Shown here one piece after another: positions 1-64,000 of a stretch of DNA of 64,000 nucleotides. Source of the DNA: a virus (taxonomy: Duplodnaviria > Caudoviricetes); IMG/VR virus record IMGVR_UViG_3300042258_000341, positions 96,001 through 160,000 of that record, one strand, 5' to 3'. The notes beneath the pieces were generated by a model, which saw nothing but the letters and a program-made list of their open reading frames with translations, made no database searches and was not told where the DNA came from. Within the stretch, counting starts at the first letter, position 1; every line of letters begins with the position of its first letter. The position numbers were made by a program, and so were the translations under genes.

Positions 1-186
1 GGAAGATTTTCAACAGGTTTTGTTTTTTGCTGCATTGCTTTGGGTTTAGACATATCTGCACGAGAAAGAGGGCTTATTGCTTGAGAAGTAATAATTTTTG
101 TTACAGGTTTCATTTGTTCAGGCATCTACTCAATTCTTCTTTCTTATTTATTTTATCTCTTTCACTCAAAAAAACATGAAAAAGAA

Positions 187-492
187 TTATTTCACTTTAT
201 CACAATCTACTACAGTAAGAGAAGAGACAACATTCATTTCTTTTATTTTCTCTTCTAAATTAGCACAAACACAACAATTAGATAATTCAGGAAGAGTTTC
301 ACAAATAAATTCCCGGATTGTCGATACTTGACATTTCCGGGAACAATCAAACAATTCTTGTGCTTTTTCGCTTTCCAGCAAATCATTTTCAATTATGTAC
401 GTAATCGCTTTTAAACATTTCATTTCACAATTGTACAAATTACCCACCTGTGTTAACTGTTGTATGCGTTTAAGTTTAGCTTCTTTTGTCAA
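187..492 (-). CDS. hypothetical protein (Cys-rich)
   Basis: 101-aa ORF collinear with neighbours; no recognisable motif; start uncertain. Confidence 0.5.
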   Translation of the reverse strand: MTKEAKLKRIQQLTQVGNLYNCEMKCLKAITYIIENDLLESEKAQELFDCSRKCQVSTIREFICETLPELSNCCVCANLEEKIKEMNVVSSLTVVDCDKVK

Positions 493-535
493 GATAAAAA
501 ACCCCCGGGATATTTATTTTATTTTCAAGTGTATT

Positions 536-1270
536 TTAAACAGCTTTTATTTTATCGTGTAACTCGATTATTTGCCAAGAAAGTTTTGTAAAATCAGAAG
601 GAAATTTACGGGTTTTAAAGTTTTGGGAATTATCTAAAACAAAGTCGAATTCATTATCGGGAACATGATCCATCCCTGTTTCTGAAGCGTTGAACATCCC
701 GTGAGCGGTATAAGCTTTAATAGCTTCAGGAGACATTCTTTCCAGTCGAGTTAAAACCGGGCAATTTATTTTTACCCTAAAAGAAAGAATATCGAGTAAT
801 TTACAAACTTCTTTCGAGTAATCCCATTCACTGCCAAGATCGTTTGTGTGATATCGCATATCCGGAACACAGATAATTTTGTCTTGAAAAACAGTATTGA
901 AATCTTTCAGAGCTTCAAAATGTTTCTCTATCCAAATATCTGGGCGTTCTTTTCGATACCCATCCCCGATTTCAACCAATTGTTTCCGATATTGTGTTTT
1001 GTATTCGTAGTCAGAACATAATCTTTCGTAATTCACTTTCGGGTCTATCTGACACAATTCTTTTCTCACTTCATCCGCAAAAGGCATTTTCACAATCTCA
1101 AAAACATCAAAACAAGAAGGCTTATCCGTGAATAGATTTTTGATATCCTGTCTCTTTTCGGGTTCCGAAAAATATTCAGCCTTATGTAAATACATATAAT
1201 ATTTAAGGCTTTTTACAAAATAATCTTTCCCTGCAGAAGCTTTGCCGTGTATAAACAAAACAATATTCAT
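536..1270 (-). CDS. P-loop nucleotide monophosphate kinase (dNMP kinase / phosphomevalonate kinase-like)
   Basis: GKASAGKD Walker A near the N-terminus; FADEVR, YKTQYRKQLVEIGDGYR, VPDMRY and SETGMD..FDFVLDN motifs. Confidence 0.7.
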   Translation of the reverse strand: MNIVLFIHGKASAGKDYFVKSLKYYMYLHKAEYFSEPEKRQDIKNLFTDKPSCFDVFEIVKMPFADEVRKELCQIDPKVNYERLCSDYEYKTQYRKQLVEIGDGYRKERPDIWIEKHFEALKDFNTVFQDKIICVPDMRYHTNDLGSEWDYSKEVCKLLDILSFRVKINCPVLTRLERMSPEAIKAYTAHGMFNASETGMDHVPDNEFDFVLDNSQNFKTRKFPSDFTKLSWQIIELHDKIKAV

Positions 1271-1298
1271 ATATCAACCTTTCTTTTATCTTCTCTAC

Positions 1299-1327
1299 AA
1301 TATACCGGGAAGATATGGAAATTACAA
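1299..1327 (-). promoter_or_regulatory. class II promoter-like motif (TTGTAA-N17-TATATT)
   Basis: matches a motif recurring upstream of at least nine genes in the window. Confidence 0.6.
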
Positions 1328-1354
1328 AAAAATTCCCGAGAATTTCTTCCCGGG
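1325..1354 (-). terminator. intrinsic terminator after RNase H-dUTPase
   Basis: CCCGGGAA-GAAA-TTCTCGGG hairpin followed by a T-tract on the minus strand. Confidence 0.6.
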
Positions 1355-1394
1355 GCAAAAAAGAGAGTCCTTTTATGGAAAGTAACGAAGCAAA

Positions 1395-2435
1395 CTAAAT
1401 TTTAGGTTTATTTGTCGAACCGTGTCCCCCACGAGAAACGTCACTCGGGGTGTATCGATATGTTTCAAAACGATAGATGGGCTGTAAGAAGAATTGGCAG
1501 ATTCGAGTGCCTTTTGGAATACAAATTTCTTTTCCTGTATTTTGTTTCAGCAAGTAACTGTTTTGACAGATTTGCTGTTTTTCAAAACTATCCGGGGGTA
1601 AATACAATACCGGCATTTTCCAAATATCGTCTTTTCCGATGTAATTTGCATCGATCAAGCCTAAATGGTTAACTTGGATGATATGGTAATTTTTGTAAGT
1701 GGAAGATCTGGGGATGAGAAGAGAATGAAAACCTTCCGGAGGTTTAATATTTACCCCAAGATTGATCAAAGCAAAAGGGTCTTCGAGGGAAAGATGCACA
1801 TCTTCGATTGAGATTAAATCAAACCCGGAAGAGATATTGTCCTGAAATCCAGCAGTTCTATACATCTCTTCAACTTCAGGGGAAATAAAATTAATCCCGA
1901 GTTTCAGAATTGTGGAATTTTCAACGGTCTCAAAATTCAAGTCTGGTTGAGAAACGGGTATTTCTTTTACTTCTTCCTTTTCTTTAGGGCTACAAGATTT
2001 TGTTTCGATTGCTTTATTCGCCAAGGAATCACAATATTCATTCAGTAATTCCCCGGAATGCGCTTTCACCCATTTCCAAGTAATAATATGAGTCTTGGTA
2101 ACTTTTAAAAGCTCTTCCCAAAGCTCCTGATTTTTTACCGGAGAGCCAGAAGAAGTTATCCAGTTATTTTTCAACCAAGAATCTATCCAGTTGTTCCGGA
2201 AAGCATCCACAAGATATTTACTATCTGAAATCAAAGTAACCACACAGGGCATCTTTAAGCATTTAAAGGCTTCAATTGCGGCAGTTAATTCCATCTGGTT
2301 ATTTGTGGCTGTTTTTACATAACCCCATATTTCTTTTTGATTCTTACCGGAAGTGAGGACTGCCGCCCAACCCCCTTCCCCGGGATTACCCTTACTTGCT
2401 CCATCAGTGTAAATAATAATTTCTTTATCCGGCAT
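1395..2435 (-). CDS. RNase HI-dUTPase fusion
   Basis: N-term YTDGASKGNPG, TNNQMEL, SDSKY, KNQELW, WVKAH..NEYCDSLA (RNase HI); C-term GFDL, PRSS, GLIDANY, RICQF, RGGHGST (trimeric dUTPase motifs 1-5). Confidence 0.92.
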   Translation of the reverse strand: MPDKEIIIYTDGASKGNPGEGGWAAVLTSGKNQKEIWGYVKTATNNQMELTAAIEAFKCLKMPCVVTLISDSKYLVDAFRNNWIDSWLKNNWITSSGSPVKNQELWEELLKVTKTHIITWKWVKAHSGELLNEYCDSLANKAIETKSCSPKEKEEVKEIPVSQPDLNFETVENSTILKLGINFISPEVEEMYRTAGFQDNISSGFDLISIEDVHLSLEDPFALINLGVNIKPPEGFHSLLIPRSSTYKNYHIIQVNHLGLIDANYIGKDDIWKMPVLYLPPDSFEKQQICQNSYLLKQNTGKEICIPKGTRICQFFLQPIYRFETYRYTPSDVSRGGHGSTNKPKI

Positions 2436-3348
2436 ATTTATTTTTCCTTTCTATACCTCTTTTTCGAAACTCTTCATCAACCCCGTCCCAAACTTCTCTT
2501 AATATTTCGGCTTTTACAGAACTCCCGCAACAATCTTTTCGCATTTCCAACATTCTATCTTTCATATTTTCCAATTCTTTTTGTGCGTCTATTATATGTT
2601 TAATTTCTTTAAGAAACTTATCGGCTTCAGCTCTATCTGAATTCTGTTCAGATTCAGACAAGTCTTTATACTGTGTCATAAGCTGTCGATGCCAACGCTG
2701 CACAGCCCAAAGAGGGATTGTTCTACTTCCATCCGGATTTATTTCACATTTGGAGAATAAATAATTCATCCAACTTGACCATTGCTGGTGACATAACTCA
2801 GCAAAATTTTCACGTAGGGAGGTTAGAATTTTCATAATATCCTCTGCTAATTCTTCTTCATATTTCTTTTCTTTCGTTTCAACTACTTCAACTGTAATTT
2901 CAAGATTCTTAAAAATAGTATCCAAATATTCATAACCAAATCTGGCAAGCCTGTCTTTATATTCAATCAGGATTCGCTCAACCTTACCTTCAAAACATAA
3001 CTTGATTAGTTTGTGTAATCCTTTTCTCTTTTCATTTATTCCGCTGGCTATTTCATCAATCATCATATACTTGTAGCCTTTGGATTCAGCATGTTTTCTC
3101 AACCTATCTTTCTGCCGTTCAAGGTTTTCTTTTTGCTTGGCGGTCGAACAACGGGCATAAATCACAGTCAACTTTTCTTGCTTCTCTTTCTCAACTCCCA
3201 TATAAGTATCTAAGTCATCCTGGCGGAAACGCCTATGCCCTCCAGTAGTCTTAAAAGAGTTTATCTTGCCGTTGTTGGCAAGTGTCTTGAGCGTGTTTAT
3301 TGAAACTCCAAGATATTCGCTTGCTTCTGTGATTTTATAGATTTTCAT
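2425..3348 (-). CDS. IS607-family serine recombinase (TnpA) fused to an unrelated C-terminal domain
   Basis: MerR-type HTH, YARCST catalytic Ser, EIASG, YKDRLARFG, EELAEDI; then a non-TnpA tail (ELCHQQW..RW..YKDLSESEQNSDR); no tnpB adjacent. Confidence 0.85.
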   Translation of the reverse strand: MKIYKITEASEYLGVSINTLKTLANNGKINSFKTTGGHRRFRQDDLDTYMGVEKEKQEKLTVIYARCSTAKQKENLERQKDRLRKHAESKGYKYMMIDEIASGINEKRKGLHKLIKLCFEGKVERILIEYKDRLARFGYEYLDTIFKNLEITVEVVETKEKKYEEELAEDIMKILTSLRENFAELCHQQWSSWMNYLFSKCEINPDGSRTIPLWAVQRWHRQLMTQYKDLSESEQNSDRAEADKFLKEIKHIIDAQKELENMKDRMLEMRKDCCGSSVKAEILREVWDGVDEEFRKRGIERKNKYAG

Positions 3349-3977
3349 TTAACCAACTGCCCCCACTGTTCTGCCATAGCTTTTGCAATTCCTGGAAATG
3401 TTTTACTTCTCAGTTTTGCTCTTTCAGCTTTTGGGAGCTTCCACGCTTCTGCATACCATGCAGGCATAGTTTTACCACTTTTAAACTCCGTCCTCTTTGG
3501 CGGTTCAACAATATTTGTCGGTACCAAGTTTGGTAAGCCCTTCAACCATAAACAGGTTTTCTTTTCAAAAGCGTCACCAAACTGAAACGGGTTTATTATT
3601 TGGTTTGGTTTTCTCCATTCGCTCGACATAACACCTACAGGGTTTTCAATCGCAATTCTTTCACAATCAGCATTTGCGAACATCATGAAGAAATCAATTG
3701 CTTCGGCTCTGTCTTGATGTCGCTTAATAGCTTTTTCACCGTACCGCTGAATGTTAAACCAGCGGTTCCCTGTAACAGTTAGATATGTACACGGAGGAAA
3801 TGCAATAATCATATCCCACTTTTGCTTTAACAACTCGGTTACATCTTGCTGTAAATGCCATTCTGGATGACCGCCAGAGCATTCCAAAATATCACAACTA
3901 AACGCTTCGAGTCCTAACGCTCTCAACTCTTTTGTGACTGCCTGTGATTCTTCACAAGCGACTAGAATCTTTCCCAT
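3345..3977 (-). CDS. phage C5-cytosine DNA methyltransferase-like protein
   Basis: ILVACEES, SCDI, AFPPCTYL (catalytic PC), IENPVG, KKTCLW, RSKTFPGIA motifs. Confidence 0.8.
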   Translation of the reverse strand: MGKILVACEESQAVTKELRALGLEAFSCDILECSGGHPEWHLQQDVTELLKQKWDMIIAFPPCTYLTVTGNRWFNIQRYGEKAIKRHQDRAEAIDFFMMFANADCERIAIENPVGVMSSEWRKPNQIINPFQFGDAFEKKTCLWLKGLPNLVPTNIVEPPKRTEFKSGKTMPAWYAEAWKLPKAERAKLRSKTFPGIAKAMAEQWGQLVK

Positions 3978-3980
3978 GGT

Positions 3981-4244
3981 TTATACCTCCAGATTCATTT
4001 TTGTTTTAATATGATGCCAGAACATCCGCCCACATTTATCACACCGCTCATCTTTCGTTATTTGTAATGCAAACCATCTTGATGTCGTCCACGTTTGCAA
4101 CTCATCAAACAAGACAGCTTTTTCTATGGCTCTTGCAAACTCTAAGATATCTCCATCGGGTATAGCTTCTTCGTGTTCCCAGTGTCCACCACACAGCCGA
4201 GTATATTTCAACGCTATATCTTCTATCTGTTTATCTGTCAGCAT
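3981..4244 (-). CDS. hypothetical protein
   Basis: 87-aa ORF with AAGGAG upstream and a CxxC near the end. Confidence 0.6.
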   Translation of the reverse strand: MLTDKQIEDIALKYTRLCGGHWEHEEAIPDGDILEFARAIEKAVLFDELQTWTTSRWFALQITKDERCDKCGRMFWHHIKTKMNLEV

Positions 4245-4389
4245 CTTTCAACTCCTTAACTAATTTTTCGTTTGCATCTACAATCTTCTGCAAATCATCA
4301 ACTAATATTTCTTTTTCCAGAGGCTCGAAGAAATAAACCTTCTCATCCTCTGTTTCGAAATACTCTTTGGTCACTTTGATTACTTTCAT
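4231..4389 (-). CDS. small hypothetical protein (52 aa, not in the ORF track)
   Basis: MKVIKVTKEYFETEDEKVYFFEPLEKE...; AGGAG RBS, with a TTGCTT..TG-TATAAT promoter at ~4404-4431. Confidence 0.6.
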   Translation of the reverse strand: MKVIKVTKEYFETEDEKVYFFEPLEKEILVDDLQKIVDANEKLVKELKDADR

Positions 4390-4550
4390 TTTTCATCTCC
4401 TATATTATACACATTTCTGGTTAAAAAGCAAGTGATTTTAACCGATTTCTTTTGATTTTGTTGGATTTTCATAAGCAGTTATAACCTCCAAACCAACAAT
4501 ATTTTCTTTACAGAAAGAGAGTACCTCCAACATGTTTATTTTTCCTTTCT

Positions 4551-4823
4551 TCATAATTTCTCGAAATGTTGTTTCAATTCGTAGGCTCGAAGTTTTAAAC
4601 GATCTCTTTCCTTTTCAACAAGAACTTTTATTGTTTCTTGGGGCATTGTATTTCGTAATTTAATTGTGTCTGAATTGGTAACATATGGAGTTGTGAATTC
4701 AAGGGCAACAGTATAGTTTTCCTGAAAGTTGTGTAAAATCTTTTCTATTTTCTCCAAATCGTGACTTATGGTTCGCAATTCCTTTTGAATATCGTTGGCT
4801 TTTTCCAGAGTGTCTATATCCAT
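4551..4823 (-). CDS. hypothetical protein
   Basis: 90-aa collinear ORF. Confidence 0.6.
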   Translation of the reverse strand: MDIDTLEKANDIQKELRTISHDLEKIEKILHNFQENYTVALEFTTPYVTNSDTIKLRNTMPQETIKVLVEKERDRLKLRAYELKQHFEKL

Positions 4824-4838
4824 TTATTCCATTCTTTC

Positions 4839-5510
4839 TTAAATTAATTGTGCCCGGAGGATATTAAATAAATAATCTCTCCCGTTTAACTTGTAAGATT
4901 CGTTTATGTCTTTCCCTTGAAAGTTAAGGAACTTAAAGGTATTTGCAAATTCTGTATTCACCTTCGTTTCTTTTATTATATTCTTTACTGCAGTTTGCCC
5001 GGATTTATCGTTGTCGTAAGCAAAATAGATATTGTTCGAAATCGCCTTCAAGAAACAACAGAATTTAAAGGAATGCATTGCAGTTAACGGGGAAATTATC
5101 GGAAATCCCAAGGGTCTTAAGGTTTCAGCATCTATTACCCCTTCGGTTACGATCAAAGGCGTTTGCGGGTCTATCTCGGAAAGAGAGGTTGTGTAATACA
5201 AAAGTAAATCCACAGATTCTTCTTTGAATTTTCGATATCTTAATCGGGAAGATTCTGTTCCCAAGTAACGAGCATCGAACCCTATCAGTTTTGCCGGATC
5301 TTCTACATCGGTAATCGGGAAATACAAAGTATCTGTAAATAATCCCGGGGGCAGGAAAGCAGAAAGAGATATGAAGCTGTTTTTATCCCCCCCGGTAAAG
5401 ACAGGCGGGTATCGCATAGCTTCAGAATTAACCCCTCTTGTCAGGAGGTATTTTTTAGCATTTGCGATGTTTTCTTCGGTATAAATTATATTCGCAAGTT
5501 TCTGTATCAT
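4839..5510 (-). CDS. DNA primase catalytic (TOPRIM) subunit lacking a Zn-finger
   Basis: YLLTRGV, LYFPI, GFDAR, VTEGVIDA, YDNDKSG and KDINE DnaG motifs; no CHC2 domain. Confidence 0.85.
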   Translation of the reverse strand: MIQKLANIIYTEENIANAKKYLLTRGVNSEAMRYPPVFTGGDKNSFISLSAFLPPGLFTDTLYFPITDVEDPAKLIGFDARYLGTESSRLRYRKFKEESVDLLLYYTTSLSEIDPQTPLIVTEGVIDAETLRPLGFPIISPLTAMHSFKFCCFLKAISNNIYFAYDNDKSGQTAVKNIIKETKVNTEFANTFKFLNFQGKDINESYKLNGRDYLFNILRAQLI

Positions 5511-5520
5511 ATCTCTCTCA

Positions 5521-5550
5521 TATATACTCGAAAACAGGGTTATTTTTCAG
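5521..5550 (-). promoter_or_regulatory. class II promoter-like motif (CTGAAA-N18-TATATA)
   Basis: recurring motif, 10 nt upstream of the primase ATG. Confidence 0.5.
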
Positions 5551-6866
5551 ATATCTTTTGCAATCGAAAGAACAGTCGCTGTTTCGTAATTTTCTTCAGT
5601 GTCTTTTACAAGAACTGCTTTATCTTTCAAAAGCTGGAAAGTAACTGTTTCAGATTTAAAGAAATTAAGAGTTTTCAATAAATTCTCCAATCCAACATAA
5701 AATTCTCTTTCCTGTAAATCTTGTGCGCTTTGTCGAGAAATAGAAAGAACATCTCTTGATTTTTTCCCGGTGAAGTCTTGTATCGAAAGAATTAATTTTG
5801 CTTCCGGGTTTTTGTTGTAAAGCTTGAATTTTACAAGAATGTTCTTTGCTACAGCAACAACAGATAGTTTCTGCAAAGAGGAAACAAAGGCACTTCTCGG
5901 GAGATTTATTGTCTCATCTACAGATAAGGACAGTAATGTTTTAAGAGAAGGGAAAGAAACTTCGGTCTTTTCAAGACCAAGGAATAAGTTCTGATCCCGA
6001 ATAATAAAATAAGTATCTGTTTCGAAAAGTTTTGTTTTTGCAGGATCGAAAAAAGGAAGGACTTTCGAAAGCACAGACACCACTTCTTGTTTTAATTTCA
6101 AAGGCACATTCAACAGAGACGGGGATTTAAAATAACCTATTGCCGCAACACTCCCCCCTACAATTGCAGAATCCCGGCAATCGATAACCGAAAGAGATTC
6201 TTGACTTTCGTTCTTTTCGGAATACAAGGAGAGGTAATTGAGGGCTGTTTGCAATATCTCTACATTCAAATTACATTCCACCGGGAGGATATTTACAATA
6301 TTATTGTGATATTGTATAAAATCAGTAGCTTCCCTTACAGAAAGTTCAAGATGCGTTTCTCCGGAATCCATCTCAAGAAGAGCGTTCTCTGCATTGTATT
6401 TAAAAGAAAGCTCGTGATTCGGGAAAGAAGCTGTGATTTTTGCAAGAGTCGGGTAATCGAAAGCAAAAGAGATTTCAGGGTTCTTCCCGACAGAAGATAT
6501 TTTTGTAAGTGGGATAAAAACCTCTCCGAAAGAAAAATTATTAAATCCCGATATCTTAAGCTGTGTTTCGAAAATAACAATCTTTATCAAATTCGGATTT
6601 ATTTTACTGCCCGTATATGTGTGTTTCAAAACCCCACAAGCATATTTAAGAAATCTTGAATCCACAGAAAAAGAATACTCCCCAACTCCGGGGGCATCTC
6701 CTTCTTTGTGGAAACGATCAAAAAGAGAAGTATCTTCGGATTTGTAATACACCTCTTTTAACTCCCGGATAACTTCTTTTGGGGAAGCATCTGCGTCTAT
6801 TACAATAGAACTGTCTGCTGAAGGTTTTACCATATTTCCTATTTTGCTGCTTAAAGTTTCTGTCAT
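5547..6866 (-). CDS. DNA polymerase sliding clamp (beta-subunit-like)
   Basis: three repeated alpha/beta domains with clamp-like patterns (LKISGFN, FDYPTLAKI, PRSAFVSSLQKLSVV, NLLKTLNFF); replication context. Confidence 0.6.
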   Translation of the reverse strand: MTETLSSKIGNMVKPSADSSIVIDADASPKEVIRELKEVYYKSEDTSLFDRFHKEGDAPGVGEYSFSVDSRFLKYACGVLKHTYTGSKINPNLIKIVIFETQLKISGFNNFSFGEVFIPLTKISSVGKNPEISFAFDYPTLAKITASFPNHELSFKYNAENALLEMDSGETHLELSVREATDFIQYHNNIVNILPVECNLNVEILQTALNYLSLYSEKNESQESLSVIDCRDSAIVGGSVAAIGYFKSPSLLNVPLKLKQEVVSVLSKVLPFFDPAKTKLFETDTYFIIRDQNLFLGLEKTEVSFPSLKTLLSLSVDETINLPRSAFVSSLQKLSVVAVAKNILVKFKLYNKNPEAKLILSIQDFTGKKSRDVLSISRQSAQDLQEREFYVGLENLLKTLNFFKSETVTFQLLKDKAVLVKDTEENYETATVLSIAKDI

Positions 6867-6869
6867 GAT

Positions 6870-7241
6870 TTATTGTCCCGCCTGTTCCATAGCTTCTTTT
6901 AAAACTTGAAGTTGATCTGTAAGCTGTGTTTCAAGTTCTTCTTTTTTTATTTCCAGCTCCGAAACATCTTTTATCCCGTATTTTTCAAGAATTTCTTTTG
7001 TCTGTTTGTCGATTTCTTTTTCTTTTTCTTCCAGTTGAGCCTCAAGAGCGATTACAGAAACGGAAAGAGTTTCTTTTTCTTTTGCTATTTTAGACAAAAG
7101 GTTTGTTAATTGTTCCGGGGTGAGTTTCTTTACATCCACATCCAGAACTTCTTTGTATTTACTTAATTCGGATTGCAGGGCAGATTTTATTTCTTTCGGG
7201 AGAGCATCGATAATTTCAGCAAGAGTTTTTGTTTCGGACAT
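6870..7241 (-). CDS. coiled-coil hypothetical protein
   Basis: heptad-rich E/K/L sequence. Confidence 0.65.
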   Translation of the reverse strand: MSETKTLAEIIDALPKEIKSALQSELSKYKEVLDVDVKKLTPEQLTNLLSKIAKEKETLSVSVIALEAQLEEKEKEIDKQTKEILEKYGIKDVSELEIKKEELETQLTDQLQVLKEAMEQAGQ

Positions 7242-7266
7242 ATTTATATTGTCAACCTTTCTTTTC

Positions 7267-8445
7267 TTATAAAGTTATATTTCCGTTGGATTCAGGGTCG
7301 AGTAGAGAAATCATTTGTTTTGCGGCTTTCTTTGCGAACATTTTGTCTGCAAAGTCCGACATGCAAGTAACTCCTTTTTCTTTAGCTGCGGGGCATTGTG
7401 GTAATGCCAGACAGAACTGGCAATTACTGTTACTCGGATTTAATTCGAAAAGTTCATCTTGAAAAAATAATCCGTGAGGGGTTGTTTTATTTTCGAATTT
7501 TTGTTCCAAATCCCGGCAAGTATCTAACAGGGCATTTACGCCGTCTTCAATTTTAAGACGAAAATCCATATTAAAATCAAATTCTTTCAACTTGTTTTCT
7601 GTCCAAGAATATAAAGCCATTCTCCCGGGGATTTTTCTTGTCCGTAAGAAAAGCAGGAAGGCGTAGAATTGTAATTGATCTTCTTTCGTATAAGAAGAGA
7701 AATTGTATTTCCCGTCGAAAATAAAATACCCGTCTTCGAGTTGCCCGATACTTGAGAAATAAGAAGTGCTTTTCTGTCTTGTATTGTACAAGAAGTCGAT
7801 GCTTCCAGTAAAAAGCATATCCCCTACTTCTATATTTAAAGGAATTTCAGACATAATTCGGTCAAGAGTCAGCTCCTGATCGATAAACATCTGTAAAATA
7901 GCGGGATATAAAGAACAAAGTTTGTCGAGCAGTTTTTCTTCGGTTTCGTAAATGTTCTGAAAAGTATTTCGGTCGATAAAAGAAATATTAACTTCAGTTA
8001 TCTCTGGGTCGAGATTGTAATTATTTATTATGCTTTGTCGATGTAAAGAACCATACTTATTGTTCCAAAACCCTTTTCGGTTCTCGAATTCCGGCTGAAG
8101 CTGCTGTTCTACCGGGAACTTAGACAAGTAGAAAACAGCTTTGGTGTTTGTTGTGAGCCAAGACAATAAATCGGACATCGAAGACATTCCCGGACGAGAA
8201 TAAATTCGAGAATTGATAAAAACTTCCATAACTTTTTGTATCACAGTCCCGGGGATTGCTCTTGAATCTTCTCGGATTGTAGGAGTAACTACAATATCTC
8301 TTGGGGCTTGGAGGACATAGTTGGTAAACCACCAGCCTTTACATGTTCTAAAATTGTCGAATTTACTCCAAGACATTCGAGTGGTTTTTTTCAAAGCTTC
8401 TTTTGTCAGGTTGACATCGTAAATAATATCGGTAAGTTCAGTCAC
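7267..8445 (-). CDS. PD-(D/E)XK exonuclease, Cas4/AddB-like
   Basis: SWSKFDNFRTC, E..GSIDFL..DGK, QLQFYA and C-terminal CQFCLALPQC (4-Cys Fe-S staple arrangement). Confidence 0.8.
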   Translation of the reverse strand: MTELTDIIYDVNLTKEALKKTTRMSWSKFDNFRTCKGWWFTNYVLQAPRDIVVTPTIREDSRAIPGTVIQKVMEVFINSRIYSRPGMSSMSDLLSWLTTNTKAVFYLSKFPVEQQLQPEFENRKGFWNNKYGSLHRQSIINNYNLDPEITEVNISFIDRNTFQNIYETEEKLLDKLCSLYPAILQMFIDQELTLDRIMSEIPLNIEVGDMLFTGSIDFLYNTRQKSTSYFSSIGQLEDGYFIFDGKYNFSSYTKEDQLQFYAFLLFLRTRKIPGRMALYSWTENKLKEFDFNMDFRLKIEDGVNALLDTCRDLEQKFENKTTPHGLFFQDELFELNPSNSNCQFCLALPQCPAAKEKGVTCMSDFADKMFAKKAAKQMISLLDPESNGNITL

Positions 8446-8480
8446 GTAAAAAATTTCCTTTTGTTTTATTTTCTGTTATG

Positions 8481-8509
8481 AATATACCGCAATCTTAAAT
8501 TAATTACAG
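8481..8509 (-). promoter_or_regulatory. class II promoter-like motif (CTGTAA-N17-TATATT)
   Basis: recurring motif in an intergenic gap. Confidence 0.6.
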
Positions 8510-8515
8510 AAAAAA

Positions 8516-9583
8516 TCATTTATTCAAATATTCCGTAACAATATCGAAAACTTCTTTTTGTAAGTTTAATTTCTGCAAATAAGCCATAGGATTTTCGGTA
8601 AAGAAAACATCATCTTTCGAGGATATTTGTTGTCGTAAGCCTTGTATGAATTGTTGAATTTCTTTGGATTTTTCAAGTTGAGTTTGTAACGAATCCAGTT
8701 GAAAGATATCCAATCCATTTTTAATTCCCGGGATTGGTTTGTAATACATATTCAAAGCCAGTCCATCGGGAGTGTCTTCTATTTCGGTTACAGAATAGGC
8801 GGGGATATGTTGTTTTTCAAGAACTTCTGTTTGGTTGAAATAGTCTTTTATGACCCTTCCTATACTCCACGGCTTAGATATGGTTACATTTCTTACAGGG
8901 TCTTGCCACGGGGCAAAAGAAGCATGAATATGCCCCATAAAAAGGAAAGAGTTCTTCGGGAACATTTCGGAAAGTTCCTGATAAGAAAAAGATTCCCAAA
9001 GCGTAACCTGTAATTTATTCGGAGTTGCATCTACATGGATCATAAACCCGTAAAGGATTCTTCCACATTCTTTTAATTCCGGCTCTAATTTCTGTAAATA
9101 ATTTGCAACAACGTCTTTGAAGTTGGACATAGGGATATAAGGGATTCCAACCAAAACAAAAGTGTCGAAATTATTTCCGGAAAGAGGTATTTTTGCGTAT
9201 TGAAAAGAAATATCAACTATTATGTTAGGTAATAGTCCGGTAAGAGAAGTGTAAGGGCTGTCCTTGATGTTTGCAATTGCAGATTTCGGAAGATCGTGGT
9301 TGCCCGGAATTGAATAAAACTGCGGGAAATCTTTTAACAGTTCCCGGTAATGATTTAAATCTTTCGGGGAATAGGCAGATTGATTCTTAAGATGGAATAA
9401 ATCCCCGGTGAAAAGAATTAAATCGGGATTTTCTTCTTTCAAAGCTTCCCTTAAAGAACTCAGCTCTTGTGCAACATCGGCATGATACATTTCAGTCCGG
9501 GATTGTGGAATGTGCCCTAAAGGGGATAAATGTATATCCGAGAAATGGCAAATTTTCATTTCTTTTCCGCTTTCTTTGCACAC
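8516..9583 (-). CDS. Mre11/SbcD-like metallophosphoesterase nuclease
   Basis: SDIH, GDLFH, GNHD and GHIH motifs; adjacent to SbcC-like ATPase; probable start at MKICHFSD. Confidence 0.88.
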   Translation of the reverse strand: MCKESGKEMKICHFSDIHLSPLGHIPQSRTEMYHADVAQELSSLREALKEENPDLILFTGDLFHLKNQSAYSPKDLNHYRELLKDFPQFYSIPGNHDLPKSAIANIKDSPYTSLTGLLPNIIVDISFQYAKIPLSGNNFDTFVLVGIPYIPMSNFKDVVANYLQKLEPELKECGRILYGFMIHVDATPNKLQVTLWESFSYQELSEMFPKNSFLFMGHIHASFAPWQDPVRNVTISKPWSIGRVIKDYFNQTEVLEKQHIPAYSVTEIEDTPDGLALNMYYKPIPGIKNGLDIFQLDSLQTQLEKSKEIQQFIQGLRQQISSKDDVFFTENPMAYLQKLNLQKEVFDIVTEYLNK

Positions 9584-9705
9584 TCTTTACACCCTATTAA
9601 ATGACTTACCGGAACATCAACATGCTTATTCGGGATTAAATGTTTTTCTTCGTGTTCCGGGATGTATCTTTGACAAAACATGCATTTAGTTTCTTTTTCC
9701 ATACT

Positions 9706-11013
9706 TTATTTCTCCTTACAAATTTCTTGTTCGCAAACAGGGCAGACCCCTAAAGATGTGAAAATAGCTGGTTTTAAAGAAGACAGTCCTTCCACTTTAT
9801 TTTTACAATCGGAAGTCTTTTTCGACAATTCGACAACTTCATCTTGTAACTTCGGGAGGATTAAAACATCCTTCTTGCACCCGACAACAGTCTCCACAAT
9901 ACGGTGTAGTTCTGTAAAATAAACATTAAGACTCTTTTTCAAAGATAACAAATCTGAATTGTTTTTATGTTTCTGCAGCACCTGACTATGTTGTCGAATA
10001 TCTTTTACAGAAACCAGATTGTTTAGTATCTGTTCTACCGACTGTAAAATAATTCTTTTGGGGACAAGATAGTTGTTCCCGGAAAGAACTTCTTCTTTTT
10101 TATTCTGGAGGTTAGATAGTTCTTTCTGAGCTACGGAAAGAGCATAAACCTTTTCTTGTAAAGAGAATAAAAGGTCTCGGATATGATTTTGAGCTTTTAC
10201 CTTTATTTTTTCTTTTTCGATAAGGTCTTTTTTTAATTCCAGCCCCTGTAATCGAGCTATATCTACACCCACATCAAGAATGTCTGTTTGCAGTTTTTCC
10301 GTGTCTTTAATTGCTACAGAAAGAATATCTATTTTAAGATTTAAATCTTTAACTTTATCTTCGAGCGTAGTTGCTTCTAAGTAATCGCTTTTCAACTCTT
10401 CTTCCTGATTACTCACAGCTTTAGATATTCGGATATCATCTGTTTTCATTTCCCGTAAAGCTTTTTCGAAACGAGAGATATCAAAAACTTTGTTGATAAA
10501 TGAAGTTATTTCCGTATCTGTGGAAGTGATCAGAAATAAAGGGTCTAATTGGGACTGAAAATTAAGATTAAAAACATCATCTCTTTCTGTAATTACCGGA
10601 GATAAGTTTAAATCTTCAAATTTTTCAGGGACATTTTTACCCACTTTCGGATATTTTACGGTATCCCCGGAAAAAGAAATTAAAGTGTACTCGTTTGCTG
10701 GTTTTTTTACCGAAATTTCAGCTATATCCATGTCCGGAAGAACTGTGTTCAAATACCCGGTTCTTTCAGGGATAGAAAAAGTAACTTCTGTTTCTTTTTC
10801 ATCCAGCGTAGTAAATCCTGCGTTCCACTCATTCAAAAGAACTGTCCGTAAGGAACGCAGGATTGCTGATTTTCCACGATTACTTTTACCTACAAGAGCG
10901 GTAAACCCTTTTATCGGAAGAGTAAGGTTTTTTATACTTTGAAAATTCTTAACTTTCAGTTCGTAACTCATTGTTCTTGCTTTCTTATTGATTGTCAAAA
11001 GGACTGTTGCCAT
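9706..11013 (-). CDS. Rad50/SbcC-like ATPase, N-terminal half only
   Basis: VKNFQS, GKSNRGKS Walker A, Q-loop (FQSQ), coiled coil, ends at a CPVC zinc hook; no signature motif or Walker B. Confidence 0.82.
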   Translation of the reverse strand: MATVLLTINKKARTMSYELKVKNFQSIKNLTLPIKGFTALVGKSNRGKSAILRSLRTVLLNEWNAGFTTLDEKETEVTFSIPERTGYLNTVLPDMDIAEISVKKPANEYTLISFSGDTVKYPKVGKNVPEKFEDLNLSPVITERDDVFNLNFQSQLDPLFLITSTDTEITSFINKVFDISRFEKALREMKTDDIRISKAVSNQEEELKSDYLEATTLEDKVKDLNLKIDILSVAIKDTEKLQTDILDVGVDIARLQGLELKKDLIEKEKIKVKAQNHIRDLLFSLQEKVYALSVAQKELSNLQNKKEEVLSGNNYLVPKRIILQSVEQILNNLVSVKDIRQHSQVLQKHKNNSDLLSLKKSLNVYFTELHRIVETVVGCKKDVLILPKLQDEVVELSKKTSDCKNKVEGLSSLKPAIFTSLGVCPVCEQEICKEK

Positions 11014-11275
11014 TTCCTACGGGGAAGGCATTAACAAGAAAACCTTTCCCATCTCCTAACGCCGTTAAAGGGATATCTGTAATTACAATATTGAACTTTA
11101 ACTGTTTTAGAATTTCAGGATCGACCCCGTTAGGCAAGGATTTTGTATCTATATACATCATCCCGTATTGTCTCCAGCCATTTTTATCGTTTCCATATTT
11201 GTCTTTGTAAGTCGAAACAGCCATTTTCAAAACAAAAGGCATGTCTTTTTTTTTCGAAGAATTGTCTCTTACCAC
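10985..11275 (-). CDS. hypothetical protein
   Basis: 96-aa collinear ORF. Confidence 0.55.
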   Translation of the reverse strand: MVRDNSSKKKDMPFVLKMAVSTYKDKYGNDKNGWRQYGMMYIDTKSLPNGVDPEILKQLKFNIVITDIPLTALGDGKGFLVNAFPVGNGNSPFDNQ

Positions 11276-11493
11276 AAATATTTCCTTTCTTTACACAATA
11301 ACCGCAAAGACAAGCAACCATGTAGGAACTGTCTGCCCGGAAAGGAAAAGAAGCCCGATTACCGACCACAAGGCAATGTTCATGCCTATAGAAATTTGAA
11401 CCGATTTGTTTTTGAAGTAAATTTGTGTAAGCATTTTTTAATATCCTTTCTTTATGTATATACTAGGTTGCCGGAAAAATTACCGAAAATTAT

Positions 11494-11703
11494 TCAGAAA
11501 ACAAATGCGCCCCATTTTTGCCATTTCGGGCAGGAATCATTTGCATCTCTCGTTACAGAAAGAATTGTTTCAAGGTGGCATCTACCTCTTGAAGATTGCA
11601 TATAGAGGATTTCCATTCTGTTTTCACAGAGTTTTCTATCCCCAGACCAGTGTTGGCATGTGCAGCATACCGGGCTGGTACTTCCTGTTTTCATCTGTCC
11701 CAT
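11494..11703 (-). CDS. small Cys-rich hypothetical protein
   Basis: CCTCQHW..C..CPKW pattern. Confidence 0.55.
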   Translation of the reverse strand: MGQMKTGSTSPVCCTCQHWSGDRKLCENRMEILYMQSSRGRCHLETILSVTRDANDSCPKWQKWGAFVF

Positions 11704-11708
11704 ACAAT

Positions 11709-11897
11709 TTACTCTCCTTTTCGCATTAAACTTAATTTAAGATTCAATCGGATTAAATCCGTTGTTTCTTTCTTTTCTTTCACCACAGACATAAAGTATG
11801 CTGTAAATACTTTATAAATCTCTTCTACATCTTGCCCATTTAGAGCAATCCCTATCGATTCAAGAATCTTAATTTCTTTTTCGGAAAAAGTTGGCAT
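11709..11897 (-). CDS. hypothetical protein
   Basis: 62-aa collinear ORF. Confidence 0.55.
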   Translation of the reverse strand: MPTFSEKEIKILESIGIALNGQDVEEIYKVFTAYFMSVVKEKKETTDLIRLNLKLSLMRKGE

Positions 11898-11910
11898 ACG
11901 GAGCCTTTCT

Positions 11911-12492
11911 TTATTTTATTTTTATATCAAGATTGTCGTATTGTTGTTGTGATTCCACTTTCACCCGCTGTCCGATCAACCCAAAACTGTTTTTGATTGC
12001 CCTTATCGCTTCCGGGTCTTTTGAAATTTCTGTAGAACAAGTTATTACAAAACGTCCTTTTACAAATTCATCATTTTGCAACCAAACCCTACCCCGTTCA
12101 ATCTCATTGTATTTCACATTTAAAATTTCGGGGATTTCATCTTTGTATTGCTCTTGTAAAGTTTTAAAGGTTTGGTTGTGTTCTTGAGAAACACATATGA
12201 AACTATCCGGCTCACAGTTTTCAGGAAGGTCTTCATATTTCAAAACTCTTCCTGCGACATACCACCATACCCCTACAGTTGGAGTTCCAGCGATTTTTTC
12301 ACATATTGCAATATGTGAATATTCAGCAGAAGAGCCATGTTCTTTTATTTTTGTATTTATGATTTTTTCGATATTTTTCACTTGTAACACTCTCCTTTTA
12401 TTCCAGAGTTTTGCAAGCGTAGTAATCTTTTGTGAAGGGGTCAAACCAGATACCGTCCGGCAGGACATGCCCTGAACCACTTCGAATATCAA
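11911..12492 (-). CDS. hypothetical protein
   Basis: 193-aa ORF with VGVWWY and ERGRV motifs. Confidence 0.65.
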   Translation of the reverse strand: MIFEVVQGMSCRTVSGLTPSQKITTLAKLWNKRRVLQVKNIEKIINTKIKEHGSSAEYSHIAICEKIAGTPTVGVWWYVAGRVLKYEDLPENCEPDSFICVSQEHNQTFKTLQEQYKDEIPEILNVKYNEIERGRVWLQNDEFVKGRFVITCSTEISKDPEAIRAIKNSFGLIGQRVKVESQQQYDNLDIKIK

Positions 12493-12650
12493 AGCCCCCA
12501 GCCAAGGCGAGAGCTGTTTGGCAAAACATAGCTGGGACTCGGATCATTCTTTCATCAGGATGTCTTGAACCATCTTCGGAACGGTTAAGGTTTTCCCACA
12601 TAATCATGTTGGCGGTCTTTTCCATTTTTGAAACTCTCCTTTTTTTATTG

Positions 12651-12673
12651 TCTTATTTATATATAGTAAAAAA
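12651..12673 (-). promoter_or_regulatory. class I motif TTTTTACTATATATAAATAAGA (copy 1)
   Basis: near-identical ~22-mer found in four intergenic regions. Confidence 0.7.
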
Positions 12674-12701
12674 GGAAAAGAAATTTAACAGAAAATTAAA
12701 A

Positions 12702-13238
12702 TTATTTTCGCCCTCTTTTTTGCAACTCTGTAAAAAGACTATCAGGGAATGGATGTAATTTATTTTGCGGGACAATAATTGTTTGATTTTCATCCAAAGG
12801 CTTTAAGTATTTTCGTTCAGCATTTAAAGCTTCCAGTTGGCTACACCAGCCAACAATATTAAAAGTCGGGAAATTGCCTGTAGATAAAACATAAATATCC
12901 GCATCATAAACTTTATGAAATTCCAGCAATAAACTCCCGTTTTCTCTCGAAGACCATTTAGATTCTATTTTATACTTACAGAAAGTTCCGTCTAAATTAG
13001 GGAACACAGCCTCCAAATCGTATCCCCTGTTCCCTGAAGTTAAAGTCCAATCGAAAGAACAATTTAAAAGCCAAGAAACAGCATATTCCGCCCCGAACCC
13101 GTTGTAATGTGTATCTTTTTCCGAAAGATTCCCGAACTTTTTCCGAGCCGTTTTTTCACTTCTTCGGGCAAAATACATCTTTTCGCAAAAAAGAGGGATC
13201 ATTTCTTGGACAAAAGGAGGGAGAGTCACAGTTATCAT
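12702..13238 (-). CDS. putative PD-(D/E)XK-fold protein
   Basis: GAEYAV..GYDL..IESKW pattern. Confidence 0.45.
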   Translation of the reverse strand: MITVTLPPFVQEMIPLFCEKMYFARRSEKTARKKFGNLSEKDTHYNGFGAEYAVSWLLNCSFDWTLTSGNRGYDLEAVFPNLDGTFCKYKIESKWSSRENGSLLLEFHKVYDADIYVLSTGNFPTFNIVGWCSQLEALNAERKYLKPLDENQTIIVPQNKLHPFPDSLFTELQKRGRK

Positions 13239-14204
13239 TTATTGCCCTCTCTCTTTTGGATACGGGAAGATTGTGTTTTTCTGTAAAAAAAGACTTCGTA
13301 ACTTCTTTGTCTCGGAAGGAGTTTTACCTAAAACATAACAATATTTGTGTTTTGCCGGAGTTTTTCTTTTTTTACAAGAATCTTTATGCTCTTGTCGTCG
13401 TTGTTTTAATTTTTTTGCAATGTCTTCAGGAATCTTTTTCCAATCTACTTTTCGATAAGATTTTGCCACTTTATACCATTCCGGTTGCCAGACAATTCCA
13501 AGTTCTTTTGCATATCGAATAATTTGACTACGATCATTAAAGCCAGTATCTCCGAACCAGCCTCTTTTTTTATTGTTAGGGTCAAGGTATTGCCAAGAAT
13601 TTCCGAATTTTTGTCCGAGATAATAAAAATTACAGGCTTGATATATTGTCCCGAGTTCTTTAGCTTCAGGGTCTGAATACGCTGTGAAAATACGGAATTC
13701 TGTATTCTTTACCATCCATCTAATAGCTTGCATTGTCAGCCAAGAGCCTAAGTTTTTAGGAGACCACGAGATACAAGCCCCCCTTGCGATGAGTTTTTCA
13801 ACATCCCGATATTCTTCTCCTAAAAGATGAGAGAAAGCATTGGGAGTTGCCATTATACAAACTCCCGCAAGAATATTATTCTTTTTAAGCCTTACTGTAA
13901 AACGATGGGTTAACCATATCGGCATTTTCCCCAACCATTCATGCTTTTCGATAAACGAAACGATTTCTCGACAAGTTTTTTTATCTTCCGCCGGGACATA
14001 TTCGAATTTAAAATCGGAAGTTTTCAAATTCTTTATTTCTTCATGAGTTAATCCTGAGCTTAAAACATCCCCGGATTTATTTTGTTGTCGAATTTCGTAT
14101 TGCCAACAATGCTCTTTATCATACTCTGCAAACCTGTCGTGAACATTTTCCACAACCGGATCAGCAATATCGAATAAAGAAGGGAGTCGTAATTGTTTTA
14201 TCAT
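13239..14204 (-). CDS. Mom-like GNAT acyltransferase (putative DNA adenine modification)
   Basis: FIEKHEWLG, RGACISWSPKNLGSW, AYSDP..GTIYQACNFYYLG and C-terminal KHKY motifs typical of Mu Mom relatives. Confidence 0.75.
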   Translation of the reverse strand: MIKQLRLPSLFDIADPVVENVHDRFAEYDKEHCWQYEIRQQNKSGDVLSSGLTHEEIKNLKTSDFKFEYVPAEDKKTCREIVSFIEKHEWLGKMPIWLTHRFTVRLKKNNILAGVCIMATPNAFSHLLGEEYRDVEKLIARGACISWSPKNLGSWLTMQAIRWMVKNTEFRIFTAYSDPEAKELGTIYQACNFYYLGQKFGNSWQYLDPNNKKRGWFGDTGFNDRSQIIRYAKELGIVWQPEWYKVAKSYRKVDWKKIPEDIAKKLKQRRQEHKDSCKKRKTPAKHKYCYVLGKTPSETKKLRSLFLQKNTIFPYPKERGQ

Positions 14205-14555
14205 TTACCACAAATCTTCACTTGTTAAAATATAAGCTTCGGTTTCAATTATTTGTCCTGTTTTCTTGGCAAGAATTAAAGCTTCGTTTCTGTCCAAGAA
14301 ATTTCCTTTACTTGTCAAGAAACCTTCGGTGCAGATCGAAAGATTAGCACGTCCTTTTTGAAGTTCGTAAAGAATTCCGAAGCAATTATGATGTCTATGT
14401 CCACAAACACAAATGCCGGTTTCTTTATTCCGGGGGAGGCATCTGGGGTCTTTGGGCTTTAATCCTGTTTCATACCAGATAGCGGAACAAAGAATGTATT
14501 CCTGATTTAAATCAAATTTTGTAGATGTTGTTTTCATATTATTCCACCTCGTCAT
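14205..14555 (-). CDS. conserved phage hypothetical protein
   Basis: ILCSAIW, GHRH, GFLTSKGNFLDR.EA and LTSEDLW motifs. Confidence 0.7.
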   Translation of the reverse strand: MTRWNNMKTTSTKFDLNQEYILCSAIWYETGLKPKDPRCLPRNKETGICVCGHRHHNCFGILYELQKGRANLSICTEGFLTSKGNFLDRNEALILAKKTGQIIETEAYILTSEDLW

Positions 14556-14979
14556 GAATATTTCCGAGAATTTTTACCCCCAGAATAACTTGATCGTCTT
14601 TGGGAGTTTGAGAGTATTCATCTAAATAAGCATAATGATCATTACCTTCTTCGTATCTGAAATTTTTAAACTTCAGATAAAATCCGGCGGTTGTTTTATC
14701 CCAAGCAATGATAACGGTTTCTTCCGGGTTTACACAATGCTGGAAGAAATCCCCTTCAAAAACCATATTACCTTCTAAATCAAGAAACCCGGTGAACATG
14801 CAAACTGTTTCAGGCTTAACTTCCCAAGCAGTGACATATATCTGCTGAGGTCTGTGTAAATTCTGACAACATCCTGTAACAATAAAACGGGAAACAGGAG
14901 TTTCCAGCAACTGCCCTACAACCCATTCATTATTGTCCTTACGTTTCCCTTGGAAACAAAACTCACGATACCATCCCAT
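14539..14979 (-). CDS. YopX-family protein
   Basis: FQGKRKDNNEWVVG, ETVCMFTG..D..G..VFEGD, ILGNIHD. Confidence 0.85.
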   Translation of the reverse strand: MGWYREFCFQGKRKDNNEWVVGQLLETPVSRFIVTGCCQNLHRPQQIYVTAWEVKPETVCMFTGFLDLEGNMVFEGDFFQHCVNPEETVIIAWDKTTAGFYLKFKNFRYEEGNDHYAYLDEYSQTPKDDQVILGVKILGNIHDEVE

Positions 14980-14983
14980 ATTC

Positions 14984-15532
14984 TTATATTTTCCTTTCTG
15001 CTTGCATCAAATAAGTTCGCACAACCCAAGATTTCTTTATCGGGGAGGGAATAAGGAACTGATCGTGAAAAATATCTGCTTTTTTCAGAGGTTTTACAAT
15101 CCCGGTATAACTGTCGTAAGGGTTCTTTTCAAAAATATCTTCCAGAAAAGAATCGAAAAGTTTTTCTTTTTCCGGATCATTTCCGAAAGCATTTAATACG
15201 CCTGAATATGTTTCCCAATCAATATAATACCCAGCATTTAAAGCGTAATCCCAGATAGTAGAATCGATTGCAACAATGTGTTTTTCCGGGACATCCAACA
15301 CCCACAGCCGTTCTTGTTCGAAATTTTGCACTTTGTTGTTTTTATTTGCACAAATAACCGGGTTGCCGTAGCACCAAATCCAATTGTTCGCTCCAAGTTT
15401 CTTGTAGAGGAAGTCATAGGCTTTTCTAATTTCCTCTGAGTAATCCGCATCGTTGTAAAATTCAGAGAGCTTTAAATCAGTAGCTTCTTTTACAAGATGA
15501 AAATTAAGTGGGTGTTGAGTATAAAGATACAT
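14984..15532 (-). CDS. DUF3841-like hypothetical protein
   Basis: LYTQ, AYDFL, WIWC, LDVP, WDYALN, Q..IKKSWV pattern. Confidence 0.5.
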   Translation of the reverse strand: MYLYTQHPLNFHLVKEATDLKLSEFYNDADYSEEIRKAYDFLYKKLGANNWIWCYGNPVICANKNNKVQNFEQERLWVLDVPEKHIVAIDSTIWDYALNAGYYIDWETYSGVLNAFGNDPEKEKLFDSFLEDIFEKNPYDSYTGIVKPLKKADIFHDQFLIPSPIKKSWVVRTYLMQAERKI

Positions 15533-15537
15533 TTTAT

Positions 15538-15909
15538 TTAATCTTTCAGGTATTTTCCGACATAACTATATACCTTTTTATCGGTCACTTTTTCAAAAGA
15601 AATGTTTTCTTTCTCAGCAACCATATGTCGGAGAGTTTCTAAGAGTTGTGCTTTTGTGGCGGTTTTTTTAACTTCCGGCAATGACTTTAAATGGAGGCAA
15701 TCCAGATGCGATTTCTTCTCTTTCAGGAGCTTACGGAAAATATCACAATTGTCTGCAGGTTTTTTACTGAAAAATCTGGAAGGACAGTCTGGTTTTTCAT
15801 GTGCCACACAAGGCATTTTATCTTCTATCTTTAAATCGTCACAGGTGCAAACTTTTACAAGATTCCCTTCTTTATCGAAACACGAACACTTACTTTTCTT
15901 TATCGACAT
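15538..15909 (-). CDS. Cys-rich hypothetical protein
   Basis: 123-aa collinear ORF. Confidence 0.55.
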   Translation of the reverse strand: MSIKKSKCSCFDKEGNLVKVCTCDDLKIEDKMPCVAHEKPDCPSRFFSKKPADNCDIFRKLLKEKKSHLDCLHLKSLPEVKKTATKAQLLETLRHMVAEKENISFEKVTDKKVYSYVGKYLKD

Positions 15910-16366
15910 CTGTATTTACCTCCGGGAAGCGATTTTCTTCGGAAACATCTTCTGTATGTCCCGGGGAATAACTTGTTTGTATGTAACTTTCTTCTTGATG
16001 AGCATTTGCTATCAATTCCCCTTGAAGTCGGGTAACTTCCGCTTGAAGTGCGTCTATTTTATCCAGAAGCGACTTTTGATCTTCAAAAAACCGATCATTT
16101 TCTTCCAATTCATCTTGCGTTTCCAGAATCAATTTGGCAACAATGAAGTTGTAATTATTTTCATTTTCAAAAAGTTGCCGGATATTATTTCCTAATGCCG
16201 AGGGTTTTTGCACAAGAATCGAATAAAGCTGCATGTTTACAAACATTTCTTCAGAGATAATTCTTTCGTCCAACATTTTTTCAAGGAAAATATTTTTTGC
16301 TTTGTTTATTTCCACTTGGAGATCTTCAGCAGTTAATTCCCAGTATTGTAAATCCATATTTGTCAT
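15890..16366 (-). CDS. hypothetical protein
   Basis: 158-aa collinear ORF with a coiled coil. Confidence 0.6.
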   Translation of the reverse strand: MTNMDLQYWELTAEDLQVEINKAKNIFLEKMLDERIISEEMFVNMQLYSILVQKPSALGNNIRQLFENENNYNFIVAKLILETQDELEENDRFFEDQKSLLDKIDALQAEVTRLQGELIANAHQEESYIQTSYSPGHTEDVSEENRFPEVNTDVDKEK

Positions 16367-16367
16367 T

Positions 16368-16628
16368 TTATATAACCTCCGCCATTTGTAATCTCCAGCC
16401 TAAATCGTAATTTTCTCGAAAAGCTGAGTTTAAATCTTCCACTTGTTGCCAAATTTCTCGCATTTTATCTTCAGTGACTTCTTTATCTGCGTAAACTGTA
16501 ATCCAATACCTCGGTATAGTGTTCACACCTAAATCCCTAATTCTTAAATCCATAGAATCCTGTTTAACATTAAAGTTTGCAACAAACTTTGTAATTTCTC
16601 GGTAATATTGTAAATTGGCAACTTTCAA
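16368..16628 (-). CDS. hypothetical protein
   Basis: 86-aa ORF abutting its neighbours. Confidence 0.55.
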   Translation of the reverse strand: MKVANLQYYREITKFVANFNVKQDSMDLRIRDLGVNTIPRYWITVYADKEVTEDKMREIWQQVEDLNSAFRENYDLGWRLQMAEVI

Positions 16629-16629
16629 C

Positions 16630-17007
16630 TTACGAAGAGTCTTTTTTTTCTTCCTCGAAAACTTCTTTATCTTCTTCCGAAAAGAAACCTCCTTTATTTT
16701 TTAATATTTGCAAATGCTCCCGGAATTTTACAGGGTCATCTGAATTTAATTCAGAATAAGAAGGTTTAAATTTATCTATCAATATTTCAATTTGTCCGAA
16801 AATAACCGGTTTATGTTTTGTTATCCAAATACCGAACAGCCAATGTGGTAATTCTTTTATTCGAAAATGACATATCGCCGCAGAACCCGCATTGAAAATA
16901 AAATAATGACTGTAAAACCGCACATCTGTAACCGTAAAAGGTTTAAGACGAGACAAAAGCTCACAATGTATTTTTTTATTCCGTTTCTTTATGTCCCTTT
17001 GTCTCAT
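16630..17007 (-). CDS. hypothetical protein
   Basis: 125-aa ORF; ATGA overlap with the upstream gene. Confidence 0.6.
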   Translation of the reverse strand: MRQRDIKKRNKKIHCELLSRLKPFTVTDVRFYSHYFIFNAGSAAICHFRIKELPHWLFGIWITKHKPVIFGQIEILIDKFKPSYSELNSDDPVKFREHLQILKNKGGFFSEEDKEVFEEEKKDSS

Positions 17008-17285
17008 TTATTTTTTCTCCATTTCACAATTGCTTTTGCAATTTCGTAAGGTCGATCATTCCGGTATTCGATAGCATGTTCTATTTCTTGGATCAATTCT
17101 TTGTAATGCGCAATAAAGTCTTGTAATTCTTTTATCGAATGTTTCCGTAATTTCTTTTGGTAAGCAATAATTTTTGTGCAAGTCGAGCAATATGCTGTTC
17201 GATAGGACTTTTCCGGGGAGTAATCTTGATAGCATAAGGGACAGTTCTTTACTTTTTTCAATATATATTCTTTTTTTGTTTTCAT
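17004..17285 (-). CDS. hypothetical Zn-finger protein
   Basis: CPLC..CSTC; start placed at MKTKKE, which overlaps the upstream stop. Confidence 0.55.
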   Translation of the reverse strand: MKTKKEYILKKVKNCPLCYQDYSPEKSYRTAYCSTCTKIIAYQKKLRKHSIKELQDFIAHYKELIQEIEHAIEYRNDRPYEIAKAIVKWRKNK

Positions 17286-17632
17286 TTTCTTGCTCTCCAG
17301 AATTTGAATTCCCCGATTTCCCCGCAAGGTTTTATTTTCCCCCCGGCGTAATATCTTTGTCCGTTGTAACATCGCCCTTCAACCCCGTAATGGCAGTTAC
17401 TACATCGCTGAATAGCATTAGCTGTTAAAAGAGCCTTTATTGCTTTTTCCGGGAGTTCTCCTTCCGGGTAAAGAGAGAGAATATAATTTACAAGAATGTT
17501 TTTTTCTCGTATCAGCCGAGCAACCAAAGGATTTTTTATTTTTGTGTAATCCGAAGAATCGAAAAAGTAATTTTCCAAATCTTTTGTGAAATCTTTAGCT
17601 TCATTTTCAGGGGCTATTTCATTTTCTTTCAT
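17282..17632 (-). CDS. hypothetical protein
   Basis: AGGAG RBS, class II promoter upstream, Cys cluster. Confidence 0.6.
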   Translation of the reverse strand: MKENEIAPENEAKDFTKDLENYFFDSSDYTKIKNPLVARLIREKNILVNYILSLYPEGELPEKAIKALLTANAIQRCSNCHYGVEGRCYNGQRYYAGGKIKPCGEIGEFKFWRARK

Positions 17633-17655
17633 ATACTTATTTCTCCTATATTTAA

Positions 17656-17684
17656 GATATACTGCAGAAATAAAATTATTACAG
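17656..17684 (-). promoter_or_regulatory. class II promoter-like motif (CTGTAA-N17-TATATC)
   Basis: recurring motif. Confidence 0.6.
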
Positions 17685-17688
17685 AAAT

Positions 17689-17895
17689 TTATTTTCTTTT
17701 CAGAGCTTTTTTGATCATTTCCAACATGTCTTGATCTGGAGTGTGTGCCTCGAAGAATTCCGCTTCAGCTTTTACCCAAGAGAACAAGGCTTCTAAAGCC
17801 GTTCTTAGGTTTTGATTTTCGAGCTTTAAATCCTTTATTATTTCTGAAGTTTTAATCTTCATACAAGCTTTTTCTTCTTTCAAACAACTAATCAC
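17689..17895 (-). CDS. hypothetical protein
   Basis: short collinear ORF; start uncertain. Confidence 0.45.
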   Translation of the reverse strand: MISCLKEEKACMKIKTSEIIKDLKLENQNLRTALEALFSWVKAEAEFFEAHTPDQDMLEMIKKALKRK

Positions 17896-18190
17896 TGTCT
17901 GCCTGAGTTAAGTCGAAATCTTTTATTTCTGCAATAGGAGTGTATTTGTTGAATTCGACACAGTCTTGACAGTTTTCACACCAGCCAGACATATGTATAC
18001 ATTCTCTGCAGCTTATTTTTTCGAACTTTTTTTCGAATTCTTTTCTTTCTCAGACAAAATGTTCTCCATATTTATTCACATACAAGACAAATGGGAGTTC
18101 CGGCGTACGATTTGAATTTGTAGCATTTCTCACAAAGAAAGAGATTACTTTGTAGATTTGTTGATTCTTTTTATTTCGATACGTCTGCAT
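17888..18190 (-). pseudogene. DUF1653-like gene with an in-frame TGA at codon 47
   Basis: MQTYRNKK..YKV..NATN..VLY..GEHFV*ERKEFEKKF; the frame stays open for 53 more codons after the TGA at 18050-18052. Confidence 0.55.
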
Positions 18191-18202
18191 TTTTAATATT
18201 TC

Positions 18203-18601
18203 TCACTTTTTAAGATTTATTTCTTGTATTCCAAAAGTTTCTTTTTTCCCAGAAGATAAAAGAAACTGGAACTCATCTGCAGTCACAATTGGAATATCTT
18301 TCAAATACAACTGCATTGTTTCGATATCCCAATTAGAGAGAACAACAAGATAATTGCCTTCTTTTTTTATCATTCCCTGTATTTTAGGATCAGACCTAAC
18401 CCTAGAGATAAGAGTGACTTCTGTAATACTGCTTTCTTTTAAAACAGGCTTTTCGACAATTTTTATTTTCACTTCAGGAACAATATTCTCCAAGACCAAT
18501 GCGGAGAAAGACAACCCCAACAGAAGCCCGTAAAAAAACCATTTTATTTTCAGGTTTCTTTTATTTTTTAAAGACTTCATCTGCTTTTCGGACAATTTCA
18601 T
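18203..18601 (-). CDS. hypothetical membrane-anchored protein
   Basis: basic N-terminus followed by a hydrophobic helix (WFFYGLLLGLSFSALVL). Confidence 0.6.
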   Translation of the reverse strand: MKLSEKQMKSLKNKRNLKIKWFFYGLLLGLSFSALVLENIVPEVKIKIVEKPVLKESSITEVTLISRVRSDPKIQGMIKKEGNYLVVLSNWDIETMQLYLKDIPIVTADEFQFLLSSGKKETFGIQEINLKK

Positions 18602-19484
18602 CTTCGATATCTGGGGAACAAATTGCGTCTTTGAGTGTTCTCAAAAGAGTTTTATGTAGCCGCAGTCCTTTTCGATTAATTCTCTTCACATGTTGAGAGA
18701 CATTTGTTTTAAAAACAATAGCATCTATCCATTCTACAACATGTGGGGGTGGTTGCATACTATATTTTACTTTGTTCAAAACGGCAAGATATTCTTGATT
18801 TCGTATTTCTTCAAAGAGACAAAAATCAGAAAATTCTTGATCCCAATATGTAAAAGGGACGAAGAAAGATTCATAATTTCCAGATACAGAAATTCTTTCA
18901 AAGAACACAGAATCTCCTATTCGATAGATTCCTTCTCGACCGTAGACAACATCTTTCTTTCTCCACATATCGGTATTTATTTTTACGGTGCCGCCTTTAA
19001 GATAGCCCGGTAGCGGGAGAACTTTTAACTTCTCATTTTCTGTAAAGAGAATGTCTTTTGTTCTAAGTATTGCGTTCACTCTCCAATATCTCGGCTCTTC
19101 GTTTGTTGCAAAAAGAATTTCACATTTTCCAAGATAGTCCGAAATTTCTTTCAGTTCTGAAGTGCCGTATCTATCAAGTTCTTCTGGAACCCCTGTTTCC
19201 ACCCCCTCCCCATCGTAAATAACATACCGGGACTTCTCGAACCATAGATGTCCACTGGGGCGCATAACAATCCCATCGAAAGGAAACCATACTCCCGGTT
19301 TATTCGAATTTCTACCTGTCGAACGGTAAAATAATTGTCTTTTTTTATCCGGGTAAATAGCTACAACGAAGTCCCTACCTCGGAAAGAAAGATTTATGTG
19401 GTATAAATGTATTTTGTTATATACTCCTAGATTTTCGTAGAACTTAAGAAACTTTCTCATGTTTATTACCCCCACATTTTTCAC
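18561..19484 (-). CDS. hypothetical protein with FYRSTG.NS.KPG.WFPFDG motif
   Basis: 307-aa collinear ORF. Confidence 0.65.
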   Translation of the reverse strand: MKNVGVINMRKFLKFYENLGVYNKIHLYHINLSFRGRDFVVAIYPDKKRQLFYRSTGRNSNKPGVWFPFDGIVMRPSGHLWFEKSRYVIYDGEGVETGVPEELDRYGTSELKEISDYLGKCEILFATNEEPRYWRVNAILRTKDILFTENEKLKVLPLPGYLKGGTVKINTDMWRKKDVVYGREGIYRIGDSVFFERISVSGNYESFFVPFTYWDQEFSDFCLFEEIRNQEYLAVLNKVKYSMQPPPHVVEWIDAIVFKTNVSQHVKRINRKGLRLHKTLLRTLKDAICSPDIEDEIVRKADEVFKK

Positions 19485-19776
19485 AGGGAACGGATTTCCC
19501 GTTGTTTCGAAAATAAAAACCAGTGTTGTTACATTTCTTACAGAAACGGGGCTTTTTTCTTTCAGGCTCCCTTTCCGGAATAGAGTCGGGAGAGTCTTTT
19601 ATCGGATAGAATTCGTGATTACAAGCTCCGTTTGTGGGAAGGGAGTGGAAATGAATGCATTTGTGACAGGGGGCTGTGCAAAGTTTTGTAGCAGAGATTG
19701 GATTTGCAGCGGGATTCCCTTGTATTTCATCTACAACAAGAGTTTTTGTGTGAGAATATAATTCAGGTATTTGCAT
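19444..19776 (-). CDS. Cys-rich hypothetical protein
   Basis: CHKC, CKKCNNTG..CEKC. Confidence 0.55.
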   Translation of the reverse strand: MQIPELYSHTKTLVVDEIQGNPAANPISATKLCTAPCHKCIHFHSLPTNGACNHEFYPIKDSPDSIPEREPERKKPRFCKKCNNTGFYFRNNGKSVPCEKCGGNKHEKVS

Positions 19777-19779
19777 TTT

Positions 19780-20298
19780 TCAACTTCCACTTTTTCGTAG
19801 TCGAAATAATTCTTTATCCGGTATTTCATCGAATCTTCGAACAATTTTCATGCCGTAACAAATAAGATTCAAAGGGACTTGCTGACTTATTGCTTCCATA
19901 TGGTCTTTCCAAGTACTTTTAGGAAAATCACCATCTTCAAGGTAAGCTTGAACAACAAAATCAAATCCTTTAGGACTTACTTGCAAAATATCCGGGGCAA
20001 CCCCGTTTACTTGTATAAAAAGATCAATTGCCTCAGCAAGAACTTTCAAGAATGATTCTTCTTTTTTGGGGTAAAAGGCTCGAAGAGTTTCTTCTTTATT
20101 TTCTTTTATTTCCTGCAATTGTTTTATCCAGAAAGCAAGATTAAAATCTGCGATATGGAACTGTGTGTTCCATTGCTGAGTATTCGGATCGTAACTTCCT
20201 TGACAGAGCCAAATAGAAAAATGTTTGTCCCCTCGCTCAAAAGGGGTTAAAACTATTTCCTGATCATCGCCTATTGGCAGTCGTATTTCTTTTTTCAT
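19780..20298 (-). CDS. hypothetical protein
   Basis: 172-aa ORF with RBS and class II promoter. Confidence 0.65.
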   Translation of the reverse strand: MKKEIRLPIGDDQEIVLTPFERGDKHFSIWLCQGSYDPNTQQWNTQFHIADFNLAFWIKQLQEIKENKEETLRAFYPKKEESFLKVLAEAIDLFIQVNGVAPDILQVSPKGFDFVVQAYLEDGDFPKSTWKDHMEAISQQVPLNLICYGMKIVRRFDEIPDKELFRLRKSGS

Positions 20299-20317
20299 AT
20301 TTATTTCCTTTATTTAA

Positions 20318-20347
20318 GATATACCTAGAAAAATGAAAAATTTTCAG
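20318..20347 (-). promoter_or_regulatory. class II promoter-like motif (CTGAAA-N18-TATATC)
   Basis: recurring motif. Confidence 0.55.
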
Positions 20348-20655
20348 TCTTTCTCTATTTCTTTTATAAATTGTTCCATATCTTCTATATCTTTTTCGGA
20401 ATAATACTTAGGTTCCCGCCATTCCCCTATTTGTCGGGGATCAACTTCTTCAACTTTTCGCACAGGTCTTATATGTGCAATAAGAATAGGATTTCCGAAT
20501 TTTCTCCAAATCGGAATAATATTCTTTGCTTCCCGTAAAGTAATAGATTCCCCGGAATAACTTTGTATGCAATCTGAAAAAGCTCCAACTCGAATGAATT
20601 TTCTTCCGGTTGTTGCTGAAGTATATATTTTTATTGTATTTCTTTTTTCAACCAT
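20344..20655 (-). CDS. hypothetical protein
   Basis: 103-aa collinear ORF. Confidence 0.55.
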   Translation of the reverse strand: MVEKRNTIKIYTSATTGRKFIRVGAFSDCIQSYSGESITLREAKNIIPIWRKFGNPILIAHIRPVRKVEEVDPRQIGEWREPKYYSEKDIEDMEQFIKEIEKD

Positions 20656-21998
20656 TCAAAAGCTTCCTCGAAAGAGTTATGTTCTCCGTCTAATTGCAAT
20701 TCGTAGGCTTTTTTAAGAACTACGCCCATTTCTTTACCCGGTTTCATTCCCAGTTCAATCAAATGTCTTCCAAGAAGAAACGCAGCCGGTTTCTCAAGCT
20801 GGACATTCAATTCTTTAGCTATTTCGATCAATTCCGGGCAAGGATGTTTCTTAGGCAGCGGGGGTCTTCCGGAATGATCCGCTTCAATTAAATGTGACAA
20901 CAATTCTATTGTTGTTTTACCCGATATTCGAACAGAAAGTCTTCTTACCGCCCGGGGGCTTAACTTTCCAGAAACATGAATCATATGTTCTTTTGTAAGA
21001 GTCGCAACAGCTTCTGTTATTTCATTCGGAGCACCTATTGATTGCATGAATGAAACAGCCAAGTCATATCCCCTTTTATCGTGTTCCGGGGAGGAGATTC
21101 TTCCAGCTTCATTGAGACAAGTTGTAGTTACTTTTCCGAAGTCATGGCAGAGAGCGGCGAAAAGAAGAATTGTCCTGTCTTTTTTCGAGAGCTTTTCCCG
21201 GATTGCAATTTTATTTGCAGCATCAACGGTGTGTAAGGTATGGAGCCAAACACAGCCCTCGGGATGCCATTCTTTATCTTGTTCAAGCCCCACAAGATTA
21301 TTTATCTCCGGATATAGTTCAAGCCAACCGATATCTTGCAATGCTTCTAACCCTGCAGAAGGAACTGTGCTCTTCGATGCCCATTTTTCCCATTCCCCCC
21401 AAATACGACTTGGAGGTAGAGAAGAATATTCCGGCAGAATAGATTTGCAAATGTCACAAGTTTCATCTGCAACATACATATGAAATCTCCCGGCAAATTG
21501 CATTGCTCGTAAAGGTCTTAAAGGATCTTCTACAAACTCCGAAGAAACATGCCGTAAAACTCCATCTGCCAGATCGTAATTTCCGTTATGTGGGTCGATG
21601 AGTTCCCTTTCCGAAATAGAATACATAATTGCATTCATTGTAAAGTCTCTACGGGAGCTTGCTTTTTTTACCGTCATGGTGGGGTCAACTTCAACCCGGA
21701 AAGATTTATGCCCCACTCCTGTTTTAGAATCACTCCGAGGTAAAGAAAAGTCGTATTCATTCCCTTCCGGGCAGGTGAATTTAAGAACCCCGAAGGATTC
21801 CCCAACTTCTTTTACAGTCCCGTAAGACTGTAAAATTTCCGAAAGAATGTTTATCGAAAGCCCGTAAACTTCGACATCGATATCTTTCGGATCTTCGTAA
21901 AGAAGGTGATCCCTCACTGCTCCGCCTACAATGTAGGCTTTCCCGTTTCGAGAAGTTATTTCAGAATTAATTTCTTGTAATATTTCAGGGATTTTCAT
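20631..21998 (-). CDS. cca: tRNA nucleotidyltransferase (CCA-adding enzyme) with HD phosphatase domain
   Basis: VGGAVRD, PKDIDVEV, RRDFTMNAI, EDPLRPLR (class II NTase); WHPEG..H, LCHDFGK, ADHSGR (HD domain). Confidence 0.92.
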   Translation of the reverse strand: MKIPEILQEINSEITSRNGKAYIVGGAVRDHLLYEDPKDIDVEVYGLSINILSEILQSYGTVKEVGESFGVLKFTCPEGNEYDFSLPRSDSKTGVGHKSFRVEVDPTMTVKKASSRRDFTMNAIMYSISERELIDPHNGNYDLADGVLRHVSSEFVEDPLRPLRAMQFAGRFHMYVADETCDICKSILPEYSSLPPSRIWGEWEKWASKSTVPSAGLEALQDIGWLELYPEINNLVGLEQDKEWHPEGCVWLHTLHTVDAANKIAIREKLSKKDRTILLFAALCHDFGKVTTTCLNEAGRISSPEHDKRGYDLAVSFMQSIGAPNEITEAVATLTKEHMIHVSGKLSPRAVRRLSVRISGKTTIELLSHLIEADHSGRPPLPKKHPCPELIEIAKELNVQLEKPAAFLLGRHLIELGMKPGKEMGVVLKKAYELQLDGEHNSFEEAFEWLKKEIQ

Positions 21999-22011
21999 AT
22001 TTTTTCACCTC

Positions 22012-22033
22012 TTTATTTATATATAGTAAAAAA
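22012..22033 (-). promoter_or_regulatory. class I motif (copy 2), upstream of cca
   Basis: TTTTTTACTATATATAAATAAA. Confidence 0.7.
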
Positions 22034-22066
22034 CGGAAGAAAATTTCACTCTTTTTTTGTAGAAAT

Positions 22067-22216
22067 TATTTTTCCGTCCGAAGTTGTTTCAAGGTAGTAA
22101 TGATATAGCCTGTGAAAATAGCAAACAAAGCGGTCTTTTTCAAGACCGCTTTTCAACATCCTGTTTTTACAGCCCGGATGTGAACACGGATACCATTTTT
22201 CGGTTTCTTTTTTCAT
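22067..22216 (-). CDS. small Zn-finger-like protein (49 aa, not in the ORF track)
   Basis: MKKETEKWYPCSHPGC...CYFH; ATGA overlap with the upstream stop. Confidence 0.4.
22122..22152 (-). terminator. intrinsic terminator-like hairpin
   Basis: AAAGCGGTCTT-GAAA-AAGACCGCTTT followed by GTTTG. Confidence 0.55.
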
Positions 22217-22416
22217 AGAAATTTCCTGTATTTTTCTACAGTTTCGGAAATGTCTTTCAAAGCATTGCGCAAAGAAACATCATCCGAAACAACAATGGCT
22301 TTATCCAGAGATCCGAAATGTGTTTCCAGAATATTCAAAAGGAGTTGTTTTATTGCATCTTCGTCCGGGGAATGTCTTAAAGTTGATTTCTGATAAAGGA
22401 TGTCAAGTTCTTTTTC
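22213..22416 (-). pseudogene. 3' fragment of the gene interrupted by IS607
   Basis: EKELDILYQKSTLRHSPDEDAIKQLLL..HFGSL; the first codons of the predicted ORF lie inside the IS end; resembles the helical C-terminus of PF10127-type nucleotidyltransferases (recalled, unverified). Confidence 0.5.
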
Positions 22417-22530
22417 CGATTCATTTCTCTTAATAAATGTTACCATTCACTAAGTAAAGTTCACAACAGAAAATACGTCTGTTATGGAAGAATCTTTCGA
22501 CGCAAGAGAAAAATTCTTTAAGAATACATT
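22396..22530 (-). ncRNA. putative TnpB omega-RNA (scaffold ~22416-22530, guide ~22396-22415)
   Basis: overlaps the tnpB 3' end; stems TTTCTCTT/AAGAGAAA, CATAACAGA/TCTGTTGTG, TTAGTGAATG-GTAA-CATTTATTAA; GATTC/GAATC pseudoknot pairing just before the terminal GG. Confidence 0.65.
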
Positions 22531-23760
22531 TCTTGCTCCGTTTAAATCCCTGTCTATTTCTAATCCACAAGAACATTTCAAAGTTTTCTTAGAACCAATA
22601 TTCTGAACTTTCCCGCATTTACCACATGTTTTGCTGGTGTAAGCTTCGTTTACCTCAATAATTTCACAAGAATACTCTTGTGCCTTGAATTTCAGAAATT
22701 GCTTGAACCTGTAATGTGACCATCCAAGCATTGCTCTGGCGACTTTTGAATGAAGTTTTGTTACCATATTTGATGTTTCAAACGATGGTATTAAAATACA
22801 ATCAAAATTTTTTACCAATAACAACGCTAATTTATGGTGTATTTCTGAAATCAAGTCTTTAATCTTCCAGCGAATTCGTTTCAATTTAAGATTATATCTG
22901 TTTGTTGCTTCTTTTTTACGCCTAGAATAAAGCTTATCTAAAATATAACATAAGCGATAAATTCGAGAAAAATCCGCATTACCAACTTTGGCAGCAAAAG
23001 AATCAGAATACAAGGTTTGAAATGTTCTCACACCGGGGTCAAGAGCTACGACAGGGAGCCTTTGGTTATCAGGTCTTTTGACAGCTTTATCTTCCGGTTT
23101 AATTACAAAATAACGACCATTTTCTAAAATTACACGACAATCATATTTAACTTCTCCAATCTTTTCTCTAAGATTAATAATTCCTGTGAGGGTGTGATAA
23201 AAACCAGCTTCTTTAAGTGCAGACTTAGGAATAAACAGATTAAAGTCCGCATTTTTACGAGAACGAAATTTTACTTTTTGAATTTTTCCAGTTTGCTTAA
23301 ATTTGCGCTTTGCATTTTTGGTTGCATCACAGGCATCTTTAATCGCAATGGATTTTATCTGATATGGCACTTCTTTCGCCCAGACTGGCAAACCATGAAT
23401 TAAATCTGTTTTTATGGCTTTCCAGTCTGCCTTCGTATTAGGTTGTCTAAGATACTCAACCGTTTTATTGAAAGAATATCTAGCTACGCCAAACCATTTA
23501 AACAGAATTGTTTTCTGTTGTTTCGTTGGATAAAATCTTATCTTTCTTGAGCGTTTCAGTGTATTTTCTGAGTCCGTGAATTCTACACGAGAAAACCGTG
23601 ATGATTGATAGCAAGTCTGTGACGAGTTCTTGTTGTGGGGAACTTTTACTGTCATCGAGAACCACGAGTTTAACATTGTGTTTAGTGAAGAACCACTCAA
23701 TGAGTTCAAATCCAAATCTACATAATCTGTCTCGATGGGCAACCACAACTTCTTTGACAT
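22450..23760 (-). CDS. tnpB: TnpB RNA-guided endonuclease, Fanzor-type RuvC
   Basis: KIRFYPT, ALDPGVRTF (RuvC-I), ILIPSFE (shifted RuvC-II Glu), EAYTSKTCGKC..CSC zinc finger, DRDLNGARN (RuvC-III); start uncertain, frame open to 24126. Confidence 0.9.
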   Translation of the reverse strand: MSKKLWLPIETDYVDLDLNSLSGSSLNTMLNSWFSMTVKVPHNKNSSQTCYQSSRFSRVEFTDSENTLKRSRKIRFYPTKQQKTILFKWFGVARYSFNKTVEYLRQPNTKADWKAIKTDLIHGLPVWAKEVPYQIKSIAIKDACDATKNAKRKFKQTGKIQKVKFRSRKNADFNLFIPKSALKEAGFYHTLTGIINLREKIGEVKYDCRVILENGRYFVIKPEDKAVKRPDNQRLPVVALDPGVRTFQTLYSDSFAAKVGNADFSRIYRLCYILDKLYSRRKKEATNRYNLKLKRIRWKIKDLISEIHHKLALLLVKNFDCILIPSFETSNMVTKLHSKVARAMLGWSHYRFKQFLKFKAQEYSCEIIEVNEAYTSKTCGKCGKVQNIGSKKTLKCSCGLEIDRDLNGARNVFLKNFSLASKDSSITDVFSVVNFT

Positions 23761-24091
23761 TTCCAAGACTTGTTTGTTCCAAAAGCCACAGGAACTGTTT
23801 TCTTTTGAAGTTGATTCCACTTCCGACATCAAAGATAATTTCGTGTTCTGGGTAATGCTTTCGCATAAATTCTTTTTGGCGTTCAAGGTCATCTTTTTGT
23901 TTGTGTGATGAGACTCGGCAATAGCAGAAAGCCTTGCAGGTAGAACTTGATTGTTCGATGCTTGAGACATCATACAATCTTTGTCCTGCGGGATTTCTGA
24001 TATACTTAATTTTCCCATCATCAGCCCACTTTCGTAGAGTGTTAGCACAAACTCCAAGATGCTTAACCGCTTTTCTTGACGGTATAAACAT
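23498..24091 (-). CDS. tnpA: IS607 serine recombinase TnpA
   Basis: HTH LGVCANTLRKW, YCRVSS, DVGSG, HRDRLCRFG, ELVTDLLSIITVFSCRIHGLR. Confidence 0.95.
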   Translation of the reverse strand: MFIPSRKAVKHLGVCANTLRKWADDGKIKYIRNPAGQRLYDVSSIEQSSSTCKAFCYCRVSSHKQKDDLERQKEFMRKHYPEHEIIFDVGSGINFKRKQFLWLLEQTSLGNVKEVVVAHRDRLCRFGFELIEWFFTKHNVKLVVLDDSKSSPQQELVTDLLSIITVFSCRIHGLRKYTETLKKDKILSNETTENNSV

Positions 24092-24111
24092 TTGTTAACC
24101 CCCTGTAATGA

Positions 24112-24140
24112 ATGGTAGCATATCAATCACTTGTTGTCAA
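24112..24140 (-). promoter_or_regulatory. sigma70-type promoter of the IS607 element
   Basis: TTGACA-N17-TACCAT with extended TG, then AGGGGG RBS before the tnpA ATG. Confidence 0.75.
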
Positions 24141-24457
24141 CCTCTTCGGTTTGAAAAAGTATTGTCCTTGGCGTGTTGGTATTGTTCTTTTGTGACTTCT
24201 ATTACCCGGTTGAAGGAAATTTCGAAGTCTTTTATAAAAGCGTTGTTATCGAAAAGGAACGGAGTGCATATGACCCATTTATAGAGTTCTTCTTTCTCTT
24301 CTTCAGAAAGAACCCCCCTGTTTTCCAATTTGGTTTTTATTGTTGAAATAGTTTCAACTAATTCAACGTCTTCTTTTTCGTCGGGGTCAACTTCGAATTC
24401 CAGAAAAGTTTCGAGTTCATCCATCAACTCTTCTTCGTGTTTTTTATTCATTACCAA
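24137..24457 (-). CDS. hypothetical protein, probably truncated by IS607
   Basis: follows a class I motif and AGGAG; its last codons overlap the IS left end. Confidence 0.55.
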   Translation of the reverse strand: MVMNKKHEEELMDELETFLEFEVDPDEKEDVELVETISTIKTKLENRGVLSEEEKEELYKWVICTPFLFDNNAFIKDFEISFNRVIEVTKEQYQHAKDNTFSNRRG

Positions 24458-24474
24458 TCTCCTATATTTTTGTA

Positions 24475-24497
24475 TCTTATTTATATATAGTAAAAAA
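24475..24497 (-). promoter_or_regulatory. class I motif (copy 3)
   Basis: TTTTTTACTATATATAAATAAGA. Confidence 0.7.
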
Positions 24498-24508
24498 TAA
24501 AAAAGAAT

Positions 24509-25201
24509 TTAAGAAAAAACTATTCTTTTCTTCCCGGCGTAATAACACATCGGGTTTGGATATGCTCGAATAGCGTCATTCAAAGCATCTAATTTTTCTT
24601 GAATTTCTTTCGGAAGAAACGCATCTTCCGGGAGTTCAAAATAATCTTCCGGAACTGTTCGGTATTTTTCTTTTACATGTTCTACAAGCCACAAGTCTTC
24701 TTTGTTTACATTTTCTTCTTCACAGTAATCTTCCAATTCATCTTCATTCCAGAAAACAATATCGGATTTATAAATGAAAATAGGGTATTGCCAATCTGTA
24801 GGGGCTTCCGGGAGAGCTTCGTATCTTTCCCGGTTACTATCTTCCAAGCATTTTTCGCACAAATGCTTATGTTTCAACATTATTTCACCACATTTACAAA
24901 GACGGTGAGTAGCCCCATCTTGCCGAGCAAGAAATTCGTCTTTAAATAGATTGCCTTTTTTCGACTTCCATAAGATTTCTGTAACCTGTTGTGCCGCAGA
25001 AGGGCTTTCAGGAAGAGTCAATTCTTTTTCTTTAAATAAAATTTCTAAAGATAATTCCAAACGATCAACGATTTCTTCCGAAGTTTCTTTTCCATGCTCA
25101 TAACTTAAGATATCTTGAACTGAAACTTGAGAGCTTTTAGACAAATCATTTACAGATATCCCATTATTTACTCGAAATCGCTTAAATTCTCTTCTATCCA
25201 T
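24509..25201 (-). CDS. XRE-type HTH protein with a C-terminal Zn-binding domain
   Basis: FKRFRVNNGISVNDLSKSSQVSVQDILSYEHG HTH; CKC..CEKC. Confidence 0.7.
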   Translation of the reverse strand: MDRREFKRFRVNNGISVNDLSKSSQVSVQDILSYEHGKETSEEIVDRLELSLEILFKEKELTLPESPSAAQQVTEILWKSKKGNLFKDEFLARQDGATHRLCKCGEIMLKHKHLCEKCLEDSNRERYEALPEAPTDWQYPIFIYKSDIVFWNEDELEDYCEEENVNKEDLWLVEHVKEKYRTVPEDYFELPEDAFLPKEIQEKLDALNDAIRAYPNPMCYYAGKKRIVFS

Positions 25202-25205
25202 CTTT

Positions 25206-25484
25206 TTATATTTCCTTTCTTACAGTCACTTCCCAAGTTCTTCTACAAACACGACATAGATATTTAACCAGAAATGCTTGATAAATAACCGTTACTTTGC
25301 CCGAATATTTACTTTTATTTTTTCCAAGAGTTACTTTCGAATCTATTTCCCGGGAACTTAAACGATCTGAATCTTTTGCAATATTCCCGCAATACGGACA
25401 AAGGACTTTATCCGGCTTAGTCGCTAAATATATTGCGAAAAGAGCCAAAAAACCACCAACGATTATTTTTAAAAAATCAGACAT
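25206..25484 (-). CDS. membrane-anchored Zn-ribbon protein
   Basis: N-terminal TM helix, CPYC..CRVC. Confidence 0.6.
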   Translation of the reverse strand: MSDFLKIIVGGFLALFAIYLATKPDKVLCPYCGNIAKDSDRLSSREIDSKVTLGKNKSKYSGKVTVIYQAFLVKYLCRVCRRTWEVTVRKEI

Positions 25485-25498
25485 TTATTTCGCCTTTC

Positions 25499-25577
25499 TT
25501 TGTATTTTTTATACACATAAAGGGTATTTTTTATCCCGCTTTTTGTATTTTTTATCGGCATAAAGGGGATTTTTTAT
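25499..25577. repeat. two 36-bp direct repeats containing four ATTTTTTAT boxes
   Basis: boxes at 25504, 25526, 25547 and 25569 (spacing 22/21/22). Confidence 0.75.
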
Positions 25578-26869
25578 ACACATTCTTCTGTAAAATCTAT
25601 TTCCGAAATTAAACTCTTCAGGTCTTCTACAAAAGGATTCTCGTAAGACCCTTTGTAGGTATTGTCAAAACCTTTTACCATTTCACTCCCGGAGATAGTT
25701 AATTTTCTTTTCGACCGGGTAATTGCTACATAAAAAACACATCTACTTTCGAAATCGTAATAATCAAGTTGCCACAATCCCCGGGTTTTTGCGTAATAAA
25801 TGTAATTGTTTTCTTTTCCCTTGTAAGAATGAATTGTGTAAAAGCCTAAAGCGTCTCTATCCGCTTTTGCAACTTTCTTTTCTTTCATTTCTATATGGAC
25901 ATCCTGAGAGAGCTGTAGATTTTCGTAAATTTGTACAAATTGCTCCCAGTTCGATAATTTTTTAAATTCAGCATCTTCGCAAGAAACTTCGTAAAGAGTC
26001 GAAAGAGTATTAAAAACTTCGATCAACTGTTTTCTTTTCAAGAAAACTCCCACCCCTCCGAGAGTTGGAACATCTTCTTCGAAATAATAAAAATTATTCA
26101 AAAGCCGTAAAATAAGTCTATTTATCGAAGGGTAGTTAAGCTTTGTTTCTCTTTCTGCAAGAAGAGGTTTCAACACCCTTTCGATAAAAGAAAAAATACT
26201 GTCCCATTGCTTATAATTGCTGTTCGGGAGATTGCTTTTGTTTTTTACAGAAAAGAATTCCAACAGTGGGGTATTTTTATTTGTATAGGCTTTTTTTATC
26301 TTTTCGATAAATTTAACTCCTACGCCTTTTATCGGCTGGATTAATTCCCAGAAATTTAAAACATTTTCAGGATCAAGCATCATGGAATACAAAGAATACA
26401 GGTATTTAAACCCGGATTGAGCCATAATGGATTGATTGTCGAATTTAAAGTAATACGGGATGCCGAGAGAAACTACCCCGGATTCGAAACTCGATATCTC
26501 GTTGTTTGTTCGACAGAGGATGGAAAATTCCGAATACGGGATTCCTTCCACATCATGTTTGTACTTTATTTCCCTTAAAATATGCGTAATTTCTTCTTCC
26601 GGGGTTTCGAAATCCAGAATCGAAAGAGTTTCCGGCATATTTTTAAGATGTGGAACTGCCGGAGTGTAATCTATACCGTTTTCTTCAAATATCTTCCGAA
26701 ATGCATTTGCGATCAGAACCAACTGCCTCGGAGTTCGGTAGTTTTTAAGAATTGTGTGTTCTTTTACCCTTTCCGGAAAAAGATTCTTGAAGTTGGCAAA
26801 TAGAAAGGGTTTGCTTGCCCTCCACCCGTAGATACTTTGAGCAAGATCTCCAACCATTGTTACAGACAT
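25574..26869 (-). CDS. UvrD/PcrA helicase, C-terminal part (motifs III-VI)
   Basis: begins VGDLAQSIYGWR; NYRT, ILCRTN, TIHSYKGKE, FYVAITRSK. Confidence 0.9.
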   Translation of the reverse strand: MSVTMVGDLAQSIYGWRASKPFLFANFKNLFPERVKEHTILKNYRTPRQLVLIANAFRKIFEENGIDYTPAVPHLKNMPETLSILDFETPEEEITHILREIKYKHDVEGIPYSEFSILCRTNNEISSFESGVVSLGIPYYFKFDNQSIMAQSGFKYLYSLYSMMLDPENVLNFWELIQPIKGVGVKFIEKIKKAYTNKNTPLLEFFSVKNKSNLPNSNYKQWDSIFSFIERVLKPLLAERETKLNYPSINRLILRLLNNFYYFEEDVPTLGGVGVFLKRKQLIEVFNTLSTLYEVSCEDAEFKKLSNWEQFVQIYENLQLSQDVHIEMKEKKVAKADRDALGFYTIHSYKGKENNYIYYAKTRGLWQLDYYDFESRCVFYVAITRSKRKLTISGSEMVKGFDNTYKGSYENPFVEDLKSLISEIDFTEECV

Positions 26870-26872
26870 AAT

Positions 26873-27853
26873 TTATTCTTCCTTTTCACATTTTTTTTCT
26901 TTTAATTGAGATTCCGAAGCTCCACAAATCCTACATCCGGAAAGAGCCACATTTCCGTTTCGATCTTGAATTGCTGAAGGAATTCCTTTATCCCCGTCAA
27001 CAAACAAAACATGCCCGTTAACTTTTACCGGATTGTCTTGATAGCAAGACATCGGCTCTGCGTTTTCAAAAAACACTTTTACTCGATTTTCAACTTTATT
27101 CAACGGAGGTAGAGTTACTTTTTGGATTTCATTTCGAGTAAAAACAAAATCCGGGAATTGACGAGCATTGTGCTTTTCAGGGAGGGTTTTCAATTCATCT
27201 TCCGTTAATTTCTTGGAAACTGTCCTTCTCAAGAAGTAAGAACCTCTTTTGAAATCCGCCGGGTAATCATTCCAGTTTATATGTCTTTCTTGCCAAAGCA
27301 ATTCCTGCATTTCAGCTCCGGTTAGTTTATGCAATCTTTTGTGGGAAAAATAAACTCTTGCTGCAGAGGAAATGCTATTCTTTGTAGCATCCAGTTCTCT
27401 CCAGAGAATTGTATTTACCGCTTCTTCTTTTGTTGGAACATTCCATACCCGGCAATCAAAGAAACAGGTTTTATTTGCATAAAAAGGATAGAATTTTCTT
27501 AAGCCTTCCTGAAAGTAAAAAGTACACATAGAAGCTAAAACGGATGTTATTTTTTGAAGTTTCCCGTCGAAAAAGACCTGACTTGTTCGGTTGTCCGAAT
27601 ACAGGATCAAAGATATTTCATCTGATTGCGTATAGCCTACAAGAGCATTTGTTTCTTCAACCAGCTTCTTTGTCGTGTACTGCATAGTTTCCATAAGCCG
27701 AAGATCAAAAGGCTTTTCCATTTTCCGTGTGAATTTAGAAAAGTTCTTTCCATCCAGACGAATACAGATAGGGAGTAAAGGAAGAAGACGTTCTCCCGCC
27801 CATCTCTGTTCGTAATCTTTCATTCTATCTCCGAAACCGTCTTTACTTGTCAT
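26873..27853 (-). CDS. tRNA(His) guanylyltransferase Thg1-like protein
   Basis: RMKDYE, RLDGKNFSKFT, YTQSDEISL, FDGKLQKITS, FDCR, WRELDATKNS, KRG. Confidence 0.92.
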   Translation of the reverse strand: MTSKDGFGDRMKDYEQRWAGERLLPLLPICIRLDGKNFSKFTRKMEKPFDLRLMETMQYTTKKLVEETNALVGYTQSDEISLILYSDNRTSQVFFDGKLQKITSVLASMCTFYFQEGLRKFYPFYANKTCFFDCRVWNVPTKEEAVNTILWRELDATKNSISSAARVYFSHKRLHKLTGAEMQELLWQERHINWNDYPADFKRGSYFLRRTVSKKLTEDELKTLPEKHNARQFPDFVFTRNEIQKVTLPPLNKVENRVKVFFENAEPMSCYQDNPVKVNGHVLFVDGDKGIPSAIQDRNGNVALSGCRICGASESQLKEKKCEKEE

Positions 27854-27858
27854 TTATT

Positions 27859-29685
27859 TTATTTCCTTTCGAAGTCTTCGTAACTTTCCTTGTCGGAAAG
27901 AATACAAGTTAAAAATTGATTGCAAGAAGCGTCCTGACATTCATCTTGAATTATATGTTCTATCCGGGAATGTAGCTTATCTCTTAACTTCTTATGCTGT
28001 GTGATCAACATTAAGAATTGAAAATCCATATCACCGAAGTCCAGAACATTGTTGGAATATTTTTCGGTAAGGTATTTATTGACCGCTTCTTGCCATGTTT
28101 CAGGGTCGAGACCTGTAGTAAATAAATACTTGTCCAAAACTTCAAAGATATTCAATCTTAAATCTTTTTGCCCGGTAATTATTTTCATCAGCTTTGTGTG
28201 TGGCATTTTCCTTATAAAAGGATATGCCGGGTGAGTTTCTTTAAACTCTTTCCAAGAAACGACTTTTTCGAATTTCCCGGTTTCTGTAAATAAAGGAACC
28301 CCGGAATACAATATTTCCATGTTACTTTGCATGTTTTGAAAGACTTTGTATGTCTTCCCGGCAACTTCTTTCGTAAGTGGAATACCGACTCTTTTCATAT
28401 ACGGCTCGGTAAGACACTCTTTCCAGAGCTTATAAGATTGATATTCGGTAAGAATTGTTCTCGGGAACCCGAAACTTCTTCTTATTTGTGAAAGGCAGAA
28501 AGAGTGAATAGTTGAAATATGTGGGGTTGGAAAAGAAGTTCCTTCCGGGTATTGATCTTGAAAAAAAGAAATATATCTTTCTTTCATTTCATTTGCAGCT
28601 TTATTTGTAAAGGTAATCAATACAATTTTTTCAGGATCAATTTTGTCTTCGTAAACAAGTTTTATTGCCCGAGCGATGATGGTTTTTGTTTTTCCTGAAT
28701 TATGGACAATGATATTGTTTGCTGCAAAATTGTGGTGTGTCTCGCATTCAATATCATAAGTCTCTTCTTCCCCAAGATATTGTATTGATTTAAAGTTTGA
28801 ATATTCTGGCAAACCGTGTTTAAACCCTGCGTATCCTGAAGCATGGAGTTGATTGTGTTCGAGATAGGGCATAATCTGTAAATTTTCTAAAATGTTATTT
28901 AAGGGGTTTCCGTCAATATGGTGAACACAATATCTCTTATCCAGTACTTTTAATTTATTAGGTGAAAAAGTTCTCCTTATAAATTCATCTACAGAAATCC
29001 CGTTCATGTCAGCTTCAACTACTAAACGATGTTCCGGGGAACGATAGGTTAATTTACCTCTTTTTAAATTTCGGACTTTATTTGGATAATAAAACCCCAC
29101 AGGAGTATATTTGTAATATTTTTTAATAGGGGGTTGCCCCGAAGATGTTTTTTTATGCTTCGATAATGTGTCTATCATAACCTCATCAGATTTCTTTAAA
29201 AAACCCGCAGCAACCCATCCCCGTTTTGTTAAAAATTTATGATCTGCAGTGGCTTTTATTTCAAACCCATTTTGTAAAGTTACCCGGAAAACTTTTTTCA
29301 CCCCACTTTTGAAGACCGCTACAATTTTTTCCAACCGAATGACATCCCCACAAAAAGAACGAATTTTTGTAGGAATATTTAAATCCCATGATTGATCTCT
29401 GTAACTGCGTAGTCGGTTGAATTTTCGATATAGTTTTTCCAAAGATATCTTTTGACTTTTCCCTGCACGATTTATTCTTATTTCTGTGTCCCCCGTTAAA
29501 CAACCCGCACCTGCAGTACAAGATAAACTATCTGTTGGAGCAGCACCCACGACTTTTCTCTGATATTCATCTAATTCTGAAATCATTTTATTGTATTTTT
29601 CAGAAATATCGGGTTTAACGAATTTTTCATCTCGGGTAAGAACCATATCCCCGTTTGGTTGTGTTGAAAACAAAGATAACTGCAT
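27859..29685 (-). CDS. UvrD/PcrA helicase, N-terminal part (motifs I-II), with intein
   Basis: AGAG[intein]SGKT, ITFTNKAANEM, STIHSFC, LDFGD, QDECQD, then a stop. Confidence 0.9.
   Translation of the reverse strand: MQLSLFSTQPNGDMVLTRDEKFVKPDISEKYNKMISELDEYQRKVVGAAPTDSLSCTAGAGCLTGDTEIRINRAGKSQKISLEKLYRKFNRLRSYRDQSWDLNIPTKIRSFCGDVIRLEKIVAVFKSGVKKVFRVTLQNGFEIKATADHKFLTKRGWVAAGFLKKSDEVMIDTLSKHKKTSSGQPPIKKYYKYTPVGFYYPNKVRNLKRGKLTYRSPEHRLVVEADMNGISVDEFIRRTFSPNKLKVLDKRYCVHHIDGNPLNNILENLQIMPYLEHNQLHASGYAGFKHGLPEYSNFKSIQYLGEEETYDIECETHHNFAANNIIVHNSGKTKTIIARAIKLVYEDKIDPEKIVLITFTNKAANEMKERYISFFQDQYPEGTSFPTPHISTIHSFCLSQIRRSFGFPRTILTEYQSYKLWKECLTEPYMKRVGIPLTKEVAGKTYKVFQNMQSNMEILYSGVPLFTETGKFEKVVSWKEFKETHPAYPFIRKMPHTKLMKIITGQKDLRLNIFEVLDKYLFTTGLDPETWQEAVNKYLTEKYSNNVLDFGDMDFQFLMLITQHKKLRDKLHSRIEHIIQDECQDASCNQFLTCILSDKESYEDFERK
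28699..29502 (-). mobile_element. intein (268 aa) with HNH homing endonuclease, inserted in Walker A
   Basis: starts CLTGDT, block B ATADHKF, ends YDIE..NFAANNIIVHN/S; internal EHRLV..VHHIDGNPLNN..ENL..EH..H. Confidence 0.93.
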
Positions 29686-29891
29686 TTTCTTTTTCCTTAT
29701 ATTTCAATTGTTTTAAACTTCAAGAAACCGTTAGGGAGGTTTGCTGTAAGTTGATTGAAGCCTATCTGATAGGCTTCATCGTAAGAAGAAGCTTTTACAA
29801 TAATATGATTTATTTCCGGTTTTTTCGAGCCTTTTAAAAAGAAGGTCACAATACATGCAAATCTTTTCATTACTAAGCTCCTTTATTTTTG

Positions 29892-29914
29892 TCTTACTTA
29901 TATATAGTAAAAAA
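29892..29914 (-). promoter_or_regulatory. class I motif (copy 4)
   Basis: TTTTTTACTATATATAAGTAAGA, upstream of a small ORF and the UvrD-N gene. Confidence 0.7.
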
Positions 29915-29930
29915 TTGAAATTATTTTAAT

Positions 29931-29962
29931 AAAAAAAACCGGAATTTAATAAAAATTCCGGT
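29931..29962 (-). terminator. intrinsic terminator after sigma-like gene
   Basis: AACCGGAATTT/AAATTCCGGTT stem plus T-tract. Confidence 0.7.
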
Positions 29963-30011
29963 TAGGGAGAAAAATGAAAGTCCTACTGAACTTTACATCG
30001 AAACACCAAAA

Positions 30012-31385
30012 TTATTCTCTCCTGACAATAGAGAGAGCTATTAACTTTCCATCAGTCTCAATCAATTCATCTGCAGAAGTAATTTCTTGGAAATAACTTG
30101 TAATGTCTTCTTCTGCTTGAGAGGCGGATCTTTCAGGATCTTGAACTACTTTTTTTGTAAGTTCTTCGAAATCAGGCATAGGTCTTCTTTTTATTCTAAT
30201 TGTTTCTCCGACCGGAACTCTTTCTGCTGTTTTTTCACTTTCATCCGCAGCGGTATGTTCAACATCTTCCGAAGAATCTTCTTCAAAGATGTCGTAAATA
30301 GATTGTAAAAGTTGCCAATCAGAATCTTCTTCTGTGCCTTTTTTCCTTTGTTCTGCTGCAGAAATTGCCCCGACAAGGACAGGGTTGTCGGATTCTTCAG
30401 CATATTCTTTCAATAAAGAAATGATCTTTTTGATGGTTTGTGAGATATAAGCAGAAGAAACTCCTAAATCTTTTGCGATTTCGACTTTCTTAACTCTTTC
30501 GGGGAGGTATTTCAATACAGAAAGCATCATTTCAGCTCGTGGTTGAATTGAAACGTAATCTTTAAAATCTTCCCACATTTCGTTGGCTTCAACAATATCT
30601 GCAGGATTATTTTGCGGGGTTTCTGTTGTCAGCATATCCAATTCCGAATTAAGATTTTTGTTATATTCCTCGGTAAAAGGGGTAGGTTTTCTTTCGTATT
30701 TTGCGGAAGATTGAAATTTTCGAATCTCGTTTCGTAAGGCATTATGGAAACAACCCCAGATATAATTTTGAAAATTCCCTTTTTCGGAATTATATCTATC
30801 CAAAGTGTCTTTTTCCCAGAGAGTAATTAATGCATTAAAGAAAATATCTTCTTTATCTTCAATTGCCAATTGACCTTCGTAAGGGGTGAATGTTTTATAT
30901 GCTACAGTTCTGAAAATTTTATCAAAATCCATTTCACCGTGTTTCTCAACAAACTCCGGGTATTTATCCGCTCTTTTGAAAAGTTCAGCAACAAATTCAT
31001 TTATTGTTCCCGGAACAACAGTATTTGCTTTTTTTCCGGTTTTAGATTCTTTTATCCCGAAAGAATCATACAGCTCTTGTGAAGAAATGGAAATATCGAA
31101 AGGGTGTGGGGAAACAGAAGCTTCTTTTACTGAAGGACTCCAATCCAATTCGACAGGATCCCATTCAACAGGGGTCAGGGCTATTTTATATGTTTCCTGT
31201 TTGTCTTCCGAAGAAGCGACTTGTTTTGAAACCGACTGCACTTGATAGAAAGCGTTGTTAAGAGAATCATTTTGATTCGTTCTTAGCTTTTCATTCAAGA
31301 GCGGTAAGACCTGCCCCGTATATACCGGGCATTTAGCTTTGGATATTTTTAATTTAAACAGAGCGGGATTTAAGGAAGCTATCAT
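30012..31385 (-). CDS. sigma70-like factor with long N- and C-terminal extensions
   Basis: region 2-like EDIF..LW..RYNSEKGNFQNYIW..NALRNEIRK; region 4 HTH KVEIAKDLGVSSAYISQ. Confidence 0.75.
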   Translation of the reverse strand: MIASLNPALFKLKISKAKCPVYTGQVLPLLNEKLRTNQNDSLNNAFYQVQSVSKQVASSEDKQETYKIALTPVEWDPVELDWSPSVKEASVSPHPFDISISSQELYDSFGIKESKTGKKANTVVPGTINEFVAELFKRADKYPEFVEKHGEMDFDKIFRTVAYKTFTPYEGQLAIEDKEDIFFNALITLWEKDTLDRYNSEKGNFQNYIWGCFHNALRNEIRKFQSSAKYERKPTPFTEEYNKNLNSELDMLTTETPQNNPADIVEANEMWEDFKDYVSIQPRAEMMLSVLKYLPERVKKVEIAKDLGVSSAYISQTIKKIISLLKEYAEESDNPVLVGAISAAEQRKKGTEEDSDWQLLQSIYDIFEEDSSEDVEHTAADESEKTAERVPVGETIRIKRRPMPDFEELTKKVVQDPERSASQAEEDITSYFQEITSADELIETDGKLIALSIVRRE

Positions 31386-31436
31386 GTTTTAAATTTCCTT
31401 CGATATACGTTTTCTTTTGTAAAAACTATATCGAAA

Positions 31437-32150
31437 TTAACAGGAACACAAAGTGGAACCTTTCAGATAGTTGTGGATAATTCTTTTTATTTTATTCACC
31501 CACAAACACATTGTTGTGTTTGGCACCTCTAATCTTTCAGCCAGAGAAACATTTGTCTCCCCCGCTATTTTAGCTTGATAAATGTTCAAAATATTTTCTC
31601 GAAACATTTCATTTCCTATTTTGTCGATTCGAGAAACCGTCTGCAGATATGCAGGTAGTTCTTCCAGTTGAATCTTCAAAAGAACGTCTGTTTCTGTAGC
31701 AGGAATTACTTCTTCGAGCATTACCGGATTTATTCCGTTAACAACAATTGTGGAATTAAGGGATATGTTTTGTCGCTCTTCTCGCTGTTCTTGTCGGTGT
31801 TTAAGAACAATAAACTTCACTTGATTCAGAAACCATTTGTAATACGGGATATGCCCGTATCTTACAGAGTCATACAGTCCCCATCGAGGTTTACCTTTTG
31901 AGTTAGTTTCAAGCATGAAAAGACAGAAATTAGCATACAGCTCTTTTATTTCATGGGGTTTTACACCACGGGAAAGTAACGCAAATTTAATGTAAGGGAG
32001 CATTTGTTCCAGATACCATTTGATATTTTTAGGCATTTGTTGGAGAGGTTCTGGAAAAGGAGTTTCTTGTCTTTTAATCTTAACCCGAAAAGGAATAACA
32101 ACCTCTGCGAAACCGACACACACACCATTGAAAAATGCTTGCTGCTGCAT
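31437..32150 (-). CDS. divergent sigma70-like factor
   Basis: region 2-like YDSVR..PYYKWFLNQVK; region 4 HTH NVSLAERLEVPNTTMCLWVNKIK. Confidence 0.6.
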   Translation of the reverse strand: MQQQAFFNGVCVGFAEVVIPFRVKIKRQETPFPEPLQQMPKNIKWYLEQMLPYIKFALLSRGVKPHEIKELYANFCLFMLETNSKGKPRWGLYDSVRYGHIPYYKWFLNQVKFIVLKHRQEQREERQNISLNSTIVVNGINPVMLEEVIPATETDVLLKIQLEELPAYLQTVSRIDKIGNEMFRENILNIYQAKIAGETNVSLAERLEVPNTTMCLWVNKIKRIIHNYLKGSTLCSC

Positions 32151-32177
32151 TTGTTCAACCTCCTCTATGTTTTTTAT

Positions 32178-33968
32178 TTATGCGGAAAGAATCACCGCAA
32201 TTTTTTTCTCACCTTTTATATTCTTTATTGTAACATCAGAAATCTTTTTTGGGAAGAGGTATATTTCATCTTTTTCTTGAAAAGCCACTCGCCACCTCCC
32301 AGAACCATCGTCAGCACTGAGTTTTTGTAGTATATCTTCGGTCACATCTTCTGCTTTGAAAATAACGGTATTTGCTTGCGAAAGGTAATGTTGTTTCGGT
32401 AATATTGTGTTTAAAAGGTATATCTTAGCTGCGGGGTATTGTGTTGTTGACGTAAAAGAACGGGTGAGGTCATATTCTACATCCATCTCCAACAAAAAAT
32501 CAACCCCTAAAGATTTTATTATGTCTTTTATTTGTAGAACCTCATAAACAGAAGGGATGATTGAGTCAAAAAGTTTTTCTTGGATTAAGAAATCTATTTC
32601 ATCATGGATTGAAAGTAATTGAGCGCATCTCATATCTCGATATGAGATATTTGTTAAATTCCCCGAAGGCAGATATCCTGCAAGAGGGTTTAATTTTTGC
32701 TCAACAATGTAATCCTCAATTCGGATCATAGACATTTTAAGAGCTTCCGCCATACTTGACTGTATAGGGTGGTTATACCCGACACGAACAGCGTAACTTA
32801 CGTCTTGTCTTCGTTTCTTCTCCGTCTCCGCTTTGGAATTAACAAAACGAGAAAGATCCCAAATTCTTCCGAAGAAATTACGAGAAATTCCGGTATTTAA
32901 AATGTTTTGCTCTGTAAGGAGCATATGTCTTCGAGCTTTTGTGAGCAAGGCAAAAAAGTTATTTAATCTTTTTTGCGCTTCTACTTCATTGCACTTCATA
33001 TTTTTCATTAAAGTCCTCGCAGACGCTCCGTAGACTGCAGCAAGCCCACATATTTTGCTACAATTTCGGTATTCTTTAAGAATCTCGGATTGTGTTGAAT
33101 TGGGTAGTTCTCCGGGGGCTAATTTAGGGTATTCAGGATCATTAGAAAAGAAAGCTTTTGCATTAAGAGAGTGAAAGTCTCCCGGGACATTTTTTGTAAA
33201 TTCTTTTGCCACCCGGCAAGGAATCTTACAGTTTTCGCATTGTTTCGGAAAAGTAGCTTTATCCAATTCTCCTTGTAAGAAACAATAAATATGATCGTCT
33301 TGCAGATACAGGCAAGAAACATCTTGTTTATCGATGGGGGCGGTTAATTCTATTTCCCGGACAATTACTTTAGGGGTTCCTTCGTAAATCTTCAACCACT
33401 CAGGTTCTTGTGTAGCAATAGCACTCCCTCTTGGTTCGATTGCCGAAAAGTCGAAAGCCACCAACATATTTTCAGGGACATATTCTTCGTAAATGCTGAA
33501 ATATTTACAATATTCACTGTTCTCGAATTCAGATTTTGTTCCGTAAAAACGAAATTGCCCTTTCATTACTCGAAACGGTTTGTCCATATCCGATAAAATA
33601 AAATGTAAATTTCTTTCATCCTGAGAGAAATGATCGTAAGGAGTATTCCAAAGGCGCATAGGAACAATGTTTTCGTTTTCTTCTTCCGAGGGTTTAAATT
33701 CTATCCCCGGCAACAATTGTAAAACAAGGAAAGACTTTTCTTCGAACCCAATTGCTCTTCGTGCAGGGGGAATAACCGCCGTTGAAATAGTTTCTTCTTG
33801 AAATTCACAGCCGTTATTAACATACGGGCAACCCTCGCACCCATCTCGAACACAATAATGATTTCCCGAATACACAAGAAATTGTTGTGGGTTGCCTACA
33901 AGAAAATTCTTCAAGCCTTCGAATTTTGTTTTTATTTTTATTTCCGACATATTTTTATACCGCCGCAA
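32178..33968 (-). CDS. family A DNA polymerase, C-terminal (palm/fingers) subunit
   Basis: motif A FDFSAIEPR, DFH, motif B RNCSKICGLAAVYG, NHPIQS, motif C IHDEI; probable start at 33950. Confidence 0.9.
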   Translation of the reverse strand: MRRYKNMSEIKIKTKFEGLKNFLVGNPQQFLVYSGNHYCVRDGCEGCPYVNNGCEFQEETISTAVIPPARRAIGFEEKSFLVLQLLPGIEFKPSEEENENIVPMRLWNTPYDHFSQDERNLHFILSDMDKPFRVMKGQFRFYGTKSEFENSEYCKYFSIYEEYVPENMLVAFDFSAIEPRGSAIATQEPEWLKIYEGTPKVIVREIELTAPIDKQDVSCLYLQDDHIYCFLQGELDKATFPKQCENCKIPCRVAKEFTKNVPGDFHSLNAKAFFSNDPEYPKLAPGELPNSTQSEILKEYRNCSKICGLAAVYGASARTLMKNMKCNEVEAQKRLNNFFALLTKARRHMLLTEQNILNTGISRNFFGRIWDLSRFVNSKAETEKKRRQDVSYAVRVGYNHPIQSSMAEALKMSMIRIEDYIVEQKLNPLAGYLPSGNLTNISYRDMRCAQLLSIHDEIDFLIQEKLFDSIIPSVYEVLQIKDIIKSLGVDFLLEMDVEYDLTRSFTSTTQYPAAKIYLLNTILPKQHYLSQANTVIFKAEDVTEDILQKLSADDGSGRWRVAFQEKDEIYLFPKKISDVTIKNIKGEKKIAVILSA

Positions 33969-35625
33969 GTAGTTTTACAAATTCTTTTTCGATCTCTTCG
34001 GAATATGTTTGTTTAAGATTCAACCCCGCTTCTTCGGGTAGAGAAATTATCTTATTTGCTTTCGCCTGTTTCTTGTCGGGCTTACTTATCCCTTGCGTAT
34101 TTATTCCCGAACCCCAATCTCCCTTTTCGTATTTGTAAGAAAGGTTTCCTTTTGCAGTGAGACTTGCTCTTATCCCTTCTCTTCCGGAACTACTCGCAGA
34201 AGAAAGTCTTCCTGTAGGGATTACTGTGGTTGAATAGCTTGCTCGACAACGGGTATACGGCAAAAAACCGTCTACGTAAGAATTTGCAATTAATTTACTC
34301 AATACATTGTTTATCGCAAGAGCCAATTGCCGATAAGTGACAATATATTCGAGAATAGGTATCTCCGGGTATTTTTGGAATAAATCTTCAAGAACATCCG
34401 CAGCAGTTGAATACAGCCCTTCCGGATTACTTTTTGTGGGCTTACCTTTCACCATCCCTTTCATCGGAGGGATTTTAAGTTCTTCGAAAAGAATCTTGGA
34501 TATTTGTTGCGGAGACTGTATGTCGAACTCCCTTCCGAGAAATTCGTACGCTTTTTTCTGCAGCATCTTCAACCGATAAACAATATCTTTGCAAGATTTA
34601 ATTGCAAAATCAATGTTTATCGGAAATCCCGGGCGATATAAACTTCTTAAAACATCAACAAGTTTATGATCAATCATTATCGGAATAGGCTGTTGAATAA
34701 AAACATTTTTTTCTTTCGGCATTTGTGCAAATTGTAAAAATAAACCCATTGTGTTGATAGCGTCTGAACAGCCATATACAACGGCATTTTGACAAGCCAA
34801 ACGGTCGAAATTAATATGCCCTTTTACCTTCTCCCCGGTTTCGGAAAATAATTGGCTAATTTCTATCATCTTTCGACCTAACATTTGCTCACTTACCGCT
34901 TTTAATCCGTGTCTTTTTTCATTCACATCAGAAATAAAATGTAAAATCATTGTATCGAAATATTGCGGAAAAGGTTTGGGATTAACTCCGGATAAAGCTA
35001 ATATCTCTTTGTCGTATTGCGCATTGTGATAAATAAGCAAAAAGAAATCTGCAATTTTCTGTAAGAAATTACAGATCGTTTTGTAATCCCAATTAAGAAC
35101 CCCATCTTCTTCTGTATGCATCACAGGGAGATAATACCCTACCGTATCCGAAGATGCTAAACACACCCCCACTATTTTTGTTTTCGGATTTAATTTCTTT
35201 TCGTAATCGTAAAGAGTTCGAGTATCCAATCCGGTTGTTTCCAAGTCAAGAGCGAGTAAGTTAGCCCCTTTAAACCCTTCTATCTGTAATGCTGTTGAAA
35301 AATCAGCAGGAAGAAACATTGTTTCTTTTTTCAATTGCTCGAAAAAGATGTTTAATTCTTCTTCTTGTACAGAAATATCTTTTGCAGAAGGGGCTATTAA
35401 ATTACAGGAAACATCTTGTAACCATTCCATTCCCGGTCTTTGCGAAAGAGCTTCTTGCGAGAAAATAAGTGGATTCGGAGGGAATTTGGGCATCGGATTG
35501 CTTTCGAGATACGCTGCACAGTCCGGAAGAAAAGACATAATATCTTGCTCAGGCTTAATACTCGGTTCTTCAAGCCCTAAGTCTAAAACATCTTGTAATG
35601 TGGGTTGTTCTGTCATTTTTGCCAC
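33955..35625 (-). CDS. family A DNA polymerase, N-terminal (3'-5' exonuclease + thumb) subunit
   Basis: DLETTGL, HNAQYD, DTMI, YGCSD (Exo I-III); SPQQISKILF, YSTAADVL, TGRLSS, NTQGI. Confidence 0.9.
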   Translation of the reverse strand: MAKMTEQPTLQDVLDLGLEEPSIKPEQDIMSFLPDCAAYLESNPMPKFPPNPLIFSQEALSQRPGMEWLQDVSCNLIAPSAKDISVQEEELNIFFEQLKKETMFLPADFSTALQIEGFKGANLLALDLETTGLDTRTLYDYEKKLNPKTKIVGVCLASSDTVGYYLPVMHTEEDGVLNWDYKTICNFLQKIADFFLLIYHNAQYDKEILALSGVNPKPFPQYFDTMILHFISDVNEKRHGLKAVSEQMLGRKMIEISQLFSETGEKVKGHINFDRLACQNAVVYGCSDAINTMGLFLQFAQMPKEKNVFIQQPIPIMIDHKLVDVLRSLYRPGFPINIDFAIKSCKDIVYRLKMLQKKAYEFLGREFDIQSPQQISKILFEELKIPPMKGMVKGKPTKSNPEGLYSTAADVLEDLFQKYPEIPILEYIVTYRQLALAINNVLSKLIANSYVDGFLPYTRCRASYSTTVIPTGRLSSASSSGREGIRASLTAKGNLSYKYEKGDWGSGINTQGISKPDKKQAKANKIISLPEEAGLNLKQTYSEEIEKEFVKLLAAV

Positions 35626-35626
35626 C

Positions 35627-36211
35627 TTAAATTTCTTGCCAGAATCTTTTTAATTCCGATAAATACAAAGGGTCTTTAACTTCTTTTAATTGCAACAAAG
35701 TTTCGGCATATCGGATTTTTTGTAATTTCCCGGATAATTCAGAAGCTTCGAAAACATAATATTCCATCGGGTCAAATTCAAGAAACAAATGCCTCGGGAA
35801 AGGAATGTTGAATCTTTTCTTGAGAAGAACAAAGAATTCCCGTAAATGAATTCCTGAATAAAAAGATTCTCTATTATACATAAGCCAAAAAGGAGTTCTG
35901 GATTTCTGGCATTTATGACAATATACATGGGGCTTACTCGCTCCTGTGTTCCTGTCTTCAGGATAATATTTTGCAGAAGGGTGTCTATCTTGAGAACCGT
36001 GGGAAGGCAATAAACATTGCACCTGTTGTTGAGTATCATCCGACCCCAGTTCGTATCCGTAATTTGTAAATACTTGTGACATCAGCAATTTACTATCGTA
36101 ATATGCTGAAATGCTTTCTGTTAAAGGCACAATTGTATTACTGGGGATTTGCTTAATCAATTCCTCATCGGAAAGATTAATGTATTCAGGATGTAAATCT
36201 ATTGTTCTCAT
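35627..36211 (-). CDS. stand-alone primase CHC2-type zinc-binding domain protein
   Basis: CLLPSHG..DRHPS...YCHKC; lies between DnaB and PolA. Confidence 0.7.
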   Translation of the reverse strand: MRTIDLHPEYINLSDEELIKQIPSNTIVPLTESISAYYDSKLLMSQVFTNYGYELGSDDTQQQVQCLLPSHGSQDRHPSAKYYPEDRNTGASKPHVYCHKCQKSRTPFWLMYNRESFYSGIHLREFFVLLKKRFNIPFPRHLFLEFDPMEYYVFEASELSGKLQKIRYAETLLQLKEVKDPLYLSELKRFWQEI

Positions 36212-36216
36212 ATTTA

Positions 36217-36245
36217 TATATACTCACCAACGAATTTATTTTCAC
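36217..36245 (-). promoter_or_regulatory. class II promoter-like motif, 5 nt from the ATG
   Basis: GTGAAA-N17-TATATA-TAAAT-ATG. Confidence 0.5.
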
Positions 36246-37702
36246 AGATTAAACATTTTAGCGGCTAATATTTTTTCATCTGTTGTGCGAGGCTCATTAT
36301 CTGAAATCATAAATCCGAAATCAAGATCGCAGAACAGATCGTAAGCTTCGGTTTCTACCCTGCCGTCTCTGTTTTTAAGATTCTGCATCCGAATTTGTTG
36401 TTTCTGCCTTAAGTCTTGTGTAAGCATTGTGGTTAAAACAACATCTGCAGAAGATTCTAATTCGGAATATTCCCGAAGGGCGGAAAGATCGTAATAATTA
36501 TTGTTTTTAATGGCGTTTTCAAGACCCCCTCTTGATATCTGTGCCGGGGTTAAAGCAAGAAAAGGAGCTGGGTTTCCATCTCGTCTTCGATGTGAAAGAG
36601 CCATATTCTTAAATTCTTTTATCATTTGATTGTAATCCTCCCGGGTTGGCATTTTCTTTTCAGATTCCAGAGGATACAACATGGTGATGTAGTCTATCGC
36701 CGCAGCATGTATTGGCATTTTGGTGTTTTCCAATTCAACTATTTTAGACCTTACATCGGACAGTCTATATTTTGTTTTATTTGGATATTCCAGAAACAAA
36801 GTCCCGTATTCCGGATTTGTAAATAAATCCGGGGCAACAACATTGAACAAGAAATCGTATTGTTCTTGAGTTAGATTCCCTTCTTTTATGTCTTCGTATT
36901 TTATCGGGATATGATTTTTAAAGATATTTTGATTGTTTGCATGTAAAGCTAAGAATAACAGCTTCATTTGTTTATACGACATCTCCAGCGAACAGTAATA
37001 ACAATTTAATTTATATTCCGTAAGCAGATGATAAATAATGTTTCTTAACAGAAGAGATTTACCGTGAGAGGTGAAGCCCCCGATAACAACAAGATTCCCT
37101 CTTACCATTTTCACATCTTTAAATTTATCGTAGCCGAGAGTGTAATACACACTTTCTTCTTCTTTTTTCTGTTCTACAATTTGCGAGTACATTTCCCTTA
37201 AGCTTTCCACAGAATCTTCCCCATAGAGAAGTCCAGAAGTGGAAGCTTCGGTATGTAAAACTTTATTCTTGGATTTATGTAACCCGGAAATAAGGTCATC
37301 GACAGGATTAAAAATACTGTTAATGTCTTTAACATCGGCAGTTTTTAATTGTTGTTGAAATTTCGAAACTTCCCCAAAAACATCTGTTTCGAAAAGAATT
37401 CTTTCCACCTTCTTCGAGTGTACTACATATTCCGAATCATCTTGAAATAAAGGAATTTCAATATCCTGTTGTAAGTCTTTCACATACGAAAGAAGGATAT
37501 TCTGTTGAGTTTCGGTATAATCCTTCTCTATTGCAGAAAAGGAGGCAAAAATCTGATATTTTTGTTGAGCCTCAAAGAAATACTCAGCAACCGCATCGTA
37601 ATTCTTATCCCGCTCTTTTATCAGATGTTCGTAAATTTCCCGAAAGACCTGTAATTTTGCAACAGAAGGATACAAGATCAAAGATTTCAAAAGAGTTCGC
37701 AT
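36242..37702 (-). CDS. DnaB-like replicative helicase
   Basis: GFTSHGKS, SLEMS, IDYI, AQISR, LESSAD, KNRDG. Confidence 0.9.
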   Translation of the reverse strand: MRTLLKSLILYPSVAKLQVFREIYEHLIKERDKNYDAVAEYFFEAQQKYQIFASFSAIEKDYTETQQNILLSYVKDLQQDIEIPLFQDDSEYVVHSKKVERILFETDVFGEVSKFQQQLKTADVKDINSIFNPVDDLISGLHKSKNKVLHTEASTSGLLYGEDSVESLREMYSQIVEQKKEEESVYYTLGYDKFKDVKMVRGNLVVIGGFTSHGKSLLLRNIIYHLLTEYKLNCYYCSLEMSYKQMKLLFLALHANNQNIFKNHIPIKYEDIKEGNLTQEQYDFLFNVVAPDLFTNPEYGTLFLEYPNKTKYRLSDVRSKIVELENTKMPIHAAAIDYITMLYPLESEKKMPTREDYNQMIKEFKNMALSHRRRDGNPAPFLALTPAQISRGGLENAIKNNNYYDLSALREYSELESSADVVLTTMLTQDLRQKQQIRMQNLKNRDGRVETEAYDLFCDLDFGFMISDNEPRTTDEKILAAKMFNL

Positions 37703-38476
37703 TTATTTCTTTCCGTAGTTAGGTTTTTGAAAATGTTGAAGAATATAATTGGAGAGGTTTGTAGTATAAACCGAAGCAAAGTTACGGGATTCCACCCCGT
37801 CTCTGTGATAAATCCATGTAATTTTATCATTCAATATTCTTTTTTCGAGCATTGAAGCGATAATCTGCCCGTAACTTTTATTTACCGGCTCCATGCTTAA
37901 GAAAATAATCAAAAAATCAATTTCAGAAGCAGCGGTAAATCCCCTTTGTTCCGCATCTTTGTAATGTAAATTGAAAAGCTCTTGTCCAGATACAGTCAAG
38001 TGTTTGTATTTTTGCCCGGTGAGAGTAAGAAAAGCCCTTACAATGCTTCGAAAGACTTCTACAGACATATTTTGCAACAACAGGTTTCGCCCTTTAAAAG
38101 GAGTCGTATCAAAATTAGGTATTTTATCAGCATTGGCGTATTTAATTGTTAAGTATTGTGCCAATTCTTTTTGCAAAATACAAATACACTCCGTTTTTTT
38201 ACCGTTTTCTTTTAACATCCTCCCGGTTCCATTACAAATATCACACTCTTTATCCGGAAGAAGGGAATATGCGGGTGTTATCGAGCGTAAAGAATTTACA
38301 TCCCTACCTAAAATCCCTGTCAAAACAATTTCCGAAGATGTCGGTGAATTATCTGTTTCCAAAGACTCTGTAGGAAATAAAGGCTCTGTGTCTCTTTGTG
38401 TCTTAATTTGAGTCGTAGTGTCTTTTACAATATCACTTGAAAAATTAGATGCAAGTCCTTTTTTTTCGTATTTCAT
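37703..38476 (-). CDS. DnaC/DnaI-like helicase loader with degenerate ATPase motifs
   Basis: CDICNGTG..ECIC Zn finger, AAA+-like strands, LEKR..ITWI; directly upstream of DnaB; no GxxGxGK. Confidence 0.55.
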   Translation of the reverse strand: MKYEKKGLASNFSSDIVKDTTTQIKTQRDTEPLFPTESLETDNSPTSSEIVLTGILGRDVNSLRSITPAYSLLPDKECDICNGTGRMLKENGKKTECICILQKELAQYLTIKYANADKIPNFDTTPFKGRNLLLQNMSVEVFRSIVRAFLTLTGQKYKHLTVSGQELFNLHYKDAEQRGFTAASEIDFLIIFLSMEPVNKSYGQIIASMLEKRILNDKITWIYHRDGVESRNFASVYTTNLSNYILQHFQKPNYGKK

Positions 38477-38483
38477 ATTTTAA

Positions 38484-38512
38484 GATATACCTGTCTTTTT
38501 TATTTTTTACAG
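38484..38512 (-). promoter_or_regulatory. class II promoter-like motif, 7 nt from the ATG
   Basis: CTGTAA-N17-TATATC-TTAAAAT-ATG. Confidence 0.6.
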
Positions 38513-38516
38513 AAAT

Positions 38517-40214
38517 TTATTTTACAAAACTGCTCGAATATTTATCCGCTCTTCTTTTACGTGTGCCTATCAACAAATGCGCTACAGACCGGGAAACAAA
38601 CTCTTCATCGGGAATACCTTCATGCTCCGCCCCACGAAGAACAGAAGTATCAAGTAATCCCTTTTCCACATCCCCGTGGATAGCTTGAAACAAAACCCCC
38701 TGTTTCTGTAAAATACAGTATTCGTCGAAATCTTGACTATCTTCATGCAACAAGAAAACAAGTAAAAGACTTGAATGCACAGAACCGATTCTTGAAATTC
38801 GACCGACTATCTGAATTAATTGCCCCCAAGTATCCGGAAGAGAGGTTATTATCAATACAGAAGCGGCTTGTAAATTAATTGCTTCACTCCCTGCATTATT
38901 CAAAACCATAATGTTGTGGATATTATTGTTGGAGAAGTCTTTCATTTGTTGATATCTCACATCTGCAGAAATATCCCCACTTATCTCAAGAGGCTTTCGA
39001 TAGTAAGTGTCTAAATCTTTACAATCTCGAATTGTTTCACAAAGGATTTTAAGATATTTCTTGGAAGGTGTGTATATCACGATCTTTTCATCCACAAACT
39101 CTTCTTTCAACATTCTTAAAATCTCATCTGTTTTCGGAGAATTTTCATAAAATCTATCCGGAGCTACAATTTGCGGGGAGGTTAAAGCTCTTTTCACATA
39201 CCCAACTTCGGTGAGAGCTTCTAAAATCTTTTGTGAATCATTATTTTCAATATTCTCGTAATCAAAACCTTCTTCGGTAAGAGCCAAAGCCCCGGAATAT
39301 ATTTCTTTCAAAAGACTTTCTTGTTCCGTAGAAAGTTCCAAAAATCTTTTCTGTATTTGAAAGGGGGGTAAATCCGCAGCTATATCAGATTTCCTTAAAA
39401 TAAGACTGTAAGGATCTACTTTCTCTTTGAAAAGCTCGACATTTTTAAATCCCTTAATTCGTTTGAGATACCAGATGGTCGGGTGTTGCCATAAAATACA
39501 GTAATTCTTTTCAAAAACCGCTTTACTTGAACAAAGAGAAATCCCGACATTTTTGAATATCCCGTAAATTTCATCCAATTTACCTTTCATCAAAGTCGCA
39601 GTTAACCCTAATTTCTTATTTACAACAGGAGTTATTGCCGCTACCGCTTTAGATATCTGAGTATTTAAGGCTTTAAATGCAGTAGCTTCGTCGAGAATAA
39701 AGAAAGTATGAAATCCTTGTTTCTTTAAAGACATAACGGATTTTAAAATTGTTTGTTTCTCTATCCGGAAAATAGCGTAATTCATGAGAAGTATTTCAGG
39801 AGCCTCCGGCTTTTTTATATCCCCCCAAGCGGAAATAAATTCTTTTCTCTGTTTAGGGTATTTAGAAGCAGTTATGTTCTCCGCTTTATTGTGTATCACC
39901 TGTATTCGTAAAGAGTGATTGAAAAACTTATTGAACTCATCGGCAAATTGAAAAAGAGCAGATGCTGTTGTAACAATTAACAACCGGGAATTAGGATAAA
40001 CAGTTCGATAATATAAGAAAGAAGAAATACTGCAGAGAGTTTTCCCCGTTCCTGTAGGGAGAGATAAAAAATAAGTATCTTTTAATAAAGATTGGTAAAT
40101 AGCGTAAGCCTGAAAATTAAAGAAATTCATTTCTTCTTTTAATTCAGGCAATCGCTGTAATTCGAAATTATCCCAAGGTTTAGGTTGTTGTTCGAGAAGT
40201 ATATCTTTTGTCAT
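38517..40214 (-). CDS. SF2 (SNF2-like) helicase
   Basis: PTGTGKT, LDEAT, GLTAT, EAINLQ, QIVGRISR. Confidence 0.88.
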   Translation of the reverse strand: MTKDILLEQQPKPWDNFELQRLPELKEEMNFFNFQAYAIYQSLLKDTYFLSLPTGTGKTLCSISSFLYYRTVYPNSRLLIVTTASALFQFADEFNKFFNHSLRIQVIHNKAENITASKYPKQRKEFISAWGDIKKPEAPEILLMNYAIFRIEKQTILKSVMSLKKQGFHTFFILDEATAFKALNTQISKAVAAITPVVNKKLGLTATLMKGKLDEIYGIFKNVGISLCSSKAVFEKNYCILWQHPTIWYLKRIKGFKNVELFKEKVDPYSLILRKSDIAADLPPFQIQKRFLELSTEQESLLKEIYSGALALTEEGFDYENIENNDSQKILEALTEVGYVKRALTSPQIVAPDRFYENSPKTDEILRMLKEEFVDEKIVIYTPSKKYLKILCETIRDCKDLDTYYRKPLEISGDISADVRYQQMKDFSNNNIHNIMVLNNAGSEAINLQAASVLIITSLPDTWGQLIQIVGRISRIGSVHSSLLLVFLLHEDSQDFDEYCILQKQGVLFQAIHGDVEKGLLDTSVLRGAEHEGIPDEEFVSRSVAHLLIGTRKRRADKYSSSFVK

Positions 40215-40220
40215 GTAATA

Positions 40221-40250
40221 GATATACTTCTTTTACCTCATTTTTTACAA
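40221..40250 (-). promoter_or_regulatory. class II promoter-like motif, 6 nt from the ATG
   Basis: TTGTAA-N18-TATATC-TATTAC-ATG. Confidence 0.55.
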
Positions 40251-40699
40251 ACTTTTTCAAAAATTTCTTTTATCCCCGGTTTTTTCACTTCGATTTCCAA
40301 ACCAGATAATGCTTTCTGCAAAGCTTGTGAGATATTGTTTTTTTGTCGTAAAAGTTTTTTCACCCTATTTATAAACCATTTTACATCTACAGGGTCTTGT
40401 AAGAAAGTGACAACTTCCCCAACAATAAAAGGGTTGTTAATATATCTTGAAAAACAAGATTTCTTAGCCCTCCCGAACAAAGACGTTTCAAGAACCTCAT
40501 TGTTTCCCAGATAAAGAGCAATTTTTGTATATTTAAAACCAGTCAATATTTGTAAGAGTGTCGAAAACACACTGTATCGAAAAGAATAAAAAATCAAAGA
40601 CCCGGGTTTTATATCGTGAGCATTATTCAGCATTTGTGGAATCCTTTCGAGAATCGTAAACAACTTCGAAGTTTGCCGTAAAGATTGTGTCCGGCACAA
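40238..40699 (-). CDS. degenerate YiiX/YebB-like protein
   Basis: IKPGSLIFY..TGFKYTKIALYLG..VLE resembles the permuted NlpC/P60 N-terminus but lacks the His; probable start MLNNAHD. Confidence 0.45.
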   Translation of the reverse strand: MCRTQSLRQTSKLFTILERIPQMLNNAHDIKPGSLIFYSFRYSVFSTLLQILTGFKYTKIALYLGNNEVLETSLFGRAKKSCFSRYINNPFIVGEVVTFLQDPVDVKWFINRVKKLLRQKNNISQALQKALSGLEIEVKKPGIKEIFEKVCKK

Positions 40700-41243
40700 C
40701 CGCTTGTCGTTTAAAGAAAAAATAATCCAGTTCTGTATAAGGGATTAAGTTGTCATAATCCTTAAATGCTTCTTTTATTACTTCTGTACAGGATAACCGG
40801 TCTCCATTATCCTGAAAATCAAAATTAAAATCATATTCTTTTCCGAAAAAAGCTTCCAATCTGTGTCTCACAACATCCGGAGAGAATGTGAACTTGGGGC
40901 GTAAAACACAGATATGGTCAGCTTTCATAAAATCAAAGAGAGTTTCTTCTTTAACTCCTTCAGCCACTGCATGTAAAATCCTATCATTAGTATTGTAGAT
41001 TCCTGCATGGTTCCAAAACCCCGGGATAAACCCATTATCCAAATAATTATCAAATCTCCGCAATAAAACATCGAACGGCTGAATTATTTTTGAAATTTGA
41101 TAAAAATCATTCCCTGACAACAAATAGTGTTTGGGATTGTAAACGAAAAAGAAAGGATACGGATGTTTCTCTATATCACCGAAAAGAGTTAAAATCCTTT
41201 TCTTCAGGTTGTAACTTGCTTTCTGTAATTTCGATAAAAGCAT
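40623..41243 (-). CDS. permuted papain-like NlpC/P60 enzyme (YiiX/YebB family)
   Basis: PFDVLL, WNHAGIY, HAVAEGV, GKEYDF.F, SCTEV (His precedes Cys). Confidence 0.85.
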   Translation of the reverse strand: MLLSKLQKASYNLKKRILTLFGDIEKHPYPFFFVYNPKHYLLSGNDFYQISKIIQPFDVLLRRFDNYLDNGFIPGFWNHAGIYNTNDRILHAVAEGVKEETLFDFMKADHICVLRPKFTFSPDVVRHRLEAFFGKEYDFNFDFQDNGDRLSCTEVIKEAFKDYDNLIPYTELDYFFFKRQAVVPDTIFTANFEVVYDSRKDSTNAE

Positions 41244-41871
41244 ATTTCCCCTCCTTTAAGAAGAAAGCGTAAGGAGTTTGCAACCAACTCCCCAGATTGA
41301 ATATTTTCAAAGACCCCACTTCTTGCATTCCGGGGCAATGTGTGTGCCCTGTAATAAAAAAATCAAAAAGAGAATCCAATTCCATTTCTCGAATTTTAGC
41401 TTCTTTTTCCGGGAAATGTTTTTCGTAATACCATTCTGTTAAAAAATGTAATTTACTGCGAATATCAATATTGATCAATTTCGAAAATTCATAAAAAAAT
41501 TTATCTGTAAGAAAATTAAACATCGAAACATTCCCATAATCCGAATCCAAAACATGTCCGTGACAAATAAGAAAATTCTTGGACTCGTAAGAAAAAGCCG
41601 CTCTTTCTTTTATACAAGAAGAAACAAAGGTGAGGTTTTTCATCAGACTATCATGATTTCCCAGAAGATATATTATTTTAGGGAACCCTTGAAAATAATC
41701 TGTAAAATCGGGGACATTAATGTTAGATTTCCAAACATCGAAAATATCCCCCACAAGGAATAATTTTTTTGGAGCATTGGTCTTTAATTCATTCAGAAAT
41801 TTACCCAACAATGTTGTTTTGGAGAAATGAGAACCTAAATGTGTGTCTGAAATAAAGACCATATCATACAT
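41176..41871 (-). CDS. LpxH-like metallophosphoesterase
   Basis: SDTHLG, GDIFDVW, GNHD, HGH, GHTH, NLGSW. Confidence 0.82.
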   Translation of the reverse strand: MYDMVFISDTHLGSHFSKTTLLGKFLNELKTNAPKKLFLVGDIFDVWKSNINVPDFTDYFQGFPKIIYLLGNHDSLMKNLTFVSSCIKERAAFSYESKNFLICHGHVLDSDYGNVSMFNFLTDKFFYEFSKLINIDIRSKLHFLTEWYYEKHFPEKEAKIREMELDSLFDFFITGHTHCPGMQEVGSLKIFNLGSWLQTPYAFFLKEGKYAFIEITESKLQPEEKDFNSFR

Positions 41872-41877
41872 TATTGG

Positions 41878-42834
41878 TTACACCCCTTTTTCCCTAAACA
41901 TGGAAATGAAAACAATCGCTTGCCAGTCATGATCTTCCCCTGTGGTTGTGAACATATAATTACATTTCAGATTTGTAGCCAATTCTGAAGGGTCAGAATT
42001 TTCAAATTTAAAAAACCCATCTCCCACTAAACCGACATTGTTTATGTATCTTTTCAAAATAACTTCTTCATAAAAAATATTGTATTTGCCTTCTCCGGTT
42101 AAATTCGGAGTTAAGTTTTCGTATTTCCCGGTAGTCGAGTTATAATCCGCATCCCAATACGCAGCGGGGCATAAACCGCTATCCGTTCGAGGAACGACTG
42201 AAACTAAAGTTGTTAAGTTTTCCAAATCAAGAGAAACATCCCCGTTGCCCATTGCCGGGAGAATTATTTTCTTTCCGGGGTATCTCAAGAAATTTGTTCC
42301 TGTCGTTTCTGTAAAAGGGGTTGCTATAGTTGAAATATAAAAACAAAACCTATCAAATTTAGCATTAGAATATTTCAGATATCCTTCGAAAATCCAACTT
42401 CTATTGTTTTCAACATTAAATTGTTGAACAATTGTTTTTGTTACCGGGTCTCCCATCTTATGGTCAACTTCAATAAGGTTTTCACCGTTCCCTACATCCC
42501 CGGGGACAGCCACATTATCATCTTTCGAAGTAAAATATCCGGTGGTATTTATCGGTCTCACATTTGGTTTCACAATAATACGATTATCCGTTGATCTTAA
42601 CGAGCTGAAAGAACCTTTTAACAAAGGAATAAGTTGGTTTACGGATACGATATCTTGCAACCCATCATTAATCTTGATTAAACCGTTTGCCCAATCCGGG
42701 ATTAAAAGATCGTCTTGTAAAAGCTGAACTTGTGTTACCCCCAAATCAAACAGTTCTTTTGTTTCATCAGGAGGAAATTCTATTCCGAAATATATTCGAG
42801 TGCTTTCTGTTAAATTTGTAACAAGTATTTGCAT
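41878..42834 (-). CDS. putative virion structural protein
   Basis: beta-rich; at the end of the tail operon. Confidence 0.5.
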   Translation of the reverse strand: MQILVTNLTESTRIYFGIEFPPDETKELFDLGVTQVQLLQDDLLIPDWANGLIKINDGLQDIVSVNQLIPLLKGSFSSLRSTDNRIIVKPNVRPINTTGYFTSKDDNVAVPGDVGNGENLIEVDHKMGDPVTKTIVQQFNVENNRSWIFEGYLKYSNAKFDRFCFYISTIATPFTETTGTNFLRYPGKKIILPAMGNGDVSLDLENLTTLVSVVPRTDSGLCPAAYWDADYNSTTGKYENLTPNLTGEGKYNIFYEEVILKRYINNVGLVGDGFFKFENSDPSELATNLKCNYMFTTTGEDHDWQAIVFISMFREKGV

Positions 42835-42847
42835 TTTTAATTTTCCT

Positions 42848-43381
42848 TTACACCCAATGATATTTTAAATAAACAGTAAAATCCGGATTTTTGATTTTGG
42901 TTCCAGAAACATAAGCGACTAATTTCCCGCCATTTGCAATTGCCGTGTTTATCGTGTTGTCCAAAGCATACAAACTTCCGGTTGGTATCGTTAAAGTCAC
43001 TAAATCCCCGGATAAAACCCCCGTATCTAAAGTCTTGGTTCTTACAGAAAAGATAACCGCAGCAGCATTCGTAGAAGTCATAGTGGCTATCAATTCTGTT
43101 ACGACGAAAGATTTATTTATACTCGGGGAAAGAATGTCAGAAGAAGTCCCATTCAAAGCATATAAATACCGAGAAGAGGTGTTATTTGAAGCAACCCCGA
43201 AGGAATAGGAGTGCGTTTCTACAGAAAGCCATGCATTTCGGGAAGCATCCCAAAACATTAAAATATTCCAACCAGTGTTAGGGTTGAACCATATATCTCC
43301 AGCTTTAGGATTTAAAGGAGGTTGTGTTTGCGAAGCTATTACAAAATGTGACATAAAAACCCTCCTTAAATAATGAACCAA
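42848..43381 (-). CDS. putative tail-fibre-associated protein
   Basis: P.NPKAGDIWF..W..W fibre motif. Confidence 0.55.
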   Translation of the reverse strand: MVHYLRRVFMSHFVIASQTQPPLNPKAGDIWFNPNTGWNILMFWDASRNAWLSVETHSYSFGVASNNTSSRYLYALNGTSSDILSPSINKSFVVTELIATMTSTNAAAVIFSVRTKTLDTGVLSGDLVTLTIPTGSLYALDNTINTAIANGGKLVAYVSGTKIKNPDFTVYLKYHWV

Positions 43382-44988
43382 TTTGTTCCGTCAGAGATAA
43401 CGGTTACAGATTGATATCGTTTGCTGAGGTAATAAGTGGAGTCCCCATCGATTGTTCCAGAGACCGAAGTAATTCCTACATTATTTTGCCCGGAACTTAT
43501 TAATTTCAAGACGAAAGATTTCCCTATCTGGGTTGTAGGATCAGGAAGAGTAACCGTAAAAGAAGCGGTTGTAGCATCTAACAATAAAACGGTATCGGTA
43601 TCCAGAACAGAATATGTCGTTGTAATTGTTGAAAGAGGCTTGGATCTAGGTTCAAAACCAATATGCCCGGAAGAAGTATAATCCAGCCCTTGTAAGCTGG
43701 AATGATATGGGGATATTGAGCCTGAAATAGAAGAAGCGGATGTTTGAGTTGTTCGATAGTCAACCACGTCAGCAACAATCGCTTTTCTTTCCCCGGCATA
43801 CGAAGTTTTTGTTTGTAAAATTACCCTATATAAAAGTTTAAATTCTACAAAAAAGGAACCCAAGATTAAAGATTCAAAAGTGTTATAATCTTTTGCATTT
43901 GTCAAAAGATTATCTTGTCGTTGTCCTTGAATCGCAATAACAGGCTCTGTTAATTTATTTGTGGCAAAAATCCAATATGCAACGTAATACCCGTTACTGA
44001 CTTCTGTTTGCCCCCAAGTTGTAGTAAAAGAATTGTAATTTACCAGCCCATTTGTTGTATTTTTGAAATAAAAATCTGTGGCGGTATCTTTTCGCCATTC
44101 CCCGGTTATTCCTTCTTTGTAAAAAACAGGAATTTTTGCAGGTTTCAATAAATACTGTTCAAAAGCATTTATAGGGGTTGCAGCATGTGCGATATTAATT
44201 AAAATATCTTCATCCGCAAGACCTCCGTTAGCCAATTGTATTTGAACTGCAGAATCACTATCGGTATTTAAAGTATATCCAGAAATATTAAACCCGTTTC
44301 TATATCTCGTACCATTTATGTTATGCAAGTATTCATGAGTTGCCCAGTCCATAACAAGCCCATGTCTTTCTTCACAAAGAAAAAGAGCTTGGGCTAAAGT
44401 AGCATTCCAATAAAGAATACATACAGGAACCGAAGCTGAAAGATCCCAAGCCGTTTGGCTTGCGGTTAAAGTTGTTCCAACATAATAAATATACCAAATC
44501 CCAGAGGTATTTGATATTTGAACAGAATCTAAAACAGTTTTTGTGTATTTTACCGAGTTTTGATAATAATCAAAAGATGTCGAAACCGGGGCAATTGAAA
44601 AAGTCCTTGTTGCATCGGTAAAAGAGAAAACAGAATCTGTTCTATTAGGAAATCCTGTATATTCCTGCGAAAGACTTGCAGCAGAAATTAAATTCCCGAT
44701 ATTGGTTGCAGATTGCCCCCCGACTTGAGTGACTTGGGGGGAAGTAGCAGTGCCCCCTAAATCCCCAGTTAATTGGATTATCCCTTTTAGAAGAGCAGTT
44801 GCTTCATGATTAGAAACTTCATTCCAGACCGAATTTAAAAAAACATAAAGCCGAGGATTCCCCACTTCAGCGTTATTTACAAAAACTTGATTTTCAACCG
44901 GATTTTCCGGAAAAGTACTTGCAGCTTCAATTACTGCTTTTTGAAGTTCCGCCTGATCTAAATCTAAGTTTGTTCCTAAAAATTTCAC
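43366..44988 (-). CDS. tail fibre-like protein
   Basis: GIIQLTGDLGGTA motif, HSSLQGL, C-terminal TVTLP..IDG..SDGTNW domain. Confidence 0.7.
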   Translation of the reverse strand: MKFLGTNLDLDQAELQKAVIEAASTFPENPVENQVFVNNAEVGNPRLYVFLNSVWNEVSNHEATALLKGIIQLTGDLGGTATSPQVTQVGGQSATNIGNLISAASLSQEYTGFPNRTDSVFSFTDATRTFSIAPVSTSFDYYQNSVKYTKTVLDSVQISNTSGIWYIYYVGTTLTASQTAWDLSASVPVCILYWNATLAQALFLCEERHGLVMDWATHEYLHNINGTRYRNGFNISGYTLNTDSDSAVQIQLANGGLADEDILINIAHAATPINAFEQYLLKPAKIPVFYKEGITGEWRKDTATDFYFKNTTNGLVNYNSFTTTWGQTEVSNGYYVAYWIFATNKLTEPVIAIQGQRQDNLLTNAKDYNTFESLILGSFFVEFKLLYRVILQTKTSYAGERKAIVADVVDYRTTQTSASSISGSISPYHSSLQGLDYTSSGHIGFEPRSKPLSTITTTYSVLDTDTVLLLDATTASFTVTLPDPTTQIGKSFVLKLISSGQNNVGITSVSGTIDGDSTYYLSKRYQSVTVISDGTNWFII

Positions 44989-45263
44989 CCGATCATCCGC
45001 CTTAAGGAATTAATAAATTCTTCTGGTATTTCATCAAGAAAAAAAGCCTCTTGTCCATTAACATTTGCAGAAATTTCCATTTTTCCATTTTCGTAAGATA
45101 TCTTAAATTCATATCCGTTACTAAATTTTAATCCCACGCTTTGAGTTATTTTTGCCAACAAAGGAGCAATCTCTTTCTCTGCAGGGGGGAACGGGGGCGG
45201 ATTTTCTTTTTTTTCCGTCTTTTTTATATTCGTCAATGAAATTCCCATGTTTTGATACCCCAT
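44985..45263 (-). CDS. hypothetical protein
   Basis: 92-aa collinear ORF. Confidence 0.55.
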   Translation of the reverse strand: MGYQNMGISLTNIKKTEKKENPPPFPPAEKEIAPLLAKITQSVGLKFSNGYEFKISYENGKMEISANVNGQEAFFLDEIPEEFINSLRRMIG

Positions 45264-45287
45264 TATTGAAATAGTGTCTTTAAGATA

Positions 45288-45333
45288 AAGGTTTCTGTAA
45301 GGAAATTCAAGATGATCTCCCTACAGAAACCTT
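45288..45333 (-). terminator. hairpin after structural gene
   Basis: AAGGTTTCTGTA/TACAGAAACCTT inverted repeat. Confidence 0.55.
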
Positions 45334-45341
45334 GTTACATA

Positions 45342-46541
45342 TTACCCAGTTACAACAACACGATACTGGTTAGCAGTAGGAGCTTTTTTGAATTTTACAG
45401 TGATTGTGTCAACACTTGTTGCTTCCCAATCGGTCATAACAGCGGCATATGGGTTTGCAACCTGTCGAATTGCAACTGTCACATCTTGAGAATTCAAGTT
45501 ATGTGTAATTACAAAATCTGTGTCCGAAGCATTTCCGATACTTACAGAATATTTCTTAACCAATGGAAGGGTTTGTGTATCCCCTACCGCACCTTCAGTA
45601 ACATTCCATTTATTTGTAGAAACGTCGAAGAAAATCGCAGCATTTGCTTGTTCGGCTACAGAAAAGCTATCTCCACTCGGATCAGAAGTGAAAGCTTCTT
45701 CGATTGTAAGAGCGGTGTCCGAAGTAATTTCTGTAATTTTTCTTCGTTCTCCGCTTACAACAAGAATATCTCCCACAGCATAACTTGTGAAAGTTGTGCC
45801 TGAGCCGGTAATTGCTGTTCCAGTTCCAGATACGGTTCCAGTTCCAGCAGCGTCAGCGGCTAAACGTCTTACTTCAATACCGCCATTTGAATGGCTGGTT
45901 GAAACATCGATCAGAGAGTTCAAAAGAATAGAACTGTCTCCGATTTGAACTTCGGTGGAATTAATGTAAGTTAAATCTCCGGTAATGGTCAAATCATCAA
46001 CTTTAAGGGGAGCGTAAGCTGAGTCAGCGGCGTTTCTTACTTCGAGAACCCCCGCATTGTCTTTCAATACTACCCCGGAAGATCCGCTGTTAAGTTGGAA
46101 AGTCGCAGAAGTTGTGCCGGTATCTGTGTTCTGATCGTGGGATTTTCCTACGGCAGTTGCGATAGCGTTAGCACTTGTTGCGTCCCCGGTTCCGTATCCA
46201 ACACCGGTTACGATAACTGCAGTTGCAGTTCCACCTAAATCCCCCGCTAATTGAACAACCCCTTTACCTGAAGTACTGGCATCGTCTACAGAAATAGTTA
46301 CTTGTCTGCTACCGTCTTCGGAAGCATTTATCGGAGAAGTTCCCACAATCGAAAGAACAGCATCTGCATCTGACAGTGTAACCCACGCAGAACCGTTCCA
46401 AGAATACAGGGTAAATTCATCTGTATCATAAGTTAGTTGTCCTCCTACTGGAGTTGCAGGACGAGTGGCGGAAGTTGACTTATGAATTACACCATTTAGT
46501 AATTCATTCTGGTCAAAATTGAGATTATTTAAAATTAACAT
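45342..46541 (-). CDS. tail fibre/whisker-like structural protein
   Basis: GVVQLAGDLGGTA, ITHNLNS, YRVVVTG; N-terminus paralogous to 43366..44988. Confidence 0.7.
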   Translation of the reverse strand: MLILNNLNFDQNELLNGVIHKSTSATRPATPVGGQLTYDTDEFTLYSWNGSAWVTLSDADAVLSIVGTSPINASEDGSRQVTISVDDASTSGKGVVQLAGDLGGTATAVIVTGVGYGTGDATSANAIATAVGKSHDQNTDTGTTSATFQLNSGSSGVVLKDNAGVLEVRNAADSAYAPLKVDDLTITGDLTYINSTEVQIGDSSILLNSLIDVSTSHSNGGIEVRRLAADAAGTGTVSGTGTAITGSGTTFTSYAVGDILVVSGERRKITEITSDTALTIEEAFTSDPSGDSFSVAEQANAAIFFDVSTNKWNVTEGAVGDTQTLPLVKKYSVSIGNASDTDFVITHNLNSQDVTVAIRQVANPYAAVMTDWEATSVDTITVKFKKAPTANQYRVVVTG

Positions 46542-46565
46542 CTGGGGTAATTCTCCTTAATGTTT

Positions 46566-46841
46566 TTAGTTCAAAAAAGCTTTACCTGTAATAGGTCGAG
46601 AAAATGACAAAGTTATCTGATTCTCTGAATCATAGACTTTAAGCCCGAAAACTTCAGTACCATCATCCAATACTACAGAAACGGAAGGGTATTTACTCAT
46701 ATTGTGTTCAATAACCCAAGTGTTGGAGGGGGTGTCTTGAACATGCTCATAAGTAGATATAACTTCGTTCGGAAATTTATCTTCTGCGGGTAATTCCCGT
46801 AATCTCCCGTTTATTTGCACTAAGGGGATTCTTATTGCCAT
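46566..46841 (-). CDS. small virion protein
   Basis: HVQ..PS.TW.IEHN..KYPSV..GKAFLN motif. Confidence 0.65.
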   Translation of the reverse strand: MAIRIPLVQINGRLRELPAEDKFPNEVISTYEHVQDTPSNTWVIEHNMSKYPSVSVVLDDGTEVFGLKVYDSENQITLSFSRPITGKAFLN

Positions 46842-46869
46842 TTATACCTGTCCAACCCCTTTCGTGAAA

Positions 46870-47373
46870 TTAGCGTAAAAGAATAGATTCTTGAAATCGT
46901 AATAAAAAAGTAGTCTCTGTTATAGCTTGTCCTACTACCAACATAAGACCTGACGTTGGAGGGGTTGAAGTAATTTGTCCGTTTTCCCCAAGATAATAAA
47001 TTTGCCCCGGCAATAAAATACTTACAGGGAATTCTATAAACCCGTGATATTTAAAAAAGATTTCTTGTCCTGAAGTTCCAGTTCCTTGTGCCATAAAAAA
47101 AGTAGGAATAAAATCAGAAAGCAATTCCGGCAATAAATATCCAGCGTTGTAAGCATTATTGTCTGTCTTCACATACACGATATTGCCGAAATCTATATCT
47201 TCCCCGCAAATTAAATTTAAACCATCCCCCGGGACTCCCGGCAATCCTTGTTGGGCTTGAAAAGCAATTATTTTCTTCTCGTTCCGCACAACAAGGGCAG
47301 GTTTATTATCTTCAACCGTCAATTTCTTGGGTTGAGAAATAATAACAAGTCTTGATTTAGGATCAATAGCCAT
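46870..47373 (-). CDS. putative virion protein (capsid-cement/DUF2190-like fold)
   Basis: GEDI..G.IVY, PGQIYYL..G.IT.TPP, VGQA. Confidence 0.5.
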   Translation of the reverse strand: MAIDPKSRLVIISQPKKLTVEDNKPALVVRNEKKIIAFQAQQGLPGVPGDGLNLICGEDIDFGNIVYVKTDNNAYNAGYLLPELLSDFIPTFFMAQGTGTSGQEIFFKYHGFIEFPVSILLPGQIYYLGENGQITSTPPTSGLMLVVGQAITETTFLLRFQESILLR

Positions 47374-47379
47374 TTTCTT

Positions 47380-47724
47380 TTAATCCGTCTCGGAAATTGT
47401 GGGGGAGTATTTTACATACATATGTCCGTTAAGAATCACTTCGGAATGCCCTAAAGCATTTATCAAAACCATATCGTAATGTCCCGCCCCGAGTCTTAAG
47501 GTATTTGTTGTTACTTTATCCATAAACAAAGTAATTGTCGCTGTCGGGATATCTATAGATGTCACAAAAGAAACCTTTGTTTCTTTTTCTTGTTCGTGTC
47601 GAAAAGCGGCTTCGATAAAGCAAGCTGATAAATCTACAAGGGTTCCGTCCGGGTTTTTAAAAACAAAAGAAAGGGAAAAATCCTCCCCCTTATACACTTC
47701 AACATCTAAATTCGCAGGATTCAT
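47380..47724 (-). CDS. BppU-N-like Ig-fold structural protein
   Basis: YKGEDF, VDLS, YDMVL, ILNG pattern. Confidence 0.6.
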   Translation of the reverse strand: MNPANLDVEVYKGEDFSLSFVFKNPDGTLVDLSACFIEAAFRHEQEKETKVSFVTSIDIPTATITLFMDKVTTNTLRLGAGHYDMVLINALGHSEVILNGHMYVKYSPTISETD

Positions 47725-47730
47725 CTGTTA

Positions 47731-48036
47731 CTACCCCACAATTCCTTTTATTGTTTTCCAAGAGTTTTGTATGTAAATTAAAGTCGCTAAATACCCGGGG
47801 GGAATTATAATGTCTCCAGAGGTTGCTTGAGCATCCCCGTTGTAGATATAGATTATCTGCCCGTTCACCCCTGTTGGCAAAGACACCGCATTTGCTGCAG
47901 AAGCTGAATCGTCTTCGATAATAATAGTAGTGTAATTATTAGGGATGTTGATTGTTTCTCCTGCAGAAACATTTCCCACATTTGTTACTAATTTTTGATA
48001 TATTGGGGGTTGCGCCCCTACGGTTTGCACTGCCAT
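47731..48036 (-). CDS. small structural protein
   Basis: LPTGVNGQIIYIYN; similar to fibre C-terminal domains. Confidence 0.55.
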   Translation of the reverse strand: MAVQTVGAQPPIYQKLVTNVGNVSAGETINIPNNYTTIIIEDDSASAANAVSLPTGVNGQIIYIYNGDAQATSGDIIIPPGYLATLIYIQNSWKTIKGIVG

Positions 48037-48079
48037 TATTTAAATCTCTCGTCTTTCAAAAGAGTTAAGTCTGAATAAT

Positions 48080-48126
48080 TTTAAATTTTCCGGGGACATA
48101 ATATCTACATCCCCGGAAAATTTAAA
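48080..48126. terminator. 17-bp inverted-repeat hairpin after structural gene
   Basis: TTTAAATTTTCCGGGGA / TCCCCGGAAAATTTAAA. Confidence 0.65.
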
Positions 48127-48131
48127 TCAGA

Positions 48132-49976
48132 TTAGTTTGAATTCAACAAACCACGAAGTTCAACGGTGAAAGTAGAACTTCCTGCATCGGTAACATTGCT
48201 GATTTTTACATAAATCTTATTTGTCGCAGTATCATCTGCGTTTCTGAAGATCATGCTTGGCAATGCAAGATTTATCCCTGTAGAATCTATGTTCTGTACT
48301 TCGTATACAAGATTCCCCGCCGGGTTTCCGGTTTTTTCGAAAATCTGCACGGTTGAATCCGAAGTTGCACCCGAAACAGTGATCTTCAATTGCAACAAAG
48401 TAGCATTGTTGGTGAGAACGCCTTCCGTAGTTGAGAATTCGAGAGTTTCTGCACCGGAAGCTGAAAGGGCGGCAGTTGCCTTACTTCCCGCAAAAGAGGT
48501 TGGATATGTAGGTTTAGCGTCGATTGCCGCACGTAACGCATTGAGAGAGTCGGTAGTTGCATCGAAACCACTGCCGTCATCAAACAATTTGCGAAGCATA
48601 CCGGCAATTGTAGCCGCTCCACCGTCAATTGCTGCAGGAGTTCCGATATTGGTTTCAAGAGTATCAACATAAGCATCGATTGTAGAAAGAGCTGTGTCGA
48701 TAGCATCCAATTCGGTAGCAGTGTTTGCAGGAAGATTGTCAGTTTTTGCTTTTATTGCAGTGACATCGCTCTGAATAAGCCCAACTTCGGTGTCGATAGT
48801 TGAAAGAACAGTCGCAGTATCAGCAGGAAGATTGTCGGTTTTAACTTTGATTGCATCAACAACGGTATCAACAGTTGCAAGGTTGTTAAGAATTGTGGTT
48901 TGGTTAGCAGCAGTAGCATCGTTAACAAGCTGAGTAATGAAAACAGAACGATCTTGAGTCAGTTCAACAGCATTTTCGGTATATTTAACTTGAAGGTTAA
49001 GTAACTCGTCTGTTGCAGCATCTGTGGTTTTCAAAAAGAAATAATATCTTCCAAGACTGTCACGAGGGATTACTTTGTTGCTGGTATAAATTACAGAACC
49101 TGTAGCGAGAGCGGTGTCAGTACCGTCTCCATCTTGGAATAAACGAGTAGTTACATCAGTTCCGTCAGGTTGAGTAAGAATAAGAGCGACTTCGTTTGAA
49201 TCCGGGTCTTCGTTATTTCCAGCAGAATCAAAAATATTAATAAATACTTTTGTATATGCTGAACCACTTGCCGGGATTCTAACTTGCTGAGGAAGATTTG
49301 TTGTAAAACGAGTGTTGTTTTGAATACCATCAACAGTAGATTGAACACTGTCGATAAGGGCTTTCAAAGCACCAAGACCATCAGTACCGTTATCCAAATC
49401 AGATTGAATTCCATCTACAACAGTATCAATAGTAGTAAGAACTGAAGCCGTATCCGTAGGAAGATTGTCGGTTTTTGCTTTTATTGCAGTTACATCTGTC
49501 TGAATGTTCCCTACTTCGGTATCGATAGTTGAAATAGCAGTTGCAGTATCCGCAGGAAGATTGTCTGTTTTTGTTTTAACAGCATCTACAACTGTTTTTA
49601 CTGCAGCTATATCTGCAGAAACAGAAGTTACAGGAGTTCCAAGAATTGTAGCTAAATCTGCAGGTAAATTGTCTGTTTTTGCTTTTATTGCAGTTACATC
49701 GGTTTGAAGATTGCCGACTTCGGTATCGATAGTTGTCAATGCCGTTGCGGTATCTGCAGGTAAATTGTCGGTTTTCGCTTTTATTGCAGTAACATCGGTT
49801 TGAATGTTACCCACTTCAGTATCGATAGTAGAAAGAACCGAAGCAGTATCCGCTGGAAGGTTGTCAGTTTTAGCCTGAACAACATCCACTTTACCGTGAA
49901 GATTTTCAGCATCCCCCACAACTCTTCTTAATTCAATCACTTCGGGGGGCAAAGGAAAAATAATTTTAGCGGCCAT
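48132..49976 (-). CDS. fibrous structural protein with AIKAKTDNLPADT repeats
   Basis: seven KTDNLP repeats in coiled-coil-like segments; AGGAG RBS. Confidence 0.75.
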   Translation of the reverse strand: MAAKIIFPLPPEVIELRRVVGDAENLHGKVDVVQAKTDNLPADTASVLSTIDTEVGNIQTDVTAIKAKTDNLPADTATALTTIDTEVGNLQTDVTAIKAKTDNLPADLATILGTPVTSVSADIAAVKTVVDAVKTKTDNLPADTATAISTIDTEVGNIQTDVTAIKAKTDNLPTDTASVLTTIDTVVDGIQSDLDNGTDGLGALKALIDSVQSTVDGIQNNTRFTTNLPQQVRIPASGSAYTKVFINIFDSAGNNEDPDSNEVALILTQPDGTDVTTRLFQDGDGTDTALATGSVIYTSNKVIPRDSLGRYYFFLKTTDAATDELLNLQVKYTENAVELTQDRSVFITQLVNDATAANQTTILNNLATVDTVVDAIKVKTDNLPADTATVLSTIDTEVGLIQSDVTAIKAKTDNLPANTATELDAIDTALSTIDAYVDTLETNIGTPAAIDGGAATIAGMLRKLFDDGSGFDATTDSLNALRAAIDAKPTYPTSFAGSKATAALSASGAETLEFSTTEGVLTNNATLLQLKITVSGATSDSTVQIFEKTGNPAGNLVYEVQNIDSTGINLALPSMIFRNADDTATNKIYVKISNVTDAGSSTFTVELRGLLNSN

Positions 49977-49991
49977 ATCTATTAAACTCCT

Positions 49992-50372
49992 TTAAAGTTT
50001 ATTATAAAAAATCGCACATTTAAAAGTATGTCCAACTCCCGAAGAAGGGATTACTTTCATGTAACACAAATTATTTGCTGTCGGGGTGTCGGTGTTCTCA
50101 AATTCCAACCCTATTTTGTTGAACATGAGAATTTCCCCGGTGTCATCCGAAATTGCAGAAAAAACTTTATCCGATAAAGAAACATCCGAATATATTTCAA
50201 TTGTGAAAGAACCGCTACCTACAAGATGATTTATCTGAATTTGTGTGATTTCCGCATTTTTTGTAATAATTAAATTTGCAACATCTCCAGAAAGACCCAC
50301 ATTTGTTAATTCAGCTCTCGATCTTCCGGTGAGTCGTTTCGTTATTGTCGGTTCCAGTTGGACGTTAAACAT
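49992..50372 (-). CDS. structural protein similar to the C-terminal domain of 48132..49976
   Basis: NAEITQIQI..TIEIY..FENTD..N parallels NATLLQLKI..TVQIF..FRNAD..N. Confidence 0.55.
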   Translation of the reverse strand: MFNVQLEPTITKRLTGRSRAELTNVGLSGDVANLIITKNAEITQIQINHLVGSGSFTIEIYSDVSLSDKVFSAISDDTGEILMFNKIGLEFENTDTPTANNLCYMKVIPSSGVGHTFKCAIFYNKL

Positions 50373-50396
50373 AATTTTCTTATTTCCGCCCTATTC

Positions 50397-50771
50397 TCAA
50401 GATATCGTAATAGAAGTCACAACCCCTTCCGAATCACGAACAAAAGTGTAAGTTTTGTCGTAAGAGTCGTCCGAATTGTGAATATTTACAGAAGAAACAT
50501 AAGAATTAACATCCCGGGCAAAAGTAAAAGTCTTTGTAACACTTCCGAAAGTTGTTTCTATTGTCGAAACCAAGCCCTCAGAATCCCTATTTATCGTATA
50601 CGAACTTCCTTCTTGTAATCTCCCGTTCAAATCTGAAACATTTAAAGAATTCTGCAACGTCTCGAACGAAAGTTTCTTCGAAGTTAATCCTAACATATCC
50701 GACAACAGAAACAAATCTTGTAAATCAATTCCAGTTGCCTGTGTTAAATCCGATACTTTTTTAAAAGCCAT
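50397..50771 (-). CDS. putative structural protein
   Basis: KKVSDL N-terminus; internal RDSEG.V repeats. Confidence 0.55.
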   Translation of the reverse strand: MAFKKVSDLTQATGIDLQDLFLLSDMLGLTSKKLSFETLQNSLNVSDLNGRLQEGSSYTINRDSEGLVSTIETTFGSVTKTFTFARDVNSYVSSVNIHNSDDSYDKTYTFVRDSEGVVTSITIS

Positions 50772-50825
50772 TTTTTCTTTTCCCGAAAAGTCATTTTATT
50801 TATATGTTTTTAATCAGGTGAATAT

Positions 50826-50870
50826 AAGAAAAAAAGATGGAGAGTTTTACGCCCCCCATCTTTTTTTCTT
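50826..50870. terminator. bidirectional intrinsic terminator
   Basis: AAGAAAAAAAGATGG...CCATCTTTTTTTCTT. Confidence 0.65.
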
Positions 50871-50885
50871 ATACAAAACTCCGGT

Positions 50886-51464
50886 TTAAATTTCTTCCAC
50901 TTCAATCAGTTCAAACTGAGCTTTGAATTCCTCGCTGAGTTCTGGAACGATCAAACATTCCTCTACGGCGCGGTCGAGAAGCCTTTGAGCACACTCAGAA
51001 ATAGCTGTAGCGGTAAGAGCTTCTTTACAAGCTGCAAGGTCTACATAAGCTTGGACTTCTTGCCCCATCATAGGATCTTCTGCTCTCACGGTTCGAGGAG
51101 TAAGTTCTTCTGCAGGAACTTCTTCGGAGAAATTGCTGTAGAATTCTTTCTTTACAGTGATTTCATCGATTTCCAAGATTTGATTCGGTTCAAGTGTTTC
51201 GTAACTAATCTCGTTACCTTCTTCGTCAAAGAGAGGAAGAACTTCAACGGTTTCCGCAAAGAGTTCCTTGTGTACGTTGAGTTCTTCTTCTGTAAAACTG
51301 GGAAGACCTATACGAGGAGTCCCGCCATTGCTGTTGTGGACTTGAATTGCTCGATACAGAACAGACTGGGTTCCGTGAGGAACGTCTTCGGATCCAAAAG
51401 TTTTAACGGGGGAATCGGGGCGCATCGGAAGAATTGTCATGCCATTTACTTTAATGTGTAACAT
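50886..51464 (-). CDS. acidic hypothetical protein (possible fibre assembly chaperone)
   Basis: downstream of tail-fibre genes; AAGGAG RBS. Confidence 0.5.
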   Translation of the reverse strand: MLHIKVNGMTILPMRPDSPVKTFGSEDVPHGTQSVLYRAIQVHNSNGGTPRIGLPSFTEEELNVHKELFAETVEVLPLFDEEGNEISYETLEPNQILEIDEITVKKEFYSNFSEEVPAEELTPRTVRAEDPMMGQEVQAYVDLAACKEALTATAISECAQRLLDRAVEECLIVPELSEEFKAQFELIEVEEI

Positions 51465-51475
51465 TTTTAACTCCT

Positions 51476-52399
51476 TTATACTTCAAAAGCAACAGAACCT
51501 GTAAATCTAATCGAATCATAGGCTGTCGAAGAAGATAATTTTAAACGGGTCGATCTTAAGAAAGTGTTGTCGAAGTAAACCGAGACATTTGCAGAGATAT
51601 CGCTACCAGAACCACCTTCTATCAAACCTATATTTCCTGTTGTAGCTACGGTAGGAGTTCCTGCCATTTCAGGATGTAGGAATAAGCTTTTATCACAAAA
51701 AGTAGCTAACCCACCGGAGTTTGGTTTTGGGAGTAAAGTTTCAGCTATGTAAAGTTTCTGATAATACCTTTTGCAGCGGAGGAGGTCGTCTGCGTAAGGC
51801 AACATAGCATATTCCGGAGGATTTATGAAAGCTCCGCACAATTCTTGAAAAGACCCCAAAGATAGTGAAAATTCTCCGTCAGCCATTAGTTCCACAGTAA
51901 TGTAAGGAGCTATATTAACTCCTAAAGGATTTCCCAATAAAGATATAACTCTGACTGAACTGTCTGATGTCTTTCTAGAATTAACCTCTGCGTATTTAAT
52001 ATACGACTGGGTATCCCCAGAGCGATATCGAGGACTAGCCAATACTTTGAGAGGGACAGAAGTTGTAGTGCAAGCTACTGCTACGGATGCTGTTATTGCC
52101 GGAATGGTACCTTTAGGAGATGTTGATGCTATAGGATTTGCATAGTCTTTGTTCTGAATATTTATGTGTTGACCTTTTTTGCCGTAACCCCTCAAATAAA
52201 GTTTCCCATAAGAAGTAGTGTTTTGGCATTCAATAAAATCGACGGTTACCCCAGAAATTCTCCAAGCATCACTAACGAAATCAAGATATTGAGCTTCAGT
52301 CCAAGAACTAAATAGCCCCCTCTGATTGATTCTGAAACTACCATTCGTTGCCAAATTCTGAGGAGCGATAATGTCGCCAAATCCTTTTACAATACCCAT
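51476..52399 (-). CDS. tail fibre/receptor-binding protein
   Basis: NGSFRINQRG..DAW and YADDLLRCKRYYQK motifs common in phage fibre proteins. Confidence 0.7.
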   Translation of the reverse strand: MGIVKGFGDIIAPQNLATNGSFRINQRGLFSSWTEAQYLDFVSDAWRISGVTVDFIECQNTTSYGKLYLRGYGKKGQHINIQNKDYANPIASTSPKGTIPAITASVAVACTTTSVPLKVLASPRYRSGDTQSYIKYAEVNSRKTSDSSVRVISLLGNPLGVNIAPYITVELMADGEFSLSLGSFQELCGAFINPPEYAMLPYADDLLRCKRYYQKLYIAETLLPKPNSGGLATFCDKSLFLHPEMAGTPTVATTGNIGLIEGGSGSDISANVSVYFDNTFLRSTRLKLSSSTAYDSIRFTGSVAFEV

Positions 52400-52428
52400 A
52401 ATTTTTCTCCGTTCAATTTATTGTCGTT

Positions 52429-52538
52429 AATCCAGAAACAAAAGTCTGGATTTGTCTAAAGACTGAGAATGTTAAATCTCTGTCTTATGTCCTGTGTTAG
52501 GTAAGAGAAATACAGAAATTACTCTGTATTTCTCTTAC
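52429..52538. other. three consecutive intergenic hairpins
   Basis: 16-bp perfect stem at 52501-52538 plus stems at ~52459-52487 and 52429-52452. Confidence 0.6.
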
Positions 52539-52544
52539 GAGAAG

Positions 52545-55500
52545 TTATTTAAGAATTGGTCTGCCGAGGGGTAGATAATTTGCACAAAGATTTGTATTCG
52601 GATATCCTACAATACTTAATGATCCGTGACTCTTCATCAAATACAAAGATTTATCAAGAGTAAGCATATCTACTTGAATTCCTTGTATATAGTTGCTTAT
52701 GGCTGACCCAGCAATGCCTCTCCAAATAGCTCTTACAGGCAATGCTGTAGGAGCTAACACTGTTTTTACTCCGGCTAAGGAGTAAGAGGAAGCAAGATAT
52801 CCTATTTCGGAGTCAAGTAATGAGTCTTGAGTGATTACAGGGTTGCCTTGCACATAAGCGGGAGTTAATCCTTTGTTATAATCGACCCACAAGGAGTAAG
52901 TAATAACTTCATCAGATTGACTATCCGTAATAAAATTAACTTTTTGACAATTAAACAACGAATTAACATCTTCGCCATGAAAAGAATAAGAAACATTATA
53001 GGTGTGATTAACAAAAACATCCCTAAATTTAGAGTCTTGAGGATTTCCAGCAACCCCAGTGCCTAATGTAGTCAAATACAATTTATCAGCTATCTTTTGA
53101 AATGCTGTAACACGCCGAGTAGTGTCAATCAAACTCCTATCCAGCTGATCCGCCATTGCTTCGTAGAACACAACGACCTGAGAGTTCGCTGCCGGAGCAT
53201 GGTTCATGGTTCCTGTGGTAGAATAGACTCCTGTAGTTGAACTACCTGTGTTTGCCGTGTCGGTCATTGCAAGGACTGCGTGAAGGATGCGCCAGTTGGT
53301 TCCATTGTAACCGGAAAACCACATTTTGTAAGTGGAACCGTCTTTGATGACTGAGGGGTAGTAGGTGTATGTGGAGTTGAGCCCATTCGGTTCGGTGCCG
53401 ATGTCCATTGCAAGAACTGGAGTTGACCATGTAGTGCCGTCGATGGAGGTTGAATAGAGGATTCTGAAGTTACTGCCGTTGGAGCCTGAGAACCACATTT
53501 TGTAAGTTGAGCCGTCTTTGATGACTGAGGGGGTGAAAGAGTAGACGGAATTGTAACCGTTAGGTTCGGTTCCGATGTCCATTGCAAGGACAGGGGTTGA
53601 CCATGTGGTGCCGTCTGTTGATGTGGAATAGAGGATGCGCCAGTTGGTTCTGTAACCGGAAAACCACATTTTGTAAGTGGAACCGTCTTTGATGACTGAG
53701 GGGGTGAAAGAGTGGACGGAATTGTAACCGTTAGGTTCGGTTCCGATGTCCATTGCAAGAACTGGAGTTGACCATGTAGTGCCGTCTGTTGATGTGGAAT
53801 AGAGGATGCGCCAGTTGGTTCCATTGGAGCCTGAGAACCACATTTTGTAAGTTGAGCCGTCTTTGATGACTGAGGGGGCGTAAGAGTGGACGGAATTGTA
53901 ACCGTTGGGTTCGGTTCCGATGTCCATTGCAAGGACAGGGGTTGACCATGTGGTGCCGTCTGTTGATGTGGAATAGAGGATGCGCCAGTTGGTTCCATTG
54001 TAACCGGAAAACCACATTTTGTAAGTGGAACCGTCTTTGATGACTGAGGGGGTGTGAGAGTGGACGGAATTGTAACCGTTAGGTTCGGTTCCGATGTCCA
54101 TAACAGCGCCTTTATATTGGAAACCCATCAAATTACTTGTCCTACTATGAGAATCCACTGGGAGGTTTCCGTCATTTATTGGATCAACAGTACTTCCAAA
54201 AGGAATAAAACCAATACCATTGTTAGGAAGAACCTGTGTTCCATCGACATTGAATTGGCAACCCAAGAAAGAATCATTGTTCTGATAGGGGATTCTGTTC
54301 ATGAACCCTGATCCGGGTTGGAAGGTGAGGTATGCTTGGATGTGAATAGGAGTGTTGGTTGGCATTAATGCGTAACTAATGCCACTAATAGCAGTAGCTA
54401 AACCACTCGCATTAACTTCATAGCCCAAATCAGGATTGTATGCGACTGTAGATGTTAAGGTAGCAGGGCCATCGCCAGTTGATTTTGTCCATACTCCAAG
54501 TTCGGGCTCGGCTTTATAGGTATTAGTATTTGATATAAAACGAATTGTGTTATTAACAATGTCGATTTGAAATACTTTATACGTATGTGAGTCTGGGGAC
54601 ACATAAAGGTCGTTTATTTTAACTCCTGCGACAGAAGATACTTTAAGTCTATCCGTTATAGAATGCTTTTTGGTCGTTGTAGCGGGGCCACTACCACTTA
54701 TTTTTGTAAATGTGCCAATCGAGGTTGGCACAGTAGAACCAGAAAACCAGCCTGTAATTTGTGTAACTCCTCCCGCTATATTGTGTCGAACCCCGGTAAT
54801 ATTAAAATCTACTCCATTTGGAAATTGATAAATATCCCCAATGGCGAAATTAGCATCATAAACCACCGAAATATTCGTATATGTTTTATCTTCCAGTGTA
54901 AATACTGCAGAATCTCCACCCAAACCCGACCAAGTACCAGAGACATTAAAAGAATCATAAGAAGCTAAATATTCTGCACCAGCTCCCCACTTCAGATGTG
55001 GTCTGCGTGTTGAGATTTTTGTACGAGAAGCATGAGATGGGTTTTCGTCATTACCGGATTTAAGATCAGAAGCGTCAATGGTAAGAGTTTTTGTGGAAGA
55101 TACATAAGTAAAAATGGATGTTGGATTAACACCATCTACACTCATATCAGGAATGAGTGCGGTAACAGCTTGTTCGCCACCAACATCTGAAAAATAGTTT
55201 CTGATTCCATCTAAACCAGACTTAACACCATTCTGAGCGGTTGGAACATTGATCACTTCCCAACCTGCATCAAAAGGAACAGAGCCAACTAAGCCTTCAG
55301 CTCTCATAAGCTTAGTTCCATAAATGTTAAGGTCTTTATATGTTCCATTACCATCAGAATCACTCATAAGAGGTTCAAAAGTAGTCATCAATTTTGATTC
55401 AAGAATCTGATTCAAATTCTTTTCATACATAGAATCAAAATCAAAGTTATTATCAATAACACCATGTTGTCTAAGATCACAAACATCATTGAAATGAATA

Positions 55501-56669
55501 TGGTCACAGAATTTACCATCAGGTCTTCCAGAAACGCCAGAAGCAATAGTTCCAGCGCCATTAGGATTGGTAAGAGACCATGCGGTTGAGTTTCTGCGAT
55601 GAATGATTGCGAGAGGAACGGCTCTTACGATACTATCAAGAGCTAAAGAAGCATCAACTGCAGCAGAAAGACCTGCATCTGTAGAAACAAACGAATAAGA
55701 GATTGCCGAAGGAGTTGCAAGTTTACCTTGAGCTTTAATGTTGGTTGTATCGCCGTGAGGCATTGAAGTAAGGTATGAACTCACACCGTTTACAACACGG
55801 ACTCTGTATCGGATCTGATAGTAATTACCATCATCACCTTTAATTGTGTTGTTGTCGGGGTTTGCAAGGAATTTTTCGATATTAGCATCATTAGCTTTAA
55901 TGTAAGCACCATGCCCACTTGCAGAGGCTAAGTAAGCAGGGTTATTTCCACCGGAAGCATCTGCAGTATAAAGAGTACAACTATTAAAAGTTGTAAGTGC
56001 ACCTTTGTCGAAGTTTACGGCTCCATTCGGGAAGAGAACATCATCTGCAGCTCCGATAACAACCTTTTCTTTCCATACTTCAAGGAAAGCAAAGTCAAGA
56101 CGACTTCCGGTTGAAGGAGCAGCTCCGAGGTTGATTAACATCGAGGCATTATATTCGGGACGGATATCAAGGTTAAGTTTATATCCATCCACGTAAATAT
56201 TCTTTGGAGTTCCGGCAAGAGCTATGTGATTTGCAAAAGTAGTTGTTGCTGAAGCCAAAGGTTGAGTTACAAGAGAAAAATCAGAAGTTGTTCTTGCTGT
56301 AGTAAGATCGATATCCAATTCATACATTTTGTTGAATTGAGCATAATCAAAAGAAGAAGGAATTCGGTCTCTCATTGCACGAGCGGCGATTTCAAGGGCT
56401 GAATTGTCTTCATAAGTGGATTCGTTTTCCAAATCTGTAATTGCGTTATCGATTGCAGTTAATTTTGCAGAAAGAGACGCTTCCCCGTCACGAGCTGTAA
56501 CAACTTCAGATTCTAAAGCATCGTGTGCGTCACGAACCGCATCTACGTTGTTGTGTAATTGAACAAGAGGTCTGTTCAACACGCCGTCAGAATTTCCACT
56601 AACTCCACCAGAAACGGGTTCCCCGTTCTGAATATAAGTTAAATTTTCATTCGGAAGAGTGGTAGTCAT
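52545..56669 (-). CDS. long tail fibre with a five-bladed beta-propeller repeat domain
   Basis: baseplate-attachment N-terminus (NGEPV..GVLNRPL), RLDFAFLEVW, GRPDGKF; five 58-aa repeats PSVIKDGSTYKMWFSG..I.YSTS.DG.TW. Confidence 0.85.
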   Translation of the reverse strand: MTTTLPNENLTYIQNGEPVSGGVSGNSDGVLNRPLVQLHNNVDAVRDAHDALESEVVTARDGEASLSAKLTAIDNAITDLENESTYEDNSALEIAARAMRDRIPSSFDYAQFNKMYELDIDLTTARTTSDFSLVTQPLASATTTFANHIALAGTPKNIYVDGYKLNLDIRPEYNASMLINLGAAPSTGSRLDFAFLEVWKEKVVIGAADDVLFPNGAVNFDKGALTTFNSCTLYTADASGGNNPAYLASASGHGAYIKANDANIEKFLANPDNNTIKGDDGNYYQIRYRVRVVNGVSSYLTSMPHGDTTNIKAQGKLATPSAISYSFVSTDAGLSAAVDASLALDSIVRAVPLAIIHRRNSTAWSLTNPNGAGTIASGVSGRPDGKFCDHIHFNDVCDLRQHGVIDNNFDFDSMYEKNLNQILESKLMTTFEPLMSDSDGNGTYKDLNIYGTKLMRAEGLVGSVPFDAGWEVINVPTAQNGVKSGLDGIRNYFSDVGGEQAVTALIPDMSVDGVNPTSIFTYVSSTKTLTIDASDLKSGNDENPSHASRTKISTRRPHLKWGAGAEYLASYDSFNVSGTWSGLGGDSAVFTLEDKTYTNISVVYDANFAIGDIYQFPNGVDFNITGVRHNIAGGVTQITGWFSGSTVPTSIGTFTKISGSGPATTTKKHSITDRLKVSSVAGVKINDLYVSPDSHTYKVFQIDIVNNTIRFISNTNTYKAEPELGVWTKSTGDGPATLTSTVAYNPDLGYEVNASGLATAISGISYALMPTNTPIHIQAYLTFQPGSGFMNRIPYQNNDSFLGCQFNVDGTQVLPNNGIGFIPFGSTVDPINDGNLPVDSHSRTSNLMGFQYKGAVMDIGTEPNGYNSVHSHTPSVIKDGSTYKMWFSGYNGTNWRILYSTSTDGTTWSTPVLAMDIGTEPNGYNSVHSYAPSVIKDGSTYKMWFSGSNGTNWRILYSTSTDGTTWSTPVLAMDIGTEPNGYNSVHSFTPSVIKDGSTYKMWFSGYRTNWRILYSTSTDGTTWSTPVLAMDIGTEPNGYNSVYSFTPSVIKDGSTYKMWFSGSNGSNFRILYSTSIDGTTWSTPVLAMDIGTEPNGLNSTYTYYPSVIKDGSTYKMWFSGYNGTNWRILHAVLAMTDTANTGSSTTGVYSTTGTMNHAPAANSQVVVFYEAMADQLDRSLIDTTRRVTAFQKIADKLYLTTLGTGVAGNPQDSKFRDVFVNHTYNVSYSFHGEDVNSLFNCQKVNFITDSQSDEVITYSLWVDYNKGLTPAYVQGNPVITQDSLLDSEIGYLASSYSLAGVKTVLAPTALPVRAIWRGIAGSAISNYIQGIQVDMLTLDKSLYLMKSHGSLSIVGYPNTNLCANYLPLGRPILK
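53280..54101 (-). repeat. five tandem 174-nt coding repeats (one of 171 nt)
   Basis: ACCACATTTTGTAAG recurs at 53318, 53492, 53663, 53837 and 54011. Confidence 0.95.
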
Positions 56670-56722
56670 ATATTCATAAACTCCTATTTAAATTTTTTCA
56701 GAAAAAATGAAAGATGAAAAAG

Positions 56723-57277
56723 TTAAAATAAAATAGACCATTCGAAGGTAATTCTTCGTGTGGAATTTTTTACAATTGCCGGGAAAGTTTCTCTTGCAAA
56801 CATTGTTGCATTATCATTACAGAAAAGAGCAGCTTCACAGTATGCAACAGTTCCGCTACCATTACCTTCTGCTTTTTCTACAACCACTGTAAATTTAACA
56901 GAGGTTTCTGCAGGAGGAGTTGGGAGATAAGTGTCATTGCCATGATCGATTGCTTTAGAGAAAGCAGGTTCTTCCAAATCAGTATCTGTGATTGTTGGAG
57001 AAACGGGAGTAAGGATATCCCCCGGGGCGTGTCCTCCGGTTCCGAGTTTAAAATAATCGATTTTGTAAATAGAATTGGCATCAGAAATTAAATGTGCCAA
57101 AGCTTTTCTCGCCCCATTTACAATCAGATTACTTTTTTCATGATGCAGGGTTTTCACTCCATCTTCTTCTATCCAACATTTAACACTACCTTTTAAGGTA
57201 AGGGTGTCTTCAATAGATTGAATTTGAGAAGTGCCAAAATCGACTTTGGAGTTTATTTTGTCTTGAATGGCAGTCAT
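56723..57277 (-). CDS. tail-collar/baseplate fibre-attachment protein
   Basis: NLIVNGAR, LGTGG, EAALF, MFAR..FP.IVK, FEWSI. Confidence 0.75.
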   Translation of the reverse strand: MTAIQDKINSKVDFGTSQIQSIEDTLTLKGSVKCWIEEDGVKTLHHEKSNLIVNGARKALAHLISDANSIYKIDYFKLGTGGHAPGDILTPVSPTITDTDLEEPAFSKAIDHGNDTYLPTPPAETSVKFTVVVEKAEGNGSGTVAYCEAALFCNDNATMFARETFPAIVKNSTRRITFEWSILF

Positions 57278-57377
57278 AAATCTTTTTCACACCTTTCACA
57301 AAAAATAAGTATTCTCATCTTAAGAGAAGAATAAGACAAATCTATCAGATAGAATTAAGAAGAATTTAAAATATTTT

Positions 57378-60300
57378 TTATGTTTCATCAATTGTATAAG
57401 TAAATGTAGTGTTGATGCTATTTGTGGGGTTGAATGTTGGATTAAATTCGTAAGGAACTTCCTCTTCCCCTGAGAGATAGACGGGGTTTATTTCATCGGT
57501 TGTGGGGGTGAGTATTAATGCTTCCGATTCTTCATTCCCAAGGACAACCGGAACTGTTTCATCGTTTACAATAAATTGTTCAGAATAATCAAAAGAGGTG
57601 TTATTTTCAAATTCCGAAGAGCTATTTACTGTCTCAACAACACTCATAAAATCAGTATCGTCTTCTTCAATAATGCAGGTTAAGAAACTGCTAACTCCGT
57701 ATTCAGCAGAAGGATTCGAAGTGGGTTGTCCGACAACTCCTTCGCCCACAACAAACGAGCTTAAAACAAGATCAGATTCGGAAGTGCTTGTCGGAAGAAC
57801 AATCGGAGTATTTGTTGCAAATAAACTTTGTAATGCATCTGATTCAAAATCGATTGTTAATTTAGATACTGAGTCTTCGGCTACATGTTTTTCAGCATCC
57901 CCTACAAGCAGAGAATCGGAAACAAGAACTCCTTCAGAAGCTCCGCCGACAAAATTAGAATTTCCGACAAAGATATCTCCCACGGCATCTGTTTTGCTCA
58001 CATAATATGAATTACTTACAGAATGATTCCCTATTGTTTCCGGGAATACGATTTCTTCAAAAGCTGTTATTTGTTCTTCGTAAGAAAGCGTATCCAAAAC
58101 TGGAATTTCTTCTTCTATAATTTCTTGTGCTGGGGTTATTTCGAAAGTAGAGTAAATATTGTTGGAGTAATCTGTAGAAACAAATCCTGTTGGAGATTGT
58201 GCGACAAAGACATCAACATTTGTTACAGGGTAAGTTTGTCCTGCGATTAAACCGTCCCCGATAAAATAGAAGTCTCCGACATTTACAGGCATATCTCCTG
58301 CGAAACCAACAACAAGAGAATTATTCCCGACAACGGGGAGTTCAATATTGAAAGTTTCTGTAAATTCAGATGTATCTACAGAAACTTCTAAATTACTGTA
58401 GGGGTCGGACTCTACATAAGCATTTCCGGTAAATATTCCAAAACCAACTGCCGGAGAATTGCCCACCGAGACCCCTTCCACGGTGTCAGCAACATTATAA
58501 TCCCCGACAAAACCCATGCCTATTGTATATACTGTTCCCACAGAGAAAGCTTCGAAATCCCCCACTACCGGGGAAGCTCCTACAAGTTTATTCCACAAGG
58601 AATCTCGAATGTTAGAAGTCAATTCGAAATCCGATAAACTTGTTTCTACGGTGTCGAGAACAGGAATTTCTTCTTCGATTACTTCTGCGGTGAGAAGAAC
58701 ATCGGTTGTGGAAGCGATATTCATTTCACTTCCGGTTGCAATTTCATCTGTTGCAGAAACATTTACGAAATGTTCCACAGTATTTATGTATTCAGATTGT
58801 CCAACAAGTAATCCGTCTCCAACAAGATAAGGATTTCCGTCTATTTCTTCATGCCCTTCTCCGACAACAGAATCATACCCAACAAGAACTCCGGTATCCC
58901 CTACGGTTAGATATACAAAATGTGAACTTCCGATAAGAGCTGGAATATTTCCGATATATCCAACAGTTATCCGAGGATCCCCGACAACCGGCAATTCGAG
59001 CAAAAATCTTTCGGTAGAAACAGAGAATTCTTTTTCTACTTCGAGGATGCAATACGGGTCAGAAGCTACATAATCAGTTCCTGAAAATTCGTAATATCCA
59101 ACAACAGGAGAAGCCCCTATCAAAATATTTTCTACGGTATCCCCTACGGAGTAATCCCCAACAAAACCGGAGCCGACTTGATATATGCTCCCAACGGTAA
59201 AATAATCAACACTACCTACAGTTGGGGAAGCTCCTACAAGTTTATTCCACAAAGAATCTCGGATGTTAGAAATTAATTCGAAATCCGAAAGATTTGTCTC
59301 TACGGTGTCGAGAACAGGGATTTCTTCTTCGATTACTTCCGGATTTATATCGAATTCCGAAATTTCGTAAATTACATTTTTGGAGTCTCCAACAAAATTT
59401 GTTCCATCCCAAGTTGCCAATTCCCCGACGAAATTGAAACCTTGCCCCACTTTTATTGTGGGGGTTACTGTATTTTCACTTCCGACAATTAAACATGTTC
59501 CAGTATACAGTAACGGATTTCTATCCTCGTAATGTTGCGGAAGAACATTTTCTCCTACGAAATAAGACTCCCCTACAAACAGCTCAATCTGTCCAACAGT
59601 TAAGAAATATGTGGTTTCCGGGAAGTAAGCATGACCCCATTCACCCACCTGCAGACAGGAAGTGTAAAATTGTTCTTGGAACGTAGTTTCGGTATAAGCT
59701 TCGAACCAAGTATTGAAATAATCATGTCCGACAAAAAGATTTGTATCCCCGACAAATTTATCAGGGTCTCCAACCAAGAAAGGTTCGTAAATATCTGAGA
59801 TATTCGAAGTAAATTTTGTTTCTTTTTCAATATTTGTAATTTCTTCGACAAAAGAAATATTTTCTGTTAAGGAGTTTTCTGGAGTAATAAACAGCACATC
59901 TCCGGGCTGAGTGTCTACAAGGTAACTATCTCCTAAATTGTCCGGAGGTTGTACAAAGTTTTCATACCCGACATAAATTCCACGGTGAATATCACAGTTA
60001 TTTTCAAAAGCCGTTTCGGTATGTGCTTCGATAATAGAAACTTTACAACCGGAAACAATCGGACAACCTTCTGAAATATTCCCTTCGTGTAATAAGTTAC
60101 CCACAGACAACCATGCGGGGTAGGTAAATGAGGAATTATCCAACCAGTAAAATTCTTGACCGACAATTAAATTCCCATCTCCAACAATCGGTAAATCGGA
60201 AACTGTTTCGGAATATCCGACAAATCCAGTATTTGTCCAACCATCATAATTTATAGGGTCGTTGTATTCTGCAAAAGATCGGACAACAAACGGATACCCT

Positions 60301-61097
60301 TTGTATTGAAAATCCCCTACTTTTAAACCCGTTTCTCCGATATATGGGTATTCCTGATAAAAAGGGAACCCCACTTGTATCATATTGGGGCAATTCATTA
60401 CATACGGAGAATATTTATCGTAAAAAACTTCTGCGAAATACCAGAAGAAATTCTCAGAAACATCTACGTAATCTGTTAATGTTTTAGCCCATCTTATTTC
60501 TGTAAGAGTGACACAAATCCAAAGTAATCGAGTTGCAAAGTCTTTAAACTTCCCCTCAGTATCTTCAAAAGCTTCGTTTTCTCCGAGAAGAGCTTCTTCC
60601 GGGGAGCCTGTTCGGGGTAAAGCCCATTTATCGTATTTATTACAAACCCCGATAGGTCTATGTTCCAAACCCAGCTCAAGAACAATAGAGCATTTAGGAA
60701 CTTCACTTTCCCATCGAGGATCCCCTTCTTGATACCATTTGTTTATGTCATACCACTCGTAAATAGTGGCTTCCATGTCGAGGAGACGTAAAAGGTATTT
60801 AAGTCCTTTTTTCGTTCCTTTTATTTCGTAAAGGTTAGAGAGAATAATACAAAGAACTTTAAATTGTTCAGAATCAACATCAAAGTCAATAAATTCAGAA
60901 GACCCGAGTAAGGATAAGCATTTTTCGTAATCGAAATTTGCATTTTTTATATCGTAAAGGGCTTTGAGAAAATCTATGTTTTTTGTGTGATAGGCGTCTA
61001 AAACATAGTCAAGAATTTCCGTAAGTTTCGGATAAAAATCGTAATTTTGAAGATTCTCCGGTAAGAAATTCTTAGATTGAATTTGATATTCTGACAT
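57378..61097 (-). CDS. baseplate protein (P2 gpI / T4 gp7-like N-terminus) with a long acidic VG-repeat extension
   Basis: YEIKGTKKGL..IYEWY N-terminal domain; follows the wedge gene. Confidence 0.7.
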   Translation of the reverse strand: MSEYQIQSKNFLPENLQNYDFYPKLTEILDYVLDAYHTKNIDFLKALYDIKNANFDYEKCLSLLGSSEFIDFDVDSEQFKVLCIILSNLYEIKGTKKGLKYLLRLLDMEATIYEWYDINKWYQEGDPRWESEVPKCSIVLELGLEHRPIGVCNKYDKWALPRTGSPEEALLGENEAFEDTEGKFKDFATRLLWICVTLTEIRWAKTLTDYVDVSENFFWYFAEVFYDKYSPYVMNCPNMIQVGFPFYQEYPYIGETGLKVGDFQYKGYPFVVRSFAEYNDPINYDGWTNTGFVGYSETVSDLPIVGDGNLIVGQEFYWLDNSSFTYPAWLSVGNLLHEGNISEGCPIVSGCKVSIIEAHTETAFENNCDIHRGIYVGYENFVQPPDNLGDSYLVDTQPGDVLFITPENSLTENISFVEEITNIEKETKFTSNISDIYEPFLVGDPDKFVGDTNLFVGHDYFNTWFEAYTETTFQEQFYTSCLQVGEWGHAYFPETTYFLTVGQIELFVGESYFVGENVLPQHYEDRNPLLYTGTCLIVGSENTVTPTIKVGQGFNFVGELATWDGTNFVGDSKNVIYEISEFDINPEVIEEEIPVLDTVETNLSDFELISNIRDSLWNKLVGASPTVGSVDYFTVGSIYQVGSGFVGDYSVGDTVENILIGASPVVGYYEFSGTDYVASDPYCILEVEKEFSVSTERFLLELPVVGDPRITVGYIGNIPALIGSSHFVYLTVGDTGVLVGYDSVVGEGHEEIDGNPYLVGDGLLVGQSEYINTVEHFVNVSATDEIATGSEMNIASTTDVLLTAEVIEEEIPVLDTVETSLSDFELTSNIRDSLWNKLVGASPVVGDFEAFSVGTVYTIGMGFVGDYNVADTVEGVSVGNSPAVGFGIFTGNAYVESDPYSNLEVSVDTSEFTETFNIELPVVGNNSLVVGFAGDMPVNVGDFYFIGDGLIAGQTYPVTNVDVFVAQSPTGFVSTDYSNNIYSTFEITPAQEIIEEEIPVLDTLSYEEQITAFEEIVFPETIGNHSVSNSYYVSKTDAVGDIFVGNSNFVGGASEGVLVSDSLLVGDAEKHVAEDSVSKLTIDFESDALQSLFATNTPIVLPTSTSESDLVLSSFVVGEGVVGQPTSNPSAEYGVSSFLTCIIEEDDTDFMSVVETVNSSSEFENNTSFDYSEQFIVNDETVPVVLGNEESEALILTPTTDEINPVYLSGEEEVPYEFNPTFNPTNSINTTFTYTIDET

Positions 61098-61108
61098 AAA
61101 TTACTTCT

Positions 61109-62731
61109 TTACAGGTTTTCGTTGTAAATGTCGTATTGTTGCCCAACGACAGTGAAGATGTTTTTATCCAAAACAATTTCGGTATCCGAAACAATTTGTG
61201 TAACGTGTCCGGAAAGTTGTAATTCCGGATTTACAATTAAACTTCCTACAGAAATAGGTTGCATTGTGAAATGCGCCGCAGAATCAATCAGTCTATTCTG
61301 GGTAATTTGTGTGACAGTTGAAGAGCTTAGATAAACCCAGTAACCGTTGTTAGTTGGATCGATATCCACAACATAATCTTTATTTGCAGTTACAATTACT
61401 TCCAAAGAGACCAGCTTGAGATATCTATCAAATTCAAGAGTCTGATCTGAAACAGGTCTTACGAGATAAACCCTGTTTACCCCTTCGACTCTCGAAACTT
61501 CCGAAGTAACTTGCCCGATGTGAAAGGTAGTGCCTAATTTCATCGTGTACTTACCCACGGTTTCTCGGATTGTTTCTTCGATAGACGTTTGCCCAACCCC
61601 TTCATCCACAATACAAACCATTTTCATTTCTATCCCGATTCTTTTAGGGGCAACCAGAATTATTTGTTCTCCGATCATTTTATATGTATCAAGAAACGAA
61701 TACATAGTTTCTTTTTCGGTAATAGAAGCATAATGTTCATCGTCGAAAAGATAAGAAAGGAGCATTGTGCAGCAACCTTCCGTATCTTTTTTGTAATTTG
61801 CAGAAATCAAAGAGCCTGAGTAGTTCATGAAAATATAAATATGGTCACTACCCGTAACCATTCTTCTTTTTGAAGTTAAATACCCCGGGGCGACTGCCGC
61901 CATTTTAGCAATAGAATCAGCATTGTATCCGGGATTAAGAATTTGCACCGAATTTATTGTGCAATCCAGATTTTTAGTTAGCTCCGAAGGAGTTATTCCT
62001 GTAGCCCCTAAAACACCTTGAGTGTTGATGTAATTAAAAATAACTTCATCATTTACTCTTAATTGATATCCCAAAACACCATCTCCGAAAACCAACAAAA
62101 CCCCACCGCTGTATGTTTTTATCATTACATTTTCCGGTAAGAAATTATCTGCGTATCGAATTAAATCTCGTTTAACCCCCGCAACATATAATTCAAGGGT
62201 GTCTCCGAAAAGATTTGTATCGATCCCGGTGTCAAGAATTAAAGTATTTGCGAATTTATCATTACTTGTGGAAATAAAAGTTGATTGTTTCCAATCCCCA
62301 ACAACACATTCCACTTCATTATCCCCACCGAGAAGTGTTTGTGAATACAACAAACTTACACTTCTGCCCCGGTAATAAAATAAAGGAACTTCTCTATCCC
62401 AGAAAGTATTTAAAGAAAGAGTGAAATTAATTTTCAATCTTGGGGCAGAAAGCCTTTGAACAGGATATCCGACAATGTTACAAATATTTATTGCGGAGGT
62501 TTGCAATCTACAAGAATCCAAATACGATTCTCTTCTTGCCCCCATAGAGTGAAAACTTAAATAAGTACCAAGCCCGGATAACAATTCTATTTGTGTCATC
62601 CCTGCACCGGATTCGTAAAAATCTTTCCATCTTTCTGAATCCGGCAAGTTCTGCACATATTCAACGATGTCTGCTTTTATGTTATCGAAAGATAAAGAAG
62701 CCGGGTCGATTATTTTAAAATTATTACTCAT
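61109..62731 (-). CDS. baseplate wedge protein (T4 gp6 / J-like)
   Basis: LSFDNIK, ESYLDS, VFGDGVLG, Y..TQG..G, RRMVT..D. Confidence 0.85.
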   Translation of the reverse strand: MSNNFKIIDPASLSFDNIKADIVEYVQNLPDSERWKDFYESGAGMTQIELLSGLGTYLSFHSMGARRESYLDSCRLQTSAINICNIVGYPVQRLSAPRLKINFTLSLNTFWDREVPLFYYRGRSVSLLYSQTLLGGDNEVECVVGDWKQSTFISTSNDKFANTLILDTGIDTNLFGDTLELYVAGVKRDLIRYADNFLPENVMIKTYSGGVLLVFGDGVLGYQLRVNDEVIFNYINTQGVLGATGITPSELTKNLDCTINSVQILNPGYNADSIAKMAAVAPGYLTSKRRMVTGSDHIYIFMNYSGSLISANYKKDTEGCCTMLLSYLFDDEHYASITEKETMYSFLDTYKMIGEQIILVAPKRIGIEMKMVCIVDEGVGQTSIEETIRETVGKYTMKLGTTFHIGQVTSEVSRVEGVNRVYLVRPVSDQTLEFDRYLKLVSLEVIVTANKDYVVDIDPTNNGYWVYLSSSTVTQITQNRLIDSAAHFTMQPISVGSLIVNPELQLSGHVTQIVSDTEIVLDKNIFTVVGQQYDIYNENL

Positions 62732-62749
62732 TTTAGGATAAAACCTCTT

Positions 62750-63127
62750 TTACCTGTTTTTATAAAGCGTTCCTGAATATGTGTAAAAGTCCGAATCGGA
62801 CAAACCTCTTACTGTAAAAGTAAGAGAAACATAATAAGTGTGTTTATCGTAATCCGGGGTAATACTTGATTTGGAATAATCAAGATCAACTCTTGGCTCC
62901 CATTTCTGTATTGCAATTACAATTGTATCGTAAAGAGCAGCTACAGTTAATTCATCCATTGGTTCAAAAAGTAATTCTTCTATTGCAGAACCAAATTCGG
63001 GAAGAAAAAACCGAGAGCGTAAAGAAGTCCCCAAGATATTACCGATTGACTGGTAAATAGAATCCAGATCAGAGACCAATGCTCTTTGTGTGGGTGAATA
63101 TTGATTTACGTCAGAATATATTGCCAT
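62750..63127 (-). CDS. baseplate protein gp25/W-like
   Basis: IYQSIGNILGT..R.FLPEFGS..LLFEP..AIQKWEPRV. Confidence 0.92.
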   Translation of the reverse strand: MAIYSDVNQYSPTQRALVSDLDSIYQSIGNILGTSLRSRFFLPEFGSAIEELLFEPMDELTVAALYDTIVIAIQKWEPRVDLDYSKSSITPDYDKHTYYVSLTFTVRGLSDSDFYTYSGTLYKNR

Positions 63128-63166
63128 AACAACAATACAAATTCCAACATCAAAATAAAAGTAATT

Positions 63167-63736
63167 CTATTCGATAGATTTATTTTCTACTTTTATTCCA
63201 CACTTCAAAACCCCAGCACTGAACATTGCATGTAATTTAGATGCTGTAATTGTTCTCGGTTTCTGTGAATCCCCCCAGAAAACCTCAAAAGAATTATCTG
63301 CATTTTTTTGCCCAACAACAACCCAATGTTGATACCACAAAGCGGTTATAAAATTAGTTTCGAGTTTCACCAAAATAATTAATTTTTTCGGAACATAATT
63401 ACCAGATTCGATATCTGACCATTTCACATTATCGTCCGGAATAAATCCCAGAGCTTTTATTGCCCTCATAACATTTAAAGGATTTGACAACAAAGGGCTT
63501 TCGAAAAAGAAGGGTAAGTCCCAATGCCACAAAGCTTTATATGCTTTTTCGTAAGTTGTTCCACAAGTTATTGCAACAACAGGAACAGCGCAATCTCTTG
63601 CTTGTCGCATTGTTGGAATTTCTTCATTTTTCTGTTCTTCAGTAGGTTCCGGGGGGAACCCTAAAATAAATTTAAGTGCTCTCCAGAAATTTTTGATTGC
63701 TTTTTTTAGACTTTCAAACATGACTCCAGTCTCCAT
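63167..63736 (-). CDS. C39-like cysteine peptidase domain protein
   Basis: Q..DC, HWVVV and a downstream D consistent with a papain-like triad. Confidence 0.5.
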   Translation of the reverse strand: METGVMFESLKKAIKNFWRALKFILGFPPEPTEEQKNEEIPTMRQARDCAVPVVAITCGTTYEKAYKALWHWDLPFFFESPLLSNPLNVMRAIKALGFIPDDNVKWSDIESGNYVPKKLIILVKLETNFITALWYQHWVVVGQKNADNSFEVFWGDSQKPRTITASKLHAMFSAGVLKCGIKVENKSIE

Positions 63737-63899
63737 TCAGATAGCTATTTTTAAATTCAAGAAACATTTCATAAGTAGTATTTTTCTTTCCGTATTGCTT
63801 ATGGAATTCATCATGAATTTCTTTCAAAAGTGTAACCGTTTGAATACATCTTTCTCCCAAAATTCGAATATTTTTTTCACAAGTAGTTTCTTTTTTCAT
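63714..63899 (-). CDS. hypothetical protein
   Basis: 61-aa ORF with GAGG RBS. Confidence 0.45.
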   Translation of the reverse strand: MKKETTCEKNIRILGERCIQTVTLLKEIHDEFHKQYGKKNTTYEMFLEFKNSYLNGDWSHV

Positions 63900-64000
63900 G
63901 CCTCACCCATTGTCTACAGTGTCCGGGCTTCCTGTCACAGTCACGGAAGACCCGCAGAAATCGTTTACCATATCTCCGACTCGGTGATCTGGTAAATTAT

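Follow-up and report, generated by a model that had tools for sequence, protein, structure and literature searches.

An uncultured phage of ~200 kb encodes a family A DNA polymerase (PolA), a UvrD-like helicase, a DnaG-type primase, and the recombination ATPase SbcC each in pieces, as separate genes with intact motifs. It is likely that the four enzymes consist of separate chains assembling non-covalently, and that primase and SbcC were split long ago, PolA and UvrD more recently. The window (64,000 nucleotides of the metagenome-derived, 82% complete record IMGVR_UViG_3300042258_000341) would represent the replication and recombination module of this phage. All four splits claimed in a preliminary description are present, every coordinate given there being that of an open frame on the minus strand, and the statement that the pieces show "no sign of decay" agrees with the intact motifs in PolA, UvrD, SbcC, and primase. 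For comparison served a 224-kb relative (G001; JGI assembly; 41–54% identity), further split-bearing contigs (L025, L024, L022/L023, and two ENA contigs, from no fewer than four further samples), and distant phages of 275–376 kb (including G002–G004 and G006).

Polymerase and helicase

The genes considered in this section are:

33955..35625, minus strand: PolA N subunit (556 aa; 3′-5′ exonuclease, thumb, TGRLSS motif)
32178..33950, minus strand: PolA C subunit (590 aa; Cys4 module, motif A (DFSAIEPR), second Cys cluster, motif B, motif C (HDE))
27859..29685, minus strand: UvrD-like helicase, N half (608 aa, 340 aa once spliced; motifs I and II)
28699..29502, minus strand: intein with HNH endonuclease, within the Walker A loop (AGAG / C...HN / SGKT)
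26873..27853, minus strand: Thg1-like tRNA-His guanylyltransferase gene, filling the gap between the UvrD halves
25574..26869, minus strand: UvrD-like helicase, C half (431 aa; motifs III–VI)

PolA is interrupted between the TGRLSS motif and motif A. PolA-N matches Pfam DNA_pol_A_exo1 and DNA_pol_A profile positions 11–124 and aligns with residues 39–349 of the Klenow fragment chain, ending at TGRLSS; PolA-C (open frame 32178–33968) matches DNA_pol_A positions 197–361. Exo I (DLETTG), Exo II (NAQYD), Exo III (YGCSD), TGR, and motifs A–C are all retained. The likelier start of PolA-C is the ATG at 33950 rather than at 33968, 5 nt past the TAA of PolA-N and in another frame (+1). The C-terminal residues of PolA-N are conserved in four relatives, and both PolA-N tails and PolA-C heads align there to the exact residue. 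The junction itself varies (TAA-N5-ATG here, an overlapping ATGA in G001 and L025). In the present phage the two genes adjoin each other, and they are probably translationally coupled. Two genes intervene between the halves in L024, some relatives contain further breaks between motifs A and B, and the one in L022 holds a 437-aa ORF. None of the 13 PolA-C homologues (385–699 aa) is fused, and none was found among longer proteins; another contig carries a 99%-identical copy of the 590-aa protein. The spacing from TGR to motif A is ~252 aa here versus 58 aa in contiguous relatives, and ~190 clade-specific residues flank the break.

In S-SBP1-like T7-like cyanophages, PolA is split into exonuclease and polymerase (Czernecki et al, 2023; PMC10201439), likewise a family A polymerase in two adjacent genes that arose by gene fission, not frameshifting. 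However, the cyanophage break coincides with the exonuclease/polymerase domain boundary, whereas that described here interrupts the polymerase domain itself, separating TGR from motif A, so that the enzyme would be a polymerase of two subunits sharing one active site (exonuclease, thumb, and TGR on one chain, motifs A, B, and C on the other). Replicative polymerases of two polypeptides are also known from other large phages: PhiKZ, in which N and C parts of PolB form a 1:1 complex (PMC13648687), and Aeromonas phages 25 and 44RR (gp43A/43B), the latter belonging, with NrdA and topoisomerase 39/60, to the split phage enzymes that reassemble (PMC2988022). These are family B enzymes with a different break site, and their halves form a stable active complex. 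Like the split cyanophage PolA, they provide precedents for reassembly.

The helicase is interrupted between motif II (DECQD) and motif III (GDxxQSIY), with motifs I–VI all retained across the halves. UvrD-N covers positions 24–229 of Pfam UvrD-helicase and ends ~20 residues past DECQD; an orthologue without intein aligns with PcrA residues 8–234. UvrD-C starts with MSVTMVGDLAQSIY, its ATG preceded by its own AGGAAG, matches the last 30 positions of PF00580 (242–270) followed by UvrD_C, and aligns with PcrA residues 246–629. Its 15 relatives (35–61% identity; 281–439 aa, all but one 419–439 aa) are all too short for a fused helicase, and full-length UvrD/PcrA proteins match it at 21–31% identity only. 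The cut falls inside RecA-like domain 1A, and the C half would therefore have to supply a strand to the sheet of the N half. A literature search found no published precedent for a UvrD cut inside the RecA-fold core.

Neither the intein nor the gene in the gap had been mentioned in the preliminary description. The intein is intact (268 residues, 62–329 of UvrD-N; Pfam Intein_splicing, 8e-18, and HNH_3), bounded by Cys1, His-Asn, and +1 Ser, and sits in the P-loop, from which UvrD-N would have to splice it out first. The same intein is present in L022, and the GSGKT is uninterrupted in G001 and L025. The Thg1-like gene (Pfam Thg1, 6.6e-32; phrog_4717, 1.4e-81) has its G001 orthologue elsewhere (61813–62649) and is therefore cargo of the gap, not the cause of the break.

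Primase and SbcC

The remaining pieces and their neighbors are:

35627..36211, minus strand: primase zinc-binding subunit (194 aa; DnaG-type CHC2 zinc ribbon, as predicted, and C-terminal helical hairpin)
4839..5510, minus strand: primase catalytic subunit (223 aa; DnaG-type RNA polymerase domain, RPD, with TOPRIM)
36242..37702, minus strand: DnaB-like replicative helicase, as context (Pfam DnaB_C, 1.2e-14; phrog_19)
5547..6866, minus strand: probable beta sliding clamp, adjoining the primase catalytic subunit
9706..11013, minus strand: SbcC/Rad50-like N half (435 aa; Walker A lobe, long coiled coil, CPVC hook)
8516..9583, minus strand: SbcD/Mre11-like nuclease, partner of the split SbcC (Pfam Metallophos, 2e-12)
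6870..7241, minus strand: coiled-coil protein of 123 aa, hypothetically a third part of the SbcC coiled coil
81530–82162 of the genome, minus strand: SbcC C-terminal ATPase lobe (24 kb downstream, outside the window)

The preliminary description had placed primase TOPRIM and Zn-finger genes 30 kb apart, and both could be identified. The zinc-binding subunit has no direct Pfam match; family transitivity and predicted fold make it a CHC2 zinc ribbon. Its family comprises 76 clusters, of which the aligned near-full-length members are standalone proteins of ~170–245 aa (shorter rows are possibly fragments), with invariant C66, H71, D75, S79, C98, and C101; five of 57 members match PF01807 (best 6.8e-14). 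When the AF2 model (pLDDT 95.5) was searched against 48,161 chains, the best two were both DnaG zinc-binding domains: 2au3_A residues 1–97 (Z 6.7, rmsd 4.0, 97 aligned) and 1d0q_B (Z 6.6, rmsd 3.8, 101 aligned). The catalytic subunit, whose AF2 model is poor (pLDDT 57), matches Pfam Toprim_2 and primase PHROGs (positions 145–333 of 947); in the PDB, its family profile retrieves primases only (2au3_A residues 124–344, 2.9e-16; E. coli DnaG RPD, 6e-16), and E123 and D166-x-D168, the TOPRIM Glu and DxD, are invariant. Aquifex primase 2au3 is thereby matched over residues 1–97 by the zinc ribbon (fold) and 124–344 by the RPD (profile). The two subunits would form a DnaG-type primase by working in trans, as the zinc-binding domain of T7 primase is able to do. 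In jumbo phages, a free-standing primase-type zinc ribbon beside a DnaG-Toprim protein has been described (Iyer et al, 2021; PMC7824862), and the combination of a CHC2 protein of ~170–210 aa (compare Bacillus phage G gp229 and BFVD "Zinc finger, CHC2-type") with a TOPRIM primase devoid of the zinc-binding domain differs in nothing essential from that found here, where the zinc-ribbon protein has a C-terminal helical hairpin and its gene, throughout the clade, is directly upstream of PolA-N.

The gene adjoining the catalytic subunit has no Pfam or PHROG match; its nearest ESM Atlas clusters bear DNA_pol3_beta families (score 0.95), which provides a lead toward a probable beta sliding clamp. This adjacency is kept in G001. 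Each of the separated pieces (zinc ribbon, TOPRIM, and SbcC-C) is preceded by a variant of one promoter-like motif, which was counted toward their putative co-expression.

SbcC, as had been noted without coordinates, stops at its zinc hook: the gene at 9706–11013 ends with CPVCEQEICKEK, the stop being 8 residues past the CPVC hook. Its family matches are weak Pfam AAA_29/AAA_23 and phrog_16465. A phmmer search with gp5 of Bacillus phage 0305phi8-36 (1.3e-12) revealed the C lobe, which matches phrog_15167 (3.4e-20) and SbcC positions 741–934 of phrog_77; with its SFGGG, LLVFDE, and VTHQ, the pieces together retain Walker A, the signature-like SFGGG, Walker B, and the H-loop. By phmmer, SbcD matches the N-terminal region of 0305phi8-36 gp8, and the order SbcC-N, SbcD, PD-(D/E)XK nuclease is kept in G001 and L025. 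The two ATPase lobes would re-form the head with SbcD; for the catalytic domains of Rad50, reconstitution from separate N and C fragments is routine. A point against this reassembly is the unequal coiled coil, which spans ~250 residues in the N half but only ~75 in the C half. The product of 6870..7241 (no Pfam or PHROG match; conserved in G001) could, hypothetically, be a third piece of the coiled coil; coiled-coil proteins of 92–97 aa (0305phi8-36 gp7 and Tunturi_5 gp180) are encoded directly after the hook-terminated N half in these phages. The Mre11-Rad50 fusion gp8 was reported to miss one P-loop segment, and the missing lobe was not identified in that 2011 paper (PMC3175470). 0305phi8-36 (gp8 and gp5 "ATPase") and Tunturi_5 (gp181; PHROGs 16465/15167) share with the present phage an N half stopping a few residues past CxxC and a separate protein of ~211–236 aa with signature-like GGG, Walker B, and H-loop. 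Unlike in the fused gp8, SbcD is here encoded separately, and the SbcC halves are 24 kb apart.

Age and origin of the splits

The preliminary description had proposed a subunit architecture of the whole lineage and a check of breakpoint conservation. The same breakpoints recur in G001, with the halves differently placed, and in contigs assembled from at least four further samples, so the splits are heritable; because they recur in independent assemblies, chance is not an applicable explanation. The halves cover phrog_1967 (positions 177–385 and 393–693) and phrog_17 (661–979 and 1035–1236) end to end. The zinc ribbon and TOPRIM are also standalone in G002–G004 and G006, as is SbcC-C in G002–G004; hook-terminated SbcC N halves occur in G001, L025, G002–G004, and the cultured phages 0305phi8-36 and Tunturi_5. 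By these comparisons, the splits in primase and SbcC go far back and are widely distributed among huge phages. In distant huge phages, by contrast, both PolA (875–919 aa) and a UvrD-like gene are contiguous, which makes these two breaks clade-specific; they would have arisen in the ancestor of a narrower clade. The claim that four splits together are striking is weakened by their different ages and the commonness of two of them.

As to their origin, it is possible, if somewhat short of an even chance, that free-standing homing endonucleases or other selfish genes, later lost or replaced, left the PolA and UvrD breaks as scars; such an origin is compatible with separate subunits. Both breaks adjoin catalytic motifs of high conservation, which homing elements usually target, and the clade-specific residues and enlarged TGR-motif A spacing of PolA point in the same direction. 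Homing endonucleases have produced such "genes in pieces" in Aeh1 (mobE in nrdA) and T4 (mobA between 39 and 60; PMC2988022): there, as here, an essential enzyme gene is cut at a functionally critical region, function is kept, and a gene occupies the gap, but the gap here holds a Thg1-like gene or nothing. For the mobile-element scars proposed beforehand, circumstantial signs are present (the HNH-bearing intein in UvrD-N; a nuclease-like motif, YRIDY...LEIDGSSH, in the 437-aa ORF of L022; an RRXRR/HNH gene after PolA-C on an ENA contig), yet no endonuclease is found at either break in the window, G001, or L025, and the L022 ORF has no Pfam match. Gap cargo (Thg1, ligase, AAA ATPase, nuclease-like ORF) varies among relatives, which fits a mobile-element origin but does not prove it; the first three are not homing elements, and the gap of an already split gene would accept other genes.

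It is rather unlikely that fragmentation is adaptive, by regulated stoichiometry, subunit exchange, or escape from defenses sensing intact phage replication proteins. The splits were kept over deep divergence and the separated pieces have their own promoter-like motifs, but persistence is equally expected of a neutral change, difficult to undo once neither half is dispensable. The data do not discriminate benefit from neutrality; distant huge phages manage with contiguous PolA and UvrD, and no link to defense or anti-defense was seen. Still less probable is a rejoining of the pieces by a group I intron, split-intein trans-splicing, programmed frameshifting, or T4 gene 60-type bypass, despite the frequency of introns in phage polymerase genes, the intein in UvrD, and the +1 frame of PolA-C 5 nt past the stop. 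No Rfam intron reaches the gathering score anywhere in the window, a 5-nt gap is too small for a ribozyme, and intein blocks are absent from tails and heads, with neither a Cys1 following the N-extein nor an HN-Cys/Ser at the C head. The PolA frame relation varies among relatives, as does the distance between the halves (two genes in L024); in L025 the UvrD halves are adjacent, with 10 nt of overlap, but in G001 4.3 kb, including a DNA ligase, separates them; and primase and SbcC pieces are 24–150 kb apart. Indel errors or recent pseudogenization feigning splits in contiguous genes, which a single incomplete metagenomic record and PolA halves 5 nt apart in different frames (as one indel would yield) might suggest, are for practical purposes refuted by the same breaks in G001, L025, L024, L022/L023, and two ENA contigs, the varying junctions, catalytic motifs intact at 41–60% identity, and the 99%-identical PolA-C.

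The four enzymes would thus be built from separately translated polypeptides, for which non-covalent assembly is required, and we infer that they assemble and are active. Only the PolA and UvrD breaks are new variants; those of primase and SbcC date far back, and huge phages commonly have them.

Interruption of the polymerase and helicase domains

The splits of PolA, UvrD, primase and SbcC seen in the preliminary description were confirmed. The source record has 196,978 bp and is 82% complete, the window representing its bases 96001 to 160000; every gene from 1 to 40 kb of the window lies on the minus strand. The pieces are (window positions unless indicated otherwise):

35627-36211, minus strand: zinc-ribbon protein of the primase
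33955-35625, minus strand: PolA-N
32178-33950, minus strand: PolA-C
27859-29685, minus strand: UvrD-N
25574-26869, minus strand: UvrD-C
9706-11013, minus strand: SbcC-N
4839-5510, minus strand: TOPRIM protein of the primase
81530-82162 of the genome, beyond the window: SbcC-C

All motifs of family A polymerases are present, Exo I-III and TGR in the N gene and motifs A, B and C in the C gene. Besides Exo I-III, PolA-N covers positions 11-124 of the DNA_pol_A profile, and its alignment with the Klenow fragment runs as far as TGRLSS; PolA-C carries motifs A (DFSAIEPR), B and C along with a Cys4 module and a second Cys cluster. The polymerase domain is not on a single polypeptide, an arrangement kept in relatives, and since TGR resides on one chain and motifs A-C on the other, the active site would be composite. 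The published split of PolA, described as the first of its kind, parts the exonuclease from the polymerase domain (Czernecki et al, 2023; PMC10201439). The break reported here, in contrast, falls within the polymerase domain.

The N gene stops at TAA, and the C gene starts 5 nt further on, at the ATG at 33950, in the +1 frame. In G001, a 224-kb relative, and in L025 (L022 to L025 are contigs of relatives from other samples), the two genes share an ATGA overlap; in L024, two genes separate them, one encoding an AAA ATPase and the other a 71-aa protein; and in L022 and L023, PolA-C has a second cut, which parts motif A from motif B and holds a 437-aa ORF. Such variation between relatives in the frame relation of the halves rules out an artefact from an indel as well as any conserved frameshift. 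Without exception, the 13 PolA-C relatives (43-62% identity) are 385-699 aa long and not fused. No fused PolA was found among longer proteins, which is weak evidence, and a single-protein scan of viral contigs for PolA-C yielded nothing. The tails of PolA-N and the heads of PolA-C align across four relatives. Deposited phages contain no close relative of the PolA region (no match by megablast against phages); the best tblastn identities of PolA-N, to T5-like and other phages, are 25-30%.

Two cysteine clusters stand out in PolA-C. One, at residues 39-56 (YCVR-x2-C-x2-C-x6-C), is conserved and heads the subunit; the other, at residues 223-245 between motifs A and B (C-x14-C-x2-C-x3-C), is near-invariant in the 13 relatives, and contiguous PolAs of huge phages have CSEC at its position. 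A cluster of this kind may hold Zn or Fe-S. Some relatives (L022 and an ENA contig) cut PolA further, into exonuclease, thumb, motif A piece and motifs B-C piece; the ENA contig carries PolA as at least four pieces. In L022, the region of the extra break spans 1159-2472 and 240-1121 / 2462-3619; the 437-aa ORF in the gap has a nuclease-like motif (YRIDY...LEIDGSSH) and no Pfam match, and the downstream PolA piece opens with another copy of the Cys module.

Helicase motifs I-VI of UvrD are likewise all present, with I (interrupted by an intein) and II in the N half and III, IV, V and VI in the C half. UvrD-N stops ∼20 residues past DECQD and UvrD-C opens at motif III. The halves map to residues 8-234 and 246-629 of PcrA, and to positions 177-385 and 393-693 of phrog_1967, which places the cut inside domain 1A. 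Domains 1A and 2A are not single-chain, and the break between PcrA-equivalent residues 234 and 246 is kept in G001 and L025. Every relative of UvrD-C with 35-61% identity has a length between 281 and 439 aa, below that of a fused helicase, and full-length UvrD/PcrA proteins surface solely at 21-31% identity. A split UvrD was not found reported for phages in the literature searched.

The intein, at residues 62-329 of UvrD-N, is of class 1, contains an HNH nuclease and sits in the Walker A loop (AGAG/C...HN/SGKT). It begins with CLTGDTEI, ends with IIVHN ahead of SGKT, and matches Pfam Intein_splicing (8e-18) and HNH_3; its excision rejoins GSGKT, matching the intein-less orthologues. The loop is uninterrupted in G001 and L025, and the same intein is present in L022.

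Both breaks adjoin conserved catalytic motifs, and the gaps hold varied cargo. A homing endonuclease or mobile element as their origin is possible, if not quite probable: the spacing from TGR to motif A (∼252 residues here vs 58 in contiguous relatives) fits the published route by which homing endonucleases leave "genes in pieces" (PMC2988022). Further signs are the HNH intein in UvrD-N, the nuclease-like ORF in the extra PolA break of L022 and, on an ENA contig, an RRXRR/HNH gene next after PolA-C. Since neither break in this genome holds a homing endonuclease (none was found at them within the window), this origin is one we infer. The Thg1-like gene, which here lies between the UvrD halves at distances of 5 and 3 nt, was rejected as the reason for this split: its orthologue is located elsewhere in G001, where the 4.3 kb between the halves contain small genes and one for an ATP-dependent ligase, and the halves abut in L025 (overlap of 10 nt, with AAGGAGG preceding the second ATG). 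An intron in PolA would not fit into 5 nt, and Rfam gave no match at gathering score. The PolA break has no intein blocks, and a degenerate split intein was rejected there; stop-codon reassignment was rejected as the source of the breaks because the halves are far apart or in different frames.

Separate lobes of primase and SbcC

The 194-aa zinc-ribbon protein, despite the fact that it has no direct match in Pfam, PHROG or phages (tblastn), is a DnaG-type CHC2 zinc ribbon. Exhaustive searching yielded a family of 76 clusters, the aligned near-full-length members of which are standalone proteins of ∼170-245 aa with C66, H71, D75, S79, C98 and C101 invariant. Zn_ribbon_DnaG (PF01807) is matched by 5 of 57 family members (best 6.8e-14); its missing match in the genome itself is due to the homologues being too divergent. 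Compared with 48,161 chains by VIA-align, the AF2 model (pLDDT 95.5) had its two best matches in zinc-binding domains of primases: that from Aquifex (2au3_A residues 1-97) with Z 6.7, rmsd 4.0 and 97 aligned, and that from G. stearothermophilus (1d0q_B) with Z 6.6, rmsd 3.8 and 101 aligned. Foldseek against PDB gave weak primase rows only (E 0.46), and the family profile found nothing significant among PDB sequences; BFVD contains standalone CHC2 proteins, including gp229 of Bacillus phage G.

The 223-aa TOPRIM protein matches Toprim_2 (2.8e-7) and belongs to a huge-phage family of standalone 223-226-aa proteins, in which the Glu E123 and the DxD D166/D168 are invariant. Searched against PDB, the family profile hits primase catalytic domains only (DnaG RPD structures, 3e-16 to 8e-16), among them residues 124-344 of the Aquifex chain 2au3_A (2.9e-16); the AF2 model of the subunit, from seven sequences, is poor (pLDDT 57). 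Between them, the two genes span a DnaG whose first part is the zinc ribbon and whose last is TOPRIM, and it is the linker that is broken. A C-terminal helicase-binding domain was not recognized in the primase pieces; residues 147-194 of the zinc-ribbon protein form a helical hairpin. The zinc-binding and catalytic domains are 30 kb apart here and 113 kb apart in G001, and they are on separate genes also in the distant huge phages G002-G004 and G006. Standalone primase zinc ribbons of jumbo phages have been described already (Iyer et al, 2021; PMC7824862).

SbcC-N (435 aa) consists of a lobe with Walker A, a motif that ends in GKS, and a long coiled coil, with CPVC at residues 424-427 and the stop 8 residues later. 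Its matches to Pfam AAA_29/AAA_23 are weak and below the cut-off; it further matches phrog_16465 (3e-6) and gp8 of Bacillus phage 0305phi8-36 (4.7e-11). The latter, a fusion of SbcD and SbcC-N, and gp181 of phage Tunturi_5 likewise end just past CxxC. A regular-expression search for the canonical LSGG signature returned no SbcC C lobe, and PF13558 has no match in the genome because the homologues are too divergent. With gp5 of 0305phi8-36, annotated as "ATPase," as the query, the missing lobe was found as a separate ORF (E 1.3e-12) with SFGGG (signature-like), LLVFDE (Walker B) and VTHQ (H-loop), which matches phrog_15167 (3.4e-20) and the C-terminal part of SbcC in phrog_77 (positions 741-934, 6.6e-4). 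As the SbcC-N chain ends at the hook, the intramolecular antiparallel coiled coil that joins the lobes is absent, and SbcC-C has ∼75 coiled-coil residues vs ∼250 in SbcC-N. A hook-terminated N half together with a separate C lobe is present in G001 and G002-G004, and L025 has a hook-terminated N half. The module also keeps a small coiled-coil protein (6870-7241 here, gp7 in 0305phi8-36, gp180 in Tunturi_5), a possible source of some of the descending helix.

No report of a hook-split SbcC in phages was found in the literature searched. In 2011, the Mre11-Rad50 fusion of 0305phi8-36 was noted to be without one P-loop segment, which was not located there (PMC3175470). gp5 of this phage has a signature-like GGG, Walker B and the H-loop and is probably the "missing" Rad50 segment of the fusion gp8.

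Gene order and a shared upstream motif

From upstream to downstream, the module begins with an SNF2 helicase, a 257-aa protein, a DnaB-like helicase, the zinc-ribbon protein, PolA-N and PolA-C. After two conserved unknowns follow UvrD-N with its intein, the Thg1-like protein, UvrD-C, an IS607-type element and a CCA-adding enzyme; the module ends with SbcC-N, SbcD, a PD-(D/E)XK nuclease, the coiled-coil protein (123 aa), a probable sliding clamp and the TOPRIM protein. The probable beta sliding clamp (5547-6866; 439 aa), whose gene always neighbours that of the TOPRIM protein, has no Pfam or PHROG match; its assignment comes from the nearest ESM Atlas clusters, which carry families of DNA_pol3_beta (score 0.95).

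Over the whole window, neither Rfam (gathering score) nor ARAGORN found an intron or a tRNA. The Thg1-like 3'-5' nucleotidyltransferase (26873-27853) and the CCA-adding enzyme (20631-21998; PolyA_pol head plus HD), both kept in G001, together resemble a toolkit for repairing tRNA ends, in a window free of tRNA genes. Against the general pattern of splits in this genome, domains of RNase H (9.9e-42) and dUTPase are joined in one ORF, at 1395-2435. A TnpB-like protein (Cas12f1-like TNB, OrfB_IS605) is encoded at 22450-24126, overlapped by an upstream ORF, and 20 kb from it, at 2425-3348, a second serine recombinase of the IS607 TnpA type, headed by HTH_17/MerR. A 321-aa protein (13239-14204) matches the Mom family (PF25680, 4.8e-10) and may be a DNA-modification enzyme. 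The proteins of G001 (IMGVR_UViG_3300029288_000067; loci L010-L021) are named at NCBI as those of a "Candidatus Pacearchaeota archaeon" MAG, which is probably a binning error, since IMG/VR lists the contig and it resembles a phage.

The motif GTAA-N12-18-RGTATAW occurs nine times in the window vs 0.82 expected, in eight of nine cases on the gene strand and mostly right before start codons; written more fully as (TTT)GTAA-N12-18-RGTATAW, this promoter-like motif lies only 3-20 nt upstream of many of them. Copies and variants are:

40222-40248, minus strand: promoter-like motif
38485-38510, minus strand: promoter-like motif
33955-33978, minus strand: promoter-like motif
17657-17682, minus strand: promoter-like motif
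11458-11483, minus strand: promoter-like motif
8482-8507, minus strand: promoter-like motif
1300-1325, minus strand: promoter-like motif
near 36224: variant of the motif
near 5528: variant of the motif

Variants precede the zinc-ribbon, TOPRIM and SbcC-C genes, and the end of one copy coincides exactly with the stop of PolA-N. This pattern is consistent with co-expression of the scattered pieces, and the proximity to the ATG points to transcripts with no leader or almost none, or to a class of promoter specific to the phage.

Age and significance of the splits

The split primase is common to the distant huge phages G002-G006 (110-376 kb; two complete), and the split SbcC is also present in G002-G004. 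PolA (875-919 aa) is contiguous in these phages and so is the UvrD-like gene, which makes two of the four splits old and widespread and two clade-specific. The preliminary description, which had called the four together striking and proposed a lineage-wide subunit architecture, was borne out in part: the co-occurrence reflects accumulation over time, not one event. The primase split was known already, and that of SbcC is present in known phages and PHROGs, albeit poorly described. The breaks of PolA, within the polymerase domain, and of UvrD, between motifs II and III, are new within the known kind of split phage enzymes. We infer that the split enzymes assemble and are active.

Taken together, the observations could be read, tentatively and with more doubt than confidence, as a phage clade of ∼200-225 kb that replicates with composite-active-site enzymes lacking a described counterpart: a PolA with TGR and thumb on a different chain from the metal-binding motifs (three or four chains in some), and an SF1A helicase with RecA domain 1A completed in trans. 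The clade-specific residues at the PolA break (N tail and the Cys4 module that heads the C subunit) would then act as a metal-dependent docking clamp, and the small coiled-coil protein would be the third piece of the hook-split SbcC. At least one member of the clade is from an anaerobic digester.

"Truncated" SbcC, primase, PolA and UvrD genes in huge phages are not to be annotated as pseudogenes. The cuts of PolA and UvrD are natural split points of potential use to protein engineers, and they lend themselves to testing partner recognition by split enzymes. Essential replication enzymes can be cut deeply and still be inherited over long periods, even in the polymerase domain of family A and in the RecA core of an SF1 helicase.

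What the first reader, a model, noticed from the sequence alone, without database searches (positions are those of the whole stretch)
23498..24126. TnpB frame stays open across the whole of tnpA: an overprinted N-terminal domain
Seen: the tnpB frame (+1 relative to tnpA) has no stop over all ~197 overlapping codons, which is unlikely by chance in AT-rich DNA. It contains an ATG at 23760 giving MSKKLWLP...NSWF ahead of the normal TnpB start region. From memory, giant-virus Fanzor2 N-terminal regions carry a similar W-x-P...N-S-W pattern (unverified). Inference: TnpB has an N-terminal domain overprinted on tnpA, possibly the origin of the Fanzor2 N-terminal domain; alternatively a frameshift makes a TnpA-TnpB fusion. 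This is my best candidate for an undescribed system here.
Basis: partly seen in the sequence, partly recalled or inferred. Interest (0 to 1): 0.8.

Follow-up and report, generated by a model that had tools for sequence, protein, structure and literature searches.

The report
Nuclease start overprinted on transposase gene
In this phage-borne IS607 jumping gene, almost the whole transposase gene is also read in a second frame that encodes the first ~170 residues of the RNA-guided nuclease TnpB, including a domain so far described only in giant-virus Fanzor2; hundreds of relatives keep this double coding and the papers I could search do not describe it.

Summary
On the minus strand, the tnpB frame (+1 to tnpA) has no stop in all 197 tnpA codons. 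About 10 are expected from window codon usage, and 0 of 20,000 resamplings had none.

This is a family trait, not chance. In 48 non-redundant relatives from bacteria, phages and giant viruses, +1 stops from tnpA codon 99 to the end number 0 against 146 expected. In codons 25-98 they number 12 against 72. In codons 1-24 they are not avoided. Eight canonical IS607 controls carry the expected 5-30 stops.

- A +1-frame ATG at tnpA codon 24/25 (window 24021) is kept by synonymous codon choice in 43 of 48 loci.
- Four-fold sites of tnpA evolve at 0.32x the neutral rate.
- Copies with dead or lost tnpA keep the frame open, keep the motifs, and show dN/dS of 0.27-0.46.

TnpB residues 77-152 match, in sequence and in the predicted fold, the N-terminal domain (RuvC-R and thumb) of mimivirus Fanzor2 (PDB 9b0l). 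The NSWF motif aligns with the residues that contact the guide RNA there.

A frameshift fusion is unlikely, and the ATG at 23760 is not the conserved start.

This scan has already found the same architecture in giant-virus elements on other DNA. This is a phage and bacterial (pro-Fanzor) case.

The parts
22416..24140 (-). IS607-family element (1,725 bp) of pro-Fanzor type, single copy in this 197-kb phage record
   Evidence: Homology to relatives L084-L087 and L004 starts at TTGACAAC (24140) and ends at ...AATCGG (22416); the flanks are unrelated. Single copy in the record.
24141..24146 (-). G-rich left flank (AAGAGG), candidate TAM / GG target dinucleotide
   Evidence: The left flank ends in GG in WIN (AAGAGG) and L084 (GGGGG), and is G-rich but ends AG in L004 (CAGGAG). 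IS607 inserts next to GG and its TnpB TAMs are G-rich (PMC13565253). The function is inferred.
24112..24140 (-). Promoter-like site TTGACA-17-TACCAT at the very left end of the element
   Evidence: Matches 10 of 12 consensus positions, with TG before the -10 box. It is a consensus match only. It places the TTG at 24126 upstream of the likely transcript start.
23498..24091 (-). tnpA, serine-recombinase transposase (197 aa), apparently intact
   Evidence: Pfam Resolvase 5.8e-20 plus MerR/HTH_17. An AGGGGG Shine-Dalgarno lies before the ATG (sequence).
22450..24021 (-). tnpB, probable full coding sequence (523 aa) from the conserved internal ATG
   Evidence: Identical to database protein P0001. 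A +1-frame ATG at tnpA codons 21-28 occurs in 43 of 48 loci against 26.5 expected. Stop avoidance begins here. Pfam HTH_OrfB_IS605, OrfB_IS605 and Cas12f1-like_TNB.
23498..24021 (-). Dual-coding stretch (524 nt): tnpA codons 24-197 and TnpB residues 1-174 in the +1 frame
23788..24021 (-). TnpB leader, residues 1-78, predicted disordered
   Evidence: AlphaFold2 pLDDT below 50. The frame is kept open (12 stops against 72 expected in 48 loci) but the sequence is weakly constrained at its start. The leader is shorter (9-40 aa) in many tnpA-less or tnpA-decayed copies and in three lineages.
23566..23787 (-). TnpB N-terminal domain, residues 79-152, homologous to the ApmFz2 NTD (RuvC-R plus thumb)
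   Evidence: Profile match to 9b0l from L79 residue 77. Structural alignment of model 77..518 to chain 53..518, Z 26.7. 0 stops against 146 expected. dN/dS 0.27-0.46 where it is single-coding.
23737..23784 (-). FW...LWLP motif (residues 80-95), confident helix in the model
   Evidence: L92, L94 and P95 are nearly invariant. pLDDT is 84 with a helix at 83-91. The motif is kept in tnpA-less bacterial and giant-virus copies.
23659..23670 (-). NSWF motif (residues 118-121)
   Evidence: S119, W120 and F121 are nearly invariant. The motif aligns with ApmFz2 N82-S83-W84-Y85. Asn82 and Ser83 contact the omega-RNA pseudoknot in the solved structure (PMC11832414).
22450..23565 (-). Canonical TnpB body (WED, REC, RuvC with DPG and alternative Glu, zinc finger)
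   Evidence: ISDra2 TnpB and Cas12f chains align only from model residue ~153. ALDPGVRTF and VNEAYTSKTC are seen, and the E aligns with ApmFz2 E467.
22429..22486 (-). Two terminal hairpins (22486-22462 and 22454-22429) before the right end, candidate omega/reRNA scaffold
   Evidence: RNAalifold on 6 relatives shows several compensatory pairs in both hairpins. The first was also found as a hairpin. No Rfam family matched.

Best explanation
This is an autonomous IS607 element of the pro-Fanzor/Fanzor2 lineage inserted in a phage genome. Over 524 nt, one stretch of DNA encodes two proteins.

- Frame 0 gives the serine-recombinase transposase TnpA.
- Frame +1 gives the first ~174 residues of the RNA-guided nuclease TnpB.

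TnpB most likely initiates on its own at a conserved ATG about 70 nt inside tnpA (window 24021), giving a 523-aa protein. Residues 1-78 are a disordered leader. Residues 79-152 form a small N-terminal domain, and the ordinary TnpB body follows.

By homology with mimivirus Fanzor2, the domain probably packs on and completes the RuvC fold. It probably contacts the guide-RNA pseudoknot through the NSWF motif, and its last part clasps target DNA beside the TAM.

Shown here: the frame is kept open by selection, both frames constrain each other, the domain is selected as protein when tnpA is lost, and it is homologous to the Fanzor2 NTD. Inferred: the exact start codon in this copy, the role of the leader, and the contacts the domain makes.
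For: - Window: 0 +1 stops in 197 codons against 10.2 expected.
- Family: in 111 of 111 loci with a TnpA hit, tnpB is +1 to tnpA.
- In 48 non-redundant loci, +1 stops number 63 in codons 1-24 (34 expected), 12 in codons 25-98 (72 expected) and 0 in codons 99-end (146 expected). The +2 frame has 628 stops.
- Eight canonical IS607 controls overlap by only 4-71 nt and carry 5-30 +1 stops, equal to expectation.
- A +1 ATG lies at tnpA codons 21-28 in 43 of 48 loci (26.5 expected). An SD-like tetramer lies upstream in 24 of 48 (6.7 expected).
- In 19 independent pairs, tnpA 4-fold sites in the overlap evolve at 0.32x, and tnpB-frame 4-fold sites at 0.24x, the rate of 4-fold sites in the non-overlapping tnpB body (Fisher 1e-35 and 1e-46). 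The constraint rises towards the domain.
- At least 15 loci have 1-5 premature stops in tnpA but none in the tnpB frame.
- tnpA-less copies in bacteria and giant-virus MAGs keep FW..LWLP..SWF while the former tnpA frame has 5-9 stops.
- In such copies the NTD has dN/dS 0.27-0.46 with dS similar to the body, and they carry their own Met 9-23 residues before the domain.
- Homology: profile against PDB 9b0l gives E 3.6e-62 from L79 residue 77. Foldseek top hit has E 4.7e-25. VIA gives Z 26.7 over model 77..518 against chain 53..518.
- The NTD-only profile finds 1,401 cluster representatives (802 at E<=1e-10), always near the N-terminus.
Against: - There is no direct evidence of translation.
- This copy lacks a clear Shine-Dalgarno before ATG 24021, so the start used here is uncertain.
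- The NTD profile also matches the stop-ridden +1 frame of canonical tnpA genes. NTD similarity among tnpA-bearing loci is therefore partly imposed by TnpA conservation and is not independent evidence.
- The model's confidence in the domain is moderate (pLDDT 55-84), and residues 98-110 and 131-151 are low.
- The shuffles and binomial tests do not correct for relatedness. Some pairs are mosaic, for example L036/L058.
Confidence: 0.78

Rival explanations
1. The overprinted domain is real and translated, but in this copy translation starts at a later in-frame Met (ATG 23892 or 23829, 36 or 15 residues before the FW motif). The ~78-aa leader would then not be made or would be a minor isoform.
For: - Three lineages (L090, L092, L101) have +1 stops up to tnpA codon 76 and start just before the domain.
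- tnpA-less copies have leaders of only 9-40 aa.
- tnpA 4-fold sites opposite TnpB residues 1-36 are barely slower (0.58) than those in the non-overlapped codons 1-24 (0.65).
- There is no clear SD before 24021 in the window.
Against: - The leader frame is open in 43 of 48 loci (12 stops against 72 expected).
- Stop avoidance begins exactly at the conserved ATG.
- The ATG is kept by synonymous choice.
- The later Mets of the window are not conserved and also lack an SD.
Confidence: 0.13
2. Ribosomes that start at the tnpA ATG shift +1 early in tnpA and make a TnpA(N-terminus)-TnpB fusion. The open frame would then serve a programmed frameshift rather than an independent start.
For: - The frame relation is +1 in all 111 loci.
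- Stop avoidance starts about 24 codons into tnpA.
- Frameshift fusions are known in other IS families (IS1 and IS3; established knowledge).
Against: - A +1-frame ATG with an SD-like sequence upstream is conserved beyond what TnpA coding requires.
- tnpA-less and tnpA-dead copies keep the domain with their own Met.
- In some loci the +1 frame is open and has an ATG upstream of the tnpA start (546-aa forms).
- I did not see a conserved slippery motif in the codon alignment, although I made no formal search.
Confidence: 0.05
3. The open frame is not translated. It would be a by-product of composition, of TnpA constraint or of some other overlapping signal, and TnpB would be a canonical ~400-aa protein starting at ATG 23655.
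For: - TnpA conservation alone makes the +1 reading look alike across IS607, even where it is closed by stops.
- Long off-frame open runs exist elsewhere in the window (287 and 131 codons).
Against: - 0 stops against 146 expected in the domain part across 48 loci, whereas canonical controls have the expected stops.
- The frame and motifs survive the loss of tnpA under purifying selection.
- The homologous segment is an ordered part of the solved Fanzor2 protein (PMC11832414).
Confidence: 0.03

Closest known systems
Acanthamoeba polyphaga mimivirus Fanzor2 (ApmFz2, protein L79, PDB 9b0l; Schargel et al. 2024, PMC11832414)
   Same: - It is the best sequence and fold match.
- It shares the DPG motif and the alternative RuvC glutamate (E467 aligned).
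- It shares an N-terminal extension made of a disordered leader plus a structured NTD. NSWF aligns with N82-S83-W84-Y85, and model residues 77-152 align with chain residues 53-130.
   Different: - Only 22% identity.
- ApmFz2 comes from a giant virus of amoebae, and its leader acts as a nuclear localisation signal.
- This element sits in a phage, with a bacterial-type promoter and a Shine-Dalgarno.
- The paper calls the NTD unseen in any other TnpB structure and does not mention tnpA overlap.
Pro-Fanzor (TnpB2) IS607 TnpBs of cyanobacteria (Yoon et al. 2023, PMC10711439)
   Same: - An IS607 TnpA partner.
- DPG in RuvC-I.
- The alternative glutamate six residues before the zinc finger.
- 43-50% identity to many cyanobacterial copies.
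   Different: [quoted passage not shown]
- This copy is phage-borne and its nearest bacterial relative is a Riflebacteria MAG (86% in the body).
- Relatives also occur in Poribacteria, Chloroflexota, Desulfobacterota, Acidobacteriota, Chlamydiota, Bacteroidota and Clostridia.
- The paper does not mention the N-terminal domain or the overlap.
Canonical IS607 elements (IS607 of H. pylori, ISChh1, ISCbt3, ISSis5 and others)
   Same: - Same gene order.
- A serine-recombinase TnpA (29-43% identity).
- tnpB mostly in the +1 frame.
- GG-linked ends.
   Different: - The overlap is only 4-71 nt.
- TnpB is 390-519 aa without the domain.
- The +1 frame of tnpA carries 5-30 stops, as expected by chance.
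- In four of the eight controls that closed frame still reads like the domain.
Overprinted (dual-coding) gene pairs of viruses and frameshift fusions of IS1/IS3
   Same: - Two proteins come from one DNA stretch.
- The younger frame is partly disordered.
- Each frame constrains the other's synonymous sites.
   Different: - The new frame extends an existing downstream gene across nearly the whole upstream gene.
- No frameshift is needed.
- The arrangement is conserved across bacteria, phages and giant viruses.

Membership tests
IS607 family insertion sequence | TnpA is a serine recombinase with an N-terminal MerR-like HTH followed by the catalytic domain | tested here: met
   Pfam Resolvase 5.8e-20 at residues 54-175; MerR/HTH_17 at residues 7-47.
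IS607 family insertion sequence | tnpB lies downstream on the same strand; no terminal inverted repeats; the element sits next to a GG and ends in GG | tested here: met
   Gene order. The ends were mapped by loss of homology: the left flank is ...GG and the right end is ...AATCGG. Inverted repeats were not searched for specifically.
Pro-Fanzor / TnpB2 clade | DPG motif in RuvC-I | tested here: met
   ALDPGVRTF; D, G, V, R, T and F are invariant across 17 homologues, and the middle residue is P or C (DPG/DCG).
Pro-Fanzor / TnpB2 clade | Alternative RuvC-II glutamate six residues before the zinc finger | tested here: met
   VNEAYTSKTC; the E aligns with the catalytic E467 of ApmFz2. A Glu also sits near the canonical position (FET), and its role was not tested.
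Pro-Fanzor / TnpB2 clade | Cyanobacterial host (as described in PMC10711439) | tested here: not met
   The record is a phage. Its closest relatives are in other phage contigs and a Riflebacteria MAG. This widens the clade's range and does not exclude membership.
Fanzor2 | Structured N-terminal domain (RuvC-R plus thumb) before the WED domain | tested here: met
   Profile alignment and structural alignment.
Fanzor2 | Encoded by a eukaryote or a virus of eukaryotes, with a nuclear localisation signal | tested here: not met
   Phage context with a bacterial promoter and SD. An NLS was not tested. It works like Fanzor2 but is filed as a prokaryotic TnpB.
Overprinted (dual-coding) gene pair | Both frames are open and both are under purifying selection | tested here: met
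Overprinted (dual-coding) gene pair | Both products are actually translated | not testable with these tools
Programmed-frameshift transposase fusion (IS1/IS3 type) | The downstream frame lacks its own start and depends on a slippery site | tested here: not met
   Conserved ATG with SD-like sequence. tnpA-less copies have their own Met. No formal search for slippery sites was made.

The most novel reading that the evidence does not exclude
The N-terminal domain shared by pro-Fanzor TnpBs and Fanzor2 was born de novo by overprinting.

Under this reading, the tnpB start crept upstream from the short +1 overlap seen in canonical IS607. It continued until the codons of the recombinase catalytic domain, read one base out of frame, became a folded module that binds RNA and DNA.

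Canonical tnpA genes still carry a domain-like sequence in that frame, closed by stops. The double coding locks TnpA and TnpB together in evolution and possibly in expression. Its leader is the raw material later used as the nuclear localisation signal of Fanzor2.
Probability: 0.6. Interest if true: 0.85.

Novelty: new variant of a known kind. Interest (0 to 1): 0.72.

Why it matters
- It gives a concrete origin for a functional domain of an RNA-guided nuclease lineage that led to the eukaryotic Fanzors. The domain is the out-of-frame reading of the partner transposase gene. Such a clear, widely conserved case of birth of a folded domain by overprinting is rare outside small viruses.
- The Fanzor2 domain described as unique is in fact present in hundreds of bacterial and phage TnpBs. 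This matters for choosing and trimming these compact nucleases as genome editors. Constructs started at the canonical TnpB N-terminus would lack a part that touches the guide RNA and the target DNA.
- Mutations in tnpA cannot be treated as neutral for tnpB, or the reverse. Co-conservation of the two proteins is partly forced by shared nucleotides.
- It extends pro-Fanzors beyond cyanobacteria, and into phages.

Tried and rejected
- **Chance or composition:** rejected by resampling and by the family-wide stop counts with canonical controls.
- **ATG 23760 as the start:** rejected. The Met is not conserved and lies inside the conserved FW..LWLP segment.
- **TTG 24126 as the start:** unlikely. It lies in the spacer of the promoter-like site at the element's end.
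- **NTD similarity among tnpA-bearing loci as proof of coding:** rejected as independent evidence. The same profile hits the stop-ridden +1 frame of canonical tnpA. I relied instead on stops, rates and tnpA-less copies.
- **Phage collection DNA search:** no match.
- **Rfam:** no family above noise for a guide RNA.
- **Empty-site homologue of the interrupted phage region:** none found, so the pre-insertion sequence is unknown.
- **Literature**: no paper in the searchable library describes a tnpB frame overlapping most of tnpA. Subscription-only papers and ISfinder notes could not be searched.
- **First fuzzy-match script for the left end:** timed out and was replaced by an alignment.
Full report
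**What is there.** The window is part of a 196,978-bp virus record. PHROG hits and earlier notes on the same genome (portal, prohead protease, tRNAs) mark it as a phage.

On the minus strand lies a single IS607-family element.
- tnpA runs 24091..23498 and encodes 197 aa with a MerR-type HTH plus a Resolvase domain.
- A long frame from 24126 to 22450 carries the TnpB domains HTH_OrfB_IS605 (from residue 191 of 558), OrfB_IS605 and the Cas12f1-like zinc-ribbon domain.
- The element's ends were mapped by where homology to relatives stops. The left end is TTGACAAC at 24140, preceded by a flank ending in GG in the window and L084 (G-rich, ending AG, in L004). The right end is ...AATCGG at 22416. 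The element is 1,725 bp.
- The left end carries a promoter-like TTGACA-17-TACCAT.
- The last 70 nt contain two hairpins with compensatory changes among six relatives, as expected for a guide-RNA scaffold.

**The observation.** The tnpB frame is +1 to tnpA and has no stop in the 197 overlapped codons, whereas the +2 frame has 19. Resampling synonymous codons with the window's usage gives 10.2 stops on average, and none of 20,000 samples was stop-free. Permuting tnpA's own codons gives 5.2, with 4 of 20,000 stop-free.

**It is a family trait.** A protein search returned more than 100 clusters of 518-546 aa covering 92-96% of the long ORF, down to 52% identity. I fetched 122 related loci with patterns taken from the nuclease body, so the sample is not biased toward long N-termini. 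They come from cyanobacteria, Poribacteria, Riflebacteria, Chloroflexota, Desulfobacterota and others, from phage contigs, and from giant-virus MAGs.
- In all 111 loci with a TnpA match, tnpB is +1 to tnpA.
- In 48 loci below 90% nucleotide identity, +1 stops number 63 in tnpA codons 1-24 (34 expected), 12 in codons 25-98 (72 expected) and 0 in codons 99 to the end (146 expected). The +2 frame has 628 stops.
- Eight canonical IS607 elements (H. pylori IS607, ISChh1, ISCbt3, ISSis5 and others) overlap by only 4-71 nt. They carry 5-30 +1 stops, equal to expectation.

**Where TnpB starts.** Stop avoidance begins at tnpA codon ~24. There the motif W/Y-A-[DN]-[DEN]-G supplies a +1-frame ATG (xAT Gxx).
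- The T needed for the ATG is used in 43 of 48 loci, against 26.5 expected from synonymous resampling.
- An SD-like tetramer in the preceding R-K codons occurs in 24 of 48, against 6.7 expected.
- In the window this is ATG 24021/24018, giving 523 aa, identical to the database protein P0001.
- The window's own SD is weak, so the start in this copy is the least certain step.

**Both frames are selected.** In 19 independent pairs, four-fold sites were compared with those in the non-overlapping tnpB body, where the p-distance is 0.282.
- tnpA four-fold sites in the overlap have a p-distance of 0.104, a corrected rate ratio of 0.32.
- tnpB-frame four-fold sites in the overlap have a p-distance of 0.080, a ratio of 0.24.
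- Along tnpA, the ratio falls from 0.65 before the ATG to 0.23-0.34 opposite the domain.

Caveats: relatedness is not modelled, and some pairs are mosaic.

**The decisive natural experiments.**
- At least 15 loci carry 1-5 premature stops in tnpA while the tnpB frame through the same DNA stays open.
- Copies without any detectable tnpA, in a deltaproteobacterial MAG, a Blastocatellia MAG and two giant-virus MAGs, keep the motifs FW..LWLP..SWF. The former tnpA frame there has 5-9 stops.
- In such single-coding copies the domain has dN/dS of 0.27-0.46 with a dS like that of the body, and its own Met lies 9-23 residues upstream.

These results also argue against an obligatory TnpA-TnpB frameshift fusion.

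**What the extension is.**
- A profile of 57 long TnpBs matches PDB 9b0l (mimivirus L79, ApmFz2) at E 3.6e-62, starting at L79 residue 77. NSWF lies opposite N82-S83-W84-Y85. ISDra2 TnpB aligns only from residue 160.
- The AlphaFold2 model (mean pLDDT 72.5) has residues 1-78 disordered, a confident helix at 83-91, a hairpin at 110-126, and the body from residue 152.
- Foldseek ranks 9b0l first. VIA-align aligns model 77..518 with chain 53..518 (Z 26.7, rmsd 4.2, 405 residues). All other TnpB and Cas12f chains start near model residue 153.
[quoted passage not shown] The RuvC-R part (65-91) completes RuvC and contacts the guide-RNA pseudoknot through Asn82 and Ser83. The thumb (109-130) clasps target DNA next to the TAM. 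Residues 1-53 are a disordered NLS (PMC11832414).

I therefore infer the same roles here.

An NTD-only profile finds 1,401 cluster representatives among 1.84 billion proteins, 802 of them at E<=1e-10, always near the N-terminus.

**Origin.** The NTD profile also matches the +1 frame of tnpA in four of the eight canonical controls (L. crispatus 2e-13, ISSis5 4e-10, ISCbt3 3e-9, Thermus 4e-4), where that frame is broken by many stops. This has two consequences:
- Similarity of the domain among tnpA-bearing loci is partly imposed by TnpA, so I did not count it as evidence.
- The domain is literally the out-of-frame reading of the recombinase catalytic domain.

The recombinase fold is universal and the domain is clade-specific. 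The domain is therefore most likely the younger, overprinted product, grown from the short +1 overlap of canonical IS607. This step is inference.

**Comparison and novelty.** The element meets the IS607 criteria and the two pro-Fanzor signatures, DPG and the alternative Glu aligned with E467. It does not meet the stated cyanobacterial restriction (PMC10711439). It works like Fanzor2, but it is prokaryotic.

None of the papers I could search mentions that tnpB overlaps most of tnpA, or that bacterial TnpBs have the Fanzor2 domain. These include the pro-Fanzor paper, the Fanzor2 structure paper, the original Fanzor paper, two Fanzor activity papers and a 2026 review.

This scan had already reported the same architecture in giant-virus elements on other DNA. 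My tests were made independently on this phage copy and agree with those reports.

Noticed in passing
window 52545-56669 (-) and 35627-36211 (-): These two genes have unusually long open runs in their +1 frame: 287 codons inside a 1,375-aa gene, and 131 of 195 codons. They could be further overlaps or compositional effects.
   Followed up: no
window 24137-24457 (-) and 22213-22446 (-): The ORF upstream of the element takes its stop codon (TGA) from the element's first bases. The ORF downstream takes its ATG and first ~10 codons from the element's last 30 bases. The two ORFs are in a compatible frame only if a boundary is moved by 1 nt, so it is unclear whether one phage gene was split or hybrid ORFs were created. 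No empty-site relative was found.
   Followed up: partly
loci L126, L129, L131, L132 (canonical IS607 tnpA genes): The stop-ridden +1 frame of canonical tnpA still reads like the pro-Fanzor N-terminal domain (E 2e-13 to 4e-4 in a small search space). This is a latent version of the overprinted domain.
   Followed up: partly
loci L004-L083: Pro-Fanzor-type elements with the long overlap occur well outside cyanobacteria: Poribacteria, Riflebacteria, Caldilineaceae, Desulfatirhabdium, Blastocatellia, Parachlamydia, Paludibacteraceae, Clostridia and Parabeggiatoa. The published statement is that they are exclusive to cyanobacteria.
   Followed up: partly
L027, L029-L032, L038, L040 (Anabaenopsis elenkinii CCIBt3563 chromosome): At least seven copies lie in one genome. 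Two of them (L031, L038) have a nonsense mutation in tnpA but an intact long tnpB. This culturable strain would suit expression tests.
   Followed up: partly
window 22429-22486 (-): Two hairpins at the 3' end of tnpB, one spanning the stop codon, show compensatory changes among six relatives. No Rfam family, RAGATH-18 included, matched.
   Followed up: partly
tnpA codon 18 in many cyanobacterial loci (e.g. L027, L029, L041): A recurrent +1-frame TAA arises from the Leu-Arg codons TTA AGG, six codons before the conserved TnpB ATG and inside the SD-like AGGAAG. A short upstream +1 ORF ending there might couple to TnpB initiation.
   Followed up: no
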